Positions 1 to 64,000 of a DNA stretch of 64,000 nucleotides are shown here, piece by piece. The translations under genes and the position numbers were made by a program. Under the pieces are notes generated by a model. It was not told the DNA's origin and ran no database searches. It saw only the letters and a program-made list of their open reading frames with translations. The stretch is from positions 744,001 to 808,000 of the forward strand of contig JANJGN010000071.1 of NCBI GenBank assembly GCA_026770705.1. The letters run 5' to 3'. The stretch comes from Isurus oxyrinchus (lineage: Eukaryota). Within the stretch, counting starts at the first letter, position 1. Each line of letters starts with the position of its first letter.

Positions 1-119
1 TCGGGGTCAATCTGTGCCCGGGAGCATAAAGCAGCAAAATCAGGAGCCCGCTTTACATCTCTCTGAATTTTAACTATCATTAACCCCAGTAACATCCATT
101 CAAATGACTTAGTCATAAG

Positions 120-276
120 ATTCCTCACACATTCACTTGCACACTCACACACCCACACCCACACAGACACACTGACACACTCACTCATTCACATTGACAC
201 ACACTGACAGAGTCACACACACCCACACAGACACACTGACACACTCACTCATTCACATTGACACACACTGACACAG

Positions 277-312
<36 letters not shown>

Positions 313-460
313 ACACAATCACACACATTCACATTGACACGCACTGACAGTCACACATACACACACACACGCTGACACAATCACACACATTCACATTGAC
401 ACACACATATTGACAGTCACACACACACGCTCATAAAGACAGACACAAACACAGTCACGT
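120..460. repeat. Imperfect (CA)n microsatellite
   Basis: CA/CACT/GACA runs seen directly. Confidence 0.85.
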
Positions 461-635
461 GAGGTGAATAGTGTCGATGTATTTAAGGGGAAGCTGGATA
501 AACACACGAGGGAGAAATGAATAGAAGGATATGGTGATGGGGTGAGATGGAGAAGGGGTGGGCGGAGACTCGTGTGGAGCAGAAACTCCAGCATGGAACA
601 GATGGGCCGAATGGCTTCTTTCCCTGCTGTAAAAC
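460..635 (+). mobile_element. CR1-type LINE 3' end fragment
   Basis: gcatggaacagatgggccgaatggcttctttccctgctgt resembles the CR1 3' termini seen elsewhere in the window. Confidence 0.5.
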
Positions 636-759
636 GCAGGTAAAGATTCAGTTGGAATTAATGAACAGGGCCTGTGTGAAATAGATTGCTAAGCAGTAGA
701 TAAGGAGGGGAGAGGCTGTGGCATGGTGCAGGATGACCTTGCGTGAATGAGGCCAGGGT

Positions 760-876
760 CTAATATCTACAGCAGAGACCACAAGTCTCATTTGGTTCTC
801 TCCAATTACAGCAGTTACAGCAGAATCTGCAGAGCTGCTGTCTGCCCATTCTGTTCTGGCGCTGCAGCAAGGAGCC
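760..876 (-). CDS. hamp: Hepcidin-like gene, exon 3 (end of propeptide, RQNR convertase site, mature 8-Cys peptide)
   Basis: Acceptor ctgcttttccag|GGC at 876. Translation GSLLQRQNR-MGRQQLCRFCCNCCNWREPNETCGLCCRY*, with TAG at 762-760. The C-xx-CC-x-CC-(x)n-C-G-x-CC pattern after an RXXR site is the hepcidin signature. Confidence 0.9.
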   Translation of the reverse strand, partial: GSLLQRQNRMGRQQLCRFCCNCCNWREPNETCGLCCRY

Positions 877-959
877 CTGGAAAAGCAGGAGGACAATAGG
901 TGAGAACATTCCGGAAAGAAAGAAGGCATCATTTCAATCAGGCGCGTCATTGGAAGGAG

Positions 960-1340
960 GATGGCACATTTCCATAGCGCCTTTCCCCTCCTCAGGATGG
1001 CCCAAAGTGTTCCACAGCTGAAGGAAGGACTTTTTCTGAAGTGAGCTCACCGCTGTAATGTAGGAAACGCAGCAGGCAATTCACGCACAGCAAGATCCCA
1101 CAAACAGAAATGTGATAATGGCCCCGATTTTCAGTTTTTTACCAATGTCAGTTGAGGGATAAATGTTTGCCCCAGGAAAGCGGACATAACTCCACCCCAT
1201 CCAGCCCCCACCACCCCCTCCACACATACCCCCAACTCCTGACGCACTTCATTTAAATTGTGGCCATGGAATCCTCTACATCCATCTGAGAGGGCAGATC
1301 TTGTCTCAGTTTAACATCTCATCTGAAAGACAGCGCCTTC
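960..1340 (-). mobile_element. Deu-domain SINE (SacSINE1/AmnSINE-like)
   Basis: gcacagcaagatcccacaaac...gttgagggataaat core. Other copies lie at 3430-3720, 15770-16040 and 39905-40205. Confidence 0.6.
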
Positions 1341-1575
1341 AACAGTGCAGCACCCCCTCAGTATTGACCCTCCGACTGTGCAGCACTCCCTCAGTACTGA
1401 CCGTCTGACAATGCAGCACCCCCTCAGTACTGACCCTCCGACTGTGCAGTCCCCCGCCGGTACTGACCCTCTGACAGTGCAGCACTCCAAGACTGACCGT
1501 CTGACAATGCAGCACCCCCTCAGTACTGATCCTCCGACTGTCCTGCCCCCCCGCCGGTACTGACCCTCCGACAGC
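1340..1575. repeat. 33-bp minisatellite (CAGTACTGAGGGAGTGCTGCACTGTCAGAGGGT family)
   Basis: Tandem units seen directly, abutting the SINE 5' region. Confidence 0.9.
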
Positions 1576-1851
1576 TCGGTAATTTCTCAATTACGCCTGG
1601 TGGTCCTTTTAACTCAGAGCTGAGAGTTGCAGAGAATCGAGCAGACACCCTGAACTGACACTTGCAGTGCAAGTACTGGGAGTGCGCTGGTCATTATCAT
1701 GCTGCTGTCTGTGGGATCTTACAGTGCGCCAATGGCTGATTCTTTTCCCACAGTACATCAGTGACCTCACATGAAAGAAAACAAGCACTTGATTGTCTGC
1801 GAAACAGTTTGGGACGTCCTGATGTGTTGGAAGGCGCTAGAGAAATGCAAG

Positions 1852-2000
1852 AGTTGACGTTTCGAGTCCTCATGACCCTTCTGAGGACTCGAAACGTCAA
1901 CTCTTTTCTTCTCCGCCGATGCTGCCAGACCTGCTGAGTTTTTTCAGGTAATTCTGTTTTTGTTTTGGATTTCCAGCATCCGCAGTTTTCTTTGTTTTTA
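1852..2000 (+). mobile_element. Penelope-like element terminal fragment with inverted 5' end
   Basis: Short palindrome plus gatgctgccagacctgctgagtttt tail, flanked by a 14-bp direct repeat tagagaaatgcaag (~1838 and ~2001). Confidence 0.7.
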
Positions 2001-3266
2001 TAGAGAAATGCAAGTCCTCTTTGTCTTTCACTTGATCCTCTAAGGTGTCTGTTGATTAACCAGCCTCTCGGTGTATGATGTAGGCCTGGTTATAAACAGT
2101 TAGAAGGATCAAATATCAAAAGTGCTTTGGCTGACAGTCAAACCGATTGTGCATTCGGAGAGATTAGATACGGTCTGCGCACAATGACTCCAGTCTCTGG
2201 CACTGACTGCCGCCTGGGGTCTCCCTTCCACATAACACTCACAACTTGCATTTACACAGCGCCTCTGACATTGCAAAATGTCCCAGCCCACATTACCGGA
2301 GCATAAATCAGAGAGAAGTCTAACACTGAGTCACATATGGAGATATTAGGGATAGGTGACCAAAAGCTTGGTCAAAGATGTCAGTTTTTAAGGAGCGTCT
2401 TAAAGGAGAGAGAGAGAGAGAGGCAGAGAGGTTAAGGGAGGGTATTCCGGAGCTCAGGGCCCCAGGCAGCTGAAGGCACGGCCACCAATGGTGGAGCGAT
2501 GGGAATCAGGGGGACCCGGGAGATGCAGTAATGTCAGAGATTTTGGAGGAACATCGGGACCGGAGGAGGTGTTCTCCTGCTCCATATCTCTCTCTCTCTT
2601 CCTCTCTTCCACTCCTCCTCTCCCTGTCTCTCTCTCCTACTCTTCCTCTCAACTGCCCTCTCTCCCAATCTTTCTCTCCTCTCTCCCTTTTCCTGTCTCT
2701 CTCCCTCTCACTCCCCTGTCTCCTTCTCCCACTCTGTATCTCTCCCTCTCTCTCACACTATTTTTGTAACTTTCGCTCACTCTGTAACTCTCCCTTCCCT
2801 GTTAATTTCTCTCTCTTGGACAATCTCTCTTCCCTTTTCACTTTCCCTCACTCTGCATCTCTTTAATTTCTCCCTCTGTCACTCTCTCCCACCTATGTTC
2901 TTTCCCTTTCACCCCTCCCCGTCCCACTCTGTGTCTCTCCCTTCCAATCCCTCCCTCCCCCATTCCATCCCTCTCTCCGACTCTCGACTCCCAGCCTCTC
3001 TTTAACCCACTCCCAGGCTGGATCAGTCTCCCTCTCACTATTCCCGGCGTGGGTTACATTTAAAATTCCTGTGGGGATATGTTCACTTCCTTGGAATTGT
3101 CTCTTCCCAGCTTTGCAAAAAAGTTGGCGGGGGGGCTCGATTTCAAACCTGCCTCCTGAGTATAACCGAGACAGACTGCCACTGAAATCAGCTTGAAATC
3201 AGAAAACTTTCTGTGGAAGAAACGAGCAGGGAGAAACCTTAAAATAAGGAATGAATTTCCACCTAC

Positions 3267-3323
3267 CGTGTCCGGGGAATCCACAGATTTCTCAATCGTC
3301 GAAGAACCTAAAGCAGTGTCAAC
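3267..3323 (-). CDS. hamp: Hepcidin-like gene, exon 2 (propeptide, 57 nt)
   Basis: Acceptor ttctttctttttgcag| and donor ACG|gtaggt. Phase 0/0, reading VDTALGSSTIEKSVDSPDT in frame with exon 3. The size is close to the ~60-nt exon 2 of known hepcidins. Confidence 0.8.
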
Positions 3324-3429
3324 CTGCAAAAAGAAAGAATTTATCAGGGAGAAAGTGAGAGGAGGATTGAGGGAGAGGGAGAGAGAGAGAGAGAGGTACA
3401 GGAGAGAGAGGGGGAGGAGGACAGACTTG

Positions 3430-3950
3430 CATTTCTCTAACGCCTTTCACCACATCCCAAAGCATTTCACAGCCACTGAAGGATGTTTTTGAAGTGCACT
3501 CACACTGTAGGAAATGTGGCAGCTGATTTGTGCACAGCAAGATCCCACAAATAGCAATGTGATCATGGCCTAGATCATCTGTTTTTGGTGATGTTGGGTG
3601 AGGGATAAATATTGGTCCCAGGACACCGGGGAGAACACCCCCTGCTCTTCCTCCAAATAGTGGCTGTGGGATCTTTCACACCCGCCCGAGAGGGCAGACG
3701 GGGGACTCAGTTTAATGTCTCATTCAACATTGTTGTGCTCCCTCAGTACTAACCCTTTGACACTGCAGCACTCCCTCAGTACTGACCCTCCGACAGTGCA
3801 ACACTTCCACAGTACTGACCCTGTAACAATGCAGCACTTCCTCAGTACTGACCCTCCGACAGTATAGCACTCACTCAGTACTGTCCCTCCAATAGTGCAA
3901 CACTTCCACACTACTGACCCTCTGACAGTGCAGCACTCCCTCAGCACGGA
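3430..3950 (-). mobile_element. Deu-domain SINE plus 33-bp minisatellite
   Basis: Same SINE core as 960-1340, with the minisatellite at 3735-3950. Confidence 0.6.
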
Positions 3951-4009
3951 GTATTGACCTACGTTATGGGACTGAATTCCCTGGAGTGAGACTCAGACCA
4001 GAGATTTAG

Positions 4010-4790
4010 GTAGGGTTGTTCCGGCTGGAGGAGGTTACAGAGATAGGGAGGGTTGTAGAGGCTGTAGGAGGTAACTGAGATAGGGAGGATTCTAGAGGCT
4101 GTAGGAGGTTACAGAGATAGGGAGGGTTGTAGGGGCTGTAGGAGGTTACAGAGATAGGGAGGTGAGTAGGGGCTGTAGGAGGTTAAAGAGATGGGGGGGT
4201 TGTGGGGGCTGGAGGAGGTTACAGAGGTAGGGAGGGTTGTAGAGGCTGGAGGAGGTTACCAAAATAGATACTGTTGTAGGGGCCACAGTCGGTTACAGAG
4301 ATAGGGAGAGTTATAGTGTGGAGAGGACGTTATAGAGTTCATGAGCATTGTAGGGGCTGGAGGAGGTTACAGTGATTCTGAGGGTCGTGGGGCCTGGAGG
4401 AGGTTACAGAGATAGGGAGGGTTGTAGGGTCTGGAGGAGGTTACAGAGATAGGGAGGGTTGTAGGGGCTGGAGCAGGTTACAGAGATAGGGAGGGTTGTA
4501 GGGTCTAGAGGAGGTTACAGTGATCATGAGGGTTGTGGGGCCTGGGGGAGGTTACAGAGATAGGTAGGGTTGTAGGGGCTGGAGGAGGTAACAGAGATAG
4601 GGACAGTTGTAGGGGCTGGAGGAAGTTACAGAGATAGGGAGGGTTGTAGGAGCTGGAGGAGGTTACAGAGATAGGGAGGGTTGTAGGGGCTGGAGGAGGT
4701 TACAGAGATAGGGAGCGGTGTAGGGGCTGGAGGAGGTTACAGAGATAGGGAGGGTTGTAAGGCCTGGTGGACGTTACAGAGATAGGGAGT
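4010..4790. repeat. 37-bp minisatellite (GGAGGAGGTTACAGAGATAGGGAGGGTTGTAGGGGCT)
   Basis: About 20 tandem units inside hepcidin intron 1. Confidence 0.9.
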
Positions 4791-4991
4791 GGCTGAGGAG
4801 GGATTGAAAACAAGAATGAGAATTTCAGGGGAAACGACAGAAGGAAATGATGTTAAATTCATAGAGGGCGACAATATTAAAGGCACGAACATAATAATAT
4901 CAAACTGCGGAAGTGACCAGTCTATCTGGGTGGTAGATGTAGAGTCATGTGCAAGAAACACCTCACCCAGAGGGACATCTCTTAGCTTAAC

Positions 4992-5083
4992 CTCGACAAG
5001 GAGAAGAAGTGACTCAGCTGCAGGGAGAGCAGCAAAGTCAGAGTGAACAAGACAAGTCGCCATTTCATCTGGGAGCTTCCCAT
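4992..5083 (-). CDS. hamp: Hepcidin-like gene, exon 1 (signal peptide); donor apparently defective or out of phase
   Basis: gagATGG at 5083 gives MGSSQMKWRLVLFTLTLLLSLQLSHFFSLS, a basic n-region plus hydrophobic core. The only suitable GT (AG|gttaag) leaves 92 nt, phase 2, whereas exons 2 and 3 need phase 0. Confidence 0.7.
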
Positions 5084-5154
5084 CTCTGCCTGTCTCTTCT
5101 GATCTTCTGGCTCTGCTTTGATGCTTTGGTTTGTAACTAGAGGAGCTTCCTGCT

Positions 5155-5650
5155 CTTATACCTGAAACACTTGAAGGGGACAGCCGCGGGTGGGTAGCTG
5201 TGTGGTATCACACCCATTTCTGGATATTGCAGTGTCGATGTTCCCTGTCCCACTGGCCTGGGACCAGCAGTAAGGTCACTGGGACATTGACTGTCTGGCG
5301 CCGAGAACTATCAGTCCCTCCGCAACGCCCTTCACCTTGTGCAAATATGTGTTCATATTGATGCAACACAACATAGCAAAAACATAGGGGCTGGTTCTTA
5401 TGTCGGCAAATCAGGTGAAGCGCACGCCCCCTAACCCCTTACTCCTCTCATTGCTCCTCCTTCCTGCCAGACACTTACTATTTTACAAATTGTGTGCGTT
5501 GCTTTTATTTCGGACAAGGGGCCTCGAGGGGGAACTGATTTACGCTGAGGTTTAGGGGTTAACAGCCATGTCATGTGTTGATCGGTCAGTGTTTACCATG
5601 TGGAGACTGTCTGTCACCAGCTTTGTTAATGGTTTATCCAGGAACATTGA
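5155..5650 (-). promoter_or_regulatory. Putative hepcidin proximal promoter
   Basis: TATAAG at 5160-5155, 77 nt upstream of the ATG. GGCGCC at 5297-5302 followed by AGAC (Smad/BMP-RE-like). TTGTGCAA at ~5337 and TGATGCAA at ~5359 (C/EBP and C/EBP-ATF-like). GTTAATGGTTTAT at ~5625 (HNF1-like). Confidence 0.5.
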
Positions 5651-5759
5651 AGGGCATGAACGTTCTTGCTTTGTATGGAACAAGTTACCAACTGGGTTCA
5701 GTCATCGACTCAGACTCACATCAACATAAACTGGCTTCTGACAGGTAAGTTTCTATTAC

Positions 5760-6360
5760 ATAAGGGTAGGAGGAGGCCATTTGGCCCCTCGAGCCTGCTC
5801 CACCATTCAAAGAGTTCATGGCTGATCTGCAAACTAGCCCCATATGCCTTTGTCCCATCTCCTTTAATACCTTTGGATAACAAAAATCTATCAGTCTCAC
5901 AGGTTTAAAATGAACAACTTGATCGTGCATCAGTTTCAGTTTGGGGAAGACCGTTCCAAATTTCTCCCACCCTTTGTACTTCCTAATTTAATTCCTTTTT
6001 AGGCTCTGACCCCGAGTCCCAGACTCCCCCCAACCAGGGGAAATGGTTTCTCTTTATTGCCCCCAATCTGTTCCCCTTATTATCATGCAAACTTTCATCA
6101 AATCTCCTGCTTAACATTCTAACTTCCAGGGAATACAAGCCGAGTTTGTGTTTAATCTCTCCTTGTGATTTAACCCTTGGAGTCCCGGTCTCATTCTGGT
6201 AAACTGACACTGCTCTCCCTCCGAGGTCAATATATCCTTCCTAAGGTGTGGGGCCCAGAATGTCTCACAGTGACTCCAGGTGTGGTCTAGCCAGGGCTTT
6301 ATGTAGACTGAAGCATGACCTCTGCCCCCTTATATTCTAATCCGTGAGATAGAAAGGGCA
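5760..6360 (-). mobile_element. CR1 LINE 3' fragment
   Basis: Degenerate LGLYSLE..RL..D RT C-terminal motif (ORF 5983-6210) and the CR1 3' tail. Confidence 0.7.
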
Positions 6361-7439
6361 GAGTTCCAGAATTGTTGTGTTTATTCGACAACAGAATAAC
6401 AGAGGAAGGTTTCCTCTCTGCCCTCTTCAGCCCCACTGGGAAGGTCAGGATGAGAAGGTTGGGCTGGGTCCCCTGTACTGGACACTCGCTGAATCTTCCA
6501 ATGATAGTTCTGGGCTGGATTTCAAAACGCATAGACAAGGATTCAGTGTTCCATCACATTCTGCCTTTGTCTCTTTTCCTCTCGTTCTCTTTCTCTACCA
6601 TCCTCTCTCTCTATCTATCTATCTTTCTCCTCATTCTCTCCTGCTTCATCTCTATCACTTTCTTTCTACTTCTTTGTGTGTCTCTGTCTGTCTCTCTCTC
6701 TCACTCTTTCTTTCCTTGTCCTTATCTCTTTCAGTGTCTCCCTCTTTCTCTCTCTCTCTCTCTCTCTAAATGTGACCCTCTCTAACAGTTTGGCCCAGTA
6801 CTCTTATTTCCCTGTTTTACTGGTGTTCCATTTGAAGGTATACAAGACCAGATCAGACCAGAATGTTTATTTCCCAGTGTTTACTGTGTTTTTTTCATTC
6901 TGGGTGTCTCTCGACTCTGTCTGTCCCTCTCTGTCCTTTTATTTCATTCTTTCATGTGATGTGGACATCACTGCCCAGGCCAGCATTTATTGCCCAACCC
7001 GAATTGCCCTTGTTCAGAGGCCACTTTTTAAAAGTCAACCACATTGCTGTGGGTCTGGAGTCACATGTAGGCCAGACCAGGTAAGGACAGCAGATTTCCC
7101 TCCCTATAGGGCATTTGTGACCCAAATACAAGAATCGGCAATGGTTTCCTGGTCATCATCGGACTTTTAATTCCAGGTTTTTATTGAGTTCAAATTCCAC
7201 CAACTGCTGTGGTGGGATTCTAACCAGGGTCCCAGGAGCATTACACTGGGTCTCTGGATTACTGGTCCAGTGAAAATACCATCAGGCCAACACCTCCCCA
7301 CTCTTCCCTTCCTCCATCTTTCACACTTGTTCTGTCTCTCTCTCACTCTCCTTCTCTCTTCTCCCTCTCTCAGTCTCTGTCTGTCTCTCAATCTCTCTAT
7401 CGCTCTCTCTCTCCCTGTCGCTCTCTCTCTGACTGTCTC

Positions 7440-7950
7440 CCTCCCTATCTCTGTAACCTCCTCTCTCTGTCCTTTTCCTCCAGCCCCTACAACCCTCCCT
7501 ATCTCTGTAACCTCCACCAGCCCCTACAATCCTCCCCATCTCTGTAACCTCCTCCACCTCCCACAACCCTCCCTATATCTGTAACCTCCTCCACAAGCCC
7601 ATACAATCCTCCCTATCCCTGTAACAACCTCCAGCCCGACAACACCCCTATACATGTCACCTCCTCTAGCCACTGTAACCCTAATAATCTCCCAAGCCTC
7701 CACCAGCCTTGACAATCCTGCCCATCTCTGTAACATCCTCCAACCACCACAACCCTCCCTATTTCTGTAACCTCCTCCAGCCCCTACAACCCTCCCTATC
7801 TCTGCAACAGCTTCCAGCACCTACAACCCTCCCTATCTCTGTAACCTCCTCCAGCCCCTACAACACTCCTTATCTCTGTAACCTCCTCCAGCCCCTACAA
7901 CCCTCCCTATCTCTGTAACCTCCTCCAGCCCCTGTAACCCTCCCCATCTC
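7440..7950. repeat. 37-bp minisatellite (reverse orientation)
   Basis: ccctccctatctctgtaacctcctccagcccctacaa units. Confidence 0.9.
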
Positions 7951-8339
7951 TTGAAGGGTTCTCAAAATTTCCAACTGTCAAGGAACCCTGGGTTGGTGAG
8001 CGTGACCCCTGACCTCTCCTAGTGCAATTTAGTTAGGGTTTGGGGGATGGGACAAGGGTAAGGGCATTAGTAGCATGATTCTCCCTCGTTATGCCGTGTG
8101 TTCCCCATTCTTAACTCAGTGTACTTTGTAAGTCTGTATAATCTCAGTGTCATCCTAATGTTAGAAGTTCATTTGTGACTTCAGTAAACTCAGTTTTTGT
8201 CTTGCACCAAAACCAGTTGTCTGCTGCACTTTGTGACAAGCCCCGAATAAGTCCAAGGTCTAGAACCCAGGGAGTGGGAGCGATTCAGACGGCTCAGAAG
8301 TCGCAGGTGAAGCTGACACACACCACCACACCCTACAAG

Positions 8340-8830
8340 GGGCTGAATGGCCTCCTCCTGTTCCTGTGTAATGGGCATCAGTGGCTGAATGGCCTCCTCC
8401 TGTTCCTGTATAACGGACATAAGTGGCAGAATGGCCTCCTCTTGTTCCTGTGTAACGGACATAAGTGGCAGAATGGCCTCCTCCTGTTTCTGTGTAACAG
8501 TCTTGAGGGGGCTGAATGGCCTCCTCCTGTTCCTGTGTAACAGTCTCGAGGGGGCTGAATGGGCCTCCTCCAGTTCCTGTGTAACAGACATCAGTGGCTG
8601 AATGGGCTTGCTCCTGTTCCTGTGTAACAGGCTTGAGGGGGCTGAATGGCCTCCTCCTGTTCCTGTGTAACAGGCTCAAGGGGCTGAATGGCCTCCTCCT
8701 GTTCCTGTGTAACAGGCTCGAGGGGGCTGAATGGCCTCCTCCTGTTCCTGTGTAACAGGCTCAAGGGGCTGAATGGCCTCCTCCTGTTCCTGTGTAACAG
8801 GCTCGACGGGCTGAATGGCCTCCTTCTGCA
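8340..8830. repeat. ~42-bp minisatellite derived from the CR1 3' end
   Basis: gggctgaatggcctcctcctgttcctgtgtaacaggctc units. Confidence 0.85.
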
Positions 8831-8849
8831 CTGTAAACTTGTTGTGATA

Positions 8850-9085
8850 CTGTAACTGCCTCTTTGGTTTCATTCAGCTGAATCTTCAGCTCTTCAGTCT
8901 CTTCCTTGTATCTCTTGCCTTCCTCCTGGAACATTGGACATGGTTGGGTCTTCCCTGCCAACTGTTTCTTCAGTTTGCTCAGAGCGGCACAGAATTCGCT
9001 TTCTTTCTCTTCAGGATTTTCCAGTGGAACCAACTCTGACCTGAGGGACACTTGCAGCCTGTGAGGATGCTTCAATTCTTCAAAC
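8850..9085 (-). pseudogene. Coiled-coil coding fragment, possibly UACA/RAI14/ANKRD24-like
   Basis: FEELKH...SELVPLENPEEKESEFCAALSKLKKQLA...EETEELKIQLNETKEA is heptad-like. The family assignment is from memory only. Confidence 0.35.
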
Positions 9086-10199
9086 TCATTCCGAGATACA
9101 CTCTCATATTCCCCCAGCAACTCAGCAACTCCTCCAGTGAAACATTTCAGAGCAGCTGAGCTTGGTTTTCTGGAACCAGTCTCGGCCCAGAAGACTAGGG
9201 CCCTCACCTGTCGCTATGATCACTGGAAGCTGGGCTGTCTGCTGCCTGTAGGACACAGGTACTGGGATGAGGTCCTTTCCCTGTATGGATTCTCCAGTGT
9301 GTGTCTTCAGCTGATCCATTGTTGGCTCTAAATTCAGCGTCTGGGTTCCTTCATTTAGCTGTTTAAATGTGGGCTCTTCCACCACTGTGTCTGAGGCTCC
9401 CGTATCTGCCCCATTACTAGTGGCTGCCCATTCACTTGGGTTGTGATGGTTATAGGTTCAGTTTTTAGCACTGTGACATTGGACAGGGAATAGACATCGG
9501 TATCAGCAGCTTCAGGCTCTGTGATATTATTCACTTCCATCATGTTGGTGCACTGCCTGATGGGCTGTCTCGATTTCACCCTGCATTGCTTTATTACCCG
9601 CCCCTTTCTTGTGGCAGTGATGGCATTCTGCTCCCTTGAACCTGCAGGTGTCCGGTACGTGCTCAATGCCCCCCACATCGAGAACAGGCCAACTTCGGAG
9701 TTGCTGCTGAAATACTCCCACGAAGCCTTTTAGTTTCTGGAGCGGCAGATACTGTCTCTCGCTTGGCGGCTGTCTCTCTCTCTCTCTCTCTCTCTCCAGT
9801 TTGAGCCTCACGCCCGGTGGTTGGTTCCTGTCCCAGCTGAGGACTGGTGCCATGTTGTACATCCTGTAAATCCCGCCAGTCTCTCCCAGCATTTTCCATG
9901 CCTGGCGCTATTTCCATGGTGCGCTTCAAATCGATGTCGGCTTCTGCGAGTAAACGGCTCTGAATGGCGTTGGGGTGAACGACACAAACCAATCGGCCCC
10001 GCAACATGTCATTGAGTGTGTCTCCGAGGTCCCAGTGCTCAGTCACCTGCTTCCACTTCACTGTATAGGTTGCGATGGACTCTCCCGGGGCCCTTACTCT
10101 GGAGTTAAACTTAAACATTTTCATTATTACCCACGGCTTCAGCTGAAAACACATCTTCATGAGGTCGACTAATTGGTGAAAAGATTTAGAATTGGGTGC
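9085..10199 (-). mobile_element. Gypsy LTR-retrotransposon internal fragment (gag, zinc knuckle, protease), frameshifted
   Basis: FKFNSRVRAPGESIATY, LNDMLRGRLVC, CSRCGG-H/CHHCHKKG knuckles and GEGPSLLGRDW. Confidence 0.85.
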
Positions 10200-11353
10200 A
10201 ATACACGTCACTGTCTTCAGCTCTGAGACTGTCAATCCTCACCAAACAATTCTTCCCTTCCAATTCGCCGATTATTTTAGCACGTCCCACGAATGTGGCT
10301 ATCGCATAATTGGGATCTTTGGTGTATGTGATGGTATATTTCCATCTATACCAATATTTATACCAAGCTCCGTGCAGTGCTGTGTAAGAGTGGGAAGGAA
10401 AGTCAAAGCTACACGGAATAACCACACAAGAGCTGCTGATGGCCCTCCGAGGCAGCGCCTTCATAGACCATCCCTCTGACGTCACTCCTGAAAGGCAACA
10501 AGGGAAGAGACAGGACATCAAAAAGCAGAATATTACTTCAATGGAGAGAGTCTACAGAATGCGGTACAGAGGGATCTGGGTGTCCATGCACATGAATCAC
10601 AGAAAGTCAGCATTCAGGAACACCACGGAATGAGGAAGGCAAGTGGAATGTTGGCCTTTATTGCAAAGGGATGGAGTATAAAAGGAGGGGAGTCTTGCTA
10701 CAACTGTACAGGGCGTTGGTGAGATTGTATCAGGAGCAGTGTGTACAGTTCTGGTCTCCTTACTTAGGGAGGGATAGACTCTGCATTGGAGGCAGTTCAG
10801 AGGAGGATCACTGGGCTGATTCCTGGGATGAAGGGGGTTTGTCTTATGAGGAAATGTTGAGCAGGTTGGGCCCTGTATCCATTGGAGTTTAGAAGAATGA
10901 GAGGTGATCTTATTGAAACATATAAGATTCTGAGGTGGTGGGGGGTTTGACAGGGTGGATGCTGAGGGGATGTTACCCCTTGTGGGGGAATCCTGTGAAG
11001 CAATAAGGATGTTTTACTGCATTAAAGGTGCTATATAAATGCACTGTCATTCCTATTGAAACAAGCTCTCTGCTGCACAAACAGAAAATGCTGGAAAAAC
11101 TCAGCAGGTCTGACAGCATCTGTGGAGAGAGAAACAGAGTTGGTGTTTCGAGTCCATATGAGGCTTTTTCTTTTGCTAAATTCTCTGACTCGCTAATCAC
11201 TCACTCTCTGTGTGATCACTAACCCTGTTCTCTAAAATTAAATGTTCACTTCCTCACTCCAGGAAAGAATCCAATTCCCTGAGTTCCGATCAGTAATGAA
11301 TTTGTACCTTGCAGCAAGCTGATGCAGATCAATATCAGACCGACCTCTCCCAT
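10186..11353 (-). pseudogene. Siglec-like leader (11353-11308) and V-set exon (10487-~10199), truncated by Gypsy sequence
   Basis: Leader MGEVGLILICISLLQG|gt is phase 1. V exon VTSEGWSM..SCVVIPCSFDFP..W..GRAKIIGELEGKNCLVRIDSLRAEDSDVY shows the Siglec Cys pattern and stops before the F-strand Arg. Confidence 0.85.
10530..10990 (+). mobile_element. CR1 LINE fragment in the leader-V intron
   Basis: LQLYRALVR..CVQFWSPYL motif (ORF 10671-10892). Confidence 0.8.
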
Positions 11354-11619
11354 CTTCAGTTCCTCATCTAAATGGAAATGATAAAGACAGAGACTTTTTC
11401 AGAAATTGTCCCTAGCGTTTCTTCCTCAAACAACAACTTGTGTTTAAATGGCACCTTTCAGGGAATTAAACAGCCCCAGGGAATAAACTAACGTCAAGAC
11501 AAGGAAGGAGAGATTGAGAAGGGACATCGCAAACTGATTCACCAAACACAGCAAAAATTCATTGTTCCCTCACTCCCTGTGCTGGGTGTCCAGCTTTTTC
11601 TCTCAGTGAGTTTAGCCCT

Positions 11620-13300
11620 CACAATCTGTCTCTATCACACTCTTCTGCTCTATCTCTCTCTCTCACACACACATTCTCTCTCTAACACTCACAATCTCTC
11701 TCTATCACACTCTTCTGCTCTATCTCTCTCTCTCTCTCACACACACACATTCTCTCTCTAACACTCACAATCTCTCTCTATCGCACTCTTCTGCTCTATC
11801 TCTCTCTCTCAAACACACTCATTCTCTCTCTAACACTCACATTCTCTCTCTATCGCACTCTTCTGCTCTATCTCTCTCTCTCTCACACACATTCTCTCTC
11901 TAACACTCACAATCTCTCTCTATCACACTCCTCTGCTCTATCTCACTCTCTCTCAGACACACGTTCTCTCTCTAACACTCACAATCTCTCTCTATCGCAC
12001 TCTTCTGCTCTATCTCTCTCTCTCAAACACACTCATTCTCTCTCTAACACTCACAATCTCTCTCTATCACACTCTTCTGCTCTATCTCTCTCTCACACAC
12101 ACACATTCTCTCTCTAACACTCACAATCTCTCTCTATCACACTCTTCTGCTCTATCTCTCTCTCTCACACACACACATTCTCTCTCTAACACTCACAATC
12201 TCTCTCTATCGCACTCTTCTGCTCTATCTCTCTCTCTCACACACACACATTCTCTGTCTAACACTCACAATCTCTCTCTATCGCACTCCTCTGCTCGATC
12301 TCTCTCTCACACACACACATTCTCTCTCTAACACTCACATTCTCTCTCTAACAATCACAATCTCTCTCTATCACACTCTTCTGCTCTATCTCTCTCTCTC
12401 TCACACACACACATTCTCTCTCTAACAAACACAATCTCTCTCTATCGCACTCTTCTGCTCTCTCTCTCTCTCACACACACACACACATTCTCTCTCTAAC
12501 ACTCACAATCTCTCTCTATCGCACTCTTCTGCTCTATCTCTCTCTCTCACACACATATTGTCTCTCTAACACTCACAATCTCTCTCTATCACACTCTTCT
12601 GCTCTATCTCTCTCTCTCTCACACACACATATTCTCTCTCTAACACTCACAATCTCTCTCTATCACACTCTTCTGCTCTATCTCTCTCTCTCTCACACAC
12701 ACATATTCTCTCTCTAACACTCACAATCTCTCTCTATCGCACTCTTCTGCTCTATCTCTCTCACACACACACATTCTCTCTCTAACACTCACAATCTCTC
12801 TCTATCACCCTCTTCTGCTCTATCTCTCTCTCTCACACACACACATTCTCTCTCTAACACTCACAATCTCTCTCTATCGCACTCTACTGCTCTATCTCTC
12901 TCTCTCTCTCTCACACACATTCTCTCTCTAACACTCACAATCCGTCTCTGTCGCACTCTTCTGCTCTATCTCTCTCACACACATATTCTCTCTCTAACAC
13001 TCACAATCTCTCTCTATCACACTCTTCTGCTCTATCTCTCTCTCTCTCACACACATTCTCTCTCTAACACTCACAATCTCTCTCTATCGCACTCTACTGC
13101 TCTATCTCTCTCTCTCTCTCACACACATTCTCTCTCTAACACTCACAATCCCTCTCTATCACACTCTTCTGCTCTATCTCTCTCTCACACACACACACAT
13201 TCTCTCTCTAACACTCACAATCCCTCTCTGTCGCACTCTTCTGCTCTATCTCTCTCTCACACACACACATTCTCTCTCAGACACTCACAATCTCTCTCTC
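11620..13300. repeat. Compound CT/CA satellite with a ~62-bp higher-order unit
   Basis: Recurring unit ctaacactcacaatctctctctatcacactcttctgctctatc(tc)n(ac)natt. Confidence 0.9.
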
Positions 13301-14734
13301 TCACACACATACATTCTCTCTCTCTCAGACACTCTCATTCTCTCTCTCTCAAACATTTACCATCTCTCTCTATCTTTCTCTTCTGCTGTCTCCCTCTTTC
13401 TCACTCTCATGCACTCTCTCCCTCACACACACAGAATCTCTCTCACACACACACACACTCTCCCTCACACACACACACACTCTCTCCCTCACACACACAG
13501 TATCTCTCTCACACACACACTCTCTCCCNNNNNNNNNNNNNNNNNNNNNNNNNNNNNNNNNNNNNNNNNNNNNNNNNNNNNNNNNNNNNNNNNNNNNNNN
13601 NNNNNNNNNNNNNNNNNNNNNNNNNNNNNNNNNNNNNNNNNNNNNNNNNNNNNNNNNNNNNNNNNNNNNNNNNNNNNNNNNNNNNNNNNNNNNNNNNNNN
13701 NNNNNNNNNNNNNNNNNNNNNNNNNNNNNNNNNNNNNNNNNNNNNNNNNNNNNNNNNNNNNNNNNNNNNNNNNNNNNNNNNNNNNNNNNNNNNNNNNNNN
13801 NNNNNNNNNCTCCCTCACACACACACCCTCCCTCACACACACACGCACTCTCTCTGATACGCACAATCTCTCCCTCACACACACACACACTCTCTCTGAT
13901 ACGCACAATCTCTCTCACACACACACAATCTCTCCCTCACACACAGAATCTCTCTCACACACACACACTCTCCCTCACACACACATCCTCCCTCACACAC
14001 ACACACACTCTCTCTGATACGCACAATCTCTCCCTCACACACACACACTCTCCCTCACACACACACACTCTCTCNNNNNNNNNNNNNNNNNNNNNNNNNN
14101 NNNNNNNNNNNNNNNNNNNNNNNNNNNNNNNNNNNNNNNNNNNNNNNNNNNNNNNNNNNNNNNNNNNNNNNNNNNNNNNNNNNNNNNNNNNNNNNNNNNN
14201 NNNNACAATCTCTCTGATACGCACAATCTCTCCCNNNNNNNNNNNNNNNNNNNNNNNNNNNNNNNNNNNNNNNNNNNNNNNNNNNNNNNNNNNNNNNNNN
14301 NNNNNNNNNNNNNNNNNNNNNNNNNNNNNNNNNNNNNNNNNNNNNNNNNNNNNNNNNNNNNNNNNNNNNNNNNNNNNNNNNNNNNNNNNNNNNNNNNNNN
14401 NNNNNNNNNNNNNNNNNNNNNNNNNNNNNNNNNNNNNNNNNNNNNNNNNNNNNNNNNNNNNNNNNNNNNNNNNNNNNNNNNNNNNNNNNNNNNNNNNNNN
14501 NNNNNNNNNNNNNNNNNNNNNNNNNNNNNNNNNNNNNNNNNNNNNNNNNNNNNNNNNNNNNNNNNNNNNNNNNNNNNNNNNNGTACACACTCTTTCTAAC
14601 TCTTTTTCTCTCTCACAGACTCTCTTTGTCTCTCTCTGTCTCTCTCTCTCTCAGACACACTCTCTCTAATACGGAAGGTTGTGGTTTTAAGACGTGCTCA
14701 TGATTTCTGCTCAAAACCCAGGCAGATTCTCCCC

Positions 14735-15000
14735 AGTGAGGGAGTACTGAGGGTGTGCTGCACTGTCAGAGGGTCAGTACTGAGGGAGTGCTGCACTGTC
14801 AGAGGGTCAGTACTGAGGGAGTGCTGCACTGTCAGAGGGTCAGTACTGAGGTAGTGCTGCGCTGTCAGAGGGTCAGTACTGAGGGAGTGCTGCACTGTTG
14901 GAGGGTCAGTACTGAGGGAGTGCTGCACTGTCAGAGGGTCAGTACTGAGGGAGTGCTGCACTGTCAGAGGGTCAGTACTGAGGGAGTGCTGTACTGTCAG
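14735..15000. repeat. 33-bp minisatellite
   Basis: About 8 near-perfect units. Confidence 0.9.
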
Positions 15001-15769
15001 AACTGTCGTAATTCAGATGATGTTTGAAATTAGCAACATGCCTCATGTAAAATTCTATATCATCAGCTCAATATAAATAGATTAGTCCTGTATGTTTCAC
15101 TTTACTGCAAATTGTTCATGGTTTCATTTCCTTGTTAACCAGGCTCATGTGATGACTATTTTTAAATAATGTTTGTTATTTGGAACAAGGGGCCATGCCT
15201 GAACAGATAACTGTCGGATCAAGCAGCTGGGTTTTTTCTTGAACCTGGCTTCATTCAGATGTTTGCTGCTGGACATGAGATCATTAATGTGTGAATGTAG
15301 AATCGGAGTCACCTCAGTGAACAGCAGCATTGGCTGAACAGCCTGATCTGCAATAAGAACTGCTGAACACAATGTCCGTTCAGAACAGCTCGGTCCCCGA
15401 TCAGAGAAACAGCCTCAGACAGAACCAACTGACGCTGGAATCCATACAATTCATCAACGTGTTGGGAGTTAGTTTGATGTCGGAGATGGAGTGTTACTGG
15501 GAAGGAGGGAACCCGTCAGGATGAACAGCTCGATGTACGACAAGGAAAGGATGAGCTAAGAGGGGTTGGTCACGGACAGACGGAGCGTGTGAAGACTCAA
15601 CAAGCTAATGGCAGGTGAAGAGCTGGAAAGGTGTCTTTTCAACACAAGGTTTAGACACAGAACTCGATGTTTGATTGGGTATTTCAAACCACAGAAACTC
15701 TTTACAGGGTGAATGGACCTTGTCAATAATCCATCCAGCCAACCTCGCCTGGAGATTAGTCCAATATTA

Positions 15770-16040
15770 GACACTAAACCGAGTCCCCCGTCTGCCCTCT
15801 CGGGCGGGTGTGAAAGATCCCACAGCCACTATTTGGAGGAAGAGCAGGGGGGAGATCTCCCCGGTGTCCTGGGACCAATATTTATCCCTCAACCAACATC
15901 ACCAAAAACAGATGATCACATTGCTGTTTGTGGGAGCTTGCTGTGCGCTAATTGGCTGCTGCGTTTCCTACATTACAACAGTAACCACACTTCGAAAAAA
16001 GGGTGAACTCAACTGTAAAGTGTTCTGGGACATCCAGAGA
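15770..16040 (+). mobile_element. Deu-domain SINE
   Basis: ccccggtgtcctgggaccaatatttatccctcaaccaacatcacc core. Confidence 0.65.
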
Positions 16041-17377
16041 CCATGCTGTACAGAAGAGATTTGACAGGAGCAGCAAGTGTTTTACTTACAGGAGAATGAG
16101 TCCCCAGGGTTGTAGAGTCAATCCTGTCAGATGAATGTCTAACTGGAGACACTTCAGGGAGCTGATCTAATTCTGGAAATGTTCAGTTTAGCAGGATCGG
16201 AGGAGAGATGATCTTCCTCTCCTGACTGCATCGGACACGAAGTGAACTGGCTCTGGGAGGAGGGTCAGTGTTAACCCAGTTTTTCTGTGTTTGAGGGAGA
16301 TGTGAAACTGGGGAAGTCACGTGGTTTTTTGGTGTGGTCACTCCATGTCTTTATTTGGTGCAGCACTCATTTAGTTCATGTCGTTGTTTCAATGCTACAA
16401 AACCACAGCGCATTCTGGACTATTCCTGCCTGACCTGCTGTCAGATACACACAGTCTGACAGAGAGGCGGAAAAGTGATCCCTAGCAACGTGTGAAACTG
16501 TAAACTCGGCTCAGTCAGAATGCACACGCAGACACACACACACACACACACACACATTTTCTCTAGTTCATTCTTTTAAACACACACACTCCCTCTCAAA
16601 TACACACACCCTCTCTCGCACACTCCTTCTCTCAAACACATACACCCTCTCTCTCAAACACACACACACACACGCTCTCACGCACACGCTCTCTCACATA
16701 CACACTCTCTCTTTCACACACACACTATCTAACACCCACAGATTCTCTCTCTTTCTTTCTCTCTCACACATAAGCTCTCTCTCTAACACAGACATTCCCT
16801 TTCTCTCACACACACTCTCTCTCTCACACAATTCAGCTACCTCACTCTCTCATGCACACACACTCTACCTCTCTTTTGCTCTCTCACACATTTTCTCTTT
16901 CTCTCTATCCTTCTCTCTCGCTCACATACGCACTATCACTCTCTCACACACACATTGTCTCTCTTTCTCACACACGCACTCACTCTCTCTCTCTCTCTCT
17001 CCAAGACAGCAGGTTGGGGTTTTCAAACCGTCTCAAGGTTTCAGCTCAAAACCCAGATGGATACTCCCCAGTGAGGGAGTGCTGAGGGAGTGCTGCACTG
17101 TTGGAGGGTCAGTATTGAGGGAGTGCTGCACTGTCAGAGGGTGGACACTGAGGGAATGCTGCTCTGTCAGACCTGCCATATTTCAGATGATGTTTGAAAT
17201 TAGCAACATGCCTCATGTATAATTATATATCATCAACTCAAATTAAATAGATTATTCCTGTACATTTCACTTTACTGTAAATTGTTTGCAGTTTCATCTC
17301 CTTAGAAGCCAGGCTTGTGTGATCACTATTTTTAAATAACGTTAATAATAAAGATGCGACAATCCACATGCACACAT

Positions 17378-17413
<36 letters not shown>

Positions 17414-18116
17414 ATGTGTAGGCACATACATGCACATTTACACACAGTCATACACGTGCAAAAACCTACACAGAAACATACACACACTCAACTCACACAC
17501 ACACACTCACACGTGCACACACATACACATACACATGTACACACATTCACTTATGCACAGAAATATACACAAAGACACACGCACATTTGCGCAAACACAT
17601 ACACACATGCACACACAGACACATGCATGCATACTCACACAAACATACTCACATATGTAGAAACACAAACACATAAACATAAACACGCGTGAGGTCCCTC
17701 TTCTCTCTCAGGGCTGCACTGGAGTCTCGGTGTCAGCTCCGATTCTGTGTTGAAGGAAGGTAAACTCCAGATCAACAAGACCCTGAACTGGATGAGCAAC
17801 CTCCTGAACAGAGAATTGTAGATTTACCCCTCAGTGTTCCATCGATCAAATACAATTCATTCCCGTAAATCCCTTGGCAAAATCCTGAGGATGTGAAAGT
17901 TTCTTTCATTCTAGGTGAACAGCACCTCTACTGGTGGGAGAATGTAACTCCAGTTTGACTGTTTACATAGGCAGTGTCCATTATAAATTTGACAGTGGAA
18001 TTTATATGGAGGGAAGGTATCTGGAAATGCATACAGACATCAGATACAGAGAGATGATGCATGGAGTCTTGCTGTGCACGCTGCTTGCTCACATTAAACA
18101 CTTGATTTGTTCTTAG

Positions 18117-18398
18117 ATGCTCCACAGAATCTCACATTTACTTCTCTTGAAATGATTAATGCTTCATCGATCAATATAATTGAGGGGAATTCTGCAGTGA
18201 TAATCTGCTCTGTCGAGAGCTTCCCAGCTTCTAACCTGACGTGGCGACATCTTAATGTCCCAATGAACAGAACAAGTTCCAACAATGAGCTGTGGTTGGT
18301 GATTCCTCACGTTACATCCAGGGACACTGGAGACTATCAGTGTGTGGCAGAGAATGAACATGGAGCAGTGGAGGGGTTCATAACCATCACTGTGGAAC
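18117..18398 (+). CDS. Siglec-like inhibitory receptor, C2-set Ig exon (copy 1)
   Basis: ttcttag|AT...GAAC|gtgagt, 282 nt, phase 1/1. Reads APQNLTF..IEGNSAVIICSVESFPASNLTW..DTGDYQCVAENEHG. Confidence 0.88.
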
Positions 18399-19160
18399 GT
18401 GAGTGTACACAGACTTCAACATCACTCACACACACACACTCACACATGCAAAAACACTCATGTGTAGACACAAACATGCACGCTTACACACAAACATACG
18501 TTCAAACACATACACAGAAACACACACAAACTCAACTCANNNNNNNNNNNNNNNNNNNNNNNNNNNNNNNNNNNNNNNNNNNNNNNNNNNNNNNNNNNNN
18601 NNNNNNNNNNNNNNNNNNNNNNNNNNNNNNNNNNNNNNNNNNNNNNNNNNNNNNNNNNNNNNNNNNNNNNNNNNACAGACACGCGCATAAACACAAATAC
18701 AAACTCACGTGCAGAAGTACACACACAAGTGTGAGCTCCCTCTCCTCTCTCAGTTCTGCACTGGAGTCATGGTATCAGCTCCCATTCTGTGCTGAAGGAA
18801 GGTAAACTCCAGATCAGCAAGACCCTGAATTGGATGAGCAACCTCCTGAACAGAGAAATGTAGATTTAGCCCTCAGTGCTCCATCGATCAAATACAATTC
18901 ATTGCCTATCAAGCCCTTGGGGACATCTTGAGAGTGTTAAAGGATGTTTCTTTCATTCTAGAGGGTTAGCAACTCTACTGGTGGGAGGAAGCAACTGCAG
19001 TGTGACAGTTTACATAGGAAGTGTCCATTATAAATATGACAGTAATTTTTCCTGAGGGAAGGTACCTGGAAAAGCATTCCAACATCAGATACAGAGAGAT
19101 GATGCATGGAGTCTTGCTGTGCACTATGCTTGCTCACATTAAAATCTTTATTTCTTTTAG

Positions 19161-19441
19161 ACGCACCCAGAATCTCTCAATTAATTCTCTTGATATGATT
19201 AACGCTTCATCGATCAATATAATTGAGGGGAATTCTGCAGTGATAATCTGCTCTGTCGAGAGCTTCCCAGCTTCTAACCTGACGTGGCGACATCTTAATG
19301 TCCCAATGAACAGAACCAGTTCCAACAATGAGCTGTGGTTGGTGATTCCTCACGTTACATCCAGAGACACTGGAGACTATCAGTGTGTGGCAGAGAATGA
19401 ACATGGAGCAGTGGAGGGGTTCATAACCATCACTGTGGAAC
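19161..19441 (+). pseudogene. C2-set Ig exon (copy 2) with a 1-nt deletion
   Basis: 281 nt. ACGCACC-CAGAAT versus ...CCACAGAAT in paralogues. Read in phase 1 it reaches TGA at the 13th codon. Confidence 0.8.
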
Positions 19442-20262
19442 GTGAGTTANNNNNNNNNNNNNNNNNNNNNNNNNNNNNNNNNNNNNNNNNNNNNNNNNNN
19501 NNNNNNNNNNNNNNNNNNNNNNNNNNNNNNNNNNNNNNNNNNNNNNNNNNNNNNNNNNNNNNNNNNNNNNNNNNNNNNNNNNNNNCACACATGCATAATT
19601 ATCCACACACAGTCATACACATAGAAGCACATACACAGAAAAATACACACCCATCTCAAACACACACACACATTCATGCCCACACATAGACACACACATG
19701 CACATACTCTCACTCATGGACAGACCTAGACACACAGACACATGCGCATGCGCACACACAGACACATGTGTGCATACACACACAAACACATTCACATGTG
19801 CAGAAACACAAACACACAGATACACACACGTGAGTTCCCTGTCCTCTCTCAGTGCCGCACTGGAGTCTTGGTATCAGCTCCGATTCTGTGTTGAAGGAAG
19901 GTAAACTCCAGATCAACAAGACCCTGAATTGGATGAGCAACCTCCTGAACAGAGAATTGTAGATTTACCCCTCAGTGCTCCATCAATCAAATACAATTCA
20001 TTGCCTGTCCAGCCCTTTGCGAAATCCTGAGGATGTGAAAGCAAGCTTCTTTCATTCTAGATGGACAACACCTCTACTGGTGGGAGAATGCAACTGCAGT
20101 GTGACAGTTTACATAGGCAGTGTCCATTAAAAATGTGGCATAAGACGTTATCCTGAGGGAAGTTACCTGGAAATGCATTCAGACATCAGATACAGAGAGA
20201 TGATGCATGGAGTCTTGCTGTGCAATAGGTTTGCTCACATTAAACACTTGATTTGTTTTTAG

Positions 20263-20544
20263 ATGCACCACAGGATCTCTCATTTACTTCGCTTAATATG
20301 ATTTACGCTTCATCAATCAATATAATTGAGGGGAATTCTGCAGTGATAATCTGCTCTGTCGAGAGCTTCCCAGCTTCTAACCTGACGTGGCGACATCTTA
20401 ATGTCCCAATGAACAGAACAAGTTCCAACAATGAGCTGTGGTTGGTGATTCCTCACGTTACATCCATGGACACTGGAGACTATCAGTGTGTGGCAGAGAA
20501 TGAACATGGAGCAGTGGAGGGGTCCATAACCATCACTGTGGAAC
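20263..20544 (+). CDS. Siglec-like inhibitory receptor, C2-set Ig exon (copy 3)
   Basis: tttttag|AT...GAAC|gtgagt, 282 nt, intact, with both Ig cysteines. Confidence 0.88.
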
Positions 20545-21354
20545 GTGAGTGTGGAGATACATTTGTTTGTTTGTTGTCTCCGTGGTCTCTGTGGAGCCAT
20601 TGGGATCGTGTTGTTTTTAATCCAGTTTTCTTCAATCCTCGCTCAGTCCACGTTATCCACACATCCAATTTTTCCTCTCCCTTTCTGTTTTTGCTCTCAG
20701 TTTCTCCTTCAATGGTTGTGAGGACAAGGCTGTCAGGTCTTCGTTTCCAATCTCCGTACTTGATGAACTTTCTCTCTCTAACTGTCCTGAACAACCCTTT
20801 TAATTGCTGAACTTCTCATTCTTTAATTGATAAATATTATATATAAATGTTACATGTTGAAATGCAACTATTGTATTCATAAATTGCTTAGAAATTACTA
20901 AACATTCAACAGCCAGTGAAGCATTATCGAAGTGAGCTCACTGTTGTAATGTAGGAAACGCAGGTACTGATTTGTGCACAGCAAGATCCCGCAAACCACC
21001 GTGTGATAATGACCTGATAGTCGATTATTTCAGTGAGGTTGGTTGTTACATATGTAGAGACTACATACCCTTTAGGGAGGTAAGCATGTCTCGATGTGGA
21101 TGTGACTCCAGTCTCAGACACCAACATGGTTAACTCTTACCTGCCCTCTGAACTGGTCTCCCAGTTTGGGACAAACCAGTGGTTCAGGAGGAAGACCCCC
21201 CACCACCTTCTCAAGGGGAAACTAGGGATGGACAATAAATGTCAGCATTGCCCGAGAATGAGTATTTAAACACTGAGTGAGTGTATCGCTTCTCGAGATA
21301 CATCGGAGCATCATTGTAAACCTGTAGTGCAGTAATTAATGGCTGTTTTTACAG

Positions 21355-21451
21355 GTAGAGACTCCAGTAAATGGACAGTAGGATTGTTCACGGCTGGGAT
21401 CATGTTGAGTGTTTTCCTGGCTGGAATCTTCATCTTCATCTGTGTGAGAAA
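21355..21451 (+). CDS. Transmembrane exon of the inhibitory receptor
   Basis: ttttacag|...|gtaagt, phase 1/2. Reads RDSSKWTVGLFTAGIMLSVFLAGIFIFICVRK, an uncharged TM. Confidence 0.88.
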
Positions 21452-22145
21452 GTAAGTCTGAAGATTTAACTTGATTTTAATATAAACATTTGCTTCAATG
21501 TTCTTTCCTTAAGTCGGTGATTGTTTCCCTTGTGTTAAGCGCTAGATGCCTCTCCGTAACTGGTCTCTTTTGTCCCTTACGATCCAGACAGTGTTTTTCA
21601 TTGCCCGTTATCCAGATGAATAATAATCAGTTGCTGTGATCTGGAAGGTGCTGCCTGAAAGGGCGCTGGAAGCAGATTTAATAGGATCTTTCAAAAGGGG
21701 AATTGGATAAATACTTGAAGGGGGAACATTTGAAGGGCTATGGGGGGAAGAGCAGGGGTGGAGGGGGGGTCAAAGATATGGCGTGTCATTATAATGATAT
21801 TATACCTTAGGCTTATTTATTGTACAAGAAACAAAGCACCAATCGCTCACAGGGATTGGGTGAGAATGTTAATGATTTGTTTATCAAGACTCGGCACGAG
21901 AACAGTTATACATATGGAGAAAGATTGAAGGCATCAGAGCTGTGAGTGTGTGTTCTGCTCAAAGCAAAAGTCAAACTAAGATTGGATCACATGACACACT
22001 TCCATTATAGTGATGTCACGCTGATATCCCTTATTGGAACTAGAGACAGTCCAGTCGTTGGTGTAAGGTTACACTGGGCTCTGTGTCTGTGCTGCACTGA
22101 CTCTCTGCTATATGATAACCACAGTGTGATATTGTGTTATTGCAG

Positions 22146-22227
22146 GAGAAAGACAGCGATGGAGGAGAGAGTTTCAGGGACCAGTGACATTGTATTGACC
22201 CCCAGTCCACTCTCTGTGAAGCACCAG
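22146..22227 (+). CDS. Cytoplasmic exon 1 of the inhibitory receptor
   Basis: ttgcag|G...CAG|gtacag, phase 2/0. Reads RKTAMEERVSGTSDIVLTPSPLSVKHQ and bridges the TM and last exon in frame. Confidence 0.75.
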
Positions 22228-22439
22228 GTACAGGAGCTGTTTACACTCACTCCAAAGCTTCTATCTCAGTGTGTAGACAACACATGTCCCAGATTCCCAG
22301 CCAGGTTACCCACAGATATCTACCTGTGGAGTCAGATATGGCTCAGTAGGTAGCATTGTCTCTCGCTCCCTCCCCCTCTTCCCTCCATCACTCGCTCTTT
22401 GACCAGAAACCTGAACGCAATAATGACAAGGCACCTGAT

Positions 22440-22840
22440 GTCAGTAGTGAGGGAGTGCTGCACTGTCCTAGGGTCTGTGCTGAGGGAGTGCTGGAGTGTC
22501 AGAAGGTCAGTACTGAGGGAGTGTTGCACTGTCAGAGGGTCTGTACTGAGGGAGAGCTAGACTGTCAGAGGGTCAGTACTGAGGGAGTGCTGCGCTGTCA
22601 TAGGGTCAGTACTGAGGGAGTGCTGGACTGTTGGACGGTCAGTACTGAGGGAGTGCTGCACTGTCGGAGGGTCAGTACTGAGGGAGTGCTGCACTGTCGG
22701 ATGGTCAGTACTGAGGACAGTACTGAGTGAGTGCTGCACTGTCAAAGAGTCCATTTTCAAGGGGTGCTGCCTCTTGAAGGGGCAGTTCCGAGGGAGTGCT
22801 GCACTGTCAGCAGAGAGCACTGAGAGAACATTGCAGTGTT
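22440..22840. repeat. 33-bp minisatellite
   Basis: Tandem units seen directly. Confidence 0.9.
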
Positions 22841-23274
22841 CGAGGTGCCTCTTTCAGAATAGTTGTATAATGCTGACCATGTTTACCATCTTATCTGGTC
22901 CCATGGCCACATTTCCAACACTGTAGCAGTGTCGCCCTTCAATAAAATTCCTTCATTGGCGTGAGGTTCTTTGTGTGTCTGTGTTTGTGAATAATGGGGC
23001 ACAAATCTCATGATTGGGATGGTAACATAGGACTTCAAGACTCAGGTCTGCGATAGCGAGAGAGATTACATGATAAATAGAGAGAGAAAGCAAGAGAGAG
23101 AGAGAGAAAGAGAGACAGAGAAAGAGATTGAAAAAAAGGAGACAGAGAAAGAGAGTGAAAAAGAGGGTTAAACCCATTGAGACAAGACTGACAGTAACGA
23201 GGCTGGAGAATAACTTAACCCTATCAGTGCCAGTAAATGATGTGAGGATGTCTTCTGTTTCTATTTCTCTGTAG

Positions 23275-23523
23275 GGTAAACAGAACGTGCTGATTACTGA
23301 GCCCCGGAACACAACCAGAGACACAACTAGCGAGGGGGAGACCCCAGCTCCCCGGGGTCTCTCTGAAGGTCCAGTAGGAGGCGATGTTGGACATGGGAAC
23401 CCCGACAAACCAGACGAGCTTTTCTACGCCAACATCAACTTTTCAAAGCTGCCCGGCGGTGACAGGACTGTGCACAGGAGCGAGGACACGGAATACACAC
23501 AGATCAGGTTCCAGAAAAACTGA
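23275..23523 (+). CDS. Terminal cytoplasmic exon with ITIM and ITSM-like motifs
   Basis: ctctgtag|GGT, phase 0. Ends ...DELFYANINF...DTEYTQIRFQKN*, matching the ELHYASLxF...TEYSEI layout of CD33-related Siglecs. Confidence 0.9.
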   Translation, partial: GKQNVLITEPRNTTRDTTSEGETPAPRGLSEGPVGGDVGHGNPDKPDELFYANINFSKLPGGDRTVHRSEDTEYTQIRFQKN

Positions 23524-23716
23524 GTGTGAAACAGGGAGCGGGGCTGTGGGTTGTGTGCAGCCAACATGGCCAAATAGTAATGAACAGAAATATGATGTTG
23601 CTCAACTTTTTTTTATTGGTTTTAACTGAGCTTTCTGAATGCTGCACCTTTTTCCATGCTGTAAAAGATTGTGAGAAGCTTATGAATTATGTATAATTTT
23701 ACATCTGTTAATACAA

Positions 23717-25785
23717 GGTGAGGTGAGAGTGACTGCCTTTGACATCAAGGCTGCATTTGACCGAGTGTGGCATCTAGGAGCCCGAGCAAAACTGGAGTCA
23801 ATGGGAATCAGGGGTGGTACGAAAGTATAATAATTTGCTTAATATTTTCCTGGTTTGCTGTAAACTAGGTTTATGGGTGTGAGTGTAGATGGGTCTGTCT
23901 GTGTAGTTTAATTACATCTGGAGACAGGTAGACTGCAAGTTTGAGATTATCAAAAGAAGCTAGATGTAGAAATGTACTTGAAATGCTAATGAGAACACAT
24001 GGAGGCTGCCTTAGCATGTAAGGTGTGAAGGGGCTGTTTAGATTTCAAAGGGATGTTGGTCTGTTTAGGACAAGCCCAATAAGCAAAGCTAAGGAGTTTT
24101 TTTTTAATTTTACCCAAACTTCATTGACAATATTGGCAACATGAAAGTTTATATTATGGGAAAGGTACAGTTCCAAAGAATTTACACATCAAAGAGAGAG
24201 AAACATGTATAAAGGAGAATGAAAGGCTATGTTGGGGGCCATGTAAGATCTAACAGGAGTGTGTGAAATAGACTTGAAGAAGCCTCCAGGCATTTGTGCA
24301 TAAGTCTGTTATGTTCAGTAAATAAAGTTGGAGAAACCCATTTAGAATTCCAGTGTCAAGTGTGTGCTGTGTTAACTCGCTGGATTTGTTTTTAATCTAA
24401 AATCTTATTTTGGACTGTTGCCTTAAAAGGGGTATGTAACTGGGAGTCAGGTTAATTAGGAATTTGAGAATATATTTTAGCTGTAACTAACCGTGGTATT
24501 ATGTCTGTGCTTGAAATCTTTTATTTTGTTAATAAATATCTTAATTGAATTTTTAAAATCTCTAAAGGTTGTGGTCAACTCATTACTCCTGAATTCAGTG
24601 CACGCTTCTTGTAATAAATACAAATTGCAAAACTATTGTGATAGCGTGACCAATTTTCCCTTGTGGATTTGGAGCACCAAGCACACATCATCTGCCATGT
24701 CATGTCACAGGGAAAACTCTCCACTCGTTGGATTCATACCAAGTACAAAGGAAGGTGGTTGTGGTTGTTGGAGGTCAGTCATCTCAGTTCCAGGACAGCA
24801 CTGCAGGAGTTGCTCAGTGTAGTGTCCTAGGCCCAACCATCTTCAGCTGCTTCATCAATGACATTCATTCTATCAGATGGTCAGAATTATGGAAGGTCGC
24901 TGATGATTGCACAACGTTCAACATCATTCATGACTCATCAGATGCTGAAGCAGTCCATGTCCAAATGCAGCAAGACCTGGACAATATCCAGGCTTGGCCT
25001 GACAAGTGGCAAGTAACATTCATGCCACACAAGTGCCAGGCAATGACCATTTCCAACCAGAGAGAATATATCCATCTCCCCTTAATGTCCAATATCATCA
25101 CCATTGCTGAATCCCACACTATCAACACTCTGGGGGTTACCAATGACTAGAAACTGAACTGTACTAGCCATATAAACACTGTGACTATAAGAGCAGGCCA
25201 GAGCCTGGGAATCCTGTGGTGAGTAACTCACCTCCTGACTCCCCAAAGCCTGTCCACCAACCTCAAGGCACAGGTCAGAAGTGATGGAATACTCTCCACT
25301 TTTCTAGATGAGTGCAGCTCCAACAACACTCAAGAAGCTCGACACCGTCCAGGACAAAGCAGCCCTGCTTGATTTGCGCCCCGTCCACAAACATTCTCTC
25401 CCTCTACAACTGACGCACAGTGGCAGCAGTGTGTGTACCATCTACAAGATGCAATGCAGGGAGTCACCAAGCCTCCTTAGACAGCACCTTCCAAACACAT
25501 GACCACTACCATCTCGAAGGACAAGGGCAGCAGACACATGGGAACACCACCACCTGGAAGTTCCCCTCCAAGTCACTTACAATCCTGACTTGGAAATATA
25601 TCACCGTTCCTTCACTGTCGCTGGGTCAGAATCCTGCAACACCCTCCCAAACAGTTCTGTGGGTGTACCTACACCACAGGGACTGCAGCAGCTCAAGAAG
25701 GCAGCTCACCCCCATATTCTCAAGGACAATTAGGGATGGGCAATAAATTCTGGCCTCGCCAGTGTCAGTGAATGAATACAAAAAA
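23717..25785 (+). mobile_element. Non-LTR retrotransposon (CR1/L2 group) RT fragment inserted in the 3' UTR
   Basis: AFDIKAAFDRVWH, SVLGPTIFSCFIND, ADDCT and WQVTF.PHKCQ motifs. Interrupted by a solo LTR. Confidence 0.8.
23815..24709 (+). mobile_element. Probable solo LTR nested in the LINE
   Basis: TG...CA termini splitting the LINE motif ggaatcagggg/gggaaaactctcc. Internal TATAAA at ~24208 and AATAAA at ~24531 and ~24613. Confidence 0.65.
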
Positions 25786-26189
25786 GAAGCAATTAAAATG
25801 TCCTGACATTTCTGTACATTTTTATCAAATTAAATACGTACTCTAGTGAATAATTCCATTCTCCAAGGCACCACTTCCTGTTGTCACATGTCCTTCTGAT
25901 TATTTAAATTCCTGTGTCATTGGTAATGGAACATTCCCATGTAAACATGTCACGCTGTAATTACAGCCTCCTGCCAGTGGTGGTGCTTTAGTGTCCTAGT
26001 TTTGCTTCTCAGAGACTGTAGGAGCTGTATACATTGTGTTTACAATATTAGTAACACTCAGGGGTGACCAGGGGGATTCTTTTGGCCAAGTTTACGATGT
26101 TGCTAACATACAATGGCCCCGTGGGATTTTTCCTACTGCGTTTACAAGGTTGAATTGAAGAGATTTTTGAAGTGTCTGGCACAGTTTTA

Positions 26190-26740
26190 TTAAGATCCCC
26201 TCACATCCAATCTGGAGTCACTGGGTTCAGTTCTGGGTCCAGCAGCTTAGGAAGGATATATTGTCCTTGGAGGGGGTGCTGTGCAGTGTCACCAGGATGA
26301 TCCCGGGTCTGAAAGGGTTAAATCCCGAGGACAGGTTGCACAGACCAGGCTTGTGGTCCCTCGAGTCTCGAAGATTAAGGGGTGATCTAATCGAGGGGTT
26401 TAAGTTGATTAAAGGCTTTGTTACGGGCAATAGAGAGAAACTATTTCCTCTGATGGGGTTGAGGTGAGGAGGGTTCAGAACAAGGGAGCAGAACATTAAC
26501 ATTGGAGCCAGGCCGTTCAGGGGTGGTGATGTCAGGAAGCACTTCTTCACACAAAGCGGGGGTGGAAATCTGGAACTCTCTCCCCCAGAAAAAGCTGTCG
26601 AGACTGGGAGGGGTCAATTGTAAATTTCAAAACTGAGATTGGGAGATTGTTGTTGGGTCGGGGGTTAAGGGTTACAGAACCGAGGCGGGTGGATGGGGTT
26701 AAGATACAGATCGGACGTGATCCAATCAAATGTTAGGACT
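26190..26740 (+). mobile_element. CR1 LINE 3' fragment
   Basis: RMIPGLKGL..SLESRRLRGDLIE. A very similar copy lies at 60150-60640. Confidence 0.8.
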
Positions 26741-27779
26741 GTGAGTCTCAGGGAGGCTGGCCCAACCCCAGACGCAGCCGTCTCTGTGACCTGCTTCAAC
26801 CCTGTTGGTCAGCAATGACAACATGAGTTGATGTTAGCCTGATATGTAGTGCATGGAGGGATATTACTCTCCAGGGTGTGTGTGCATCACAGTGCTCATT
26901 CACATGTGTTCCATGTGCACCTACATCAGCTGTGTAGACATACAAGCCTCAATACTGCATCCGGGGAATGTACCATGTCTCACACCTTAGCTGCAGCACG
27001 ACCCTTCCCTTGGAGCTCTGTGTGCTCGAGACATATTTTGTTATTTTTTCCTGCCGTCTCTGTGTCCCCCGACCCGGGAGTGAAAATCCGGCCTTAACTT
27101 CCACTTTCTAGTGTCTGAGACAAGAGGCAATGAGTGAGTGGGCTGACGGTCAGGATTAATGCTGTTAATCTGTGTTTGAGGGGCTGTGAATTCTCGGGGG
27201 ACTAGTTACTCTCTGAGCAGCAGCTTCCAAATCCTTATTTGATGCCGTGCATGTGTGGTTGGAAGATTTTTTTAAAACCACAGGCAGTTCACAGAAACCC
27301 ACAGGAAACCCACAGAGAGACAGTCACTGAGAAAGTCACTCACTCCTTGTGGTTTCACCTTTTAACCACATCCTGTCTGTGTGGCTTAAATGTTAAACAC
27401 AGTGGCCAGACTCAAGGAGGTTTCACTCTGTNNNNNNNNNNNNNNNNNNNNNNNNNNNNNNNNNNNNNNNNNNNNNNNNNNNNNNNNNNNNNNNNNNNNN
27501 NNNNNNNNNNNNNNNNNNNNNNNNNNNNNNNNNNNNNNNNNNNNNNNNNNNNNNNNNNNNNNNNNNNNNNNNNNNNNNNNNNNNNNNNNNNNNNNNNNNN
27601 NNNNNNNNNNNNNNNNNNNNNNNNNNNNNNNNNNNNNNNNNNNNNNNNNNNNNNNNNNNNNNNNNNNNNNNNNNNNNNNNNNACTTACAGACAGACACAA
27701 ACACACACATTCACACACACACACACATTCACTCACACACTCACTCACACACACAAACACACACACAAAGAAAATATCC

Positions 27780-28590
27780 CAATGACAACAAACTGCGATT
27801 AAGAGCTTCCTACAACTTAACTAACAGACCAAAGACATATTGAACTGTCTAAAAGCGACCTGTTTTTCAAAGAAATACAAGATTGTACACAGATCAAAAA
27901 TGGCTGACACAAGTCACCTGATTGCTGATACTGTGAAGTTGATCACTTCTCTGGAAAGGTTCAAATGAATTGCACTGCAGACCTGTTGCATGGAAGTTCA
28001 CGCCTGGGGTGTGTCAGGGTCCACTTCAAATAGAGACACTCTTAAAAGGAAGGCATTAAAATGTAAAGTGCTGGACTTTGATCAGCTGTAGTTCAATCAA
28101 AACATTGGGAACTGCTCACCAAGCGGATAATCATCAACCATTCAAAACCCCCTGTGGAGGATACAATACCCCCGTCTCCTGTTGATTTATATCTTGAAAT
28201 GCATCAAAGGATTCAGAGATGCAAAGATAAAAAAATGGGAATACTTGGTCTATAACAATGAATGCAAAACATGCTGATCGAATTGACTTCAGGGATATAC
28301 AGACAGGAGTTTAACAAATGGTTCTGCCAAGCAGATATAAGAGAAAGGAGGGGAAAAAGAAATATGGCAGTCTTCCACAAACACTGCTGGAAAAGAGCAG
28401 AAATTCTCTCTCTCTCTTTCTGAAGCTAACAGCGCATCTTCAACAAAGTGCAAATCTGAATCAAATCACCACCAGGATGCCACAGGAAACCAATTAACCT
28501 TGAACAGCTGCAAACGTCAACAATCTACACCTCAAAGACAAGCAATTGTATTAATCATATATTCTTTTAAATTTTTATTGGACTCTAACN
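27780..28590 (+). mobile_element. Possible LTR-like element bounded by N-runs
   Basis: A-rich non-coding block with gatataagag followed by a (CT)n run. Termini are not visible. Confidence 0.25.
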
Positions 28591-29719
28591 NNNNNNNNNN
28601 NNNNNNNNNNNNNNNNNNNNNNNNNNNNNNNNNNNNNNNNNNNNNNNNNNNNNNNNNNNNNNNNNNNNNNNNNNNNNNNNNNNNNNNNNNNNNNNNNNNN
28701 NNNNNNNNNNNNNNNNNNNNNNNNNNNNNNNNNNAGTGTGTGTCTGTCTATGTACCCTTGTGAGTGAGTGTGTGTGTGTGTGAACATGTGTGCGTGTGGA
28801 TTGTTGCATCTTTATTATTAACGTTATTTAAAAATAGTGATCACACAAGCCTGGTTTCTAAGGAAATGAAACTGCAAACAATTTACAGTAAAGTGAAACG
28901 TACAGGAATAATCTATTTATTTTGAGCTGATGATATATAATTATACATGAGGCATGTTGCTAATTTCAAATGTCATCTGAAATATGGCAGGTCTGACAGA
29001 GCAGCATTCCCTCAGTGCCCACCCTCTGACAGTGCAGCACTCCCTCAGCACTGACCCTTTGAGAGTGCAGCACTCCTTCAGTACCGACCCTCCGACAGTG
29101 CAGCACTCCCTCAGTACTTACCCTCTGACAGTGCAGCACGCCCTCAGTACTGATCCTCTGACAGTGCAGCACTCCCTCACCACTCCCTCACTGGGGAGAA
29201 TCTACCTGGGTTTTGAGCTGAAATCATGAGCAGGTCTTAAAACATTCTGTATCAGAGAGAGAGAGAGTGTCTGAGAGACAGAGAGAGACCGAGAGACTGT
29301 GTGAGAGAGGAAAAGAGATAGAGAGAGTGTGTGCATGTGTGAGGGAGAGTGTTTGTATATGAGGGAGAGAGTGTGCATGTGATAATGTGTGAGAGAGAGT
29401 GTGTGAGAGAGAGTGTGTGTGTGACAGAGAGAGTTTGTGTGTGTGAGAGAGAGTGTGTGTGAGAGAGCGTGTGTTTGTGACAGAGAGTGTGTGTGTGTGC
29501 GAGGGAGAGAAAGAGGGAGACAGCAGAAGAGCGAGATGAAGAGAAATGTTAAATGTTTGAGAGAGAGAGAATGTGTGTGTCTGTGAGAGAGAGTGTGTGT
29601 GTGTGAGAGAGAGTGTGTGCTTGACAGAAAGGGAGATTGTGTTAGTTTTAGGGAAAGTGTGTGAGTGTGTGAGAGAGTGTTTGTGTCTGAGAGAGAGAGA
29701 GAATGTATTTGAGGGAGGG

Positions 29720-30661
29720 AGACAGAGAGAATGTGTGTGTGAGAGAGAGAGATAGAGCAGAAGAGTGTGATAGAGAGAGATTGTGTTTGTTAGAGAGAGA
29801 AAGTGTGTGTGTGAGAGAGAGAGAGATAGAGCAGAAGAGTGTGATAGAGAGAGATTGTGAGTGTTAGAGAGAGAATGTGTGTGTGTGTGAGAGAGATAGA
29901 GCAGAAGATTGTGATAGAGAGAGATTGTGTGTGTTAGAGAGAGAAGGTGTGTGTGTGAGAGAGAGAGAGATAGAGCAGAAGAGTGTGATAGAGAGAGATT
30001 GTGAGTGTTAGAGAGAGAATGTGTGTGTGTGAGAGAGAGAGATAGAGCAGAAGAGTGTGATAGAGAGAGATTGTGAGTGTTAGAGAGAGAATGTGTGTGT
30101 GTGAGAGAGAGAGATAGAGCAGAAGAGTGTGATAGAGAGAGATTGCGAGCGTTAGAGAGAGAATGTGTGTGTGTGAGAGAGAGAGAGATAGAGCAGAAGA
30201 GTGTGATAGAGAGAGATTGTGAGTGTTAGAGAGAGAATGTGTGTGTGTGAGAGAGAGAGAGAGAGCAGAAGAGTGTGATAGAGAGAGATTGTGTTTGTTA
30301 GAGAGAGAATGTGTGTGTGTGAGAGAGAGATAGAGCAGAAGAGTGTGATAGAGAGAGATTGTGAATGTTAGAGAGAGAAAGTGTGTGTGAGAGAGAGAGA
30401 GATAGAGCAGAAGAGTGTGATAGAGAGAGATTGTGAGTGTTAGAGAGAGAATGTGTGTGTGAGAGAGAGATAGAGCAGAAGAGTGTGATAGAGAGAGATT
30501 GTGAGTGTTAGAGAGAGAATGTGTGTGTGTGAGAGAGAGAGAGAGATCGAGCAGAGGAGTGTTTTAGAGAGAGATTGTGTTTGTTAGAGAGAGAATGTGT
30601 GTGTGTGAGAGAGAGATAGAGCAGAAGAGTGTGATAGAGATTGTGAGTGTTAGAGAGAGAA

Positions 30662-30692
<31 letters not shown>

Positions 30693-31060
30693 GCAGAAGA
30701 GTGCGATAGAGAGAGATTGTGAGTGTTAGAGAGAGAATGTGTGTGTGTGAGAGAGAGAGAGAGAGATAGAGCAGAAGAGTGTGATAGAGAGAGATTGTGA
30801 GTGTTAGAGAGAGAATGTGTGTGTGTGTGAGAGAGAGAGATAGAGCAGAAGAGTGTGATAGAGAGAGATTGTGTTTGTTAGAGAGAGAATGTGTGTGTGA
30901 GAGGGAGAGATAGAGCAGAAGAGTGCGATAGAGAGAGATTGTGAGTGTTAGAGAGAGAATGTGAGTGTGAGAGAGAGAGATAGAGCAGAAGAGTGCGATA
31001 GAGAGAGATTGTGAGTGTTAGAGAGAGAGATAGAGCAGAAGAGTGTGATAGATAGAGATT
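29720..31060. repeat. Compound GA/GT satellite (~62-bp unit)
   Basis: Reverse complement of the array at 11620-13300. Confidence 0.9.
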
Positions 31061-31329
31061 GTGAGGACTAAACTCACTGAGAGAAAAAGCTGGACACCCA
31101 GCACAGGGAGTGAGGGAACAATGAATTTTTGCCGTGTTTGGTGAATCGGTTTGCGATGTCCCTTCTCAATCTCTCCTTCCTTGTCTTGACATTAGTTTAT
31201 TCCCTGGGGCTGTTTAACTCACTGAAAGGTGCCATTTAAACACAAGTTGTTGTTTGAGGAAGAAACGCTGGGGACAATTTATGAAAAAGTCTCTGTCTTT
31301 ATCATTTCCATTTAGATGAGGAACTGAAG

Positions 31330-32497
31330 ATGGGAGAGGTCGGGCTGATATTGATCTTCATCAGCTTGCTGCAAGGTACAAATTCATTACTGATCGGAAC
31401 TCAGGGAATTGGATTCTTTCCTGGAGTGAGGAAGTGAACATTTAATTTTAGAGAACAGGGTTAGTGATCACACAGAGAGTGAGTGATTAGCGAGTCAGAG
31501 AATGTAGCAAAAGCAAAAGTCTCATACGGACTCGAAACACCAACTCTGTTTCTCTCTCCACAGATGCTGTCAGACCCGCTGAGTTTTTCCAGCATTTTCT
31601 GTTTGTGCATCAGAGAGCTTGTTTCAATAGGAATGACAGTGCATTTATATAGCACCTTTAATGCAGTAAAACATCCTTATTGCTTCACAGGATTCCCCCA
31701 CAAGGGGTAACATCCCCTCAGCATCGACCCTGTCAAACCCCCCACCACCTCAGAATCTTATATGTTTCAATAAGATCACCTCTCATTCTTCTAAACTCCA
31801 ATGGATACAGGGCCCAACCTGCTCAACATTTCCTCATAAGACAAACCCCCTTCATCCCAGGAATCAGCCCAGTGATCCTCCTCTGAGCTGCCTCCAATGC
31901 AGAGTCTATCCCTCCCTAAGTAAGGAGACCAGAACTGTACACACTGCTCCTGATACAATCTCACCAACGCCCTGTGCAGCTGTTGCAAGACTTCCCTCCT
32001 TTTATACTCCATCCCTTTGCAATAAAGGCCAACATTCCACTTGCCTTCCTCATTCCGTGCTGTTCTTGAATGCTGACTTTCTGTGATTCATGTACAAGGA
32101 CACCCAGATCCCTCTGTACCGCATTCTGCTGCCTCTCTCCATTGAAGTAATATTCTGCTTTTTGATGTCCTGTCTCTTCCCTTGTTGCCTTTCAGGAGTG
32201 ACGTCAGAGGGATGGTCTATGAAGGTGCTGCCTCGGAGGGCCATCAGCAGCTCTTGTGTGGTTATTCCGTGTAGCTTTGACTTTCCTTCCCACTCTTACA
32301 CAGCACTGCACGGAGCTTGGTATAAATATTGGTATAGATGGAAATATACCATCACATACACCAAAGATCCCAACTATGGGATGGCCACATTCGTGGGACG
32401 TGCTAAAATAATCGCCGACTTGGAAGGGAAGAATTGTTTGGTGAGGATTGACAGTCTCAGAGCTGAAGACAGTGACGTGTATTGCACCCAATTCTAA
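31330..32497 (+). pseudogene. Siglec-like leader (31330-31375) and V-set exon (32196-~32482), truncated by Gypsy sequence
   Basis: Leader MGEVGLILIFISLLQG|gt, acceptor tttcag| at 32196, V-set to DSDVY followed by CTQF*. Confidence 0.85.
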
Positions 32498-32884
32498 ATC
32501 TTTTCACCAATTAGTCGACCTCATGAAGATGTGTTTTCAGCTGAAGCCGTGGGTAATAATGAAAAGGTTTAAGTTTAACTCCAGAGTAAGGGCCCAGGGA
32601 GAGTCCATCGCAACCTATACAGTGAAGTGGAAGCAGGTGACTGAGCACTGGGACCTCGGAGACACACTCAATGACATGTTGCGGGGCCGATTGGTTTGTG
32701 TCGTTCACCCCAACGCCATTCAGAGCCGTTTACTCACAGAAGCCGACATCAATTTGAAGCGCACCATGAAAATAGCGCCAGGCATGGAAAGTGCTGGGAG
32801 AGACTGGCGGGATTTACAGGATGTACAACATGGCACCAGTCCTCAGCTGGGACAGGAACCAACCACCGGGCGTGAGGCTCAAAC

Positions 32885-32923
<39 letters not shown>

Positions 32924-33608
32924 CCGCCAAGCGAGAGACAGTCTCTGCCGCTCCAGAAACTAAAAGGCTTCGTGGGAGTATTTCAGCAGCAACTCCGAAG
33001 TTGGTCTGTTCTCGATGTGGGGGGCATTGAGCACGTACTGGACACCTGCAGGTCCAAGGGGGCAGAATGCCATCACTGCCACAAGAAAGGGGCGGGAAAT
33101 AAAGCAATGCAGGGTGAAATCGAGACAGCCCATCAGGCAGTGCACCAACATGATGGAAGTGAATAATATCACAGAGCCTGAAGCTGCTGATACCAATGTC
33201 TATTCCCTGTCCAATGTCACAGTGGTAAAAACTGAACCTATAACCATCACAACCCAAGTGAATGGGCAGCCACTAGTAATGGGGCAGATACGGGAGCCTC
33301 AGACACAGTGGTGGAAGAGCTCACATTTAAACAGCTAAATGAAGGAACCCAGACGCTGAATTTAGAGCCAACAATGGATCAGCTGAAAACACACACTGGA
33401 GAATCCATACAGGGAAAGGACCTCATCCCAGTACCTGTGTCCTACAGGCAGCAGACAGCCCAGCTTCCAGTGATCATAGCGACAGGTGAGGGCCCTAGTC
33501 TTCTGGGCCGAGACTGGTTCCAGAAAACCAAGCTCAGCTGCTCTGAAATGTTTCACTGGAGGAGTTGCTGAGTTGCTGGGGGAATATGAGAGTGTATCTC
33601 GGAATGAG
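32483..33608 (+). mobile_element. Gypsy internal fragment (gag-protease)
   Basis: Mirror of 9085-10199; KRFKFNSRVRAQGESIATY and PSLLGRDW. Confidence 0.85.
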
Positions 33609-33845
33609 TTTGAAGAATTGAAGCATCCTCACAGGCTGCAAGTGTCCCTCAGGTCAGAGTTGGTTCCACTGGAAAATCCTGAAGAGAAAGAAAGCGAATT
33701 CTGTGCCGCTCTGAGCAAACTGAAGAAACAGTTGGCAGGGAAGACCCAACCATGTCCAATGTTCCAGGAGGAAGGCAAGAGATACAAGGAAGAGACTGAA
33801 GAGCTGAAGATTCAGCTGAATGAAACCAAAGAGGCAGTTACAGTA
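33608..33845 (+). pseudogene. Coiled-coil coding fragment (UACA/RAI14-like?)
   Basis: Mirror of 8850-9085. Confidence 0.35.
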
Positions 33846-33869
33846 TCACAACAATTTTACAGAACAGAA

Positions 33870-34320
33870 GGAGGCCATTCAGCCCGTCGAGCCTGTTACA
33901 CAGGAACAGGAAGAGGCCCATTCAGCCCCCTCGAGACTGTTACACAGGAACAGAAGGGGGCCATTCAGCCCATTGAGCCTGTTACACAGATACAGGAAGA
34001 GGCCATTCAGCCCCCTCAAGACTGTTACACAGGAACAGGAGCAAGCCCATTCAGCCACTGATGTCTGTTACACAGGAACTGGAGGAGGCCCATTTAGCTC
34101 CTCGAGCCTGTTACACAGGAACTGGAGGAGGCCCATTCAGCTCCCTCAAGCCTGTTACACAGGAACTGGAGGAGGCCCATTCAGCCCCCTCGAGCCTGTT
34201 ACACAAGAACAGGAGGAGGCCCATTCAGCCCAATTGAGCCTGTTACACAGAAAAAGGACGAGGCCCATTCAGCCACTGATGCCCGTTACACAGGAACAGG
34301 AGGAGGCCATTCAGCCCCTT
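33870..34320. repeat. ~42-bp CR1-derived minisatellite
   Basis: cctgttacacaggaacaggaggaggcccattcagccc units. Confidence 0.85.
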
Positions 34321-34569
34321 GTAGGGTGTGGTGGTGTGTGTCAGCTTCACCTGCGACTTCTGAGCCATCTGAATCACTCCCACTCCCTGGGTTCTAGACC
34401 TTGGACTTATTCGGGGCTTGTCACAAAGTGCAGCAGACAACTGGTTTTGGGCCTTCATGGGCCCAGCCTCCTGTCTGCAGGGTTTTCCACTTAACTCAGC
34501 AGTTTAAAGGTGCAAAAGTGATATCCTTGTTGATGATATGGAAAATGTGGGAATTTTGAGAACCCTTCA

Positions 34570-36470
34570 AGAGATAGGGAGGGTTGTACGGGCTGGAGGA
34601 GATTACAGAGATAGGGATGGTTGTAGGGGCTGGAGGAGATTACAGAGATAGGGAGGGTTGTACGGGCTGGAGGAGGTTACAGAGATAGGGAGGGTTGTAG
34701 GGGCTGGTGGAGGTTACAGAGATTGGGATTGTTGTAGGGGCTGGAGGAGGTTACAGAGATAGGGATTGTTGTAGGGGTTGGAGAAGGTTACAGAGATAGT
34801 GAGGGTTGTAGGGGTTGGAGGAGGTTACAGAGATAGTGAGGGTTGTAGGGGTTGGAGGAGGTTACAGAGATAGTGAGGGTTGTAGGGGTTGGAGGAGGTT
34901 ACAGAGATAGGGAGGGTTGTAGGGGTTGGAGGAGGTTACAGAGATAGGGAGGGGTGTAGGGGTTGAAGGTGGTTACAGAGATGGGAAGGGTTGTGGGGGT
35001 TGGAGGTGGTTACAGATATAGGGAGGGGTGTAGGGGTTGAAGGTGGTTACAGAGATGGGGAGGATTGTAGGGACTGGAGGAGGTTACAGAGATAGGGAGG
35101 GTTGTAGGGGCTGGAGGAGGTTACAGAGATAGGGAAGGTTGTAGGGGCTGGAGGAGGTTACAGAGATAGGGAAGGTTGTAGGGGCTGGAGGAGGACACAG
35201 AGATAGGGAGGGTTTTAGGGGCTGGAGGAGGTTACAGAAATAGGGAGGGTTGTAGGGGCTGGAGGATGACACAGAGATAGGGCGAGTTGCAGGGGGTGGA
35301 GCAGGTTGTAGAGATAGGGAGGGTTGTAGGGACTGGAACAGATTACAGAAATAGGGAGGGTACTGGGGGTTGGAGGAAGTTACAGAGATGGGGAGCATTG
35401 TCAAGGCTGGTGGAGGCTTGAGAGATAGGGAGTGTTACAGTGGCTAGGAGGTTACAGGTATAAGGGTGTTGTGGGGCTGGAGGTTGTTACAGAGATAGAG
35501 AGGATTGTATGGGCTTGTGGAGGAGGTTACATATATAGGAAGGGTTGGAGGAGGTTACAGAGATGGGGAGGACTGTAGAGGATGGAGGAGGTTACAGAGA
35601 TAGGGATTGTTGTAGGGGCTGGAGGAGGTTACAGAGATAGGGAGGGTTATAGGGACTGGAGGAGGTTACAGAGATAGGGAGGGTTGTAGAGACTGTAGGA
35701 TGTTACAGAGATAGGGATTGTTGTAGGGGCTGGAGGAGGTTACAGAGATAGGGAGGGTTGTAGGGGCTGGAGGAGGTTACAGAGATAGGGATTGTTGTAG
35801 GGGCTGGAGGAGGTTACAGAGATAGGGAGGGTTGTAGGGGTTGGAGGAGGTTACAGAGATAGGGAGGGTTGTAGGGGTTGGAGGAGGTTAATGAGATAGG
35901 GATGGTTGTAGGGGTTGGAGGAGGTTAATGAGATAGGGATGGTTGTAGGGGTTGGAGGAGGTTACAGAGATAGTGAGGGTTGTAGGGGTTGGAGGAGGTT
36001 ACAGAGATAGTGAGGGTTGTAGGGGTTGGAGGAGGTTAATGAGATAGGGATGGTTGTAGGGGTTGGAGGAGGTTACAGAGATAGTGAGGGTTGTAGGGGC
36101 TGGAGGAGGTTACAGAGATAGTGAGGGTTGTAGGGGTTGGAGGAGGTTACAGAGATAGGGAGGGTTGTAGGGGTTGGAGGAGGTTACAGAGATAGGGAGT
36201 GGTGTAGGGGCTGGAGGAGGTTACAGAGATAGGGAGGGTTACAGGGGCTGGAGGAGGTTACAGGTATAGGGAGGGGTGTAGGGGTTGAAGGTGGTTACAG
36301 AGATGGGGAGGGTTGTGGGGGTTGGAGGTGGTTACAGATATAGGGAGGGGTGTAGGGGTTGAAGGTGGTTACAGAGATGGGGAGGATTGTAGAGGCAGGT
36401 GGAGGCTGCCTAAGGGAGGGTTGTAGGGGCTGGAGGAAAGGGAGAGAGAGAGGAGGTTACAGATATAGGT
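34570..36470. repeat. 37-bp minisatellite, ~1.9 kb
   Basis: About 50 tandem units, much longer than its mirror at 7440-7950. Confidence 0.92.
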
Positions 36471-37799
36471 AGGGAGACAGTCAGAGAGAGAGCCTCCAGG
36501 AGATGGAGATTGAGAGACAGACAGAGACTGAGAGAGGGAGAAGAGAGAAGGAGAGTGAGAGAGAGAGACAGAACAAGTGTGAAAGATGGAGGAAGGGAAG
36601 AGTGGGGAGGTGTTGGCCTGATGGTATTTTCACTGGACCAGTAATCCAGAGACCCAGTGTAATGCTCCTGGGACCCTGGTTAGAATCTCACCACAGTAGT
36701 TGGTGGAATTTGAACTCAATAAAATCCTGGAATTAAAAGTCCGATGATGACCAGGAAACCATTGCTGATTCTTGTATTTGGGTCACAAATGCCCTTTAGG
36801 GAGGGAAATCTGCTGTCCTTACCTGGTCTGGCCTACATGTGACTCCAGACCCACAGCAATGTGGTTCACTTTTAAAAAGTGGCCTCTGAACAAGGGCAAT
36901 TAGGGTTGGGCAATAAATGCTGGCCTAGGCAGTGATGTCCACATCACATGAAAGAATGAAATAAAAGGACAGAGAGGGACAGACAGAGTCGAGAGACACC
37001 CAGAATGAAAAAAACACAGTAAACACTGGAAAATAAACATTCTGGTCTGATCTGGTCTTGTATACCTTCAAATGGAACACCAGTAAAACAGGGAAATAAG
37101 AGTACTGGGCCAGAGGTCCAGGGGGCAGAGGTCATGCTTCAGTCTACATAAAGCCCTGGCTAGACCACACCTGGAATCACTGTGAGACATTCTGGGCCCC
37201 ACACCTTAGGAAGGATATATTGACCTCGGAGGGAGAGCAGTGTCAGTTTACCAGAATGAGACCGGGACTCCAAGGGTTAAATCACGAGGAGAGATTAAAC
37301 ACAAACTCGGCTTGTATTCCCTGGAAGTTAGAATGTTAAGCAGGAGATTTGATGAAAGTTCGCATGATATTAAGGGGAACAGATCGGGGGCGATAAAGAG
37401 AAACCATTTCCCCTGGTTGGGGGGAGTCTGGGACTCGGGATCAGAGCCTAAAAAGGAATTAAATTAGGAAGCACAAAGTGTGGGAGAAATTTGGAACTCT
37501 CTTCCCCAAACGGAAACTGATGCACGATCAAGTTGTTCATTTTAAACCTGTGAGACTGATAGATTTTTGTTATCCAAAGGTATTAAAGGAGATGGGACAA
37601 AGGCATATGGGGCTAGTTTGCAGATCAGCCATGAGCTCATTGAATGGTGGAGCAGGCTCGAGGGGCCAAATGGCCTCCTCCTACCCTTATGTAATAGAAA
37701 CTTACCTGTCAGAAGCCAGTTTATGTTGATGTGAGTCTGAGTCGATGACTGAACCCAGTTGGTAACTTGTTCCATACAAAGCAAGAACGTTCATGCCCT

Positions 37800-38295
37800 T
37801 CAATGTTCCTGGATAAACCATTAACAAAGCTGGTGACAGACAGTCTCCACATGGTAAACACTGACCGATCAACACATGACATGGCTGTTAACCCCTAAAC
37901 CTCAGCGTAAATCAGTTCCCCCTCGAGGCCCCTTGTCCAAAATAAAAGCAACGCACACAATTTGTAAAATAGTAAGTGTCTGGCAGGAAGGAGGAGCAAT
38001 GAGAGGAGTAAGGGGTTAGGGGGCGTGCGCTTCACCTGATTTGCCGACATAAGAACCAGCCCCTATGTTTTTGCTATGTTGTGTTGCATCAATATGAACA
38101 CATATTTGCACAAGGTGAAGGGCGTTGCGGAGGGACTGATAGTTCTCGGCGCCAGACAGTCAATGTCCCAGTGACCTTACTGCTGGTCCCAGGCCAGTGG
38201 GACAGGGAACATCGACACTGCAATATCCAGAAATGGGTGTGATACCACACAGCTACCCACCCGCGGCTGTCCCCTTCAAGTGTTTCAGGTATAAG
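37800..38295 (+). promoter_or_regulatory. Duplicate hepcidin promoter
   Basis: GGCGCC at 38148-38153, TATAAG at 38290-38295, TTGCATCA at ~38084 and TTGCACAA at ~38106. Confidence 0.5.
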
Positions 38296-38366
38296 AGCAA
38301 GAAGCTCCTCTAGTTACAAACCAAAGCATCAAAGCAGAGCCAGAAGATCAGAAGAGACAGGCAGAG

Positions 38367-40364
38367 ATGGGAAGCTCCCAGATGAAATGGCGACTTGTCT
38401 TGTTCACTCTGACTTTGCTGCTCTCCCTGCAGCTGAGTCACTTCTTCTCCTTGTCGAGGTTAAGCTAAGAGATGTCCCTCTGGGTGAGGTGTTTCTTGCA
38501 CATGACTCTACGTCTACCACCCAGATAGACTGGTCTCTTCCGCAGTTTGATATTATTATGTTCGTGCCTTTAATATTGTCGCCCTCTATGAATTTAACAT
38601 CATTTCCTTCTGTCATTTCCCCTGAAATTCTCATTCTTGTTTTCAATCCCTCCTCAGCAACTCCCTATCTCTGTAACCTCCTCCAGCCCCTACACCCCTC
38701 CCTATCTCTGTAACCTCCTCCAGCCCGTACAACCCTCCCTATCTCTGTAAACTCCTCCAGCCCCTACAACCCTCCCTATCTCTGTTACCTCCACCAGGCC
38801 TTACAACCCTCCCTATCTCTGTAACCTCTTCCAGCCCCTACACCCCTCCCTATCTATGTAACCTCCTACAGTCCCCACAACACTCCCTATCTCTGTAACC
38901 TCCCCCAGGCCCCACAACCCTCACGATCACTGTAACCTCCTCCAGACCCTACAACCCTCCCTATCTCTGTAACCTGCTCCAGACCCTACAACCCTCCCTA
39001 TCTCTGTAACCTGCTCCAGACCCTACAACCCTCCCTATCTCTGTAAAGTCCTCCAGGCCCCACAACCCTCACAATCACTGTAACCTCCTCCAGCCCCTAC
39101 AATCCTCCTGAACTCTATAACCTCCTCTCCACACTATAACTCTCCCTATCTCTGTAACCTACTGTGGCCCCTACAGCAGTGTCTATTTTGGTAACCTCCT
39201 CCAGCCTCTACAACCCTCCCTACATCTGTAACCTCCTCCAGCCCCCACAACCACCCCATCTCTGTAACCTCCTACAGCCCCTACACACCTCCCTACCTCT
39301 GTAACCTCCTCCAGCCCCCACAACTCCCCCATCTCTGTAACCTCCTACAGCCTCTACAACCCTCCCTATCTCTGTAACTTCCTACAGCCCTTACAACCCT
39401 CCCTATCTCTGTAACCTCCTACAGCCTCTACAGCCCTCCCTATTTCTGTAACCTCTTCCAGCCCCTACAACCCTCCCTATCTCTGTAACCTCCTACAGCC
39501 TCTACAACCCTCCCTATCTCTGTAACTTCCTACAGCCCTTACAACCCTCCCTTTCTCTGTAACCTCCTACAGCACCCACAACCCTACCTAAATCACTGGT
39601 CTGAGTCTCACTCCAGGGAATTCAGTCCCATAATGTAGATCAACGCTCCGTGCTGAGGGAGTGCTGCAATCTCAGAGGGTCAGTAGTGTGGAAGTGTTGC
39701 ACTATTGGAGGGACAGTACTGAGGGAGTGCTATACTGTCGGAGGTCAGTACTGAGGGAGTGCTGCAGTGTCAAAGGGTTAGTACTGAGGGAGCGATGCAC
39801 TGACGGAGGGACAATACTGTGGGAGTGCAGCACTATCGAAGGGTTAGTACTGAGCGAGTGCTGCAGTGTCAAAGGGTTAGTACTGAGGGAGCGCAACAAT
39901 GTTGAATGAGACATTAAACTGAGTCCCCCGTCTGCCCTCTCGGGCGGGTGTGAAAGATCCCACAGCCACTATTTGGAGGAAGAGCAGGGGGTGTTCTCCC
40001 CGGTGTCCTGGGACCAATATTTATCCCTCAACCAACATCACCAAAAACAGATGATCTAGGCCATGATCACATTGCTATTTGTGGGATCTTGCTGTGCACA
40101 AATCAGCTGCCACATTTCCTACAGTGTGAGTGCACTTCAAAAACATCCTTCAGTGGCTGTGAAATGCTTTGGGATGTGGTGAAAGGCGTTAGAGAAATGC
40201 AAGTCTGTCCTCCTCCCCCTCTCTCTCCTGTACCTCTCTCTCTCTCTCTCTCCCTCTCCCTCAATCCTCCTCTCACTTTCTCCCTGATAAATTCTTTCTT
40301 TTTGCAGGTTGACACTGCTTCAGGTTCTTCGACGATTGAGAAATCTGTGGATTCCCCGGACACG
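38367..40364 (+). pseudogene. hamp: Truncated hepcidin duplicate (exon 1 38367-38458, exon 2 40308-40364, no exon 3 found)
   Basis: Same signal-peptide exon and VDTASGSSTIEKSVDSPDT exon. Homology stops at ~41250, short of exon 3. Confidence 0.75.
38660..39590. repeat. 37-bp minisatellite (reverse orientation)
   Basis: Mirror of 4010-4790. Confidence 0.9.
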
Positions 40365-40679
40365 GTAGGTGGAAATTCATTCCTTATTTTAAGGTTTCTC
40401 CCTGCTCGTTTCTTCCACAGAAAGTTTTCTGATTTCAAGCTGATTTCAGTGGCAGTCTGTCTCGGTTATACTCAGGAGGCAGGTTTGAAATCGAGCCCCC
40501 CCCCCCCCTTTTTTTGCAAAGCTGGGAAGAGGCAATTCCAAGGAAGTGAACATATCCCCACAGGAATTTTAAATGTAACCCACGCCGGGAATAGTGAGAG
40601 GGAGACTGATCCAGCCTGGGAGTGGGTTAAAGAGAGGCTGGGAGTCGAGAGTCGGAGAGAGGGATGGAATGGGGGAGGG

Positions 40680-41105
40680 AGGGTCAGTACTGAGGGAGTG
40701 CTGCACAGTCGGAGGGTCAGTACTGAGGGAGTGCTGCATTGTCAGAGGGTTAGTACTGAGGGAGTGCTGCACTGTCAGAGGGTCAGTACTGAGGGAGTGC
40801 TGCATTGTCAGAGGGTCAGTCTTGAGGGAGTGCTGCACAGTCGAAGGGTCAGTACCGGCGGGGGGATGCACAGTTGGAGGGTCAGTGCTGAGGGAGTGCA
40901 GCATTGTCAGAGGGTCAGTTTTGAGGGAGTGTTGCACAGTCGGAGGGTCAGTACTGAGGGAGTGTTGCATTGTCAGAGGGTCAGTCTTGAGGGAGTGCTG
41001 CACTGTTGGAGGGTCAGTACTGAGGGTGTGCTACACTGTCAGAGGGTCAGTACTGAGGGAGTGCTGCACAGTCAGAGGGTCAGTACTGAGAGGGTGCTGC
41101 ATTGT
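40680..41105. repeat. 33-bp minisatellite
   Basis: Tandem units; they account for the long ORF 40089-41108. Confidence 0.9.
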
Positions 41106-42654
41106 TGAAGGCGCTGTCTTTCAGATAAGACATTAAACTGGGGCAACCAATCTGCCCTCTCAGGTGGATGTAGAGGATTCCATGGGTTATGTCCACTTTC
41201 CTGGGGCAAACATTTATCCCTCAACTGACATTGGTAAAAAACTGAAAATGGTCACCATTACTGAGACTAGCTTCGCATTCCAGAAGTCACATCCAGTCAT
41301 GGACAATTAAACTGGAGGAGGAGGCTCCACAAATATCCCCATCCTCAATGATGGAGGAGTCCAGCACGCCAGTGCAAAAGACAAGACTGAAGCATGCGCA
41401 ACAAAATGTATCAATCAATTAAATTTATTGATTAATCGAATTGAAATTCCTCCAGCTGCCGTGGTGGGATTTGAACCCGTGCCTTCAAAGCATTCACCTG
41501 GGCCTCTGGATCACTGGCCTAGTGCCATTCCCATTGTGCGACTGTCTGCTATCATCATGGCTCTTTCACATCGATGTGGAAGTCCTGATAACAGAAGCAT
41601 TGGACGAGGTACAGAAAGGTGACAAATCAGGAGCTCCATTGCTCAATATGAACGGATAATAAAGATAAATGAACATAAACCTTCCAGTCGCTAATTAGGG
41701 AGTCACTGTGGAGCCCATGAGTCCCTCGCAGCGCTATTGCAACCTTCTGGATCCCCAGTAGGGGACTCGGGGTGCAGCTGTGTCTTCCTCATCATTTGGA
41801 AAAGCCGGAATTGTTCGGGTGCCCCTTCAAACAGGCCGAAGATGCAGTGGGTGATGTCTCCCACAGGCCCTGGGAGACCTCCCCTGCCAATTTGTTTTGT
41901 AGCTTATTCTTCAACTGCGACATTGGATCGGCTTGAAAAAGGGTGAGGCTGAGGCAATACCACCAGGTAAGCTTCTATCCCCTCACACGTCACTCCCCCC
42001 CACCCCCGTAACAATCACAGTCCCTCCCATCGTGCTGGAGGAGCATAATGTGCACATTCCCCTCCTTCCAATCAGTCTCCTCCCTTCCTCTCTAATCCTT
42101 GATCTTATTGTGTTCGGGGTTGACATCCCAGTCCTCCTCCCTAGACTGTCTGATGTTGACATCCCAATGCCCCATGTAGACCTGACCTCTCTCCAACTAG
42201 AGGCCCATTGTACTGTGACTTACAGAGACCACCGGCCCCCCTCGATTCCCACCCCCACCCCTACTCTCTATATTACCTGCTCCCCACTGACAGGCTGCAG
42301 ATGCCTCCCCTGACTGGGATTGTGCCACCTGCGGCCTAGTATCAAGCCACCCACCCCCAGGACCGACGTGTGTGAGGGACTGACCACGTCCTGCACACCA
42401 TGCTGGGCACCACCAACCCAGGACTGCCAGGCTGTCCCCACCACACTGGACTGGGACTAGAATAGGCGTGCCAAGCACAGCTCTCTAAATCGTGGCGCAG
42501 ACCCACAGCACTCGCAATGTTTTGTGGCCCGAATCCTTGCTGAGGAACTGCCCAGCACTAAAAGCAAAACAACTGCAGATGCTGGAAATCCAAAACAGAA
42601 ACAGAAACAGAAATACCTGGAAAAACTCAGCAGGTCTGGCAGCATCGGCAGAGA

Positions 42655-44465
42655 AGTACTGAGGTAGTGCGGCACTGTCGGAGGTTCAGTACTGAGGGAG
42701 TGCTGCACTGTCGGAGGGTCTGAACTGAGGGAGTGCTGCACTGTCGGAGGCTCTGAACTGAGGGAGTGCTGCACTGTCGGAGGCTCTGAAATGAGGGAGT
42801 GCTGCACTGTCGGAGGGTTTGAACTGAGGGAGTGCTGCACTGTCGGAGGGTCTGAACTGAGGGAGTGCTGCACTGTTGGAGGGTCTGAAATGAGGGAGTG
42901 CTGCACTGATGGAGGGTCTGAACTGAGAGAGTGCTGCACTGTCGGAGGTTCTGAACTGAGGGAGTGCTGCACTGTCTGAGGGTTTGGACTGAGGGAGTGC
43001 TGCACAGTCGGAGGGTCTGAACTGAGGGAGTGCTGCACTGTCGGAGGGTTTGAACTGAGGGAGTGCTGCATTGTCGGAGGGTCTGATCTGAAGGAGTGCT
43101 GCACTGTAGGAGGGTCTGAACTGAGGGAGTGCTGCGCTGTTGGAGGGTCAGTACTGAGGGAGTGCTGCGCTGTCTAAAGAACATTGTACAAATTGCACAA
43201 AATTGCATCTGATGCCTGTGTCTCATGCTAACATGAAGTTCATGCACACAACAGGAATATTTCTCGCTGTTTCTCGACAGCAAGACAGCTTTGATATCAC
43301 ACCAGCCACTGGCAAGTTTGTGCAGCTACAATGTGACATGTTTACATTGGAAATTTCTATTATAAAGATGGACAGAGGAATTCATCTGATTGGAAAACGT
43401 GACAACATGAAGTAATGTCTTTGAGCCAAGAATTTTGCAGCAAAATAAGAATTTTAATCTTTAAATATCTACAGAACAGCCTGAACTTTTTAATCACTTG
43501 TGTTAATCAATGTAATTTTATTCATAACCCAAATGCTTCTTACAATCTATCGCAGCATGAAAAAGGTGCAGCATTCAGAAAGCACATTCCAATCAGAGAA
43601 CAGAGTTTAGCAACGTCACATTTCTGTTCATTCCTATTTGACCATGTTGGCTGCACACAGCCAGACAATGCCGTGGTTATTATCTGTCCACACAGCAGGA
43701 CTGGGGAGCACCAGGTATAAGGAGAAGTTTCAGCTTGCTGAGGAGAAGAAGGAGAATCTTTCGTTCCAGGATTCTCTCCGTACATTAAGAAGCAGGCATG
43801 CCGATGTTTCATTGCACTCTGTCTGCTGATGGGAGTCCGCTTGGAAATTGCTGTTTGTGCTGATGGAAAGAATAAGCTTTTCATAAATCGAAGGATTGAG
43901 AACAAACACAGGGAGGTTATGCTGAACATTTATAAAGCTCTGCTTAGGTCACAACTAGAGTATTGTGTCCAGTTCTGGTCTCCTCACTTTGGGAAGGAAG
44001 TGAGGGTCCTTGAGAGGGTGGGGAGGAGATTGAGCAGAATGGGTCCAGGGATGAGGGATTTTAGCTACAAGGTTGGGTTGGAGAAGCTGGGGTTGTTCTC
44101 CTTGGAGCAAAGGAGATTGAGGGGGGATCTGATCGAGGTGTACAAGATGATGATGGGTTTAGATAAGGCAGACAAAGAGAAGCTGTTGCCATTAGCTGAT
44201 GGGACAAGGACTGGGGGACACAGATTGAAGATTTTGGGCAGAGGGGGGATGTGAGGAGGAACTTTTTTACACAGCGAGTGGTAATGAGCTGGAACTCGCT
44301 GCCTACGAGGATGGTGGAAGCGGAGACGATGAACAATTTCAAAAGGAAATTGGATGGACACTTGAGGGGAAATAAACTTGCAGGGATACGGGGATAGAGC
44401 GGGGGAATGGGACTGAGTGGATTGCTCTACAGAGAGACAACATGGACTCAATGGGCTGAATGGTC
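42655..44465. repeat. Left arm of a second inverted duplication (partner ~62600-64000): minisatellite, receptor 3'-UTR-like block and CR1
   Basis: Mirror ORFs 43829-44254 vs 62818-63243 and 43415-43720 vs 63352-63657. Confidence 0.9.
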
Positions 44466-44470
44466 TCCCA
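43865..44470 (+). mobile_element. CR1 LINE 3' fragment
   Basis: YKALLRSQLEYCVQFWSPH...LGLFSLEQRRLRGDLIEVYK. Confidence 0.88.
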
Positions 44471-44598
44471 CTGTCCTGGAATGCCTCTCTGATACGAAGG
44501 TGATTCTAACCAGGACACTGACCAGTTTCATTACACTTAACCCAACATCACACGTTATTTGTCCGCACTGACTGACCAGATTGTTGCTGTACAAAGCT

Positions 44599-44738
44599 TC
44601 AAACAGTCTGTCGACTTCCTTTCACTGTTTGTCTCTCCCAGACACAGACTCCAGCGATAGTGATAACCACAGCCACAAGGAATATCACAGCTCGTATTCC
44701 CAGGATCAGGATCACGTGCAGAATCTCTCCTCCACTGT
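44599..44738 (-). CDS. Terminal TM exon of an activating-type receptor (Arg in TM, short tail without Tyr)
   Basis: gttctctag|AC, phase 1. Reads SGGEILHVILILGIRAVIFLVAVVITIAGVCVWERQTVKGSRQTV*. The exon itself is intact but the upstream exons are disabled. Confidence 0.8.
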
Positions 44739-46401
44739 CTAGAGAACACACAGAAAGAAATCATCACTGACTCTCCGCTTTCAATCTCTCACTCTGGCTG
44801 AACAATCAAGCTTCATATCACTGCAACATTTGCTGTAATATTGACCCATCCACTGGGATTCAATGTGGAATGAATGTTTTCATTGTAAACACTCTAAGAG
44901 TGGACAATCGGAACTTTCCCCTTAGCGTGGAACATTGGTGAGAATGGATCATTGTGCTGTTGGACTCCCAGTCCAATGTTTCTCTCCATCACTGTGTACA
45001 GGATTGTGCTGTAGAAAATTCTGGAAACGTTTAGTGCAGGGTTGAAATCCATCTCGGACGTGTGTGCGAATCGGGCAGGATCGAGATGGACTCCCCCACG
45101 GACTTACACCCCCCGCTTAATAAACAGTTCCAATCTTTACCCAGAGAGAGGGGAGAATGTGGAACTCGATCCCACAAGGAGTGGTTGAGGTGAACAGTAT
45201 CGATGTATTTAAGGGGCAGGAGGGTCGGTAACCAGAGGGACACAGATTGACGAACCGGAGGGGGAGATGAGGAGAATTTGTTTTGACAGAGCGAGTTGTT
45301 GTGATCTGGAAGGTGCTGCCTGAAAGGGCGGTGGAAGCAGATTCAATAGGAACTTTCAAAAGGGAAATTGGATAAACACTTGAAGGAGGAAGATGGGGGC
45401 AAAGTGGAGTGGTGGTTAGTGGATCTGATTGGATAGAACATTGAAAGACCTGGCACAGGCACAATGGGCTGAATGGCCTCCTCCTGTGCTGTATCATTCT
45501 CCGCTTCCATGATCTCTCCCCCAGTCAGTAACCACTCCAGATCCCTCTTGAAGGCAACAGAGAAACAGGAACTACCACACCCACTGACAGCACATTCCCG
45601 AGGATCACTACTCTCTGGGAAAAGATGAACTCCCCAACATCCAGCCTATTCCTGCTTCCCGGAGAGTGTAAACCCTTCAGGGAGGCACTGAGGAAGTTTT
45701 CAATAAAATGAATTATCAAATCTACCGTTTGAGAAATAATTGAATTCCGATGAACTCCCAGCTTGTGTAGCAAACTGGGAAGTAGATTTGCTTGAAAAGC
45801 TGGGAAACACAAGGATTAAGTGCTACAATGCCACCACTGGTGGGAGGCTGTAACTACAGTGTGACGTTTACATAGGCAGTCATCACTATAAACAGGGGCT
45901 TTGGACATAATGGTCACGGAAATAGTGAGAACAGGATGTAAGCTTTTCATCAGCAGGAATTCTCTTACTAAACCTCTCCACCTCTCTCTTACTCTCAGAT
46001 TCACAAAAAAATCACATAATCAGATAAAGAGGAGTTGGGACTATTTATTCGTCAAAGGGTTAGGTTTCAGGTAGCTCCTTAAAGGGAGAGAGAGAGTTGG
46101 AGAAGCAAAGAGTATCTATGAGTGCCTCTATGCATCTGAGTGTTTGTACGAGTAATTTCCATATTCTTCCATAAATATGAATGGGAACACAAATCCCAGA
46201 ATTCAGCCCACGCTCCAGTGCAGTGCTGAGGGAGGTCAGGTAACCCATGAGGGAGTCTTGTGCTAGTGTGTTTGTTTGTGAGTGTGTCTTTGTGTGTGGT
46301 CATATATGTGTGTCTGCACGTGTCTATTTAGGTCTGTACGTTTGAGGGTGTTTGTGTAGTATTCGAATCTGAGAGAGATGTTGAAGTCTGTGTACACTCA
46401 C

Positions 46402-46555
46402 ATTCCACAGTAATGGTTATGAACCCCTCCACTGCTCCATGTTCATTCTCTGCCACACACTGATAGTCTCCAGTGTCCCTGGATGTAACGTGAGGAATCA
46501 CCAACCACAGCTCATTGTTGGAACTTCTTCTGTTCATTGGGACATTAAGATGTCA
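46402..46555 (-). pseudogene. 5'-truncated C2-set exon
   Basis: HLNVPMNRRSSNNELWLVIPHVTSRDTGDYQCVAENEHG..TVE|gtgagt. The first half is replaced by unrelated sequence, and intron homology to ~56262 resumes at ~46740. Confidence 0.85.
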
Positions 46556-47077
46556 GGGAGGGAATCAAGAACCCCGTATGCACAATTACCAACAGAAAGT
46601 GAACAACAATTTATACTTAATGGGAAGACAGTGCTGATTGGTTGGCAAGTGGTCTCTGATAGGTGGAGGTGTTGCCGTGGAGAATGGTGTGTGCGAGATG
46701 TAAAGTTTAGACAGCTTGTCTCTTCATTCAGCAATAATCAAATAAAGATCAATTAACTTCTATCGACTGTGAAGCATTTTGAGAGGTCTGAGAATGTGGA
46801 TACTGAGAACAGGCTGCACTGTCAGAGGGTCAGCGCTGAGGGAGTGCTGATGTAGAATGAAAGATGTCGGTACAGTTAATGCTTTTCATCATTGATATTA
46901 AAGTGATTTTTAGAGGTTGCTTTAGGACTGAACTGGAAGCTATCACCAGGTTATTGAGAATCAGACAGTGTGTTATAATAAGCTGTGTTTTGTGTTATTA
47001 TGTAAACGTCACAGTTTGTGTTATTTCCCATTGAGTGTTGGATGTGAATTGTTGAGTAATTATAACACAGCACTTAC

Positions 47078-47451
47078 CAGAAACGTCAAGCTGGGTTACA
47101 GGATACTAGCTGTAACTATTCCTGCTGTCAAACTCTATTCTGAAAAAATAAGGTCCTGCATCTTCCCGTCTGATGTTGTTTATAATCAGGGAACAGTCGC
47201 CATCTTTCTGGTCTCCAGACAGCCGGGTCCGATGGCGGAATCTTTGATCCCTGTGACTGTGACCCTCGGAGTGAAAGGCTATAGACCATTTAGGCTGTGG
47301 GTTCCCATCTATTCCTTTCAACCAGATTCCGCACGTGATCTCCCTACGAAATTTGATAAGTAACTGGAATGACATGGAATCGGTACACATGAACCTTCCT
47401 GTGCTGTCACCTCTCGTGGAGTGTCACCTTTCCACTCTTGTGACAGTCCAA
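47078..47451 (-). pseudogene. Siglec V-set exon with a frameshift and a nonsense codon
   Basis: EVTAQEGSCVPIPCH../GIWLK..FRHRTRLSGDQKDGDCSLIINNIRREDAGPYFFRIEFD. The essential Arg is present, but there is a frameshift at ~47330 and TAG at 47108-47106. Splice sites ccccag| and |gtaagt. Confidence 0.9.
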
Positions 47452-48154
47452 CTGGGGAGAGAAATATCAACATTTGACTCTGGATAGTTTGTAGATCCAC
47501 TAGACTCGATATCCACCCCCTCCATCACTGGGGCACAGTGGCTGCAGTGTGGACCATCTACAGGACACACAAGGAACTCCCCAAGGTTTCACAACGGATG
47601 GAACAGAACCCTGGACACAGGAGTGGACAATTTCATTCTACATTGGCTCATGGTCCTCAGGACCCTGTGTAGTGAAGCCAGTCTTCCACCCAACACAGTG
47701 TCCACAAGATACACAGGGAAACTGTGTAAATATCTCATCTCTCAACACTGAATGGGCTGAGCTTCAGTTTAACTTTCAGTATTGTTAAATTTCCTTATTG
47801 TGGTTGCTATGGTGAAACTGTGCAGGAAGTGTGAGGGCTGGACTCTCTGTCTATTCTCACTGCAGCTGTGATGTGGTCGTGGTGATTCTCAGTAAAATGA
47901 AACCCTCTGATCTCCTCAATCCCCGAGGTTTAGGGAGTGAATTCCAGAGCTCAGGCCCCAGGCAGCTGAAGGCACGGCCACCAGTATTGGAGTGATGGGA
48001 ATTGGGGGATGGTCAAGAGGCCGGAATTGGAGTAACACAGAGATCTGGGAAGTTGTTTGGGTGAGTTGCAGGAGGTTACAGAGATAAAGAGATAAGAATG
48101 ATCTTTTACAAAGACTGTTAAACATAAATCTGTCCAAGCTGACGATGATATTAC

Positions 48155-48215
48155 CTTGGAGAAGTGACAAGAGGAAGTAGACTTCCCGATCATTGTCCAC
48201 TCCCAGATATTCCAT
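48155..48215 (-). pseudogene. Leader exon of the activating-type gene
   Basis: ..VYFLLSLLQG|gtaata, phase 1. The natural-looking ATG (MIGK) is 1 nt out of frame; an upstream ATG at 48215 is in frame but gives an acidic N-terminus. Confidence 0.65.
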
Positions 48216-48643
48216 CCACTTCTCACTCTCAAGCTGTGAAAGAGAAAGGAGTTAATGAGACCTCACCTCTTGTCCAGCACCTTTCGAGAGATCAGAACTG
48301 CTTTTAGACAATGTCTTCACAGACTAATTTGATTCTCTGTGGGATGATAGGTGCTCTGCAGAGAGTTACAAGGCTTTAAGAAAGACAAACAATGAAGGAT
48401 TTGCATTTCTATAGCACCTTTCACCACCTCAGGACATCCCAAAGCTCATGTCTCTGCACTTCCCTCATCCCCTGAGCTAGAAAGATGTTCTGTACAACAG
48501 ACTTGAGCCTCACACCCAGATCTCAATAACCAGTAGAAATCTTTCAAAGACATCATTCATTGGAATCTCTCTTTATAAAGTCACAACATCAACAAAGGAC
48601 GGTGTTGGTGGTGGAAGTGAATTCCAATCGTTCCGTTACTTAC

Positions 48644-48850
48644 CCAGGACCTGTCCGACTGCTCGCCTGGGGAGGAACTGCCCACACGCTCTGCTTGGGC
48701 TGAATGACCTCTTCCTGTGCTGCTCCCTCTGTGTATTTAATGAGAAAGGGTTGATGTGTCTCTGTGAGACAAAATGAGGAAGTTGGATCAAAGTGACAGA
48801 GCAGCTCATGTTTTGAGATGTTGGTGAACTGTTAACCCTTTGTGTCCTGA
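48644..48850 (-). promoter_or_regulatory. Putative promoter plus non-coding first exon (copies at 49292-49500 and 53769-53990)
   Basis: Strong donor gtaagtaa, an Ets/PU.1-like GAGGAAGT, an AT-rich TATA-like element, and an AP-1 site TGAGTCA in two of the copies. Confidence 0.45.
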
Positions 48851-49544
48851 CCCTGTGTTGATATTTCTGCTGACAGGTGGACAGTCATTGACCAGGAGTT
48901 TCTCCTGTGGGTCAGTGGGTTTCACAGCCAAATTCAGGGGGTCAGAATGTTGTGGGATTCAAGACCCCATTCAGGGGACGTCTGCCCCACAGACTAGACT
49001 GAAACTGCCCAGTGTCAGTACTGAGGGAGTGCTGCACTGTCGGATGGTCATTACTGCACTATTGTAAGGTCAGTACTGAGGGAGATCTCCACTGTTTGAG
49101 GGTGAGTACTGAGGGAGTGCTGCACTGTCAGAGGGACATTAATCAGGGAGTGCCGCACTGTTAGAGGATCAGTACTGAGGGAGTGCCGCACTGTTGAAGG
49201 GTCAGTATTAAGGTGCTGATTTACAAGACAGGACAATGGATTAGGAGCCCTCAGAACTCCCCCCGTGATTTCCAATCATTCCGTTACTTACCCCCGACCT
49301 GTCCGACTGCTCGCCTGGGGAGGAACTGCCCACACGCTCTGCTTGGGCTGAATGACCTCTTCCTGTGCTGCTCCCTATTTGTGTTTAATTAAAAAGTTTG
49401 GATGTGTCACTGTGAGTCAAAATGAGGAAGTGCTTGGTACCAAGTGAGAAAGCAGCTCTTTGCCTCGCACTGTTAGAAAACTGTTAACCCTTTGCGTGCC
49501 AAGAATGTTTTTGAAGGGCCATTGACTGTTCACATGCAACAAGC

Positions 49545-49940
49545 TCGAGGGGTTGACTGGGCCTCCTCCTGTTCCTGTGTAACAGGCACGAGGAGGGTGA
49601 ATAGGCCTCCTCCTGTTCCTGTGTAACAGGTTCAAGGGGACAGAATGGGCCTCCTCCAGTTTCTGTGTAACAGGCTCATGGGGCACAATGGGTCTCCTCC
49701 TGTTTCTGTGTAACAAGCTTGAGGGGCTGAATGGGCCTCCTCCTGTTCCTGTGTAAAAGGCTCGAGGGGCTGAATGGGCCTCCTCCTGTTCCTGTGTAAC
49801 AGGCTCATGGGGGCTGAATGGCCTCCTTCTCTCACTGTGTACCAGGCTCATGGGGCTGAGTGGGCCTCCTCCTGTTCCTGTGTAAAAGGCTAAAGGGGCT
49901 GAATTGGCCTTCCCCAGTTCCTGTGTACCAGGCTCGAGTA
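49545..49940. repeat. ~42-bp CR1-derived minisatellite (resumes at 50800-51140)
   Basis: Tandem units on both sides of a Penelope element. Confidence 0.85.
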
Positions 49941-49944
49941 CATT

Positions 49945-50790
49945 AGGAGCATCATTGGGAGCAGCATTTCACTTGCACTTTCCTCAATTTAATCTACTGC
50001 ATTCACTGCTCCCAATGTGGTCTCCTCTACATGGGACAGACCAAACACAGACTGGGTGATTGCTCTGATGAACACCTTCGGTCTGTCCACAAGCATGACC
50101 CAGACCTCCCTGTCGCTTGCCATTTTAACACCCCACCCTGCTCTCATGCCCACATGTCCGTCCTTGGCCTGCTGCATTGTTCCAGTGAAGCCCAACGCAA
50201 ACTGGAGGAACAGCACCTCATCTTCCGACCTGGCACTTTACAGCCTTCCCGACTGAATATTGAGTTCAACAATTTCAGATCATGAACTCTCTCCTCCATC
50301 CCCACCCCCTTTCCAATCTCCCTTTTCCATTAATTTATCATTTTTAATATTTTTTTTAATCATATATTTTTCTTTTCCCATCTATTTCCATTATTTTTAA
50401 ATGTTTTACATCTGTTGTTGTATCTCTACCTTTTAGCCTATTTCAATCCTTTCCCCCCACCCCACCCCCACTAGGACTATCTGTCTCTTGCTCGTCCTGC
50501 TTTCTACCCTTAATGTCCCCATTAGCACATTCCTCAGATAATATCACCACCGTCAACACCCCTTTGTCCTTTTGTCTATCACATCTTTGGCAACCTCTTC
50601 TTTACCTCCACCTATCACTGGCCCACAATCCAGCTCTACCTGCCCCACCCCCTCTACCAGCTAAAACGTCACCTCATTTCTCAATTTCCTTAGTACTGAT
50701 GAAGAGTCTTACAGACCCAAAACGTCAAGTGTGTTCCTCTCCGCAGATCCTGTCAGACCTGCTGAGTTTTTCCAGCTATTTTTGTTTTTG
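49945..50790 (+). mobile_element. Penelope-like element (GIY-YIG fragment plus terminal repeat)
   Basis: LYMGQTKHRLGD..EHLRSV..DLPVACHFN..LEEQHLIFRPGTLQPSRLNIEF. Confidence 0.85.
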
Positions 50791-52477
50791 CTCCTGCTCT
50801 TGTGGAACAGGCTTGAGTGGCTGAATGGAGCCCCTATTGTTCCTGTGTAACAAGCTTGTGGAGGCTGAATGGGTCTCCTGTACCTGTGTAACAGGCTCAA
50901 GGGGACAGAATGGGCCTCCTCCTGTTCCTGTGTAACAGGCTCGAGGAGGGTGAATGGGCCTCCTCCTGTTCCTGTGTAACAGGTTCAAGGGGACAGAATG
51001 GGCCTCCTCCTGTTCCTATGTAACAGGCTCAAGGGGACAGAATGGGCCTTCTCCTGTTCCTGTGTTACAGGCTCAAGGGGAAAGATTTGGCCTCCTCCTG
51101 TTCCTGTGTAATAGGCTCGAGGAGCTGAATGTCCTCCTCTCATTAAAAATAAACACTGCAGATGCTGTAAATCTGAAATAAACACAGAAAATGCTGCATT
51201 AACTCAGCAGGTCTGGCAGCAGCTGTGGAGAGAGAAACAGAGTTTTTGCTTTGAGACTCTGAAGAAGAGTCATACGGACTCGAAATGTTAATTCTGTTTA
51301 TCTCTGCACAGATGCTGCCAGACCTACTCAGTTTCTCCAGCATTTTCTGTTTTTATTTCAGGTGCCCTCTTGCTCCTGTGTAGCAGGCTCGAGGGGGCTG
51401 AATGGCCTCCTCCTGTTCCGATTCAATGGGCAGTCAAAGCATGTGTCTGATTTTGGACCTCGAACCCAAATCTGTCCTCAAATCATTAACAGAGAAAATG
51501 ACCAGTTACAGATCAATGCAGGAGGATTATTTATTTTCCCAATCTTTGAATCAAGCATCTCATCAAACACAGAGCGGAACCAGGATCGACTATGTTGGTC
51601 TCTGTGATCTGTAACACATCGCACAGTCCACCCATCCAATCAGCCATCAGGATGGATGCTAAATTTACTCTCCAAGTCTGAAAGACTAAAATGGTGGTTT
51701 ACTGCAGCTATATCTCATTCTGTTATCAAAGCTGTCTCATCCATCCAATGACATACTGCAGAAAATAAACCTGCAACCAATTTTTCACATCATAGTTTTC
51801 AATGTTCATTGGCAACATCAATGTAAACATGTCACGCTGAAATGATGTCCTCCCACCAGTGGTGGCACTGTAGCACATCTGTTATCCTCTAAGCTGCAGA
51901 GAATTTCACAACTCTCCAATCAAATTGTTTCCCTGTTTCCCAGATTCTTGTTTGTTTCGCTGTTTAACGATGAAGTGTAAAATCCAAATGTATATCTGAA
52001 AATACATTTGACTACAAAATGCTGAGTAAATTTTACCAGTCTCCTCTGCTCCAATTATCCACCGATCCTGCATTTCCTGAAGTCTACACTGGCTGATGAA
52101 TATTCTGTAAACACTGACAGACAGGAAGGTGAATAACAGAATGAAAATTAACTCATAATCACAGACACGGGATTGAATTTGTCCGTTCTGTCCTGGTACA
52201 TCATCGAACGATATCTAAAGACATTTACAATCAGAATGGAGAGAAGGATGTTTCCAACTGTGAGGGACAATTCTGAAGGAGGATGTACGAATTGAAACCC
52301 ACAGACAACCATCCTGGATAGATCATTCCGAAGAAATTCCATCAGTTTGTAACAAGAGGTTTAAATCGATTTCCTGGGAGTGAGTTCCTGTGGATATTAG
52401 GAAGGTAAATTGGAGTTTTGAATGATTCTCCCGTTCTGTATTCTCCCCACACTGTGTGTGTCTCATTCTTGCTCAGT

Positions 52478-52592
52478 TTATAAATTCCCATAAACAGAAT
52501 CCTTGGCAAATTCACAGTTTGCGTAAAGATCATCATCTGTATCAGGAGACTCCGCGGTTAGATTTCATTTCCAGAACCTTCTCATCTTTCTT
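52478..52592 (-). pseudogene. Terminal cytoplasmic exon (DLYANC, SVYGNL), frameshifted
   Basis: tctattacag|KKDEKVLEMKSNR/(+1 nt)ESPDTDDDLYANCEFAKDSVYGNL*. Confidence 0.7.
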
Positions 52593-52689
52593 CTGTAATA
52601 GAAACAGAAATGATCAGAGTGACAATCAGAGTGATCAGTGTTTAGTATTATTGAACCAAATCGAAAATTCCACCCACAATAGATACATT

Positions 52690-53025
52690 AATTATTGATA
52701 CTGAACAGGGTTTGATTATTGATACTGAACGGGGTTTGATTATTGATACTGAACGGTGTTTGATTATTGATTCTGAACGGGGTTTGATTATTGATACTGA
52801 ACGGGGTTTGATTATTGATTCTGAACGGGGTTTGATTATTGATACTGAACGGGGTTTGATTATTGATTCTGAACGGGGTTTGATTATTGATACTGAACGG
52901 GGTTTGATTATTGATTCTGAACGGGGTTTGATTATTGATTCTGAACTGGGTTTAATTATTGATTCTGAACAGGGTTTGATTATTGATACTGAACGGGGTT
53001 TGATTATTGATTCTGAACGGTGTTG
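52690..53025. repeat. 24-bp minisatellite (TTGATTATTGAT[A/T]CTGAACGGGGT), ~14 copies
   Basis: Near-perfect tandem array inside an intron. Confidence 0.95.
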
Positions 53026-53153
53026 GGTGTGAGTTTGTTTGGGTTTGGGAGTGACTGTCTAAAACATTGCAGATACAGGACTGGAGCAGCCATATCAATA
53101 ACCAGGCTACTGGAGCACCTGAGAGGCTGGGGATCCTGTGGTTTGTGACTCAC

Positions 53154-53258
53154 CTGATTCCTTAAAGCCCAACCACACTCACAGTTTTCATAAACAGGAC
53201 CTCGATATTCATCAGCACGATGGTTCGATTTGATTCCTGCTTTCCCCTTGCCTCTCTT
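53154..53258 (-). pseudogene. Cytoplasmic exon (PVYENC) with a mutated acceptor
   Basis: 105 nt, phase 0/0, KRGKGKAGIKSNHRADEYRGPVYENCECGWALRNQ|gtgagt. The acceptor reads cgg where the paralogous exon has cag. Confidence 0.6.
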
Positions 53259-54610
53259 CCGAAATAGAGATGGAAATGGACAGAGTGACAATCAACATGA
53301 TGTTTATTCGGTGTTGGGTTTGATTATTGGGGAGAGAGTTCCAGATTTCCACTCCCCTTTGTGTGAAGAAGTACTTCCTGACATCACCCCTGAACGGCCT
53401 GGCTCCAACCTGAAGTTCCAGCCCCCTTGTTCTGGACTCCACCCAACCCCCACCACCCACCCCCACCCGAGGGAATAGCTTCTCTCTATTGACCCTATCG
53501 AGTGTTTAATCAGTTTGAACCCCTCAGTTAGATCCCTCTTTAATCTTCTAGACCCGAGGGAATATAATCGTAGACTGTGTGTAACCTGTCTGCATAATTT
53601 AACCAGAAAGATGTTCTGTACAACAGACCTGAGCCTCACACCCAGATCTCAATAATCAGTAGAAATCTTTCAAAGGCATCAATCATTGGAATCTCTCTTT
53701 ATAAAGTCACAACATCAACAAAGGACGGTGTTGGTCGTGGAAGTGAATTCCAATCGTTCCGTTACTTACCCAGGACCTGTCCGACAGCTCGCCTGGGGAG
53801 GAACTGCCCACACGCTCTGCTTGGGCTGAATGACCTCTTCCTGTGCTGCTCCCTCTGTGTGTTTAATGAGAAAGGGTGGATGTGTCTCTGTGAGTCAAAT
53901 CAGGAATTGGGGAACAATTGTGAAAACCCTTTCACTGAAACATAGGGCCTGAGTGTTGTGTTGTAAACAAACTGTTAACCCTTTGTGTCCTGACTCTGTG
54001 ACGCGATTCCTGTGTAAAGCTGAGCAGTCGTTGAGCGAGTTTCAATTCACTGCTCACTCCAGGTGTTGAGGTGGATCTTCTGAAGGAACAGATGTTGCTC
54101 AGCGCTCCTTAAAAACGTGAGAGACTGAACAATGTGTAAGAGGACGAGAAAAAGAATGAGAAGGAGAGCATTAGTGGAGATTGAAGAGAGAGTGAATGAG
54201 AGAGAGAATGAGAAGGAGAGCATTAGTGGAGATTGGAGAGAGAGTGAATGAGAGAGAGAATGAGAAGGCGTGCATTAGTGGAGATAAGAGAGAGTGAATG
54301 AAACATGGAAAAAGGAAAGAGATTGCATTCACTAACAAAAGAAAGGTTTTCATTTATATAGCTCCTTTCACATCCTCAGTAGGTCACAAGGTATCTTATG
54401 GTCCGGGTCAACACTGCCAGTTACAGGACTGAGTTGTGAAACAGTGAATGTTGGATGAGATGTTAAACAGTAGGTGAAAATCAAAACTCTTCAGGGGCTG
54501 TGAAGGGTTCTGGGTTGTGAAAGGTGCTATAGAAATGCAAGTTCTTTCTATAAGGAGAGAACTTTGAAGAAAACATTTTCAAAAACAACCAATTAAACCT
54601 TCACACTTAC

Positions 54611-54707
54611 TTTCTCACACACTTGAAGATGAAGAATCCACTCAGTCCAACACTCAGACAGATTCCAGCTCCAAGCAATCCTGCTTTGCATTCATTGGAA
54701 TCTCGCC
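54611..54707 (-). pseudogene. TM exon of the CD22/Siglec-like pseudogene
   Basis: 97 nt, phase 1/2, paralogous to 21355-21451. Reads RDSNECKAGLLGAGICLSVGLSGFFIFKCVRK. Confidence 0.82.
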
Positions 54708-54869
54708 CTGTAAAATCAGCCAATGAATGACTCCGGTACAGTTTGAGAATGGTTCCCTATGTACATGTAGTAATTCTGAACTTGTGAAGTGATATTGTCT
54801 ATGCATGAAAGGTCTATACAAATAACATTTATCTATGTAATATTTATTGATAATATCCATGTACATGCA

Positions 54870-55935
54870 GGTTTCTATAAGGAGGATTCACATATAACAG
54901 AGGTGCCAAGCTGCTGAGGTGACACACAGGACTACATACACGCCAAACAGTGGAAACAACATGCTATAGACAGAGCAAAGCGATCCCACAACCAACGGGT
55001 CAGATCTAAGCTCTGCAGTCCTGCCACATCCAGTCATGAATGGTGATGGACAATTAAAGATCTAACAGGAGGAGGATGTTCCACAAATATCCCCATCCTT
55101 AATGATGGGGGAGCTCAGCACATCAGTGCAAACGACAAGGCTGAAGCATTGGCAACCATGTTCAGCCAGAAGTGCTGAGTGGATGCTCCATCTCGGCCTC
55201 CTCCAGAGGGTCCCAGCATCACAGATGTCAGCTTTCAGACAATTCGATTGACTCCACGTGACATCAGGAATCAGCTGATGATACTGGATACAGCAAAGGC
55301 TATTGGCCCTGGCAACAACCCGGCAACAGGAAATAGTGTGGCTACAAATGCGGGTAAGAGGCTGGGAACTCTGTGGTGAGTAATTCAACTCCTGACCACC
55401 CAAAGCCTGTCCACCATCGACAAGGCACAAGTCAGGAGTGTGATGGAATAATCTCCAATTGCCTGAATAAGTGCAGCTCCAACAACACTCAAGAAACTCA
55501 ACACGATCCAGGAGCAGCTTGTTTGATCGACAGCCCATCCACCAGCATAAACATTCATACCCTCCACCACTGGCACACAATGGCAGCAGTGTATGCACCA
55601 TCTACAAGATGTACTGCAGCAACTCACCAAGGCTCCTTCGACAGCACCTTCCAAACTCTTAACCTCTTCCACTGAGACAGTTCCAAGTCAGTGAGGTGTG
55701 TGATTTGGAAGCGAACTTGAGGTGGTGGTCTGCCCTGGGACTCGGAAATATATCGGCTGTTCCTTCACCATCACTGGGACAAAATCCTGGAACTCCCTCC
55801 CTAACAGCACTGTGGGTGTGCCTACACCACATGGACTGCAGTGGTTAAAGAAGGCAGCTCACCACCACCTTCTCAAGGGGCAGTTACAGATGGGCAATAA
55901 TTTCTGGTCTTGTCAACAATGCCCACATCCCATGA
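54870..55935 (+). mobile_element. Non-LTR retrotransposon fragments (same family as 23717-25785)
   Basis: Shared sequence gtgcagctccaacaacactcaag...gcagctcaccaccaccttctcaagggg. Confidence 0.75.
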
Positions 55936-55973
55936 GCTAACAACAAGAGAATGTAGAATTCTGTGTAACTCAC

Positions 55974-56255
55974 GTTCCACACTGATGGTTATAAATCCCT
56001 CCACTGCTCCATGTTCATTCTCTGCCACACACTGATAGTGTCCAGTGTCCCTGGATGTAACGTGAGGAATCACCAACCACAGCTCATTGTTGGAACTTGT
56101 TCTGTTCATTGGGACATTAAGATGTTGCCACGTCAGGTTAGAAGCTGGGAAGCTCTCGACAGAGCAGATTATCACGGCAGAATTCCCCTCAATTATATTG
56201 ATCGATGAAGTGTTAATCATATCAAGAGAATTAATTGAGAGATTCTGTGGTGTGT
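55974..56255 (-). pseudogene. C2-set Ig exon (itself intact), near-identical to the 18-20 kb exons
   Basis: 282 nt, phase 1/1, TPQNLSINSL..CSVESFPASNLTW..YQCVAENEHG. It belongs to a gene disabled in other exons. Confidence 0.85.
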
Positions 56256-56384
56256 CTAAAAACAAATAAAGATCAGTTACTTACATTGACTGTGAAACAC
56301 TTTGAGAGACCCTGAGAATGTGAAAGGTGTGATATCAATGTAGGTTCCTTCACCACAAAGCACTTAATTCAGGCAGACACTTCA

Positions 56385-57045
56385 ATTCAGTACTGAGGGA
56401 GTGCTGTACTGTTGGAGGGTCAGTACTGATGGAGTGCTGCACTGTTGGAGGGTCAGTACTGAGGGAGAGCTGCCCTCTTGGAGCGTTAGTACTGATGACC
56501 TGCTGCACTGTTGGAGGGCGGGTACTGTGAAATCTGGACTGCCGCATAGTCAGTACTGAGCAAGTACTTCACTGTCAGAGAATAGTACTGAGGGAGTGCT
56601 GAACTGTTGGAGGATCAGTACTGAGGGAGTGCTGCACTGTTGGAGGATCAGTACTGAGGGAGTGCTGCACTGTCGGACGGTCAGTACTGATGGAGTGGTG
56701 CACTGTCAGAGGTTCAGTACTGAAGGAGTGCTGCACTGTTGGAGGGTCAGTACTAAGGGAGTGTTGCACTGTTGGAGGGCCAGTACTGGAAGAGTGCTGC
56801 ACTGTCGGAGGGTCAGTAATTAGGGAGCTCTGCACTGTTGGAGGGTCAGTACTGAGGGGGGTGCTGCACTGTCGGAGGGTCAGTACTGAGGGAGTGCTGC
56901 ACTGTCGGAGGGTCAGGACTGAGGGAGTGCTGCACTGTTGGAGGGTCAGTAATTAGGGAGTGCTGCACTGTCAGAGGGTCAGTACTGAGGGAGTGCTGCA
57001 CTGTCGGAGGGTCAGTAATTAGGGAGCTCTGCACTGTTGGAGGGT
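56385..57045. repeat. 33-bp minisatellite
   Basis: Tandem units seen directly. Confidence 0.9.
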
Positions 57046-57046
57046 G

Positions 57047-59345
57047 ATAAGACCATAAGACCACAAGACATCAGAGCAGAAGGAGGCCATTTGGCCAATC
57101 AACTCTGCTCCGCCATTCAATGACACCATGGCTGATCTGACAATCCTCAACTCCACTTTCCTGCTTTTTCCCCATAGCCTTTGATTCCCTGACTGATTAA
57201 AAAACTGTGTCTCTCAGCCTTGAATATAATTAATGACCCAGCCTCTGCAGCTCTCTGCAGTAAAGAATTCCACACATTCACTACCCTCTGAGGGAAGAAA
57301 CTCCTCATCTCTGTCTTAAATGGGTGACCCCTTACTCTGAGATCATGCCCTCTGGTCCTAGACTCTCCCACAAGGGGAAACAACCTCTCAGCATCTACCC
57401 TGTCAAGCACCCTAAGAATCTTATATGTTTCAATAAGGTCAGCTCTCATTCTCCTAAACTCCAATGAGTACAGGCCCATCCTACTCAACCTCTCCTCATA
57501 TGAAAATCCCTCCATTACTGGGATCAACCTAGTGAACCTTCTCTGGACTGCCTCCAATGCCAGTACATCTTTCCTTAGATAAGGGAACCAAAACTGCTCA
57601 CAGTATTCTAGGTGTGGTCTAACTAGTGCCTTGTATAGTTTTAGCAAGACTTCCCTATTTTTATACTCCATTCCCTTTGAAATAAAGGCCAACATTCCAC
57701 CTGCCTTCCCTATTAACTGTTGAACTTGTAAGTTATCTTTCTGATGACCCCCAAATTCCTCTATGCTTCAGCTTTCCAATGTCTTTCTCCATTGAAATAA
57801 TATTCAGCTCCTCTATACATCCTGCCACAGTGCAGCAGCTCACATTTTCCCACATTATATTCCATCTGCCAAGTTGATGCCCACTCACTGAACCTGTCTA
57901 TGTCTCTCTGTAGACTCTTTGTGACACCCTCACCGCTTGCCTTCCCATCTATTTTTGTGTCATCCGCAAACTTGGCGAAAGTACATTAATTTCCCTCATC
58001 CAAGTCATTAATATATATTGTAAATAATTGTGGCCCCAGCACTGATCCTTGTGGCACTCCACAGGTTGCCATCCTGAACATGCCCCCCTTATCTCAAATC
58101 TCTGACTTCTATTAGTTCGCCGATCCTCTATCCATGCTAATATACTGCCCCCAACACCATGGGCTCTTATCTTATTAAGTAGCCTTATATGTGGTAATTT
58201 ACTGAATGCCTTTTGGAAATCCAAATATATTACATCTACTGGTTCCCCTTTATCTATCCTGTTTGTTACCTCCTCAAAGAATTCTAATAAATTTGTCATG
58301 CATGATTTCCTCTTCATGAAGCCTGTGTGTGATTAAATTATGCATTTCTAAATAGTCTGCTTTTACATCCTTTATAAAGGACTCTAACATGTTCCCAATG
58401 ACAGATGTTAAGCTCACTGGCCTATAGTTACCTGTTTGTTGTCTCCCTCCCTTTTTGAATATGGGTGTTACATCGGCAGTTTTCCAATCCTCTGGGACTT
58501 TCCCAGAATCTAAGGATTCTTGGAAGATTAAAACCAGTACATCCACTATCTCTGCAGCTACTTCCTTTAATATCCTAAGATGCAACCTATCAGGTCCAGG
58601 GGACCTATCAGCCTTGAGACCCATGACTTTCCCTAGTATTATTCTCTAGTGATAGTTACTGTATTTATTTCCTCTCCCCACCCCCCTTTTGCCCCTTGAT
58701 TATTTAGTATTTTTGGAATGCTATTAGTGTGTTCTACCGTGAAGACTGATGCAAAGTATTTATTCAACTCCTCTGTCATTTTCTGGTCCCCCATTATTAT
58801 TTCCCCAGCCTAGTTCTCTAAGGGGCCCATGTTCACTTTGGTCTCTCTCTCCATTTTTATATATTTAAAGAAGCTTTTACAGTCCTTTGTTTAATAATTT
58901 GCTAGTTTACATAGTTTTCTGCCTCTTTATTTATTTTTTGGTCATCTTCTGTTGGTTTTTAAAACGTTCCCAATCCTCTGGCTTACCACTAACCATATTG
59001 CATGGTTTCTCTTTCAATTTGACACACACCTTAACTTCTTTGGGTAACCCAGGTTGGTTTATTCTCTTCCTACAATCCTTCTTCCTCACTGGGATATATC
59101 GTTGTTGTGAGTCATGAGCTATTTTGTTAAAGATCTGCCATTGTTCATCCAGCATCTTTTCTGCTAAACCCCTTTCCCAGTCCACTCCAGACAACCCTGT
59201 CCTTATTCCTTTGTAATTACACTTATTTAAGTCCAGCACAGTTGTTTCCGACCCAAGTTTCTCAGTCTCAGAGGGAATGCTAAATTGTACCAGGTTATGG
59301 TCACTGTTTTCCAGGGAATCATTTATTCTGAGATCATGTATTAAA
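57047..59345 (-). mobile_element. CR1 LINE ORF2 (RT), degenerate, ~2.3 kb
   Basis: SPGPDRLH, NYRPVSLTS, VDVIYLDFQKAF and LYKALVRPHLEYC motifs. Confidence 0.92.
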
Positions 59346-59346
59346 C

Positions 59347-60140
59347 CTAAAACAAAAACAGAATTACCTGGAAAAACTCAGCAGGTCTGGCAGCATCGGT
59401 GGAGAAGAAAAGAGTTGACGTTTCGAGTCCTCATGACCCTTCAACAGAATTAGGTGAGTCCAAGGAAGGGGTGAAATATAAGCTGGTTTAAGGTGTGTGT
59501 GTGTGTTGTGGAGGGGAGGTGGGGGGAGGGCAGCGGGGTTGGGTGGGGGCTGAGAAGTGGAGGGGGTTGGTGTGGTTGTAGGGACAAACAAGCAGTGATA
59601 GAAGCAGATCATCAAAAGATGTCACAGACAACAGAACAAAAGAACTCAGAGGTGTTGAAGTAGGTGATATATATCTACATGAATGTTTTAATTAAGAATG
59701 GATGTTTGGGGAATTAAGGTACAGCTCTAGTGGGGGTGGGGGGAGCATGAAAGATTTAAAAATATTTAAAAATAATGGAAATAGGTGGGAAAAGAAAAAT
59801 CTATATAATTTATTGGAAAAAACAAAAGCAAGGAGGAAGAAACAGAAAGGGGGTGGGGATGGGGGAGGGAGCTCAAGACCTAAAGTTGTTGAACTCAATA
59901 TTCAGTCGGGAAGGCTGTAAAGTGCCAGGTCGGAAGTTGAGGTGCTGTTTCTCCAGTTTGCGTTGGGCTTCACTGGAACAATGCAGCAGGCCAAGGACAG
60001 ACATGTGGGCAAGAGAGCAGGGTGGAGTGTTAAAATGGCAAGCGACAGGGAGGTCTGGGTCATGCTTGTGGACAGATCGAAGGTTTTCATCAGAGCGATC
60101 ACCCAGTCTGTGTTTGGTCTGTCCCATGTAGAGGAGACCT
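59347..60140 (-). mobile_element. Penelope-like element
   Basis: GIY-YIG fragment MGQTKHRLGDRSDE.. plus terminal repeat. Confidence 0.85.
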
Positions 60141-60144
60141 CTGG

Positions 60145-60640
60145 GAGGGTATATTGTCCTCGGAGGGGCTGCAGCCCAGAGTCATCAGAACGATCCCGGG
60201 GCTGAAAGGGTTAAATCCCGAGGACAGGTTGCACAGACCAGGCTTGTGTTCCCTCGTGTCTCGAAGATTAAGGGGTGATCTAATTGAGGGGTTTAAGATG
60301 ATTAAAGGATTCGATGGGGTTGACAGAGAGAAACTATTTCCCATGGTGGTGGGGGTGAGGTGAGGGGGGGTCCAGAACAAGGGGGCAGAACCTTAAAATT
60401 GGAGCCAGGCCATTCAGGGGGTGATGTCAGGAAGCACTTCTTCACACAAAGCGGGGGTGGAAATCTGGAACTCTCTCCCCCAGAAAAAGCTGTCGAGACT
60501 GGGAGGGGTCAATTGTAAATTTCAAAACTGAGATTGGGAGATTTTTGTTGGGTCGGGGAGTGTTTAAGGTTTAAGGAACCGAGGTGGGTGGATGGGGTTA
60601 AGATACAGAACAGCCGTGATCTGATTGAATGGGGGAACAG
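60145..60640 (+). mobile_element. CR1 LINE 3' fragment
   Basis: IPGLKGL..RRLRGDLIEGFK. Confidence 0.8.
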
Positions 60641-61230
60641 GCTGATTATTGAATGACTGGGAATGTCAGCCCAGTGTATGGATCGCCAATCTCTAGAACG
60701 GGAGGATTCCTCTTCTATTGGAATTCATTCAGTAATGTGGGCATCACTGGCAGGGCCAGCGTTTATTGCCCATCCCTAGTTGCCCCTTGAGAAGGCGGTG
60801 GTGAGCCGCCCGCTCGAATACAACTGAGTGGCTTGCCCGGCCCATTCAGAGGGGCAGTTAAGATTCCCCCACATCGCTGTGGGTCAGGAGTCACATGTAG
60901 GCCAGACCGGGTAAGGATGGCAGAATTCCCTCCCTAAAGGAGATTACTGACCCAGATGGGTTTTTACAACAATCTGGTAGTTTCATGGTGACCATCACTG
61001 AGAATTGTGAACAAACTGTGGAGCAATGTCGACTTGCCAGCCAATCAGCACGCCCTCTTCCCCCGCATCAGAAATGGCTGTTCCCTTTGAGATTGGGTTT
61101 TCTCGTGACTCTGTCCTGACGAGGATTGAAACCTTCGACAGCATGTTTTCAGCAACACCCAAGGGGGTGTTCACCTCGGAGTTTGGACAAGATGTGGAAT
61201 TGTTTAAAAGTCAGGATTGAAATTACTCAC

Positions 61231-61709
61231 ATTCAGTGGGAATTCTAATGGGCAGAGACTGGGAACTGCCCAGGATACTTGTTGCTTCACAGTAGTAGGA
61301 GATTTCCTCATCGAATCCATAAGGAACTGTAATAGTTTGACCAGCAAGCGCGAGATTCGTCACCTTTCCTTGGGAGATCTTAAACCAGGTGAAATTGTGG
61401 ACTGCTGGATTCCCGTCACTGGAACAACTTAGAGAAATCACCTTTCCTTTTTCCAGGTCTGGCAGCATCGGCGGAGAAGAAAAGAGTTGACGTTTCGAGT
61501 CCTCATGACCCTTCGACAGAACTGACAGTTCTGTCGAAGGGTCATGAGGACTCGAAACGTCAACTCTTTTCTTCTCCGCCGATGCTGCCAGACCTGCTGA
61601 GTTTTTCCAGGTAATTCTGTTTTTGTTTTGGATTTCCAGCATCCGCAGTTTTCTTTGTTTTTATTTCCTTTTTCCAGTGTCATCCTGACAGACGTGTTGT
61701 GAGGAGAAT
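61231..61709 (-). pseudogene. CD22-like C2-set exon disrupted by a Penelope insertion
   Basis: Removing 221 nt restores 258 nt: SPHNTSVRMTLEKGKVISLSCSSDGNPAVHNFTWFK..YYCEATSILGSSQSLPIRIPTE|gtgagt. Confidence 0.88.
61457..61663 (+). mobile_element. Penelope terminal-repeat insertion with a perfect palindrome and 14-bp TSD
   Basis: TSD tttcctttttccag at 61443-61456 and 61664-61677. 71-bp inverted arms centred on 61525. Confidence 0.85.
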
Positions 61710-62217
61710 CTTTCAAAATCAAAATTATCAACACATTAAACACTGAGTGTGATGGAATTCTCTCCAGTTGCCGGGATGAGTGCGGCTCCAACAACACTCA
61801 AGAAGCTCGACACCATCCCGGATAACGCAGCCCGATTGATTGGCATCCCACCCACCATCTTCAACATTCACTCCCTCCACCATGAACGCACATTGTTAGC
61901 AGTGTGCACCATTTTATTAGTGATGATCTTATATTGATGGCCCCTAGATCTTCGTCACTCCGACAAGTGGAAACATCTTCTCCACATCTACCCTATCAAA
62001 ACCCTTTCACCATTTTAAGGACCTCGATCAGGTCACCTCCTCAGCCTTCTCTTTTCTAGAGAAAAGAATCCCAGCTTGTTCAGTCTTTTCTGATAGTTAT
62101 AACCTCTCAGTTCTGGAATCATCCTTGTCAATCCCACTTGCACCTTCTCCAATGCCTGAATTAATAGGAGACTGACTCCCCCTCCATCACAAGCAGGATG
62201 TTCTAACCAATACTTAC

Positions 62218-62505
62218 ACTTTACACTCAGAGTAATGGAGTTGACCACTCAATGGCTGGTTTGAGGGTAGTCACAGGTACAGTGGAGAGTTCGTCCATGA
62301 TGCTTGAACGAAGGGTTAAAGGTCAGTAGAGCGGAAACCTCACCACCGTTCTCTGTGATGTTGCTGACCGTGGAAGTCAGCAATTCACTCCAGGTTAGAT
62401 TGGGGTGGTTATCAGGGCAGGTGTCGAGGCATTTACAGATGATATGTGCAGGAGTCCCCTCCTGTAAATCCTTCAGGAGCACAACAACTGGCTTATCTGG
62501 ACCAT
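62218..62505 (-). pseudogene. Siglec domain-2-type Ig exon with a premature TGA
   Basis: 288 nt, phase 1/1. Reads GPDKPVV..LQEGTPAHIIC..TCPDNHPNLTW..LTFNPSFKHHGRTLHC..YP, with TGA at 62251-62249. Confidence 0.88.
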
Positions 62506-62599
62506 CTGTAATAGAAAGTTCCAGATGTTAACAGACAAGTAGAAAAGAGATTTGATTTGTCCTTTGATTTTTCAATAGGGTCACAGACACTTAGAACAC

Positions 62600-64000
62600 A
62601 GAAGGAGGCCATTCAGCCCATCCAGTCCATGCTGTCTCTCTGCAGAGCAATCCAATCAGTTACATTCCCCCACTCTATCCCCGTATCCCTGTGAGTTTAT
62701 TTCCCCTCAAGTGTCCATCCAATTTCCTTTTGAAATCGTTCATCGTCTCCGCTTCCACCATCCTCGTAGGCAGCGAGTTCCAGCTCATTACCACTCGCTG
62801 TGTAAAAAAGTTCCTCCTCACATCCCCCCTCTGCCCAAAACCTTCAATCTGTGTCCCCCAGTCCTTGTCCCATCAGCTAATGGCAACAGCTTCTCTTTGT
62901 CTACCTGATCTAAACCCATCATCATCTTGTACACCTCGATCAGATCCCCCCTCAATCTCCTTTGCTCCAAGGAGAACAACCCCAGCTTCTCCAACCCAAC
63001 CTTGTAGCTAAAATCCCTCATCCCTGGACCCATTCTGCTCAATCTCCTCCCCACCCTCTCAAGGACCCTCACTTCCTTCCCAAAGTGAGGAGACCAGAAC
63101 TGGACACAATACTCTAGTTGTGACCTAACCAGAGCTTTATAAATGTTCAGCATAACCTCCCTGTGTTTGTTCTCAATCCCTCGATTTATGAAAAGCTTAT
63201 TCTTTCCATCAGCACAAACAGCAATTTCCAAGCGGACTCCCATCAGCAGACAGAGTGCAATGAAACATCGGCATGCCTGCTTCTTAATCTACGGAGAGAA
63301 ACCTGGAACGAAAGATTCTCCTTCTTCTCCTCAGCAAGCTGAAACTTTTCCTTATACCTGGTGCTCCCCAGTCCTGCTGTGTAGACACATCATAACCACG
63401 GCATTGTCTGGCTGTGTGCAGCCAACATGGTCGAATAGGAATGAACAGAAATGTGACGTTGCTAAACTCTGTTCTCTGATTGGAATGTGCTTTCTGAATG
63501 CTGCACCTTTTTCATGCTGCGATAGATTGTAAGAAGCATTTGGGTTATGAATAAAATTACATTGATTAACACAAGTGATTAAAATGTTCAGGCTGTTCTG
63601 TAGATTTTTATAGATTAAAATTCTTATTTTGCTGCCAAATTCTTGGCTCAAAGACAAAGCTTCATGTTGTCACGTTTTCCAATGAGATGGATTCCTCTGC
63701 CCATCTTTATAATGGAAATTTTCAATGTAAACATGTCACATTGTAGCTGCACACACTTGCCAGTAGGTGGTGCGATATGAAGGCTGCTTTGCTGCTCAGA
63801 AAGAGAGAGAAATATTCCTGTTGAATGCATGAACTCCATGTGTGCATGAAACACAGGGCATCAGATGCAATTTTGTGCAATTTGCTGCACTCCCTCTGTT
63901 CAGACCCTCCGACAGTGCAGCACTCCCTCAGTTCAGACCCTCCAACAGTGCATCACTCTCTCAGTTTAGACCCTCCAACAATGCAGCACTCCCTCAGTTC
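62600..64000. repeat. Right arm of the second inverted duplication (CR1, 3'-UTR-like block, 33-bp minisatellite)
   Basis: Reverse complement of ~43000-44465; it runs off the end of the window. Confidence 0.9.

What the first reader, a model, noticed from the sequence alone, without database searches (positions are those of the whole stretch)
760..5083. Hidden three-exon hepcidin-like gene inside a probable shark Siglec cluster
Seen: three short minus-strand exons, each too small for the ORF track, encode a signal peptide, a 19-aa pro-segment and GSLLQRQNR/MGRQQLCRFCCNCCNWREPNETCGLCCRY*. This gives an 83-88 aa precursor if exon 1 joins in phase 0. Known: hepcidins are 3-exon prepropeptides of ~84 aa with an RXXR site and this 8-Cys pattern, and mammalian HAMP lies beside the Siglec genes MAG and CD22. 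Inference: this is a chondrichthyan hepcidin that keeps an ancient HAMP-Siglec linkage and is easy for annotation to miss. I cannot verify whether it has already been described.
Basis: partly seen in the sequence, partly recalled or inferred. Interest (0 to 1): 0.92.

Follow-up and report, generated by a model that had tools for sequence, protein, structure and literature searches.

The report
Shark long-loop hepcidin copy, flawed donor
This is a real three-exon gene copy of the hepcidin family (small cysteine-rich liver peptides of iron control and defence) lying among Siglec immune-receptor genes, but this copy has a changed letter at its first splice site and the abundant RNA seems to come from sister copies, so it is probably a silent duplicate.

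Summary
Exon 3 (876..760, minus strand) passes Pfam's Hepcidin cut-off (30.1 bits against 27). It carries the only hepcidin 8-Cys pattern in the window. The joined message gives an 88-aa prepropeptide.

Three points qualify the reading.
- Exon 1 ends at 4991, so intron 1 of this copy starts TT (AGG|TTAAGC) where GT is needed. The only nearby GT gives a frameshift.
- At 3'-UTR site 646 the RNA carries another letter in 99.7-100% of depth. All nine intron-2 pieces listed differ from the window by 1-4%. The RNA therefore comes mainly from sister copies.
- The peptide is a long-loop type without the His-bearing N-terminus. The same RNA runs also hold a typical type (..SHLSICMYCC) that is not encoded in this window.

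A truncated inverted duplicate (exons 1-2 only, same TT) lies at 38367-40364. Siglec-like V-set and C2 exons flank both copies.

This scan has already reported the same gene type many times elsewhere in this genome, including other copies with the flawed donor. This is a new member of a known family and of moderate interest.

The parts
5293..5302 (-). GGCGCCAGAC motif (BMP-responsive-element-like GGCGCC plus a SMAD box), 219 nt upstream of the ATG
   Evidence: The only GGCGCC sites in the 64 kb are this one and its duplicate at 38148-38157. One independent occurrence is about what chance gives for the window (1.48 expected); only its place is suggestive. Function is inferred, not tested.
5155..5160 (-). 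TATA box (TATAAG), 77 nt upstream of the ATG
   Evidence: RNA depth rises inside bin 5119-5250.
4991..5083 (-). Exon 1 coding part, 93 nt and 31 codons: start codon and hydrophobic signal peptide, ending ..TCG AGG
   Evidence: One search gives the translation. The joint 3323|4991 in X1 (9 contigs) and X2 (2 contigs) fixes the exon end at 4991.
3324..4990 (-). Intron 1. It begins TT (AGG|TTAAGC) and ends AG, so it has a non-canonical donor in this copy. It holds a tandem array of about 37-nt units at about 4000-4800.
   Evidence: 1667 nt skipped, ends CT..AA on the + strand, both=1. The other register would be GT..CA, so neither register is canonical. Sequence.
3267..3323 (-). Exon 2, 57 nt, 19-aa pro-segment
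   Evidence: joints on both sides.
877..3266 (-). Intron 2, canonical GT..AG
   Evidence: joint 875|3266 read with the cut +1, CT..AC on the + strand.
1931..2085 (-). Minor cassette exon (155 nt, shifts the frame) taken from a repeat inside intron 2
   Evidence: joints 875|1930 and 2084|3266, both CT..AC with cut +1, one X1 contig each, low depth.
760..876 (-). Exon 3 coding part: end of the pro-region, overlapping furin-type sites RQNR and RMGR, the 8-Cys mature peptide with an 8-residue loop holding an N-E-T sequon, and the stop at 762-760
450..759 (-). 3' UTR, at least to about 560 and perhaps further. It runs into a dispersed repeat from about 625 downwards. Marker site 646.
   Evidence: depth bins 450-771 are as deep as the exons. 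At 646 the window has A and the RNA has T in 99.7% (X1) and 100% (X2) of depth. Sequence.
38367..38459 (+). Exon 1 of the truncated inverted duplicate (copy 2), identical to copy 1, with the same AGG|TTAAGC donor
40308..40364 (+). Exon 2 of copy 2 (56 of 57 identical; TTA becomes TCA, Leu to Ser). No exon 3 follows in the window.
   Evidence: Homology to copy 1 stops at 40683 (= 2949 in copy 1), inside intron 2.
2949..13164 (.). Left arm of the inverted duplication. Its partner is 29555-40683. Unique sequence around the hepcidin promoter and exons is 99-100% identical between the arms.
10186..10521 (-). Siglec-like V-set exon (duplicate at 32090-32497, + strand)
   Evidence: best PDB hits are sialoadhesin 3.6e-10, MAG 2.7e-08 and Siglec-5 1.3e-07; weak Pfam V-set match.
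47106..47390 (-). Siglec-like V-set exon with the YFFRIE motif (the sialic-acid-binding arginine position)
   Evidence: V-set 33.8 bits and a weak Ig_CD22 match; sialoadhesin, Siglec-10, Siglec-8, CD33 and MAG among the hits.

Best explanation
Window 5083..760 (minus strand) is a copy of a shark-type hepcidin gene of the 'long-loop' kind. It is one unit of a family spread by segmental duplication together with Siglec-like genes.

The message seen in RNA joins three exons and encodes an 88-aa prepropeptide. The likely steps are:
- Signal peptidase removes the N-terminal leader.
- A furin-type convertase cuts after RQNR, or after the overlapping RMGR.
- This releases a 29-aa or 26-aa peptide with eight cysteines. 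By analogy with solved hepcidins it would form a disulfide-laddered hairpin.

The hairpin loop has 8 residues instead of 4-5 and carries an N-glycosylation sequon. The N-terminus lacks the x-S/T-H motif. The peptide probably serves defence, like teleost Hamp2, rather than ferroportin control.

This particular copy has T instead of G at the first base of intron 1. Its truncated inverted duplicate has the same change. Copy-specific markers show that almost all RNA comes from sister copies. This copy is therefore most likely a recently disabled or silent duplicate that makes little or no peptide.

Shown: family membership, exon junctions, the TT donor in the assembly, the mismatch of the markers. 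Inferred: processing, fold, function, inactivity of this copy.
For: - Pfam Hepcidin 30.1 bits against a cut-off of 27. The nearest solved chain is bass hepcidin 1s6w, with the core CRFCCNCC and the C-terminal CG.CCR shared and 4 extra loop residues. The 8-Cys pattern occurs once in six frames.
- Joints 876|3267 (GT..AG) and 3323|4991, and exon depth 100-1000 times intron depth, in X1 and X2.
- The joint at 4991 leaves TT as the intron start. The context AGG|TTAAGC matches the donor consensus AGG|GTAAG at every position but +1. The neighbouring GT at 4991-4990 would give a 92-nt exon 1 and a stop after five codons of exon 2 (read). No joint 3323|4992 is among those listed.
- At site 646 the window has A. 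The RNA has T in 516255 of 517945 depth (X1) and 121567 of 121567 (X2).
- All nine intron-2 contig pieces listed differ from the window by 1-4% (tables 3 and 8).
- Copies 1 and 2 are 99-100% identical in unique sequence and share the TT.
- A typical-type transcript (..QNRM then SHLSICMYCC) shares 876..847 and then diverges. It is not encoded in the window.
- In sea bass the Hamp1 type (QSHLSLC..) regulates ferroportin and the Hamp2 type does not (PMC5665920).
Against: - The RNA runs may come from a different animal than the assembly. Site 646 and the intron differences could then be polymorphism rather than paralogy.
- Read laying lists only a subset of its rows (51 other-letter rows and 300 joints were not shown). 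Contigs matching this copy exactly, or a frameshifted 3323|4992 joint, may exist unseen.
- I could not see the donor of the expressed copies, so a GT there is inferred.
- If most copies carry TT while the in-frame joint is abundant, the TT..AG intron might really be spliced, or the T might be a recurrent assembly error.
- No function was tested. The peptide keeps six residues before the first Cys, with Leu-6 and Phe-9, so some ferroportin activity is not excluded.
Confidence: 0.6

Rival explanations
1. This copy is a working gene. Either the T at intron position +1 is an assembly or base-calling error, or the TT..AG intron is spliced accurately in vivo. On this reading the copy contributes to the very abundant long-loop hepcidin RNA.
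For: All three exons are open, with good acceptors, a TATA box and a Kozak-like ATG. The RNA joint is exactly the in-frame one, and exons 1-3 in RNA match the window with no listed differences. Earlier notes of this scan report the same odd donor in several other copies. That could mean it is tolerated, or is a systematic artefact.
Against: A donor with T at +1 is not a recognised class of functional splice site (established knowledge of U2-type introns: GT-AG, GC-AG, AT-AC). The same T stands in two independently assembled arms. 3'-UTR marker 646 and all listed intron-2 contigs disagree with this copy.
Confidence: 0.25
2. This is the animal's iron-regulatory hepcidin, the HAMP orthologue in function. 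It would act on ferroportin as in mammals and as teleost Hamp1 does.
For: Hepcidin family member with a BMP-RE-like GGCGCC in the promoter. It lies next to Siglec-like genes, as human HAMP lies next to MAG and CD22 (own knowledge; the locus with USF2 and the FFAR genes is described in PMC4453067). Six residues precede the first Cys, as in hepcidin-25.
Against: The N-terminus has no x-S/T-H motif and has Gln where Phe or Leu sits at position 4. The loop is doubled in length and has a glycosylation sequon. A transcript with the typical N-terminus (SHLSIC..) exists in the same RNA runs. This copy has a flawed donor.
Confidence: 0.07
3. Not a hepcidin: a chance Cys-rich reading frame, or a member of another small disulfide-rich family.
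For: The query is short. phmmer against the PDB gives only E 0.26 for bass hepcidin. The exhaustive HMMER search returned only spurious repeat proteins. The single-sequence AlphaFold model was helical and of low confidence.
Against: Pfam Hepcidin is above its curated cut-off and no other family matched at E up to 10. Cysteine spacing outside the loop is exact. An RXXR site stands directly upstream. The three-exon layout with a signal peptide is confirmed by spliced RNA.
Confidence: 0.01

Closest known systems
Teleost Hamp2-type hepcidin (for example sea bass or hybrid striped bass hepcidin, PDB 1s6w; PMC5665920)
   Same: Core CRFCCNCC and C-terminal CG.CCR+aromatic, eight cysteines, an RXXR site upstream, a three-exon prepropeptide, no His-3 motif, and multi-copy genes beside one typical type.
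   Different: The loop has 8 residues rather than 5, with an N-E-T sequon. The N-terminal six residues are unrelated. The family is embedded in a Siglec-like array. This copy has a TT donor.
Human hepcidin-25 (HAMP) and teleost Hamp1
   Same: Pfam family, eight-Cys framework, six residues before the first Cys, about 84-90 aa precursor in three exons, a GGCGCC motif in the proximal promoter, and Siglec genes (MAG, CD22) as neighbours in human.
   Different: It lacks the x-S/T-H (ATCUN) start and the hydrophobic position 4 used for ferroportin binding. The loop is twice as long. A separate transcript in the same species carries the typical start.
Sister copies in this same genome reported earlier by this scan (for example s1-864172, s1-868577, s1-869575)
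   Same: Same long-loop peptide type, same Siglec neighbourhood, and in several copies the same flawed first donor.
   Different: This report adds the truncated inverted duplicate in the same window, the marker evidence that this copy is not the expressed one, and the typical-type transcript.

Membership tests
Hepcidin (Pfam PF06446) | Score at or above the curated gathering score of the family model | tested here: met
   30.1 bits against 27, E 6.2e-07, model positions 24-52 of 53.
Hepcidin (Pfam PF06446) | Eight cysteines spaced C-x2-CC-x-CC-loop-C-x2-CC | tested here: met
   Present once in six frames of the window. The loop is 8 residues instead of the usual 4-5.
Hepcidin (Pfam PF06446) | Three-exon prepropeptide of about 84-90 aa with an N-terminal signal peptide | tested here: met
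   RNA joints 4991|3323 and 3267|876 give 88 aa. The leader has a basic start and a 12-residue hydrophobic core. No signal-peptide predictor was available.
Hepcidin (Pfam PF06446) | Proprotein-convertase site RXXR directly before the mature peptide | tested here: met
   RQNR, and overlapping it RMGR, 6 and 3 residues before the first Cys. Cleavage itself was not tested.
Hepcidin (Pfam PF06446) | Disulfide-laddered beta-hairpin fold | tested here: inconclusive
   AlphaFold2 without an alignment gave a helical model, pLDDT 68, pTM 0.36. It is not informative for a disulfide-rich 38-mer.
Iron-regulatory hepcidin (HAMP / Hamp1 function) | N-terminal ferroportin-binding segment with x-S/T-H and a hydrophobic position 4 | tested here: not met
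   The window peptide starts M-G-R-Q-Q-L-C. Sea bass Hamp1 starts QSHLSLC (PMC5665920). A typical start, SHLSIC, is seen only in a different transcript.
Iron-regulatory hepcidin (HAMP / Hamp1 function) | Liver expression induced by iron/BMP and by inflammation | not testable with these tools
   The tissues of the runs are coded. Only a GGCGCCAGAC motif at -219 was seen.
Functional gene copy | Canonical splice signals at every intron | tested here: not met
   Intron 2 is GT..AG. Intron 1 is TT..AG in this copy and in copy 2.
Functional gene copy | Transcripts that carry this copy's own sequence markers | tested here: not met
   Site 646: the window letter holds at most 0.3% of depth in X1 and 0 in X2. 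All nine listed intron-2 pieces differ from the window by 1-4%. Only a subset of rows is shown, so low-level expression is not excluded.
Siglec (neighbouring genes) | N-terminal V-set domain of the Siglec type with the conserved arginine (..YFFR.E) | tested here: met
   Exon 47106-47390 has YFFRIE; V-set 33.8 bits. PDB hits include sialoadhesin, Siglec-10, Siglec-8, CD33 and MAG. For exon 10186-10521 the best hits are sialoadhesin 3.6e-10 and MAG 2.7e-08.
Siglec (neighbouring genes) | Orthology to MAG or CD22 (needed for the 'ancient HAMP-MAG-CD22 linkage' claim) | not tested
   Only single exons could be searched. No tree was built. No USF2 or FFAR genes were looked for beyond noting that the window has no GPCR-length open frame.

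The most novel reading that the evidence does not exclude
Sharks have, independently of teleosts, a two-type hepcidin system. One is a typical His-bearing hormone type. The other is a strongly transcribed, amplified long-loop type that may be N-glycosylated. The long-loop type is spread with Siglec genes by segmental duplication, inside a HAMP-Siglec linkage group that dates to the jawed-vertebrate ancestor. Many units, like this one, decay through a shared donor mutation.
Probability: 0.4. Interest if true: 0.6.

Novelty: new member of a known kind. Interest (0 to 1): 0.35.

Why it matters
Hepcidin is the master iron hormone of vertebrates, yet I found no dedicated description of it in cartilaginous fish in the held library. 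The one exception is a listing in a nurse-shark plasma proteome, where it had no whale-shark orthologue in the annotation (PMC9207270). A shark family with a typical and a long-loop type next to Siglec genes would push the hormone/defence split and the HAMP-Siglec linkage back to early jawed vertebrates.

This window teaches a narrower lesson. An open three-exon model plus abundant RNA does not show that a given copy works. The donor letter and the copy-specific markers say that this copy probably does not.

Tried and rejected
- The search for homologous proteins with the stop-free stretch 933..763 (region 18-57): no candidate shared enough words, so no relatives and no annotation status.
- The search of protein representatives with the 38-aa exon-3 peptide: three hits, all long repetitive proteins unrelated to hepcidin. 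The query is too short for a library of 1.8 billion proteins.
Sister copies could not be fetched and their donors could not be read.
- The joined three-exon protein was not searched or folded. All searches were exon by exon.
- AlphaFold2 on exon 3 alone gave a low-confidence helical model. I did not take it to a fold search.
- A second exon 3 for copy 2 was sought by tblastn and with two 30-nt patterns at up to 3 mismatches: none in the window.
- A 1-nt deletion in exon 1 was my first reading of the phase problem. I dropped it in favour of a G-to-T change at intron +1, because AGG|TTAAGC fits the donor consensus everywhere else.
- Rfam at gathering scores over the whole window: no match.
- Papers: no characterisation of shark hepcidin was found. 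The nurse-shark paper's supplement does not mention hepcidin.
The Siglec-like exons just downstream of it lie on the opposite strand.
Full report
**What is in the sequence**

- Exon 3 runs from 876, behind a pyrimidine-rich ..ttttccag acceptor, to the stop at 762-760.
- Exon 2 is 3323..3267, 57 nt and 19 aa, between ..ttttgcag and gtaggt.
- Exon 1 starts at the ATG at 5083 in a good context (purine at -3, G at +4). It encodes a leader with a basic start and a 12-residue hydrophobic core.
- A TATA box lies 77 nt upstream of the ATG.

**Is it more than chance?**

The 38-aa exon-3 peptide scores 30.1 bits (E 6.2e-07) on Pfam Hepcidin, above the curated cut-off of 27, and no other family appears at E up to 10. 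Even multiplied by the roughly 1350 stop-free segments of 30 aa or more in the window, this stays near 8e-4. The hepcidin cysteine pattern occurs once in all six frames. The closest solved chain is bass hepcidin 1s6w. The alignment shares the core CRFCCNCC and the C-terminal CG.CCR and places four extra residues in the loop.

**RNA evidence**

One search for runs and one laying of contigs were allowed. Runs X1 and X2 come from one sample of organism A. They are labelled 'RNA?' by guess only, but they behave as RNA. Exon bins reach 1.7e5 to 8e5 in depth, while unique intron bins stay at a few hundred to about 1500.

The joint 876|3267 is present in 9 and 5 contigs, with CT..AC on the + strand, which is GT..AG on the gene strand. 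The joint 3323|4991 is present in 9 and 2 contigs. The message therefore reads ..TCG AGG | GTT GAC.., and exon 1 is 93 nt. The reading frame runs through all three exons for 31+19+38 = 88 aa, or 83 from the second ATG. I did not search or fold the joined protein.

**The flaw at the first donor**

With the exon ending at 4991, the intron in this assembly begins TT. The skipped part 3324..4990 has the ends CT..AA on the + strand. The only other register that fits gives GT..CA, so neither register is canonical.

The context AGG|TTAAGC matches the usual donor AGG|GTAAG at every position except +1. I therefore read it as a G-to-T change at the first intron base. Earlier notes of this scan on sister copies suggested this reading, which replaced my first idea of a 1-nt deletion. 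The neighbouring GT at 4991-4990 would give a 92-nt exon 1, a frameshift and a stop after five codons of exon 2. No phase-0 GT or GC exists before the in-frame stop two codons into the intron (read). The frameshifted joint 3323|4992 is not among the listed joints, though 300 joints were not shown.

**Whose RNA is it?**

The exons in RNA match the window, but copy-specific sites do not.
- At 3'-UTR site 646 the window has A. The RNA has T in 516255 of 517945 depth in X1 and in all of 121567 in X2.
- All nine intron-2 pieces listed (five from X1, four from X2) differ from the window by 1-4% (tables 3 and 8).
- X1 and X2 also show different variants at the same intron sites.
- Junction variants exist: first codon of exon 2 GTT or GGT, and last codon ACG or ATG.

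So several near-identical genes are transcribed, and this copy is at most a very minor contributor. The caveats are that the RNA animal may differ from the assembled one and that the tool prints only a subset of its rows.

**A second, typical hepcidin type**

In X1 a contig shares 876..847 and then leaves the window sequence. Read in frame, it continues ..QNRM with S-H-L-S-I-C-M-Y-C-C (loose end at 847). In X2 a contig joins 847 to 763 across an unknown stretch. Its depth (6460) is almost the same as that of the junction variant ending ..GACATG (6521), so these are probably one transcript.

That N-terminus is the x-S-H-L-S-I/L-C start of the iron-regulatory type; sea bass Hamp1 is QSHLSLC.. 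(PMC5665920). Neither this sequence nor a second copy of the exon-3 start is in the window.

**The peptide of this window**

After RQNR the mature peptide (window:763-849:-) has 29 residues and a net charge of about +2.
- An overlapping RMGR site could instead give a 26-mer with only three residues before the first Cys.
- Six residues precede the first Cys, as in hepcidin-25. Leu-6, Cys-7 and Phe-9 are kept. Positions 2-5 are G-R-Q-Q instead of S-H-L-S.
- The loop between the CC pair and the next Cys has 8 residues, with an N-E-T sequon.

By analogy with teleosts, where Hamp1 but not Hamp2 regulates ferroportin (PMC5665920), I infer a defence-type role. Nothing here tests that.

**The duplicate**

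Exon 1 (identical, same TT) and exon 2 (56 of 57) recur on the + strand at 38367-38459 and 40308-40364. They belong to an inverted duplication with arms 2949-13164 and 29555-40683. Unique sequence around the promoter and exons is 99-100% identical between the arms; the apparent divergence sits in tandem arrays. Homology stops inside intron 2 at 40683, where a satellite-like array begins, and no exon 3 follows. Earlier notes report that similar truncated copies elsewhere splice onto Siglec tail exons. I could not test that here. The nearest downstream Siglec-like exons are on the opposite strand.

**Neighbourhood**

Siglec-like exons flank both copies.
- A V-set exon lies at 10186-10521 (minus strand), with its duplicate at 32090-32497. 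Its best PDB hits are sialoadhesin 3.6e-10, MAG 2.7e-08 and Siglec-5/7/8.
- A V-set exon with YFFRIE lies at 47106-47390.
- C2-type Ig exons lie at 18107, 19021 and 20253 (+ strand) and at 55873 (minus strand).

So 'inside a Siglec-like cluster' is right. Human HAMP lies beside MAG and CD22 (my own knowledge), and the locus with USF2 and the FFAR genes is described in PMC4453067. Orthology of these shark genes to MAG or CD22 was not tested, and no GPCR-length frame is in the window.

**Promoter note**

GGCGCCAGAC, a GGCGCC BMP-responsive-element core followed by a SMAD box, lies 219 nt upstream of each ATG. These are the only two GGCGCC sites in the window. One independent occurrence is about what chance gives for 64 kb, so only its position is suggestive.

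**Known or new**

The held library has no dedicated paper on shark hepcidin. A nurse-shark plasma proteome lists hepcidin among proteins with no whale-shark orthologue (PMC9207270), which fits a gene that annotation tends to miss. Within this scan the same gene type has been reported many times on other DNA of this genome, including copies with the same flawed donor.

**Verdict**

This is a real hepcidin-family gene copy in a Siglec-like array, of a diverged long-loop type. It is probably itself disabled by a donor mutation, while sister copies and a typical-type paralogue are expressed.

Noticed in passing
window 847 (RNA only; not encoded in the window): A transcript in X1 and X2 shares exon-3 bases 876..847 and then reads S-H-L-S-I-C-M-Y-C-C. 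This is a typical His-bearing hepcidin N-terminus, so the species has a second, classical hepcidin type elsewhere in the genome.
   Followed up: partly
window 38367-40683 (+): Truncated inverted duplicate of the hepcidin gene: promoter, exon 1 and exon 2 only. The breakpoint is in intron 2, where a satellite-like array of about 37-nt units starts. What its exon 2 splices to is unknown.
   Followed up: partly
window 1850-2085: A perfect 23-nt hairpin (1850-1872 / 1882-1904) lies beside a repeat that is extremely deep in all four runs, including two of another species. Part of that repeat (1931-2085) is used as a minor frame-shifting cassette exon. No Rfam family matches.
   Followed up: partly
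window 10186-10521 (-) and 32090-32497 (+): The Siglec-like V-set exon ends ..DSDVYCTQF and a stop, just where Siglecs have YFFR.E. Open frames that look like parts of a mobile element follow directly (9663-10235 and 32448-32963; no Pfam match). This looks like an insertion that truncates the V exon in both arms.
   Followed up: no
window 18107-20810 (+): Three nearly identical C2-type Ig exons in tandem (18107, 19021, 20253). Two of them are followed at once by N-masked stretches. This may be exon triplication or an assembly collapse or expansion.
   Followed up: no
window 5293-5302 (-) and 38148-38157 (+): GGCGCCAGAC, a BMP-responsive-element-like motif, stands 219 nt upstream of both hepcidin start codons. 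These are the only GGCGCC sites in the window.
   Followed up: partly
window 877|3269 joint in run X5 (organism B): A related species also shows the exon 2-exon 3 junction, in the ..GACATG variant, at low depth. The gene structure is therefore shared beyond one species.
   Followed up: no
window 43415-44254 (+) and 62818-63657 (-): Another inverted pair of near-identical units with 141-aa and 129-aa open frames (..LEYCVQFWSP.., LINE-tail-like).
   Followed up: no
window 4000-4800, 7439-7951, 34548-36291: Long tandem arrays of a unit of about 37 nt (..ctccctatctctgtaacctcctccagcccctacaaccc..) lie in hepcidin intron 1 and upstream of both copies. They account for most of the apparent divergence between the two arms.
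   Followed up: no

Follow-up and report, generated by a model that had tools for sequence, protein, structure and literature searches.

Hepcidin, the master iron hormone in vertebrates, is encoded by a three-exon gene, HAMP, whose last exon holds the mature peptide. The textbook example of a division into iron-type and defence-type hepcidins comes from teleosts. The key ferroportin-interaction motif has been placed in the first nine hepcidin residues (excerpts of PMC7915682 and of bioRxiv 10.1101/2020.03.16.993006). In the sea bass, according to excerpts of PMC5665920, Hamp1 (the QSH-type peptide) regulates ferroportin while Hamp2 does not. The same excerpts state that many teleosts have many hepcidin genes, and they give sea bass peptides in which the loop between the fifth and sixth cysteines reads RGNKG (Hamp1, QSHLSLCRWCCNCCRGNKGCGFCCKF) or PNMSG (Hamp2, HSSPGGCRFCCNCCPNMSGCGVCCRF); in human hepcidin this loop is HRSK (PMC7915682, Table 1). 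Within the literature searched on hepcidin in sharks and other cartilaginous fish there was no description of a peptide such as the one reported here, and the hits were passing mentions only: detection of hepcidin in nurse shark plasma (an excerpt of PMC9207270), one sentence of a fish antimicrobial-peptide review (PMC6795676) and, in PMC3832898, an entry in the reference list. The peptide strings themselves were not found in the papers searched.

Here we describe a hepcidin-family gene with an unusually long loop in a 64,000-nucleotide stretch of DNA from Isurus oxyrinchus (hereafter the window). Minus-strand positions 763–849 translate into a 29-residue mature peptide with eight cysteines at positions 7, 10, 11, 13, 14, 23, 26 and 27, whose spacing (C-x2-CC-x-CC-loop-C-x2-CC) equals that of the human and sea bass peptides except in loop length. 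The loop between Cys5 and Cys6, NWREPNET, has eight residues and contains N-E-T; the peptide has no histidine, and R + K minus D + E gives a net charge of +2. Translation and counts of cysteines and charges thereby bear out the initial annotation, which had described a peptide starting MGRQQL with this loop, this sequon, no histidine and a charge of about +2. Its contrast with published loops of four or five residues also agrees with the human and sea bass peptides as excerpted. The features of the locus are as follows:

5293–5302, minus strand: GGCGCC motif next to AGAC, GGCGCCAGAC, resembling a BMP-responsive element (candidate, from sequence).
5155–5160, minus strand: TATAAG box; the ATG lies about 70 nt downstream (read from sequence).
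4991–5083, minus strand: coding part of exon 1, MGSSQMKWRLVLFTLTLLLSLQLSHFFSLSR, with a hydrophobic signal-peptide-like core (translation; contig joint 3323 to 4991; signal peptide judged by eye).
4989–4990, minus strand: first two bases of the intron-1 donor, TT (AGG/TTAAGC, the slash marking the exon boundary; sequence).
3324–4990, minus strand: intron 1, with a 37-bp satellite and SINE-like repeats (contig joint; TRF).
3267–3323, minus strand: exon 2, pro-region VDTALGSSTIEKSVDSPDT (translation; joints on both sides).
877–3266, minus strand: intron 2, GT..AG (contig joint 875 to 3266, cut +1).
850–876, minus strand: first part of exon 3, which completes the pro-region with GSLLQRQNR, after acceptor ttttccag/ (sequence; convertase site RQNR at 850–861).
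763–849, minus strand: mature peptide, MGRQQLCRFCCNCCNWREPNETCGLCCRY (translation, Pfam, cysteine count).
784–807, minus strand: C5–C6 loop, NWREPNET (translation; sequon N-E-T at 784–792).
600–762, minus strand: stop codon (762–760) and 3′ UTR running beyond 600 (a 444-nt contig of run X3 covers 600–875 and continues).
38148–40683, plus strand: inverted truncated hepcidin duplicate (blastn, alignments, translations).

The mature peptide at 763–849 is encoded in the last exon (763–876) of a genuine hepcidin-family gene. Its 49-aa open reading frame matches the Pfam Hepcidin profile (PF06446) over profile positions 24–52 of 53 at 29.7 bits (E = 8.1e-07), above the curated cut-off of 27 bits; together with the comparison with human and sea bass peptides, this upholds the earlier reading of a hepcidin-family peptide that lacks the conserved hormone N-terminus. 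Across all six frames of the window the motif C..CC.CC...C..CC has a single match, this exon, and the same search found no second mature-peptide exon. A search of PDB sequences returned hybrid striped bass hepcidin, 1S6W, as its sole match (E = 0.26), with 15/20 aligned residues identical, including CRFCCNCC, P-N and CG.CCR, and with NWRE as the extra residues. A chance cysteine-rich reading frame is ruled out by the score against Pfam, by the splicing seen in contigs and by a layout typical of a hepcidin gene.

Other searches added little. A hepcidin cluster ranked second in the ESM Atlas with a score of 0.75, which lies below the 0.9 level and is a lead only, and a single-sequence AlphaFold2 model consisted of helices (pLDDT 68, pTM 0.36) and is untrustworthy for a disulfide-rich 38-mer. 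Searches for homologous proteins gave no candidates with the 49-aa frame and none with a 57-aa stop-free stretch (a search sized for precursors of about 88 aa), results that say little about vertebrate proteins. The 38-aa exon-3 product had three matches among representative proteins (E up to 0.001), two of which proved on examination to be repeat-like translations, not hepcidins. Exon 1 alone had no match in Pfam, and the window had none in Rfam.

The gene around this exon was traced with Logan contigs of four public runs (X1, X3, X5 and X6) placed on positions 600–5250; the RNA label of these runs is a guess, and the spliced joints show that they contain RNA. Intron 1 is removed in 8 X1 contigs (joint 3323 to 4991) and intron 2 in 9 X1 contigs and one X3 contig, with 49 letters on the short side. 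As read from the sequence, the layout is that of a hepcidin gene, with a putative TATA promoter, a putative signal peptide, a short pro-region, an R-X-X-R site and an eight-cysteine peptide. Summed contig depth, a poor measure, is 170,000–650,000 in the exon bins of X1 against about 600–1,200 in non-repeat intron bins, and by the same poor measure reaches only about 30–100 in the exon bins of X3, a run from the same sample. These figures are a hint of strong, tissue-restricted expression. At the TATAAG box the X1 depth falls from 307,176 (bin 4968–5123) to 13,380 (bin 5124–5250), again with depth as a poor measure. Among the rows listed for X1 and X3, none within 763–876 has another letter at 10% or more, so the abundant mRNA encodes the same mature peptide.

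Measured against human hepcidin-25 and sea bass Hamp1, the locus is alike in the order of its eight cysteines, in the six residues before Cys1, in its R-X-X-R site, in having three exons of which the last encodes the peptide and in a proximal-promoter GGCGCC. It is unlike them in its front end (MGRQQ versus DTHFP or QSHLS, with no X-X-His, or ATCUN, motif) and in its loop, which has four or five residues there and eight here. With teleost Hamp2 (sea bass; 1S6W) it has in common the CRFCCNCC core, P-N-x-S/T in the loop, the CG.CCR[F/Y] end, the lack of a Q-S-H front end, coexistence with a standard type in the same animal and an expanded gene family. However, the Hamp2 loop has five residues, and the long-loop type apparently derives from its own lineage's standard gene, which would make it an analogue.

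The initial annotation had suggested an iron-hormone-type paralogue elsewhere in the genome, and one X1 contig, from the same animal, encodes the front end of such a peptide. This contig fits the window down to position 847 and continues with 38 unlike letters. What is seen of the paralogue is 30 displayed letters, which translate by hand (reverse complement, in the frame of codon 849–847) to SHLSICMYCC, following the Q-S-H-L-S-L-C-R-W-C-C pattern of sea bass Hamp1. Compared with GRQQLCRFCC of the window copy, 11/30 bases and 7/10 residues differ; none of the differences is synonymous, and the three Cys codons, the first three of the peptide, are identical. Upstream, up to and including codon 849–847, the contig and the beginning of exon 3 agree at the 95% threshold used. 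The animal has a second, standard-type hepcidin, whose pro-region coding sequence is shared with the long-loop type and which becomes sharply different where the mature peptide begins.

A kept pro-region joined to a rewritten mature peptide would be expected of a duplication within the lineage followed by fast change, or of partial gene conversion. This suggests that the long-loop type arose independently of teleost hamp2 and is its analogue, not its orthologue; the annotation's "independently derived" peptide is thus favoured as an inference from one X1 contig. Another X1 contig matches the 3′ UTR up to position 713, from where, toward the coding side, its next 255 letters are unlike the window. 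This contig may come from the 3′ end of a further hepcidin paralogue. A contig of organism B has 11 differences from the window.

The pro-region ends in RQNR (850–861), a minimal R-X-X-R convertase site directly before MGRQQL, and cleavage after it would give the MGRQQL start. The point at which the standard-type contig departs, immediately behind the Met codon, agrees with cleavage after RQNR in both types. Overlapping RQNR is a second R-X-X-R, RMGR (841–852), created by the derived Gly-Arg; cleavage there could yield a shorter form starting QQLC.

Immunoglobulin-domain exons flank the gene, with Ig-type Pfam matches in 5/8 stretches scanned, and by these matches the hepcidin copies sit inside a putative Ig-receptor gene cluster. 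Siglec-like V-set and C2/I-set exons lie at 47106–47390 (minus strand), 10186–10521 (minus), 32090–32497 (plus), 18107–18400, 20253–20560 (plus), 55990–56265 and 61223–61642 (minus). The exon at 47106–47390 matches sialoadhesin, Siglec-5, -7, -8 and -10, CD33 and MAG among 39 PDB sequences, and also pIgR and antibody V domains; it contains YFFR, a motif typical of Siglec V-sets. The Siglec/MAG-like Ig genes nearby are a further likeness to the iron-regulatory hepcidin; in mammals HAMP lies beside MAG.

Repeats are abundant around these genes. The 37-bp satellite of intron 1 (4007–4789, 21.2 copies, 82% matches by TRF) recurs around both hepcidin copies at about 7476–7951, 34570–36437 and 38661–39590, and at 120–460, just downstream of the hepcidin 3′ UTR, lies a long low-complexity stretch rich in CA, in which 'cacattgacacacactgaca' recurs. 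Two near-identical 141-aa open reading frames lie in opposite orientation at 43829–44254 (plus) and 62818–63243 (minus). Reading frames at 57147–58624 (minus) resemble those of interspersed repeats; the one at 57147–57695 had no Pfam match. A scan of 5000–5500 for bacterial-type promoters and terminators, which is inapplicable to this genome, returned nothing.

The initial annotation read the peptide of this copy correctly and missed its exon-1 donor, which has TT in place of GT (TCGAGG/TTAAGC). The in-frame mRNA (TCGAGG + GTTGAC) needs a cut at this TT, and the contig joint skips CT..AA on the plus strand, that is TT..AG in gene sense, with one ambiguous letter. Reading intron 1 as GT..CA gives the same mRNA, but with a non-canonical acceptor, and was rejected. 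The only GT nearby (AG/GTTAAG) shifts the frame and on translation runs into LTLL-stop in exon 2. AGG/TTAAGC otherwise fits the donor consensus well, the exception being position +1, and the simplest reading would be a G-to-T change at donor +1 of an ancestral AGG/GTAAGC.

The same TT donor recurs, by alignment, in the inverted duplicate. There, exon 1 (38367–38459) is identical to that of the first copy, exon 2 (40308–40364) has one Leu-to-Ser change and the promoter motif GGCGCCAGAC stands at 38148–38157 (plus strand). The duplicate has no exon 3: homology stops at 2949, opposite 40683, and the window holds no second Cys motif. In a blastn comparison of 1–12000 with 28000–64000, the segment from 2949 to beyond 12000 matches 40683 down to 30701 in inverted orientation at 87–96% identity. 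Beyond 40683 the duplicate runs into SINE-like arrays.

Two markers set the window copy apart from the dominant mRNA. Position 646 is A in the window and T in 498,813/500,502 of X1 depth (99.7%) and in all X3, X5 and X6 depth, and at the junction of exons 2 and 3 the variant at 3268 (c to t in gene sense, Thr to Met) has a depth of 13,927 versus 2,475 for the window form; the window copy therefore probably contributes little. At position 4993 one sample has three alleles (a, c and t), which implies that two or more loci are expressed. In our view the window copy is probably impaired in splicing and a weak or dead gene of the family, with most of the peptide coming from sister loci. It would instead be a fully working locus if AGG/TTAAGC were spliced, or if the true donor were GT and the T at 4990 reflected a misassembly or a rare allele. 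The in-frame junction is the best supported (8 contigs, depth 10,270), exons 1–3 are otherwise intact when translated separately, exon by exon, and the presence of the same donor base in the inverted duplicate would be odd for a lethal lesion. The out-of-frame junction is also absent among the joints listed. Against a working locus, the contigs are not assignable to any one locus, and an identical mRNA could come from sister copies with GT, while the marker at 646 disagrees in nearly all X1 depth and in the whole depth of the other three runs. To our knowledge, moreover, a donor with T at +1 is almost never spliced. A working window locus is in our judgement unlikely, with a chance still large enough to be kept in mind, and we retain the splice-impaired reading.

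The role of the peptide that the sister loci would make is a separate matter. The conserved nine-residue hormone N-terminus with His3 was not found: MGRQQLCRF matches human DTHFPICIF at 2/9 residues and sea bass Hamp1 QSHLSLCRW at 3/9, keeping L6, C7, R8 and F9 and replacing His3 by Arg and the hydrophobic residue 4 by Gln. The changed first nine residues, the sea bass Hamp2 precedent and the closeness to 1S6W from C7 onward favour a non-ferroportin role, probably in defence, which we propose with moderate confidence. A net charge of only +2, weak for a classical cationic peptide, counts against the defence reading. The six residues before Cys1, the kept L6-C7-R8-F9 and the GGCGCC motif would likewise be compatible with a hormone, one that bound ferroportin through L6-C7-R8-F9 and the C-terminus and whose gene was driven by BMP/SMAD signalling. 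GGCGCC occurs twice in the 64 kb, both times in a hepcidin promoter, 214–219 nt upstream of the ATG and followed by AGAC; the promoter 10-mer, found in the window only at these two promoters, appeared in 0/100 shuffles. GGCGCC is also the motif of BRE1 and BRE2 of human hepcidin (excerpt of PMC3879105), and one library shows very high apparent expression. However, a single duplication gave rise to both sites, which are thus not independent, and the motif could have come down from the parent gene. The substitutions at positions 3 and 4 fall within the nine residues in which activity sits (PMC7915682 and 10.1101/2020.03.16.993006, as excerpted), and a QSHLSLC-like peptide in the same animal is available for the role. 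That the long-loop peptide is itself the iron hormone therefore strikes us as improbable. More doubtful still is a two-type system of cartilaginous fish in which the long-loop type, possibly glycosylated, would have a receptor of its own; the candidate would be the second ferroportin gene, lacking the Cys326 thiol, of some cartilaginous fish (Nemeth and Ganz review, PMC8235187, in excerpt). If this were true, the long-loop type would be no mere antimicrobial copy but part of a second hepcidin–ferroportin hormone pair.

As for glycosylation, N-E-T is present in the loop, as the initial annotation noted, but is not special. A sequon arises in 8.1% of 200,000 shuffles of the peptide with cysteines fixed, the generic expectation being about 13%, and N-M-S stands at the aligned loop position in sea bass Hamp2 and in bass hepcidin 1S6W (P-N-x-S/T), a parallel that the initial annotation had missed. 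The N-E-T sequon is within chance and not remarkable, and its use is possible but fairly unlikely. An N-glycan on Asn20, at the tip of the enlarged loop, would make this the first glycosylated hepcidin, and the sequon does have Thr, no Pro in its middle position and a place in the enlarged C5–C6 loop. Set against this are the 8–13% of such peptides that would carry a sequon by chance and the N-M-S of the teleost peptides. Asn20 is also only 10 residues away from the C-terminus and has a Cys close beside it, which is unfavourable for oligosaccharyltransferase, and native bass hepcidin was reportedly isolated unglycosylated. We regard glycosylation of the mature peptide as a poor prospect.

Our preferred account, which we hold as a whole to be somewhat better than an even bet, has three parts: a lineage-own long-loop paralogue, a non-ferroportin role and an impaired window copy. 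On this account the long-loop hepcidins form a multi-copy subfamily, and the window exon encodes the mature peptide of one of its members. The type may have been born by duplication within this lineage. Its mature peptide would then have changed, giving up the X-X-His front end and lengthening its loop by about three to four residues. The long-loop type, like teleost Hamp2, may have moved to host defence or another non-ferroportin role, with the standard type presumably keeping iron control. The window copy, with its donor +1 G-to-T change and two marker mismatches, is probably weak or dead, and sister loci would make most of the peptide.

The window copy alone adds little, since it is probably splice-impaired. 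A separate split in a cartilaginous-fish lineage would have left the pro-region in place, changed the first residues and lengthened the hairpin loop, with numerous gene copies set between Siglec-like genes. Nature would thereby have run a second experiment, showing which parts of hepcidin are required for ferroportin binding and which can evolve freely.

Follow-up and report, generated by a model that had tools for sequence, protein, structure and literature searches.

The 64-kb window, by which we mean the whole stretch of DNA analysed, is very probably a piece of a large and much rearranged shark Siglec-type cluster, in which the inhibitory copy (gene X, + strand) is incomplete and the activating-type copy (− strand) is a pseudogene. 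Great white and basking shark proteins are the closest matches to its exons. Both endings that an earlier note had read here are present, namely an uncharged transmembrane span followed by an ITIM (LFYANI) and an ITSM-like motif (TEYTQI), encoded by in-frame exons at 21355–23523 (+), and, on the opposite strand, a span with an arginine followed by a 12-residue tail without tyrosine (44738–44599, −). Opposite signalling modules, ITIM tail and charged span with short tail, are both found in the window. The note had also called the activating member pseudogenised, and the 374-nt V exon, an in-frame TAG and a C2 exon that has lost its 5′ half bear this out. That the two genes form a pair is unsupported at this locus: in the window gene X lacks a V exon, and the C2 exon that they share is also found in a third gene, gene Y.

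Two damaged genes in a rearranged window

The exons of gene X splice in frame: three C2 copies come first, then one exon for an uncharged membrane span, one for a short cytoplasmic stretch and the final exon. The first membrane-proximal C2 copy (18117–18398, +; 282 nt, phase 1-1, open) matches Pfam Ig_3/I-set with E ~1e-12 and is 88–94% identical to great white and basking shark proteins. The second (19161–19441, +; 281 nt) keeps its GTGAGT donor and has a 1-nt deletion close to its 5′ end, which shifts the frame if the exon is used, and the third (20263–20544, +; 282 nt) is open. The uncharged transmembrane exon (21355–21451, +; phase 1 in, phase 2 out; WTVGLFTAGIMLSVFLAGIFIFICV; RDSSKWTVGLFTAGIMLSVFLAGIFIFICVRK) matches P0086 at 82%, and the cytoplasmic exon (22146–22227, +; phase 2 in, phase 0 out; RKTAMEERVSGTSDIVLTPSPLSVKHQ) matches the corresponding stretch in P0018 and P0073. 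A single open exon (23275–23523, +; coding 23275–23520) supplies LFYANI (23419–23436), TEYTQI (23488–23505) and the stop codon. The two motifs are separated by 17 residues and the second lies 5 residues from the C-terminal end, so that gene X has the tail of CD33-related Siglecs, with a proximal ITIM and a distal ITIM-like/ITSM motif near the C-terminus. A Pfam search of this exon gave no match; it shares 88–90% identity with the C-terminal ends of Siglec-like proteins annotated in great white and basking shark (P0018, P0073), and its motif pair is collinear with one in a Siglec-like frog protein, ELKYATLDFSK..VEYSEV (joint E value 0.005).

Gene X is incomplete at this locus, because one of its C2 exons is frameshifted and the 64-kb window holds no leader or V exon 5′ of it in the correct orientation. 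The window also contains an inverted repeat. Arm B has a truncated type-2 V exon (32087–32494, +) with a leader at 31330–31386, and arm A its mirror copy (10189–10596, −); the reading at 32087–32494 stops after DSDVY, where relatives go on with YFYVDAEGY. It is unlikely, in our judgement, that gene X is complete in the real genome, with its 5′ exons lying in gaps at 13.5–14.6 kb or misplaced through faulty scaffolding near the inverted arms. Three N runs do lie at 13.5–14.6 kb, exactly between arm A and gene X, and could hide these exons, and the 3′ half of the gene is fully spliceable and conserved. Against this, the arms are 87–96% identical and are thus old duplicates rather than a haplotype artefact, the second C2 copy is frameshifted, and flipping block 1–13528 still leaves about 10 kb between the truncated type-2 V exon and the C2 exons. 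Wrong orientation of that block was also considered as the cause of the missing V exon and was rejected, since flipping it yields no coherent gene.

No assembly gap breaks an exon in the window. The gap at 18540–18674 lies 141 nt past the first gene X C2 exon and amounts, with its unaligned flanks, to 237 nt, equal to the matching part of the adjacent repeat unit; that at 19450–19585 starts 8 nt past the second C2 exon, and those at 27432–27682 and 28590–28734 are intergenic. The count of three C2 exons rests on continuity across the gaps, which cannot be proved. Single-base frameshifts number four or five in the window, which we regard as many, and could be assembly errors. Retroelement-like and LINE-like open frames (32.4–34.1, 43.7–44.3 and 57.2–58.6 kb) gave no match in Pfam.

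In the − strand gene, a leader is followed by a V exon of Siglec type, by one half of a C2 exon and lastly by the Arg-bearing membrane exon. Everything before the last of these is broken. First, in the leader exon (48155–48217, −; MEYLGVDNDREVYFLLSLLQ) the usual MIGKSYFLL reading lies 1 nt out of frame. Second, the type-1 V exon (47078–47451, −; 374 nt), which keeps its YFFRIEF arginine motif, has a frameshift near 47340–47350 and an in-frame TAG at 47108–47106. Third, only the 3′ 153 nt (46554–46402, −) of the 282-nt C2 exon remain, with the donor kept and the 5′ half and acceptor absent. It is on account of these three broken exons that the activating-type copy is a pseudogene. Its Arg-bearing ending (44599–44738, −), however, is intact and seems transcribed: the exon begins at 44738 after ttctctag, a good acceptor, is open in phase 1, has VILILGIRAVIFLV at 44715–44674 and closes with ERQTVKGSRQTV and TGA at 44601–44599, and is 80–85% identical to catshark models. 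Given this likeness and that of the gene X tail exon to annotated proteins, neither ending is a chance reading.

Contigs from several sequencing runs bear on whether this gene might nevertheless be functional, with the frameshift, stop and half exon being assembly errors or bypassed by splicing. That these runs are RNA is a guess; they are stored as contigs, in which, at 90% likeness, paralogues are indistinguishable from this copy. None of the contigs looked human. In three runs, RNA-type contigs splice the leader at 48155 to the V exon at 47451 with GT..AG ends. Others end at the Arg-exon acceptor, while some run through it into the intron, and the summed contig depth of the open, well-covered Arg exon is 7–20 times, or more, that of the intron directly upstream (four runs). 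The open, well-covered Arg exon with its good acceptor, the leader-to-V splice and the several other 1-nt frame breaks in the window, which maybe reflect an indel-prone assembly, speak for a working gene. We nonetheless consider one highly improbable. Contig no. 14 of run X2 (47302–47430) reproduces the frameshifted V sequence with zero differences, and the single X2 contig over 47108, the first TAG letter, agrees with the window at that base; letters nearby differ, so the contig may come from a paralogue or another allele. Furthermore, what removed the 5′ half of the C2 exon was a structural change rather than an indel, and in the V tree described below the V exon has a long terminal branch. 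None of the 15 joints listed, beyond which there were 53 more, connects the half C2 exon with the Arg exon.

Siglec identity and the shared C2 module

Exons were searched singly. Both V exon types have sialoadhesin as their best PDB match, giving the N-terminal V-set domain of the Siglec family. The Siglec cysteine pattern (cysteines in strands B and E but not in strand F, plus a further one, in IPC, for the link to domain 2) is also present: GSCVPIPC and GDCSLII of the V exon at 47 kb, and SSCVVIPC and KNCLVRI of that at 32 kb, align with the same sialoadhesin cysteines. The F-strand arginine that contacts sialic acid is found in the type-1 V (47.1–47.45 kb), whose YFFRIEF aligns with YNFRFE of sialoadhesin, and not in type-2 V, where relatives read YYFYVD and the window copies end before the site.

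Which Siglecs are closest is less clear. The nearest intact relative, P0040, has MAG as its best solved-structure match (2e-45), followed by Siglec-8 (1e-35) and then CD33, Siglec-10 and Siglec-5. Its top ten PDB matches are all Siglecs, and the first non-Siglec, contactin-2 (3e-17), trails by more than four orders of magnitude. When three-domain chains are compared, MAG (125.9 bits) and Siglec-8 (126.3 bits) score alike, and MAG is level with Siglec-8 and CD33. MAG has five fixed domains and lacks the ITIM/ITSM pair; the shark genes form an immune-type family that is fast-changing and present in many copies, with a tail like that of the CD33-related type. The mammalian neighbourhood is HAMP–USF2–MAG–CD22. 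MAG (Siglec-4) and CD22 (Siglec-2) are conserved Siglecs adjoining HAMP on human 19q13.1 (PMC4453067; work cited in PMC10029227).

The earlier note had based the pairing in part on nearly identical C2 exons. For the 3′ part this is right: over the last 159 nt of the − strand C2, including 6 unrelated bases at its 5′ edge, 149–151 of 159 positions match the + strand copies. The 5′ half cannot be compared in this way, being absent from the − strand copy. Moreover, the near-identical C2 exon is a family-wide module, occurring also in gene Y, whose V type and tail are different, and its likeness therefore does not mark gene X and the activating-type gene as a pair. Near-identical ligand-binding domains in two genes, as expected of paired receptors, are not found in the window, where only this generic exon is common to both.

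Gene Y, a type-2 Siglec-like gene (52481–62527, −), matches great white shark P0060 and P0032 at 87–96%. Its exons lie approximately at 62252–62527 (C2a), 61226–61450 (C2b), 55974–56255 (C2c), 54625–54723 (second uncharged transmembrane span), 53085–53264 (tail) and 52481–52600 (last exon, frameshifted before DDLYANCEF..SVYGNL), all on the − strand. A motif scan 3′ of gene Y found no LxYAxI tail, and protein-guided tblastn identified its tail as a different type.

Opposite endings in gene models of other sharks

Whether the Arg exon is ever joined to Siglec domains, as the earlier note had asked of paralogues, is answered by RefSeq models of several sharks. Such models, which are automatic predictions, join it to Siglec V/C2 domains in Scyliorhinus torazame, S. 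canicula, Chiloscyllium punctatum and Rhincodon typus. XP_072326180.1 ‘Siglec-12’ and XP_072325011.1 ‘CD33-like’ of S. torazame, ‘Siglec-14 isoform X2’ of S. canicula and XP_072409577.1 ‘Siglec-13’ of C. punctatum are made of the same exon modules as the window; the Arg exon is 74–85% identical, type-1 V 70–83% and the C2 exon up to 98%. Reading frames are open in these models, in contrast to the broken copy in the window. Our searches found no Arg-exon model from great white or basking shark.

In the shark models, opposite tails stand on outer domains that are 84–96% identical. Thus, P0014 is 95.7% identical to P0025/P0026 over 376 residues, and P0112 is 84% identical to P0013/P0015/P0016, with opposite endings in each case. 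The V domains of Arg-exon models adjoin inhibitory ones from the same species or genus. In a local, unanchored V tree, Arg-exon and ITIM/ITSM proteins are intermingled, which takes 7 or more label changes, at least 3 of them forced by well-supported branches. The window V exon, read through with X at its two breaks, has a long end branch in this tree. The predicted genes thus support the existence in sharks of Siglec-type receptors with an Arg membrane exon and with ITIM/ITSM tails. Of the CD33-like Siglec system that the earlier note had proposed for cartilaginous fish, the paired Siglec-type endings hold in shark gene models; as regards ‘CD33-like’, MAG is as good a match.

The Arg exon is not confined to these genes, being carried by shark CD22-like and other Ig receptors as well, and no relative outside sharks was detectable among 1.84 billion representatives. 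On both grounds, an origin of the shark system independent of the mammalian pairs is plausible, as is the convergence that the note had suspected.

A different role for the Arg exon also has to be weighed. The arginine might instead interact with a different partner or function in surface retention or shedding; alternatively, forms with a short tail might be decoys. The arginine lies about one third into the span, a position that does not distinguish DAP12 from FcR-gamma, and the cassette’s lack of a detectable relative outside sharks leaves some room for such a role. We rate it as improbable, given that ILGIRA, the arginine with its neighbours, is invariant over four shark genera and several receptor families whose outer domains differ. 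In addition, adaptor-coupled receptors are built in this way as a rule, with a short tail free of tyrosine and a basic residue buried in the span. Siglec-14 is an example (PMC4042635).

A probably modular family and its mammalian counterparts

The family is probably assembled from interchangeable exon modules, comprising V exons of two kinds, another Ig domain, a membrane-proximal C2 exon that is highly conserved and can be repeated, and three alternative endings. The first ending, of the inhibitory type, is an uncharged span with ITIM/ITSM tail; in the window it is intact, behind only three C2 exons. The second is another uncharged span with a tail ending DDLYANC..SVYGNL. The third, of the activating type, has an arginine buried in its span and a tail of 12 residues. 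By analogy with known receptors, the V domain of intact inhibitory members would bind a sialylated ligand, and their tails, once tyrosine-phosphorylated, would recruit SH2 phosphatases. In intact activating members, the membrane arginine would pair with an acidic residue of an ITAM adaptor, e.g., DAP12 or FcR-gamma, and signalling would then run through Syk-type kinases.

Human Siglec-5/Siglec-14 and Siglec-11/Siglec-16 are paired receptors (PMC4042635, PMC5701461). Like the shark family, they have near-identical V/C2 domains in two genes with opposite endings (ITIM plus distal ITIM-like motif versus basic span plus short tail), homogenised outer exons, and an activating member that is often a null allele or pseudogene. 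Unlike them, the sharks use an Arg cassette that has no detectable relative outside sharks and is common to CD22-like and other Ig receptors. In the shark genes one C2 exon is repeated 2–6 times, and there are in some cases two to four V domains. The window locus differs further, in that neither partner is intact.

Open-access reviews list Siglec-1, -2, -4 and -15 as ancient members and describe the CD33-related ones as varying between species (PMC9630641). A tentative reading, which we hold to be somewhat less probable than its opposite, is that cartilaginous fishes independently built activating partners for their inhibitory Siglec-type receptors by shuffling one conserved Arg exon between Siglec-like, CD22-like and other Ig receptor genes, and that the CD33-type tail of the inhibitory partner, with its ITIM and distal ITSM, was already present at the ancestral HAMP–MAG–CD22 locus of jawed vertebrates; the ‘CD33-related’ design would then long predate the tetrapod or mammalian origin generally assigned to it. 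To our knowledge, papers report paired on/off Siglecs in mammals only, and our literature search found none describing a shark paired Siglec system.

Mammalian paired Siglecs are interpreted as the host's response to pathogens that take advantage of inhibitory Siglecs. A shark family of the same design would mean that this arms-race solution arises repeatedly, here with an Arg membrane cassette of its own. The window locus, though other loci would illustrate an intact pair better, contributes the decay side. Activating shark copies decay as they do in humans, and the shark family would offer an old, independent system in which the arms-race idea can be tested.

The Arg-bearing exon in other sharks

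The earlier note had proposed that a paired inhibitory and activating Siglec-like system exists or existed in cartilaginous fish. At the level of the family this is supported by trees and gene models of other shark species, but gene X (the plus-strand, inhibitory-type gene) and the minus-strand activating-type gene form no demonstrable pair. The family-level evidence comes from the Arg exon, a membrane exon with an arginine in its span. A full HMMER scan with this exon against 1.84 billion representatives returned only ten matches, nine of which carry the cassette; all nine are from shark, and of the matches seven were looked up by name, each proving to be a shark protein. The tenth match, P0009 (2439 residues, seven short matches), looks spurious. 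In shark RefSeq models the exon is joined to Siglec Ig domains, the carriers including models named CD33-like, Siglec-12, Siglec-13 and sialoadhesin-like, and a word search added two Scyliorhinus canicula models, Siglec-13 and Siglec-14, each built as V, C2 and Arg exon. The outer domains of Arg-exon proteins are 84–96% identical to those of proteins with ITIM/ITSM tails. When 85 V domains were placed on a quick tree, Arg-exon proteins stood beside inhibitory ones from the same species or genus. The tree requires at least seven changes of ending, at least three of them forced by well-supported branches.

Among the further carriers are Ig receptors, CD22-like and others, whose outer domains are unrelated, and from these sequences the Arg exon seems to be shuffled between receptor families. 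P0004, P0005, P0007 and P0010 (proteins of other sharks) all end in this Arg cassette (ILGIRA..); they comprise CD22-like receptors with four to eight Ig domains and small receptors that belong to a different Ig family.

Siglec identity of the domains

Sialoadhesin is the best solved-structure match for both V exon types, type 1 being that of the activating-type gene and type 2 that of the inverted-repeat arms. Type 1 has the Siglec cysteine pattern and an F-strand arginine aligned to that of sialoadhesin; type-2 V domains of relatives are without this arginine. On the tree, the type-1 V of the window has a long end branch and groups with sequences of the great white and basking sharks. Its closest intact relative, basking shark P0040, matches MAG (2e-45), Siglec-8 (1e-35), CD33, Siglec-10 and Siglec-5 ahead of any other protein, with similar scores for MAG and Siglec-8. 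The tail of gene X is of the CD33-related kind and is collinear in alignment with the tail of a Siglec-like protein from frog.

A hepcidin-like gene (760-5083) sits within the cluster, with Siglec exons around it. This resembles the mammalian neighbourhood HAMP-USF2-MAG-CD22 on human 19q13.1 (PMC4453067; reference 3 of PMC10029227), and the hepcidin-like neighbour may indicate which Siglec locus gave rise to the cluster.

State of the two genes

The motifs named in the earlier note were all found where it had placed them. In gene X (plus strand), three C2 exons (18117-18398, 19161-19441 and 20263-20544) are followed by an uncharged transmembrane exon (21355-21451), a cytoplasmic exon of short length (22146-22227) and a last exon (23275-23523) containing LFYANI and TEYTQI. 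The splice phases are compatible (1-1, 1-2, 2-0, 0), and the joined exons match Siglec-like proteins of the great white and basking sharks at 82–90% over their C-terminal third. The three C2 exons are all copies of a single membrane-proximal exon; copy 2, which keeps its donor, is 281 nt long and its inclusion shifts the frame. Protein-guided tblastn with 112 shark relatives found no plus-strand leader, V or second-domain exon upstream in the window, and gene X is incomplete here.

All four N runs within the studied region are intronic or intergenic and none cuts an exon, that at 19450 beginning 8 nt past the second C2 exon. The run at 18540-18674 with its unaligned flanks measures 237 nt, the length of the matching part in the adjoining 1.1-kb repeat unit. 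Since continuity across the runs is not provable, the number of C2 exons is given as assembled. The runs lie within CA-rich or simple-repeat tracts, long examples of which occupy introns and spacers at 17336-17690, 19599-19900, 11490-12930 and 29200-31170.

The activating-type gene (minus strand) was said to be pseudogenised, and its four defects bear this out. The leader (48217-48155) is 1 nt out of frame relative to the usual MIGKSYFLLSLLQ reading. The V exon (47451-47078) is 374 nt long, not divisible by three, with a frame jump near 47340-47350 at the junction of CHSSYLSNF and GIWLKG and an in-frame TAG (47108-47106) directly ahead of the conserved YPVTQLDVS end. For the frame jump an assembly slip is improbable, because contig no. 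14 of run X2, a different run, matches the frameshifted stretch (47302-47430) with zero differences. The C2 exon (46554-46402) is reduced to its 3' 153 nt with the donor, unrelated, repeat-rich DNA standing in place of its 5' half and acceptor. The Arg exon (44738-44599) has a good acceptor and is entered in phase 1; its tail has 12 residues, none of them tyrosine, and is followed by TGA.

Putative RNA contigs from four runs of two organisms display the leader-to-V splice; among the joints listed, none is a C2-to-Arg splice. Some contigs end at the Arg-exon acceptor and others read across it. Summed contig depth, a poor gauge of expression, is 7–20 times or more higher over the Arg exon than over the intron upstream. 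Contigs of runs X1 and X2 also link a V-type exon end (47078) back to a V-type exon start (47450). Such joints would be expected in transcripts from paralogues that carry V domains in tandem, two or more of them; catshark models have two to four.

The shared C2 exon and the reshuffled cluster

Homogenisation of the C2 exons had been proposed in the earlier note. The five copies in the window are 92–99% identical across their common part; synonymous divergence between gene X and gene Y, the third Siglec-like gene, is only 0.08, and their alignable tract is the C2 exon plus about 20 nt per side. This pattern fits exon-limited homogenisation, but the exon is a family-wide module and therefore does not tie gene X to the activating-type gene.

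Gene Y (minus strand, ~62.5 to 52.5 kb) is of a second type, distinct in its second domain, in its membrane span and in its tail (DDLYANCEF..SVYGNL). Relative to P0032 and P0060 of the great white shark, its last exon (52481-52600, minus strand) shifts frame between KKDEKVLEMKSNRG and PDTDDDLYANCEFAKDSVYGNL, and its tyrosine motifs would be lost with the sequence as written. No V exon belonging to gene Y lies within the window; the V type joined to such exons in great white shark models is represented by two truncated copies. Both lie in the arms of a 10-kb inverted duplication (2949-12993 and 40683-29724, 87–96% identity) on both sides of gene X, and break off behind DSDVY at the start of a retroelement-like frame. 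Each arm holds a leader and V exon of type 2 in truncated form, the retroelement-like frame, long satellite arrays of 37-nt period and a hepcidin-like copy. Two inverted LINE-like repeats, 94% identical, lie immediately downstream of the Arg exon (43088-44474) and immediately upstream of the gene Y Ig exons (62598-63997), a possible substrate for inversion.

No publication describing Siglec pairs in sharks came up in the literature search; the design is already present, without comment, in automatic annotation. Three toad models (P0124, P0126 and P0133) are frog Siglec-like forms with a lysine or arginine within the membrane span, and, judging from such sequences, charged-span Siglecs may extend beyond mammals and sharks. 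Gene X and the activating-type gene are themselves relics within a cluster under reshuffling.
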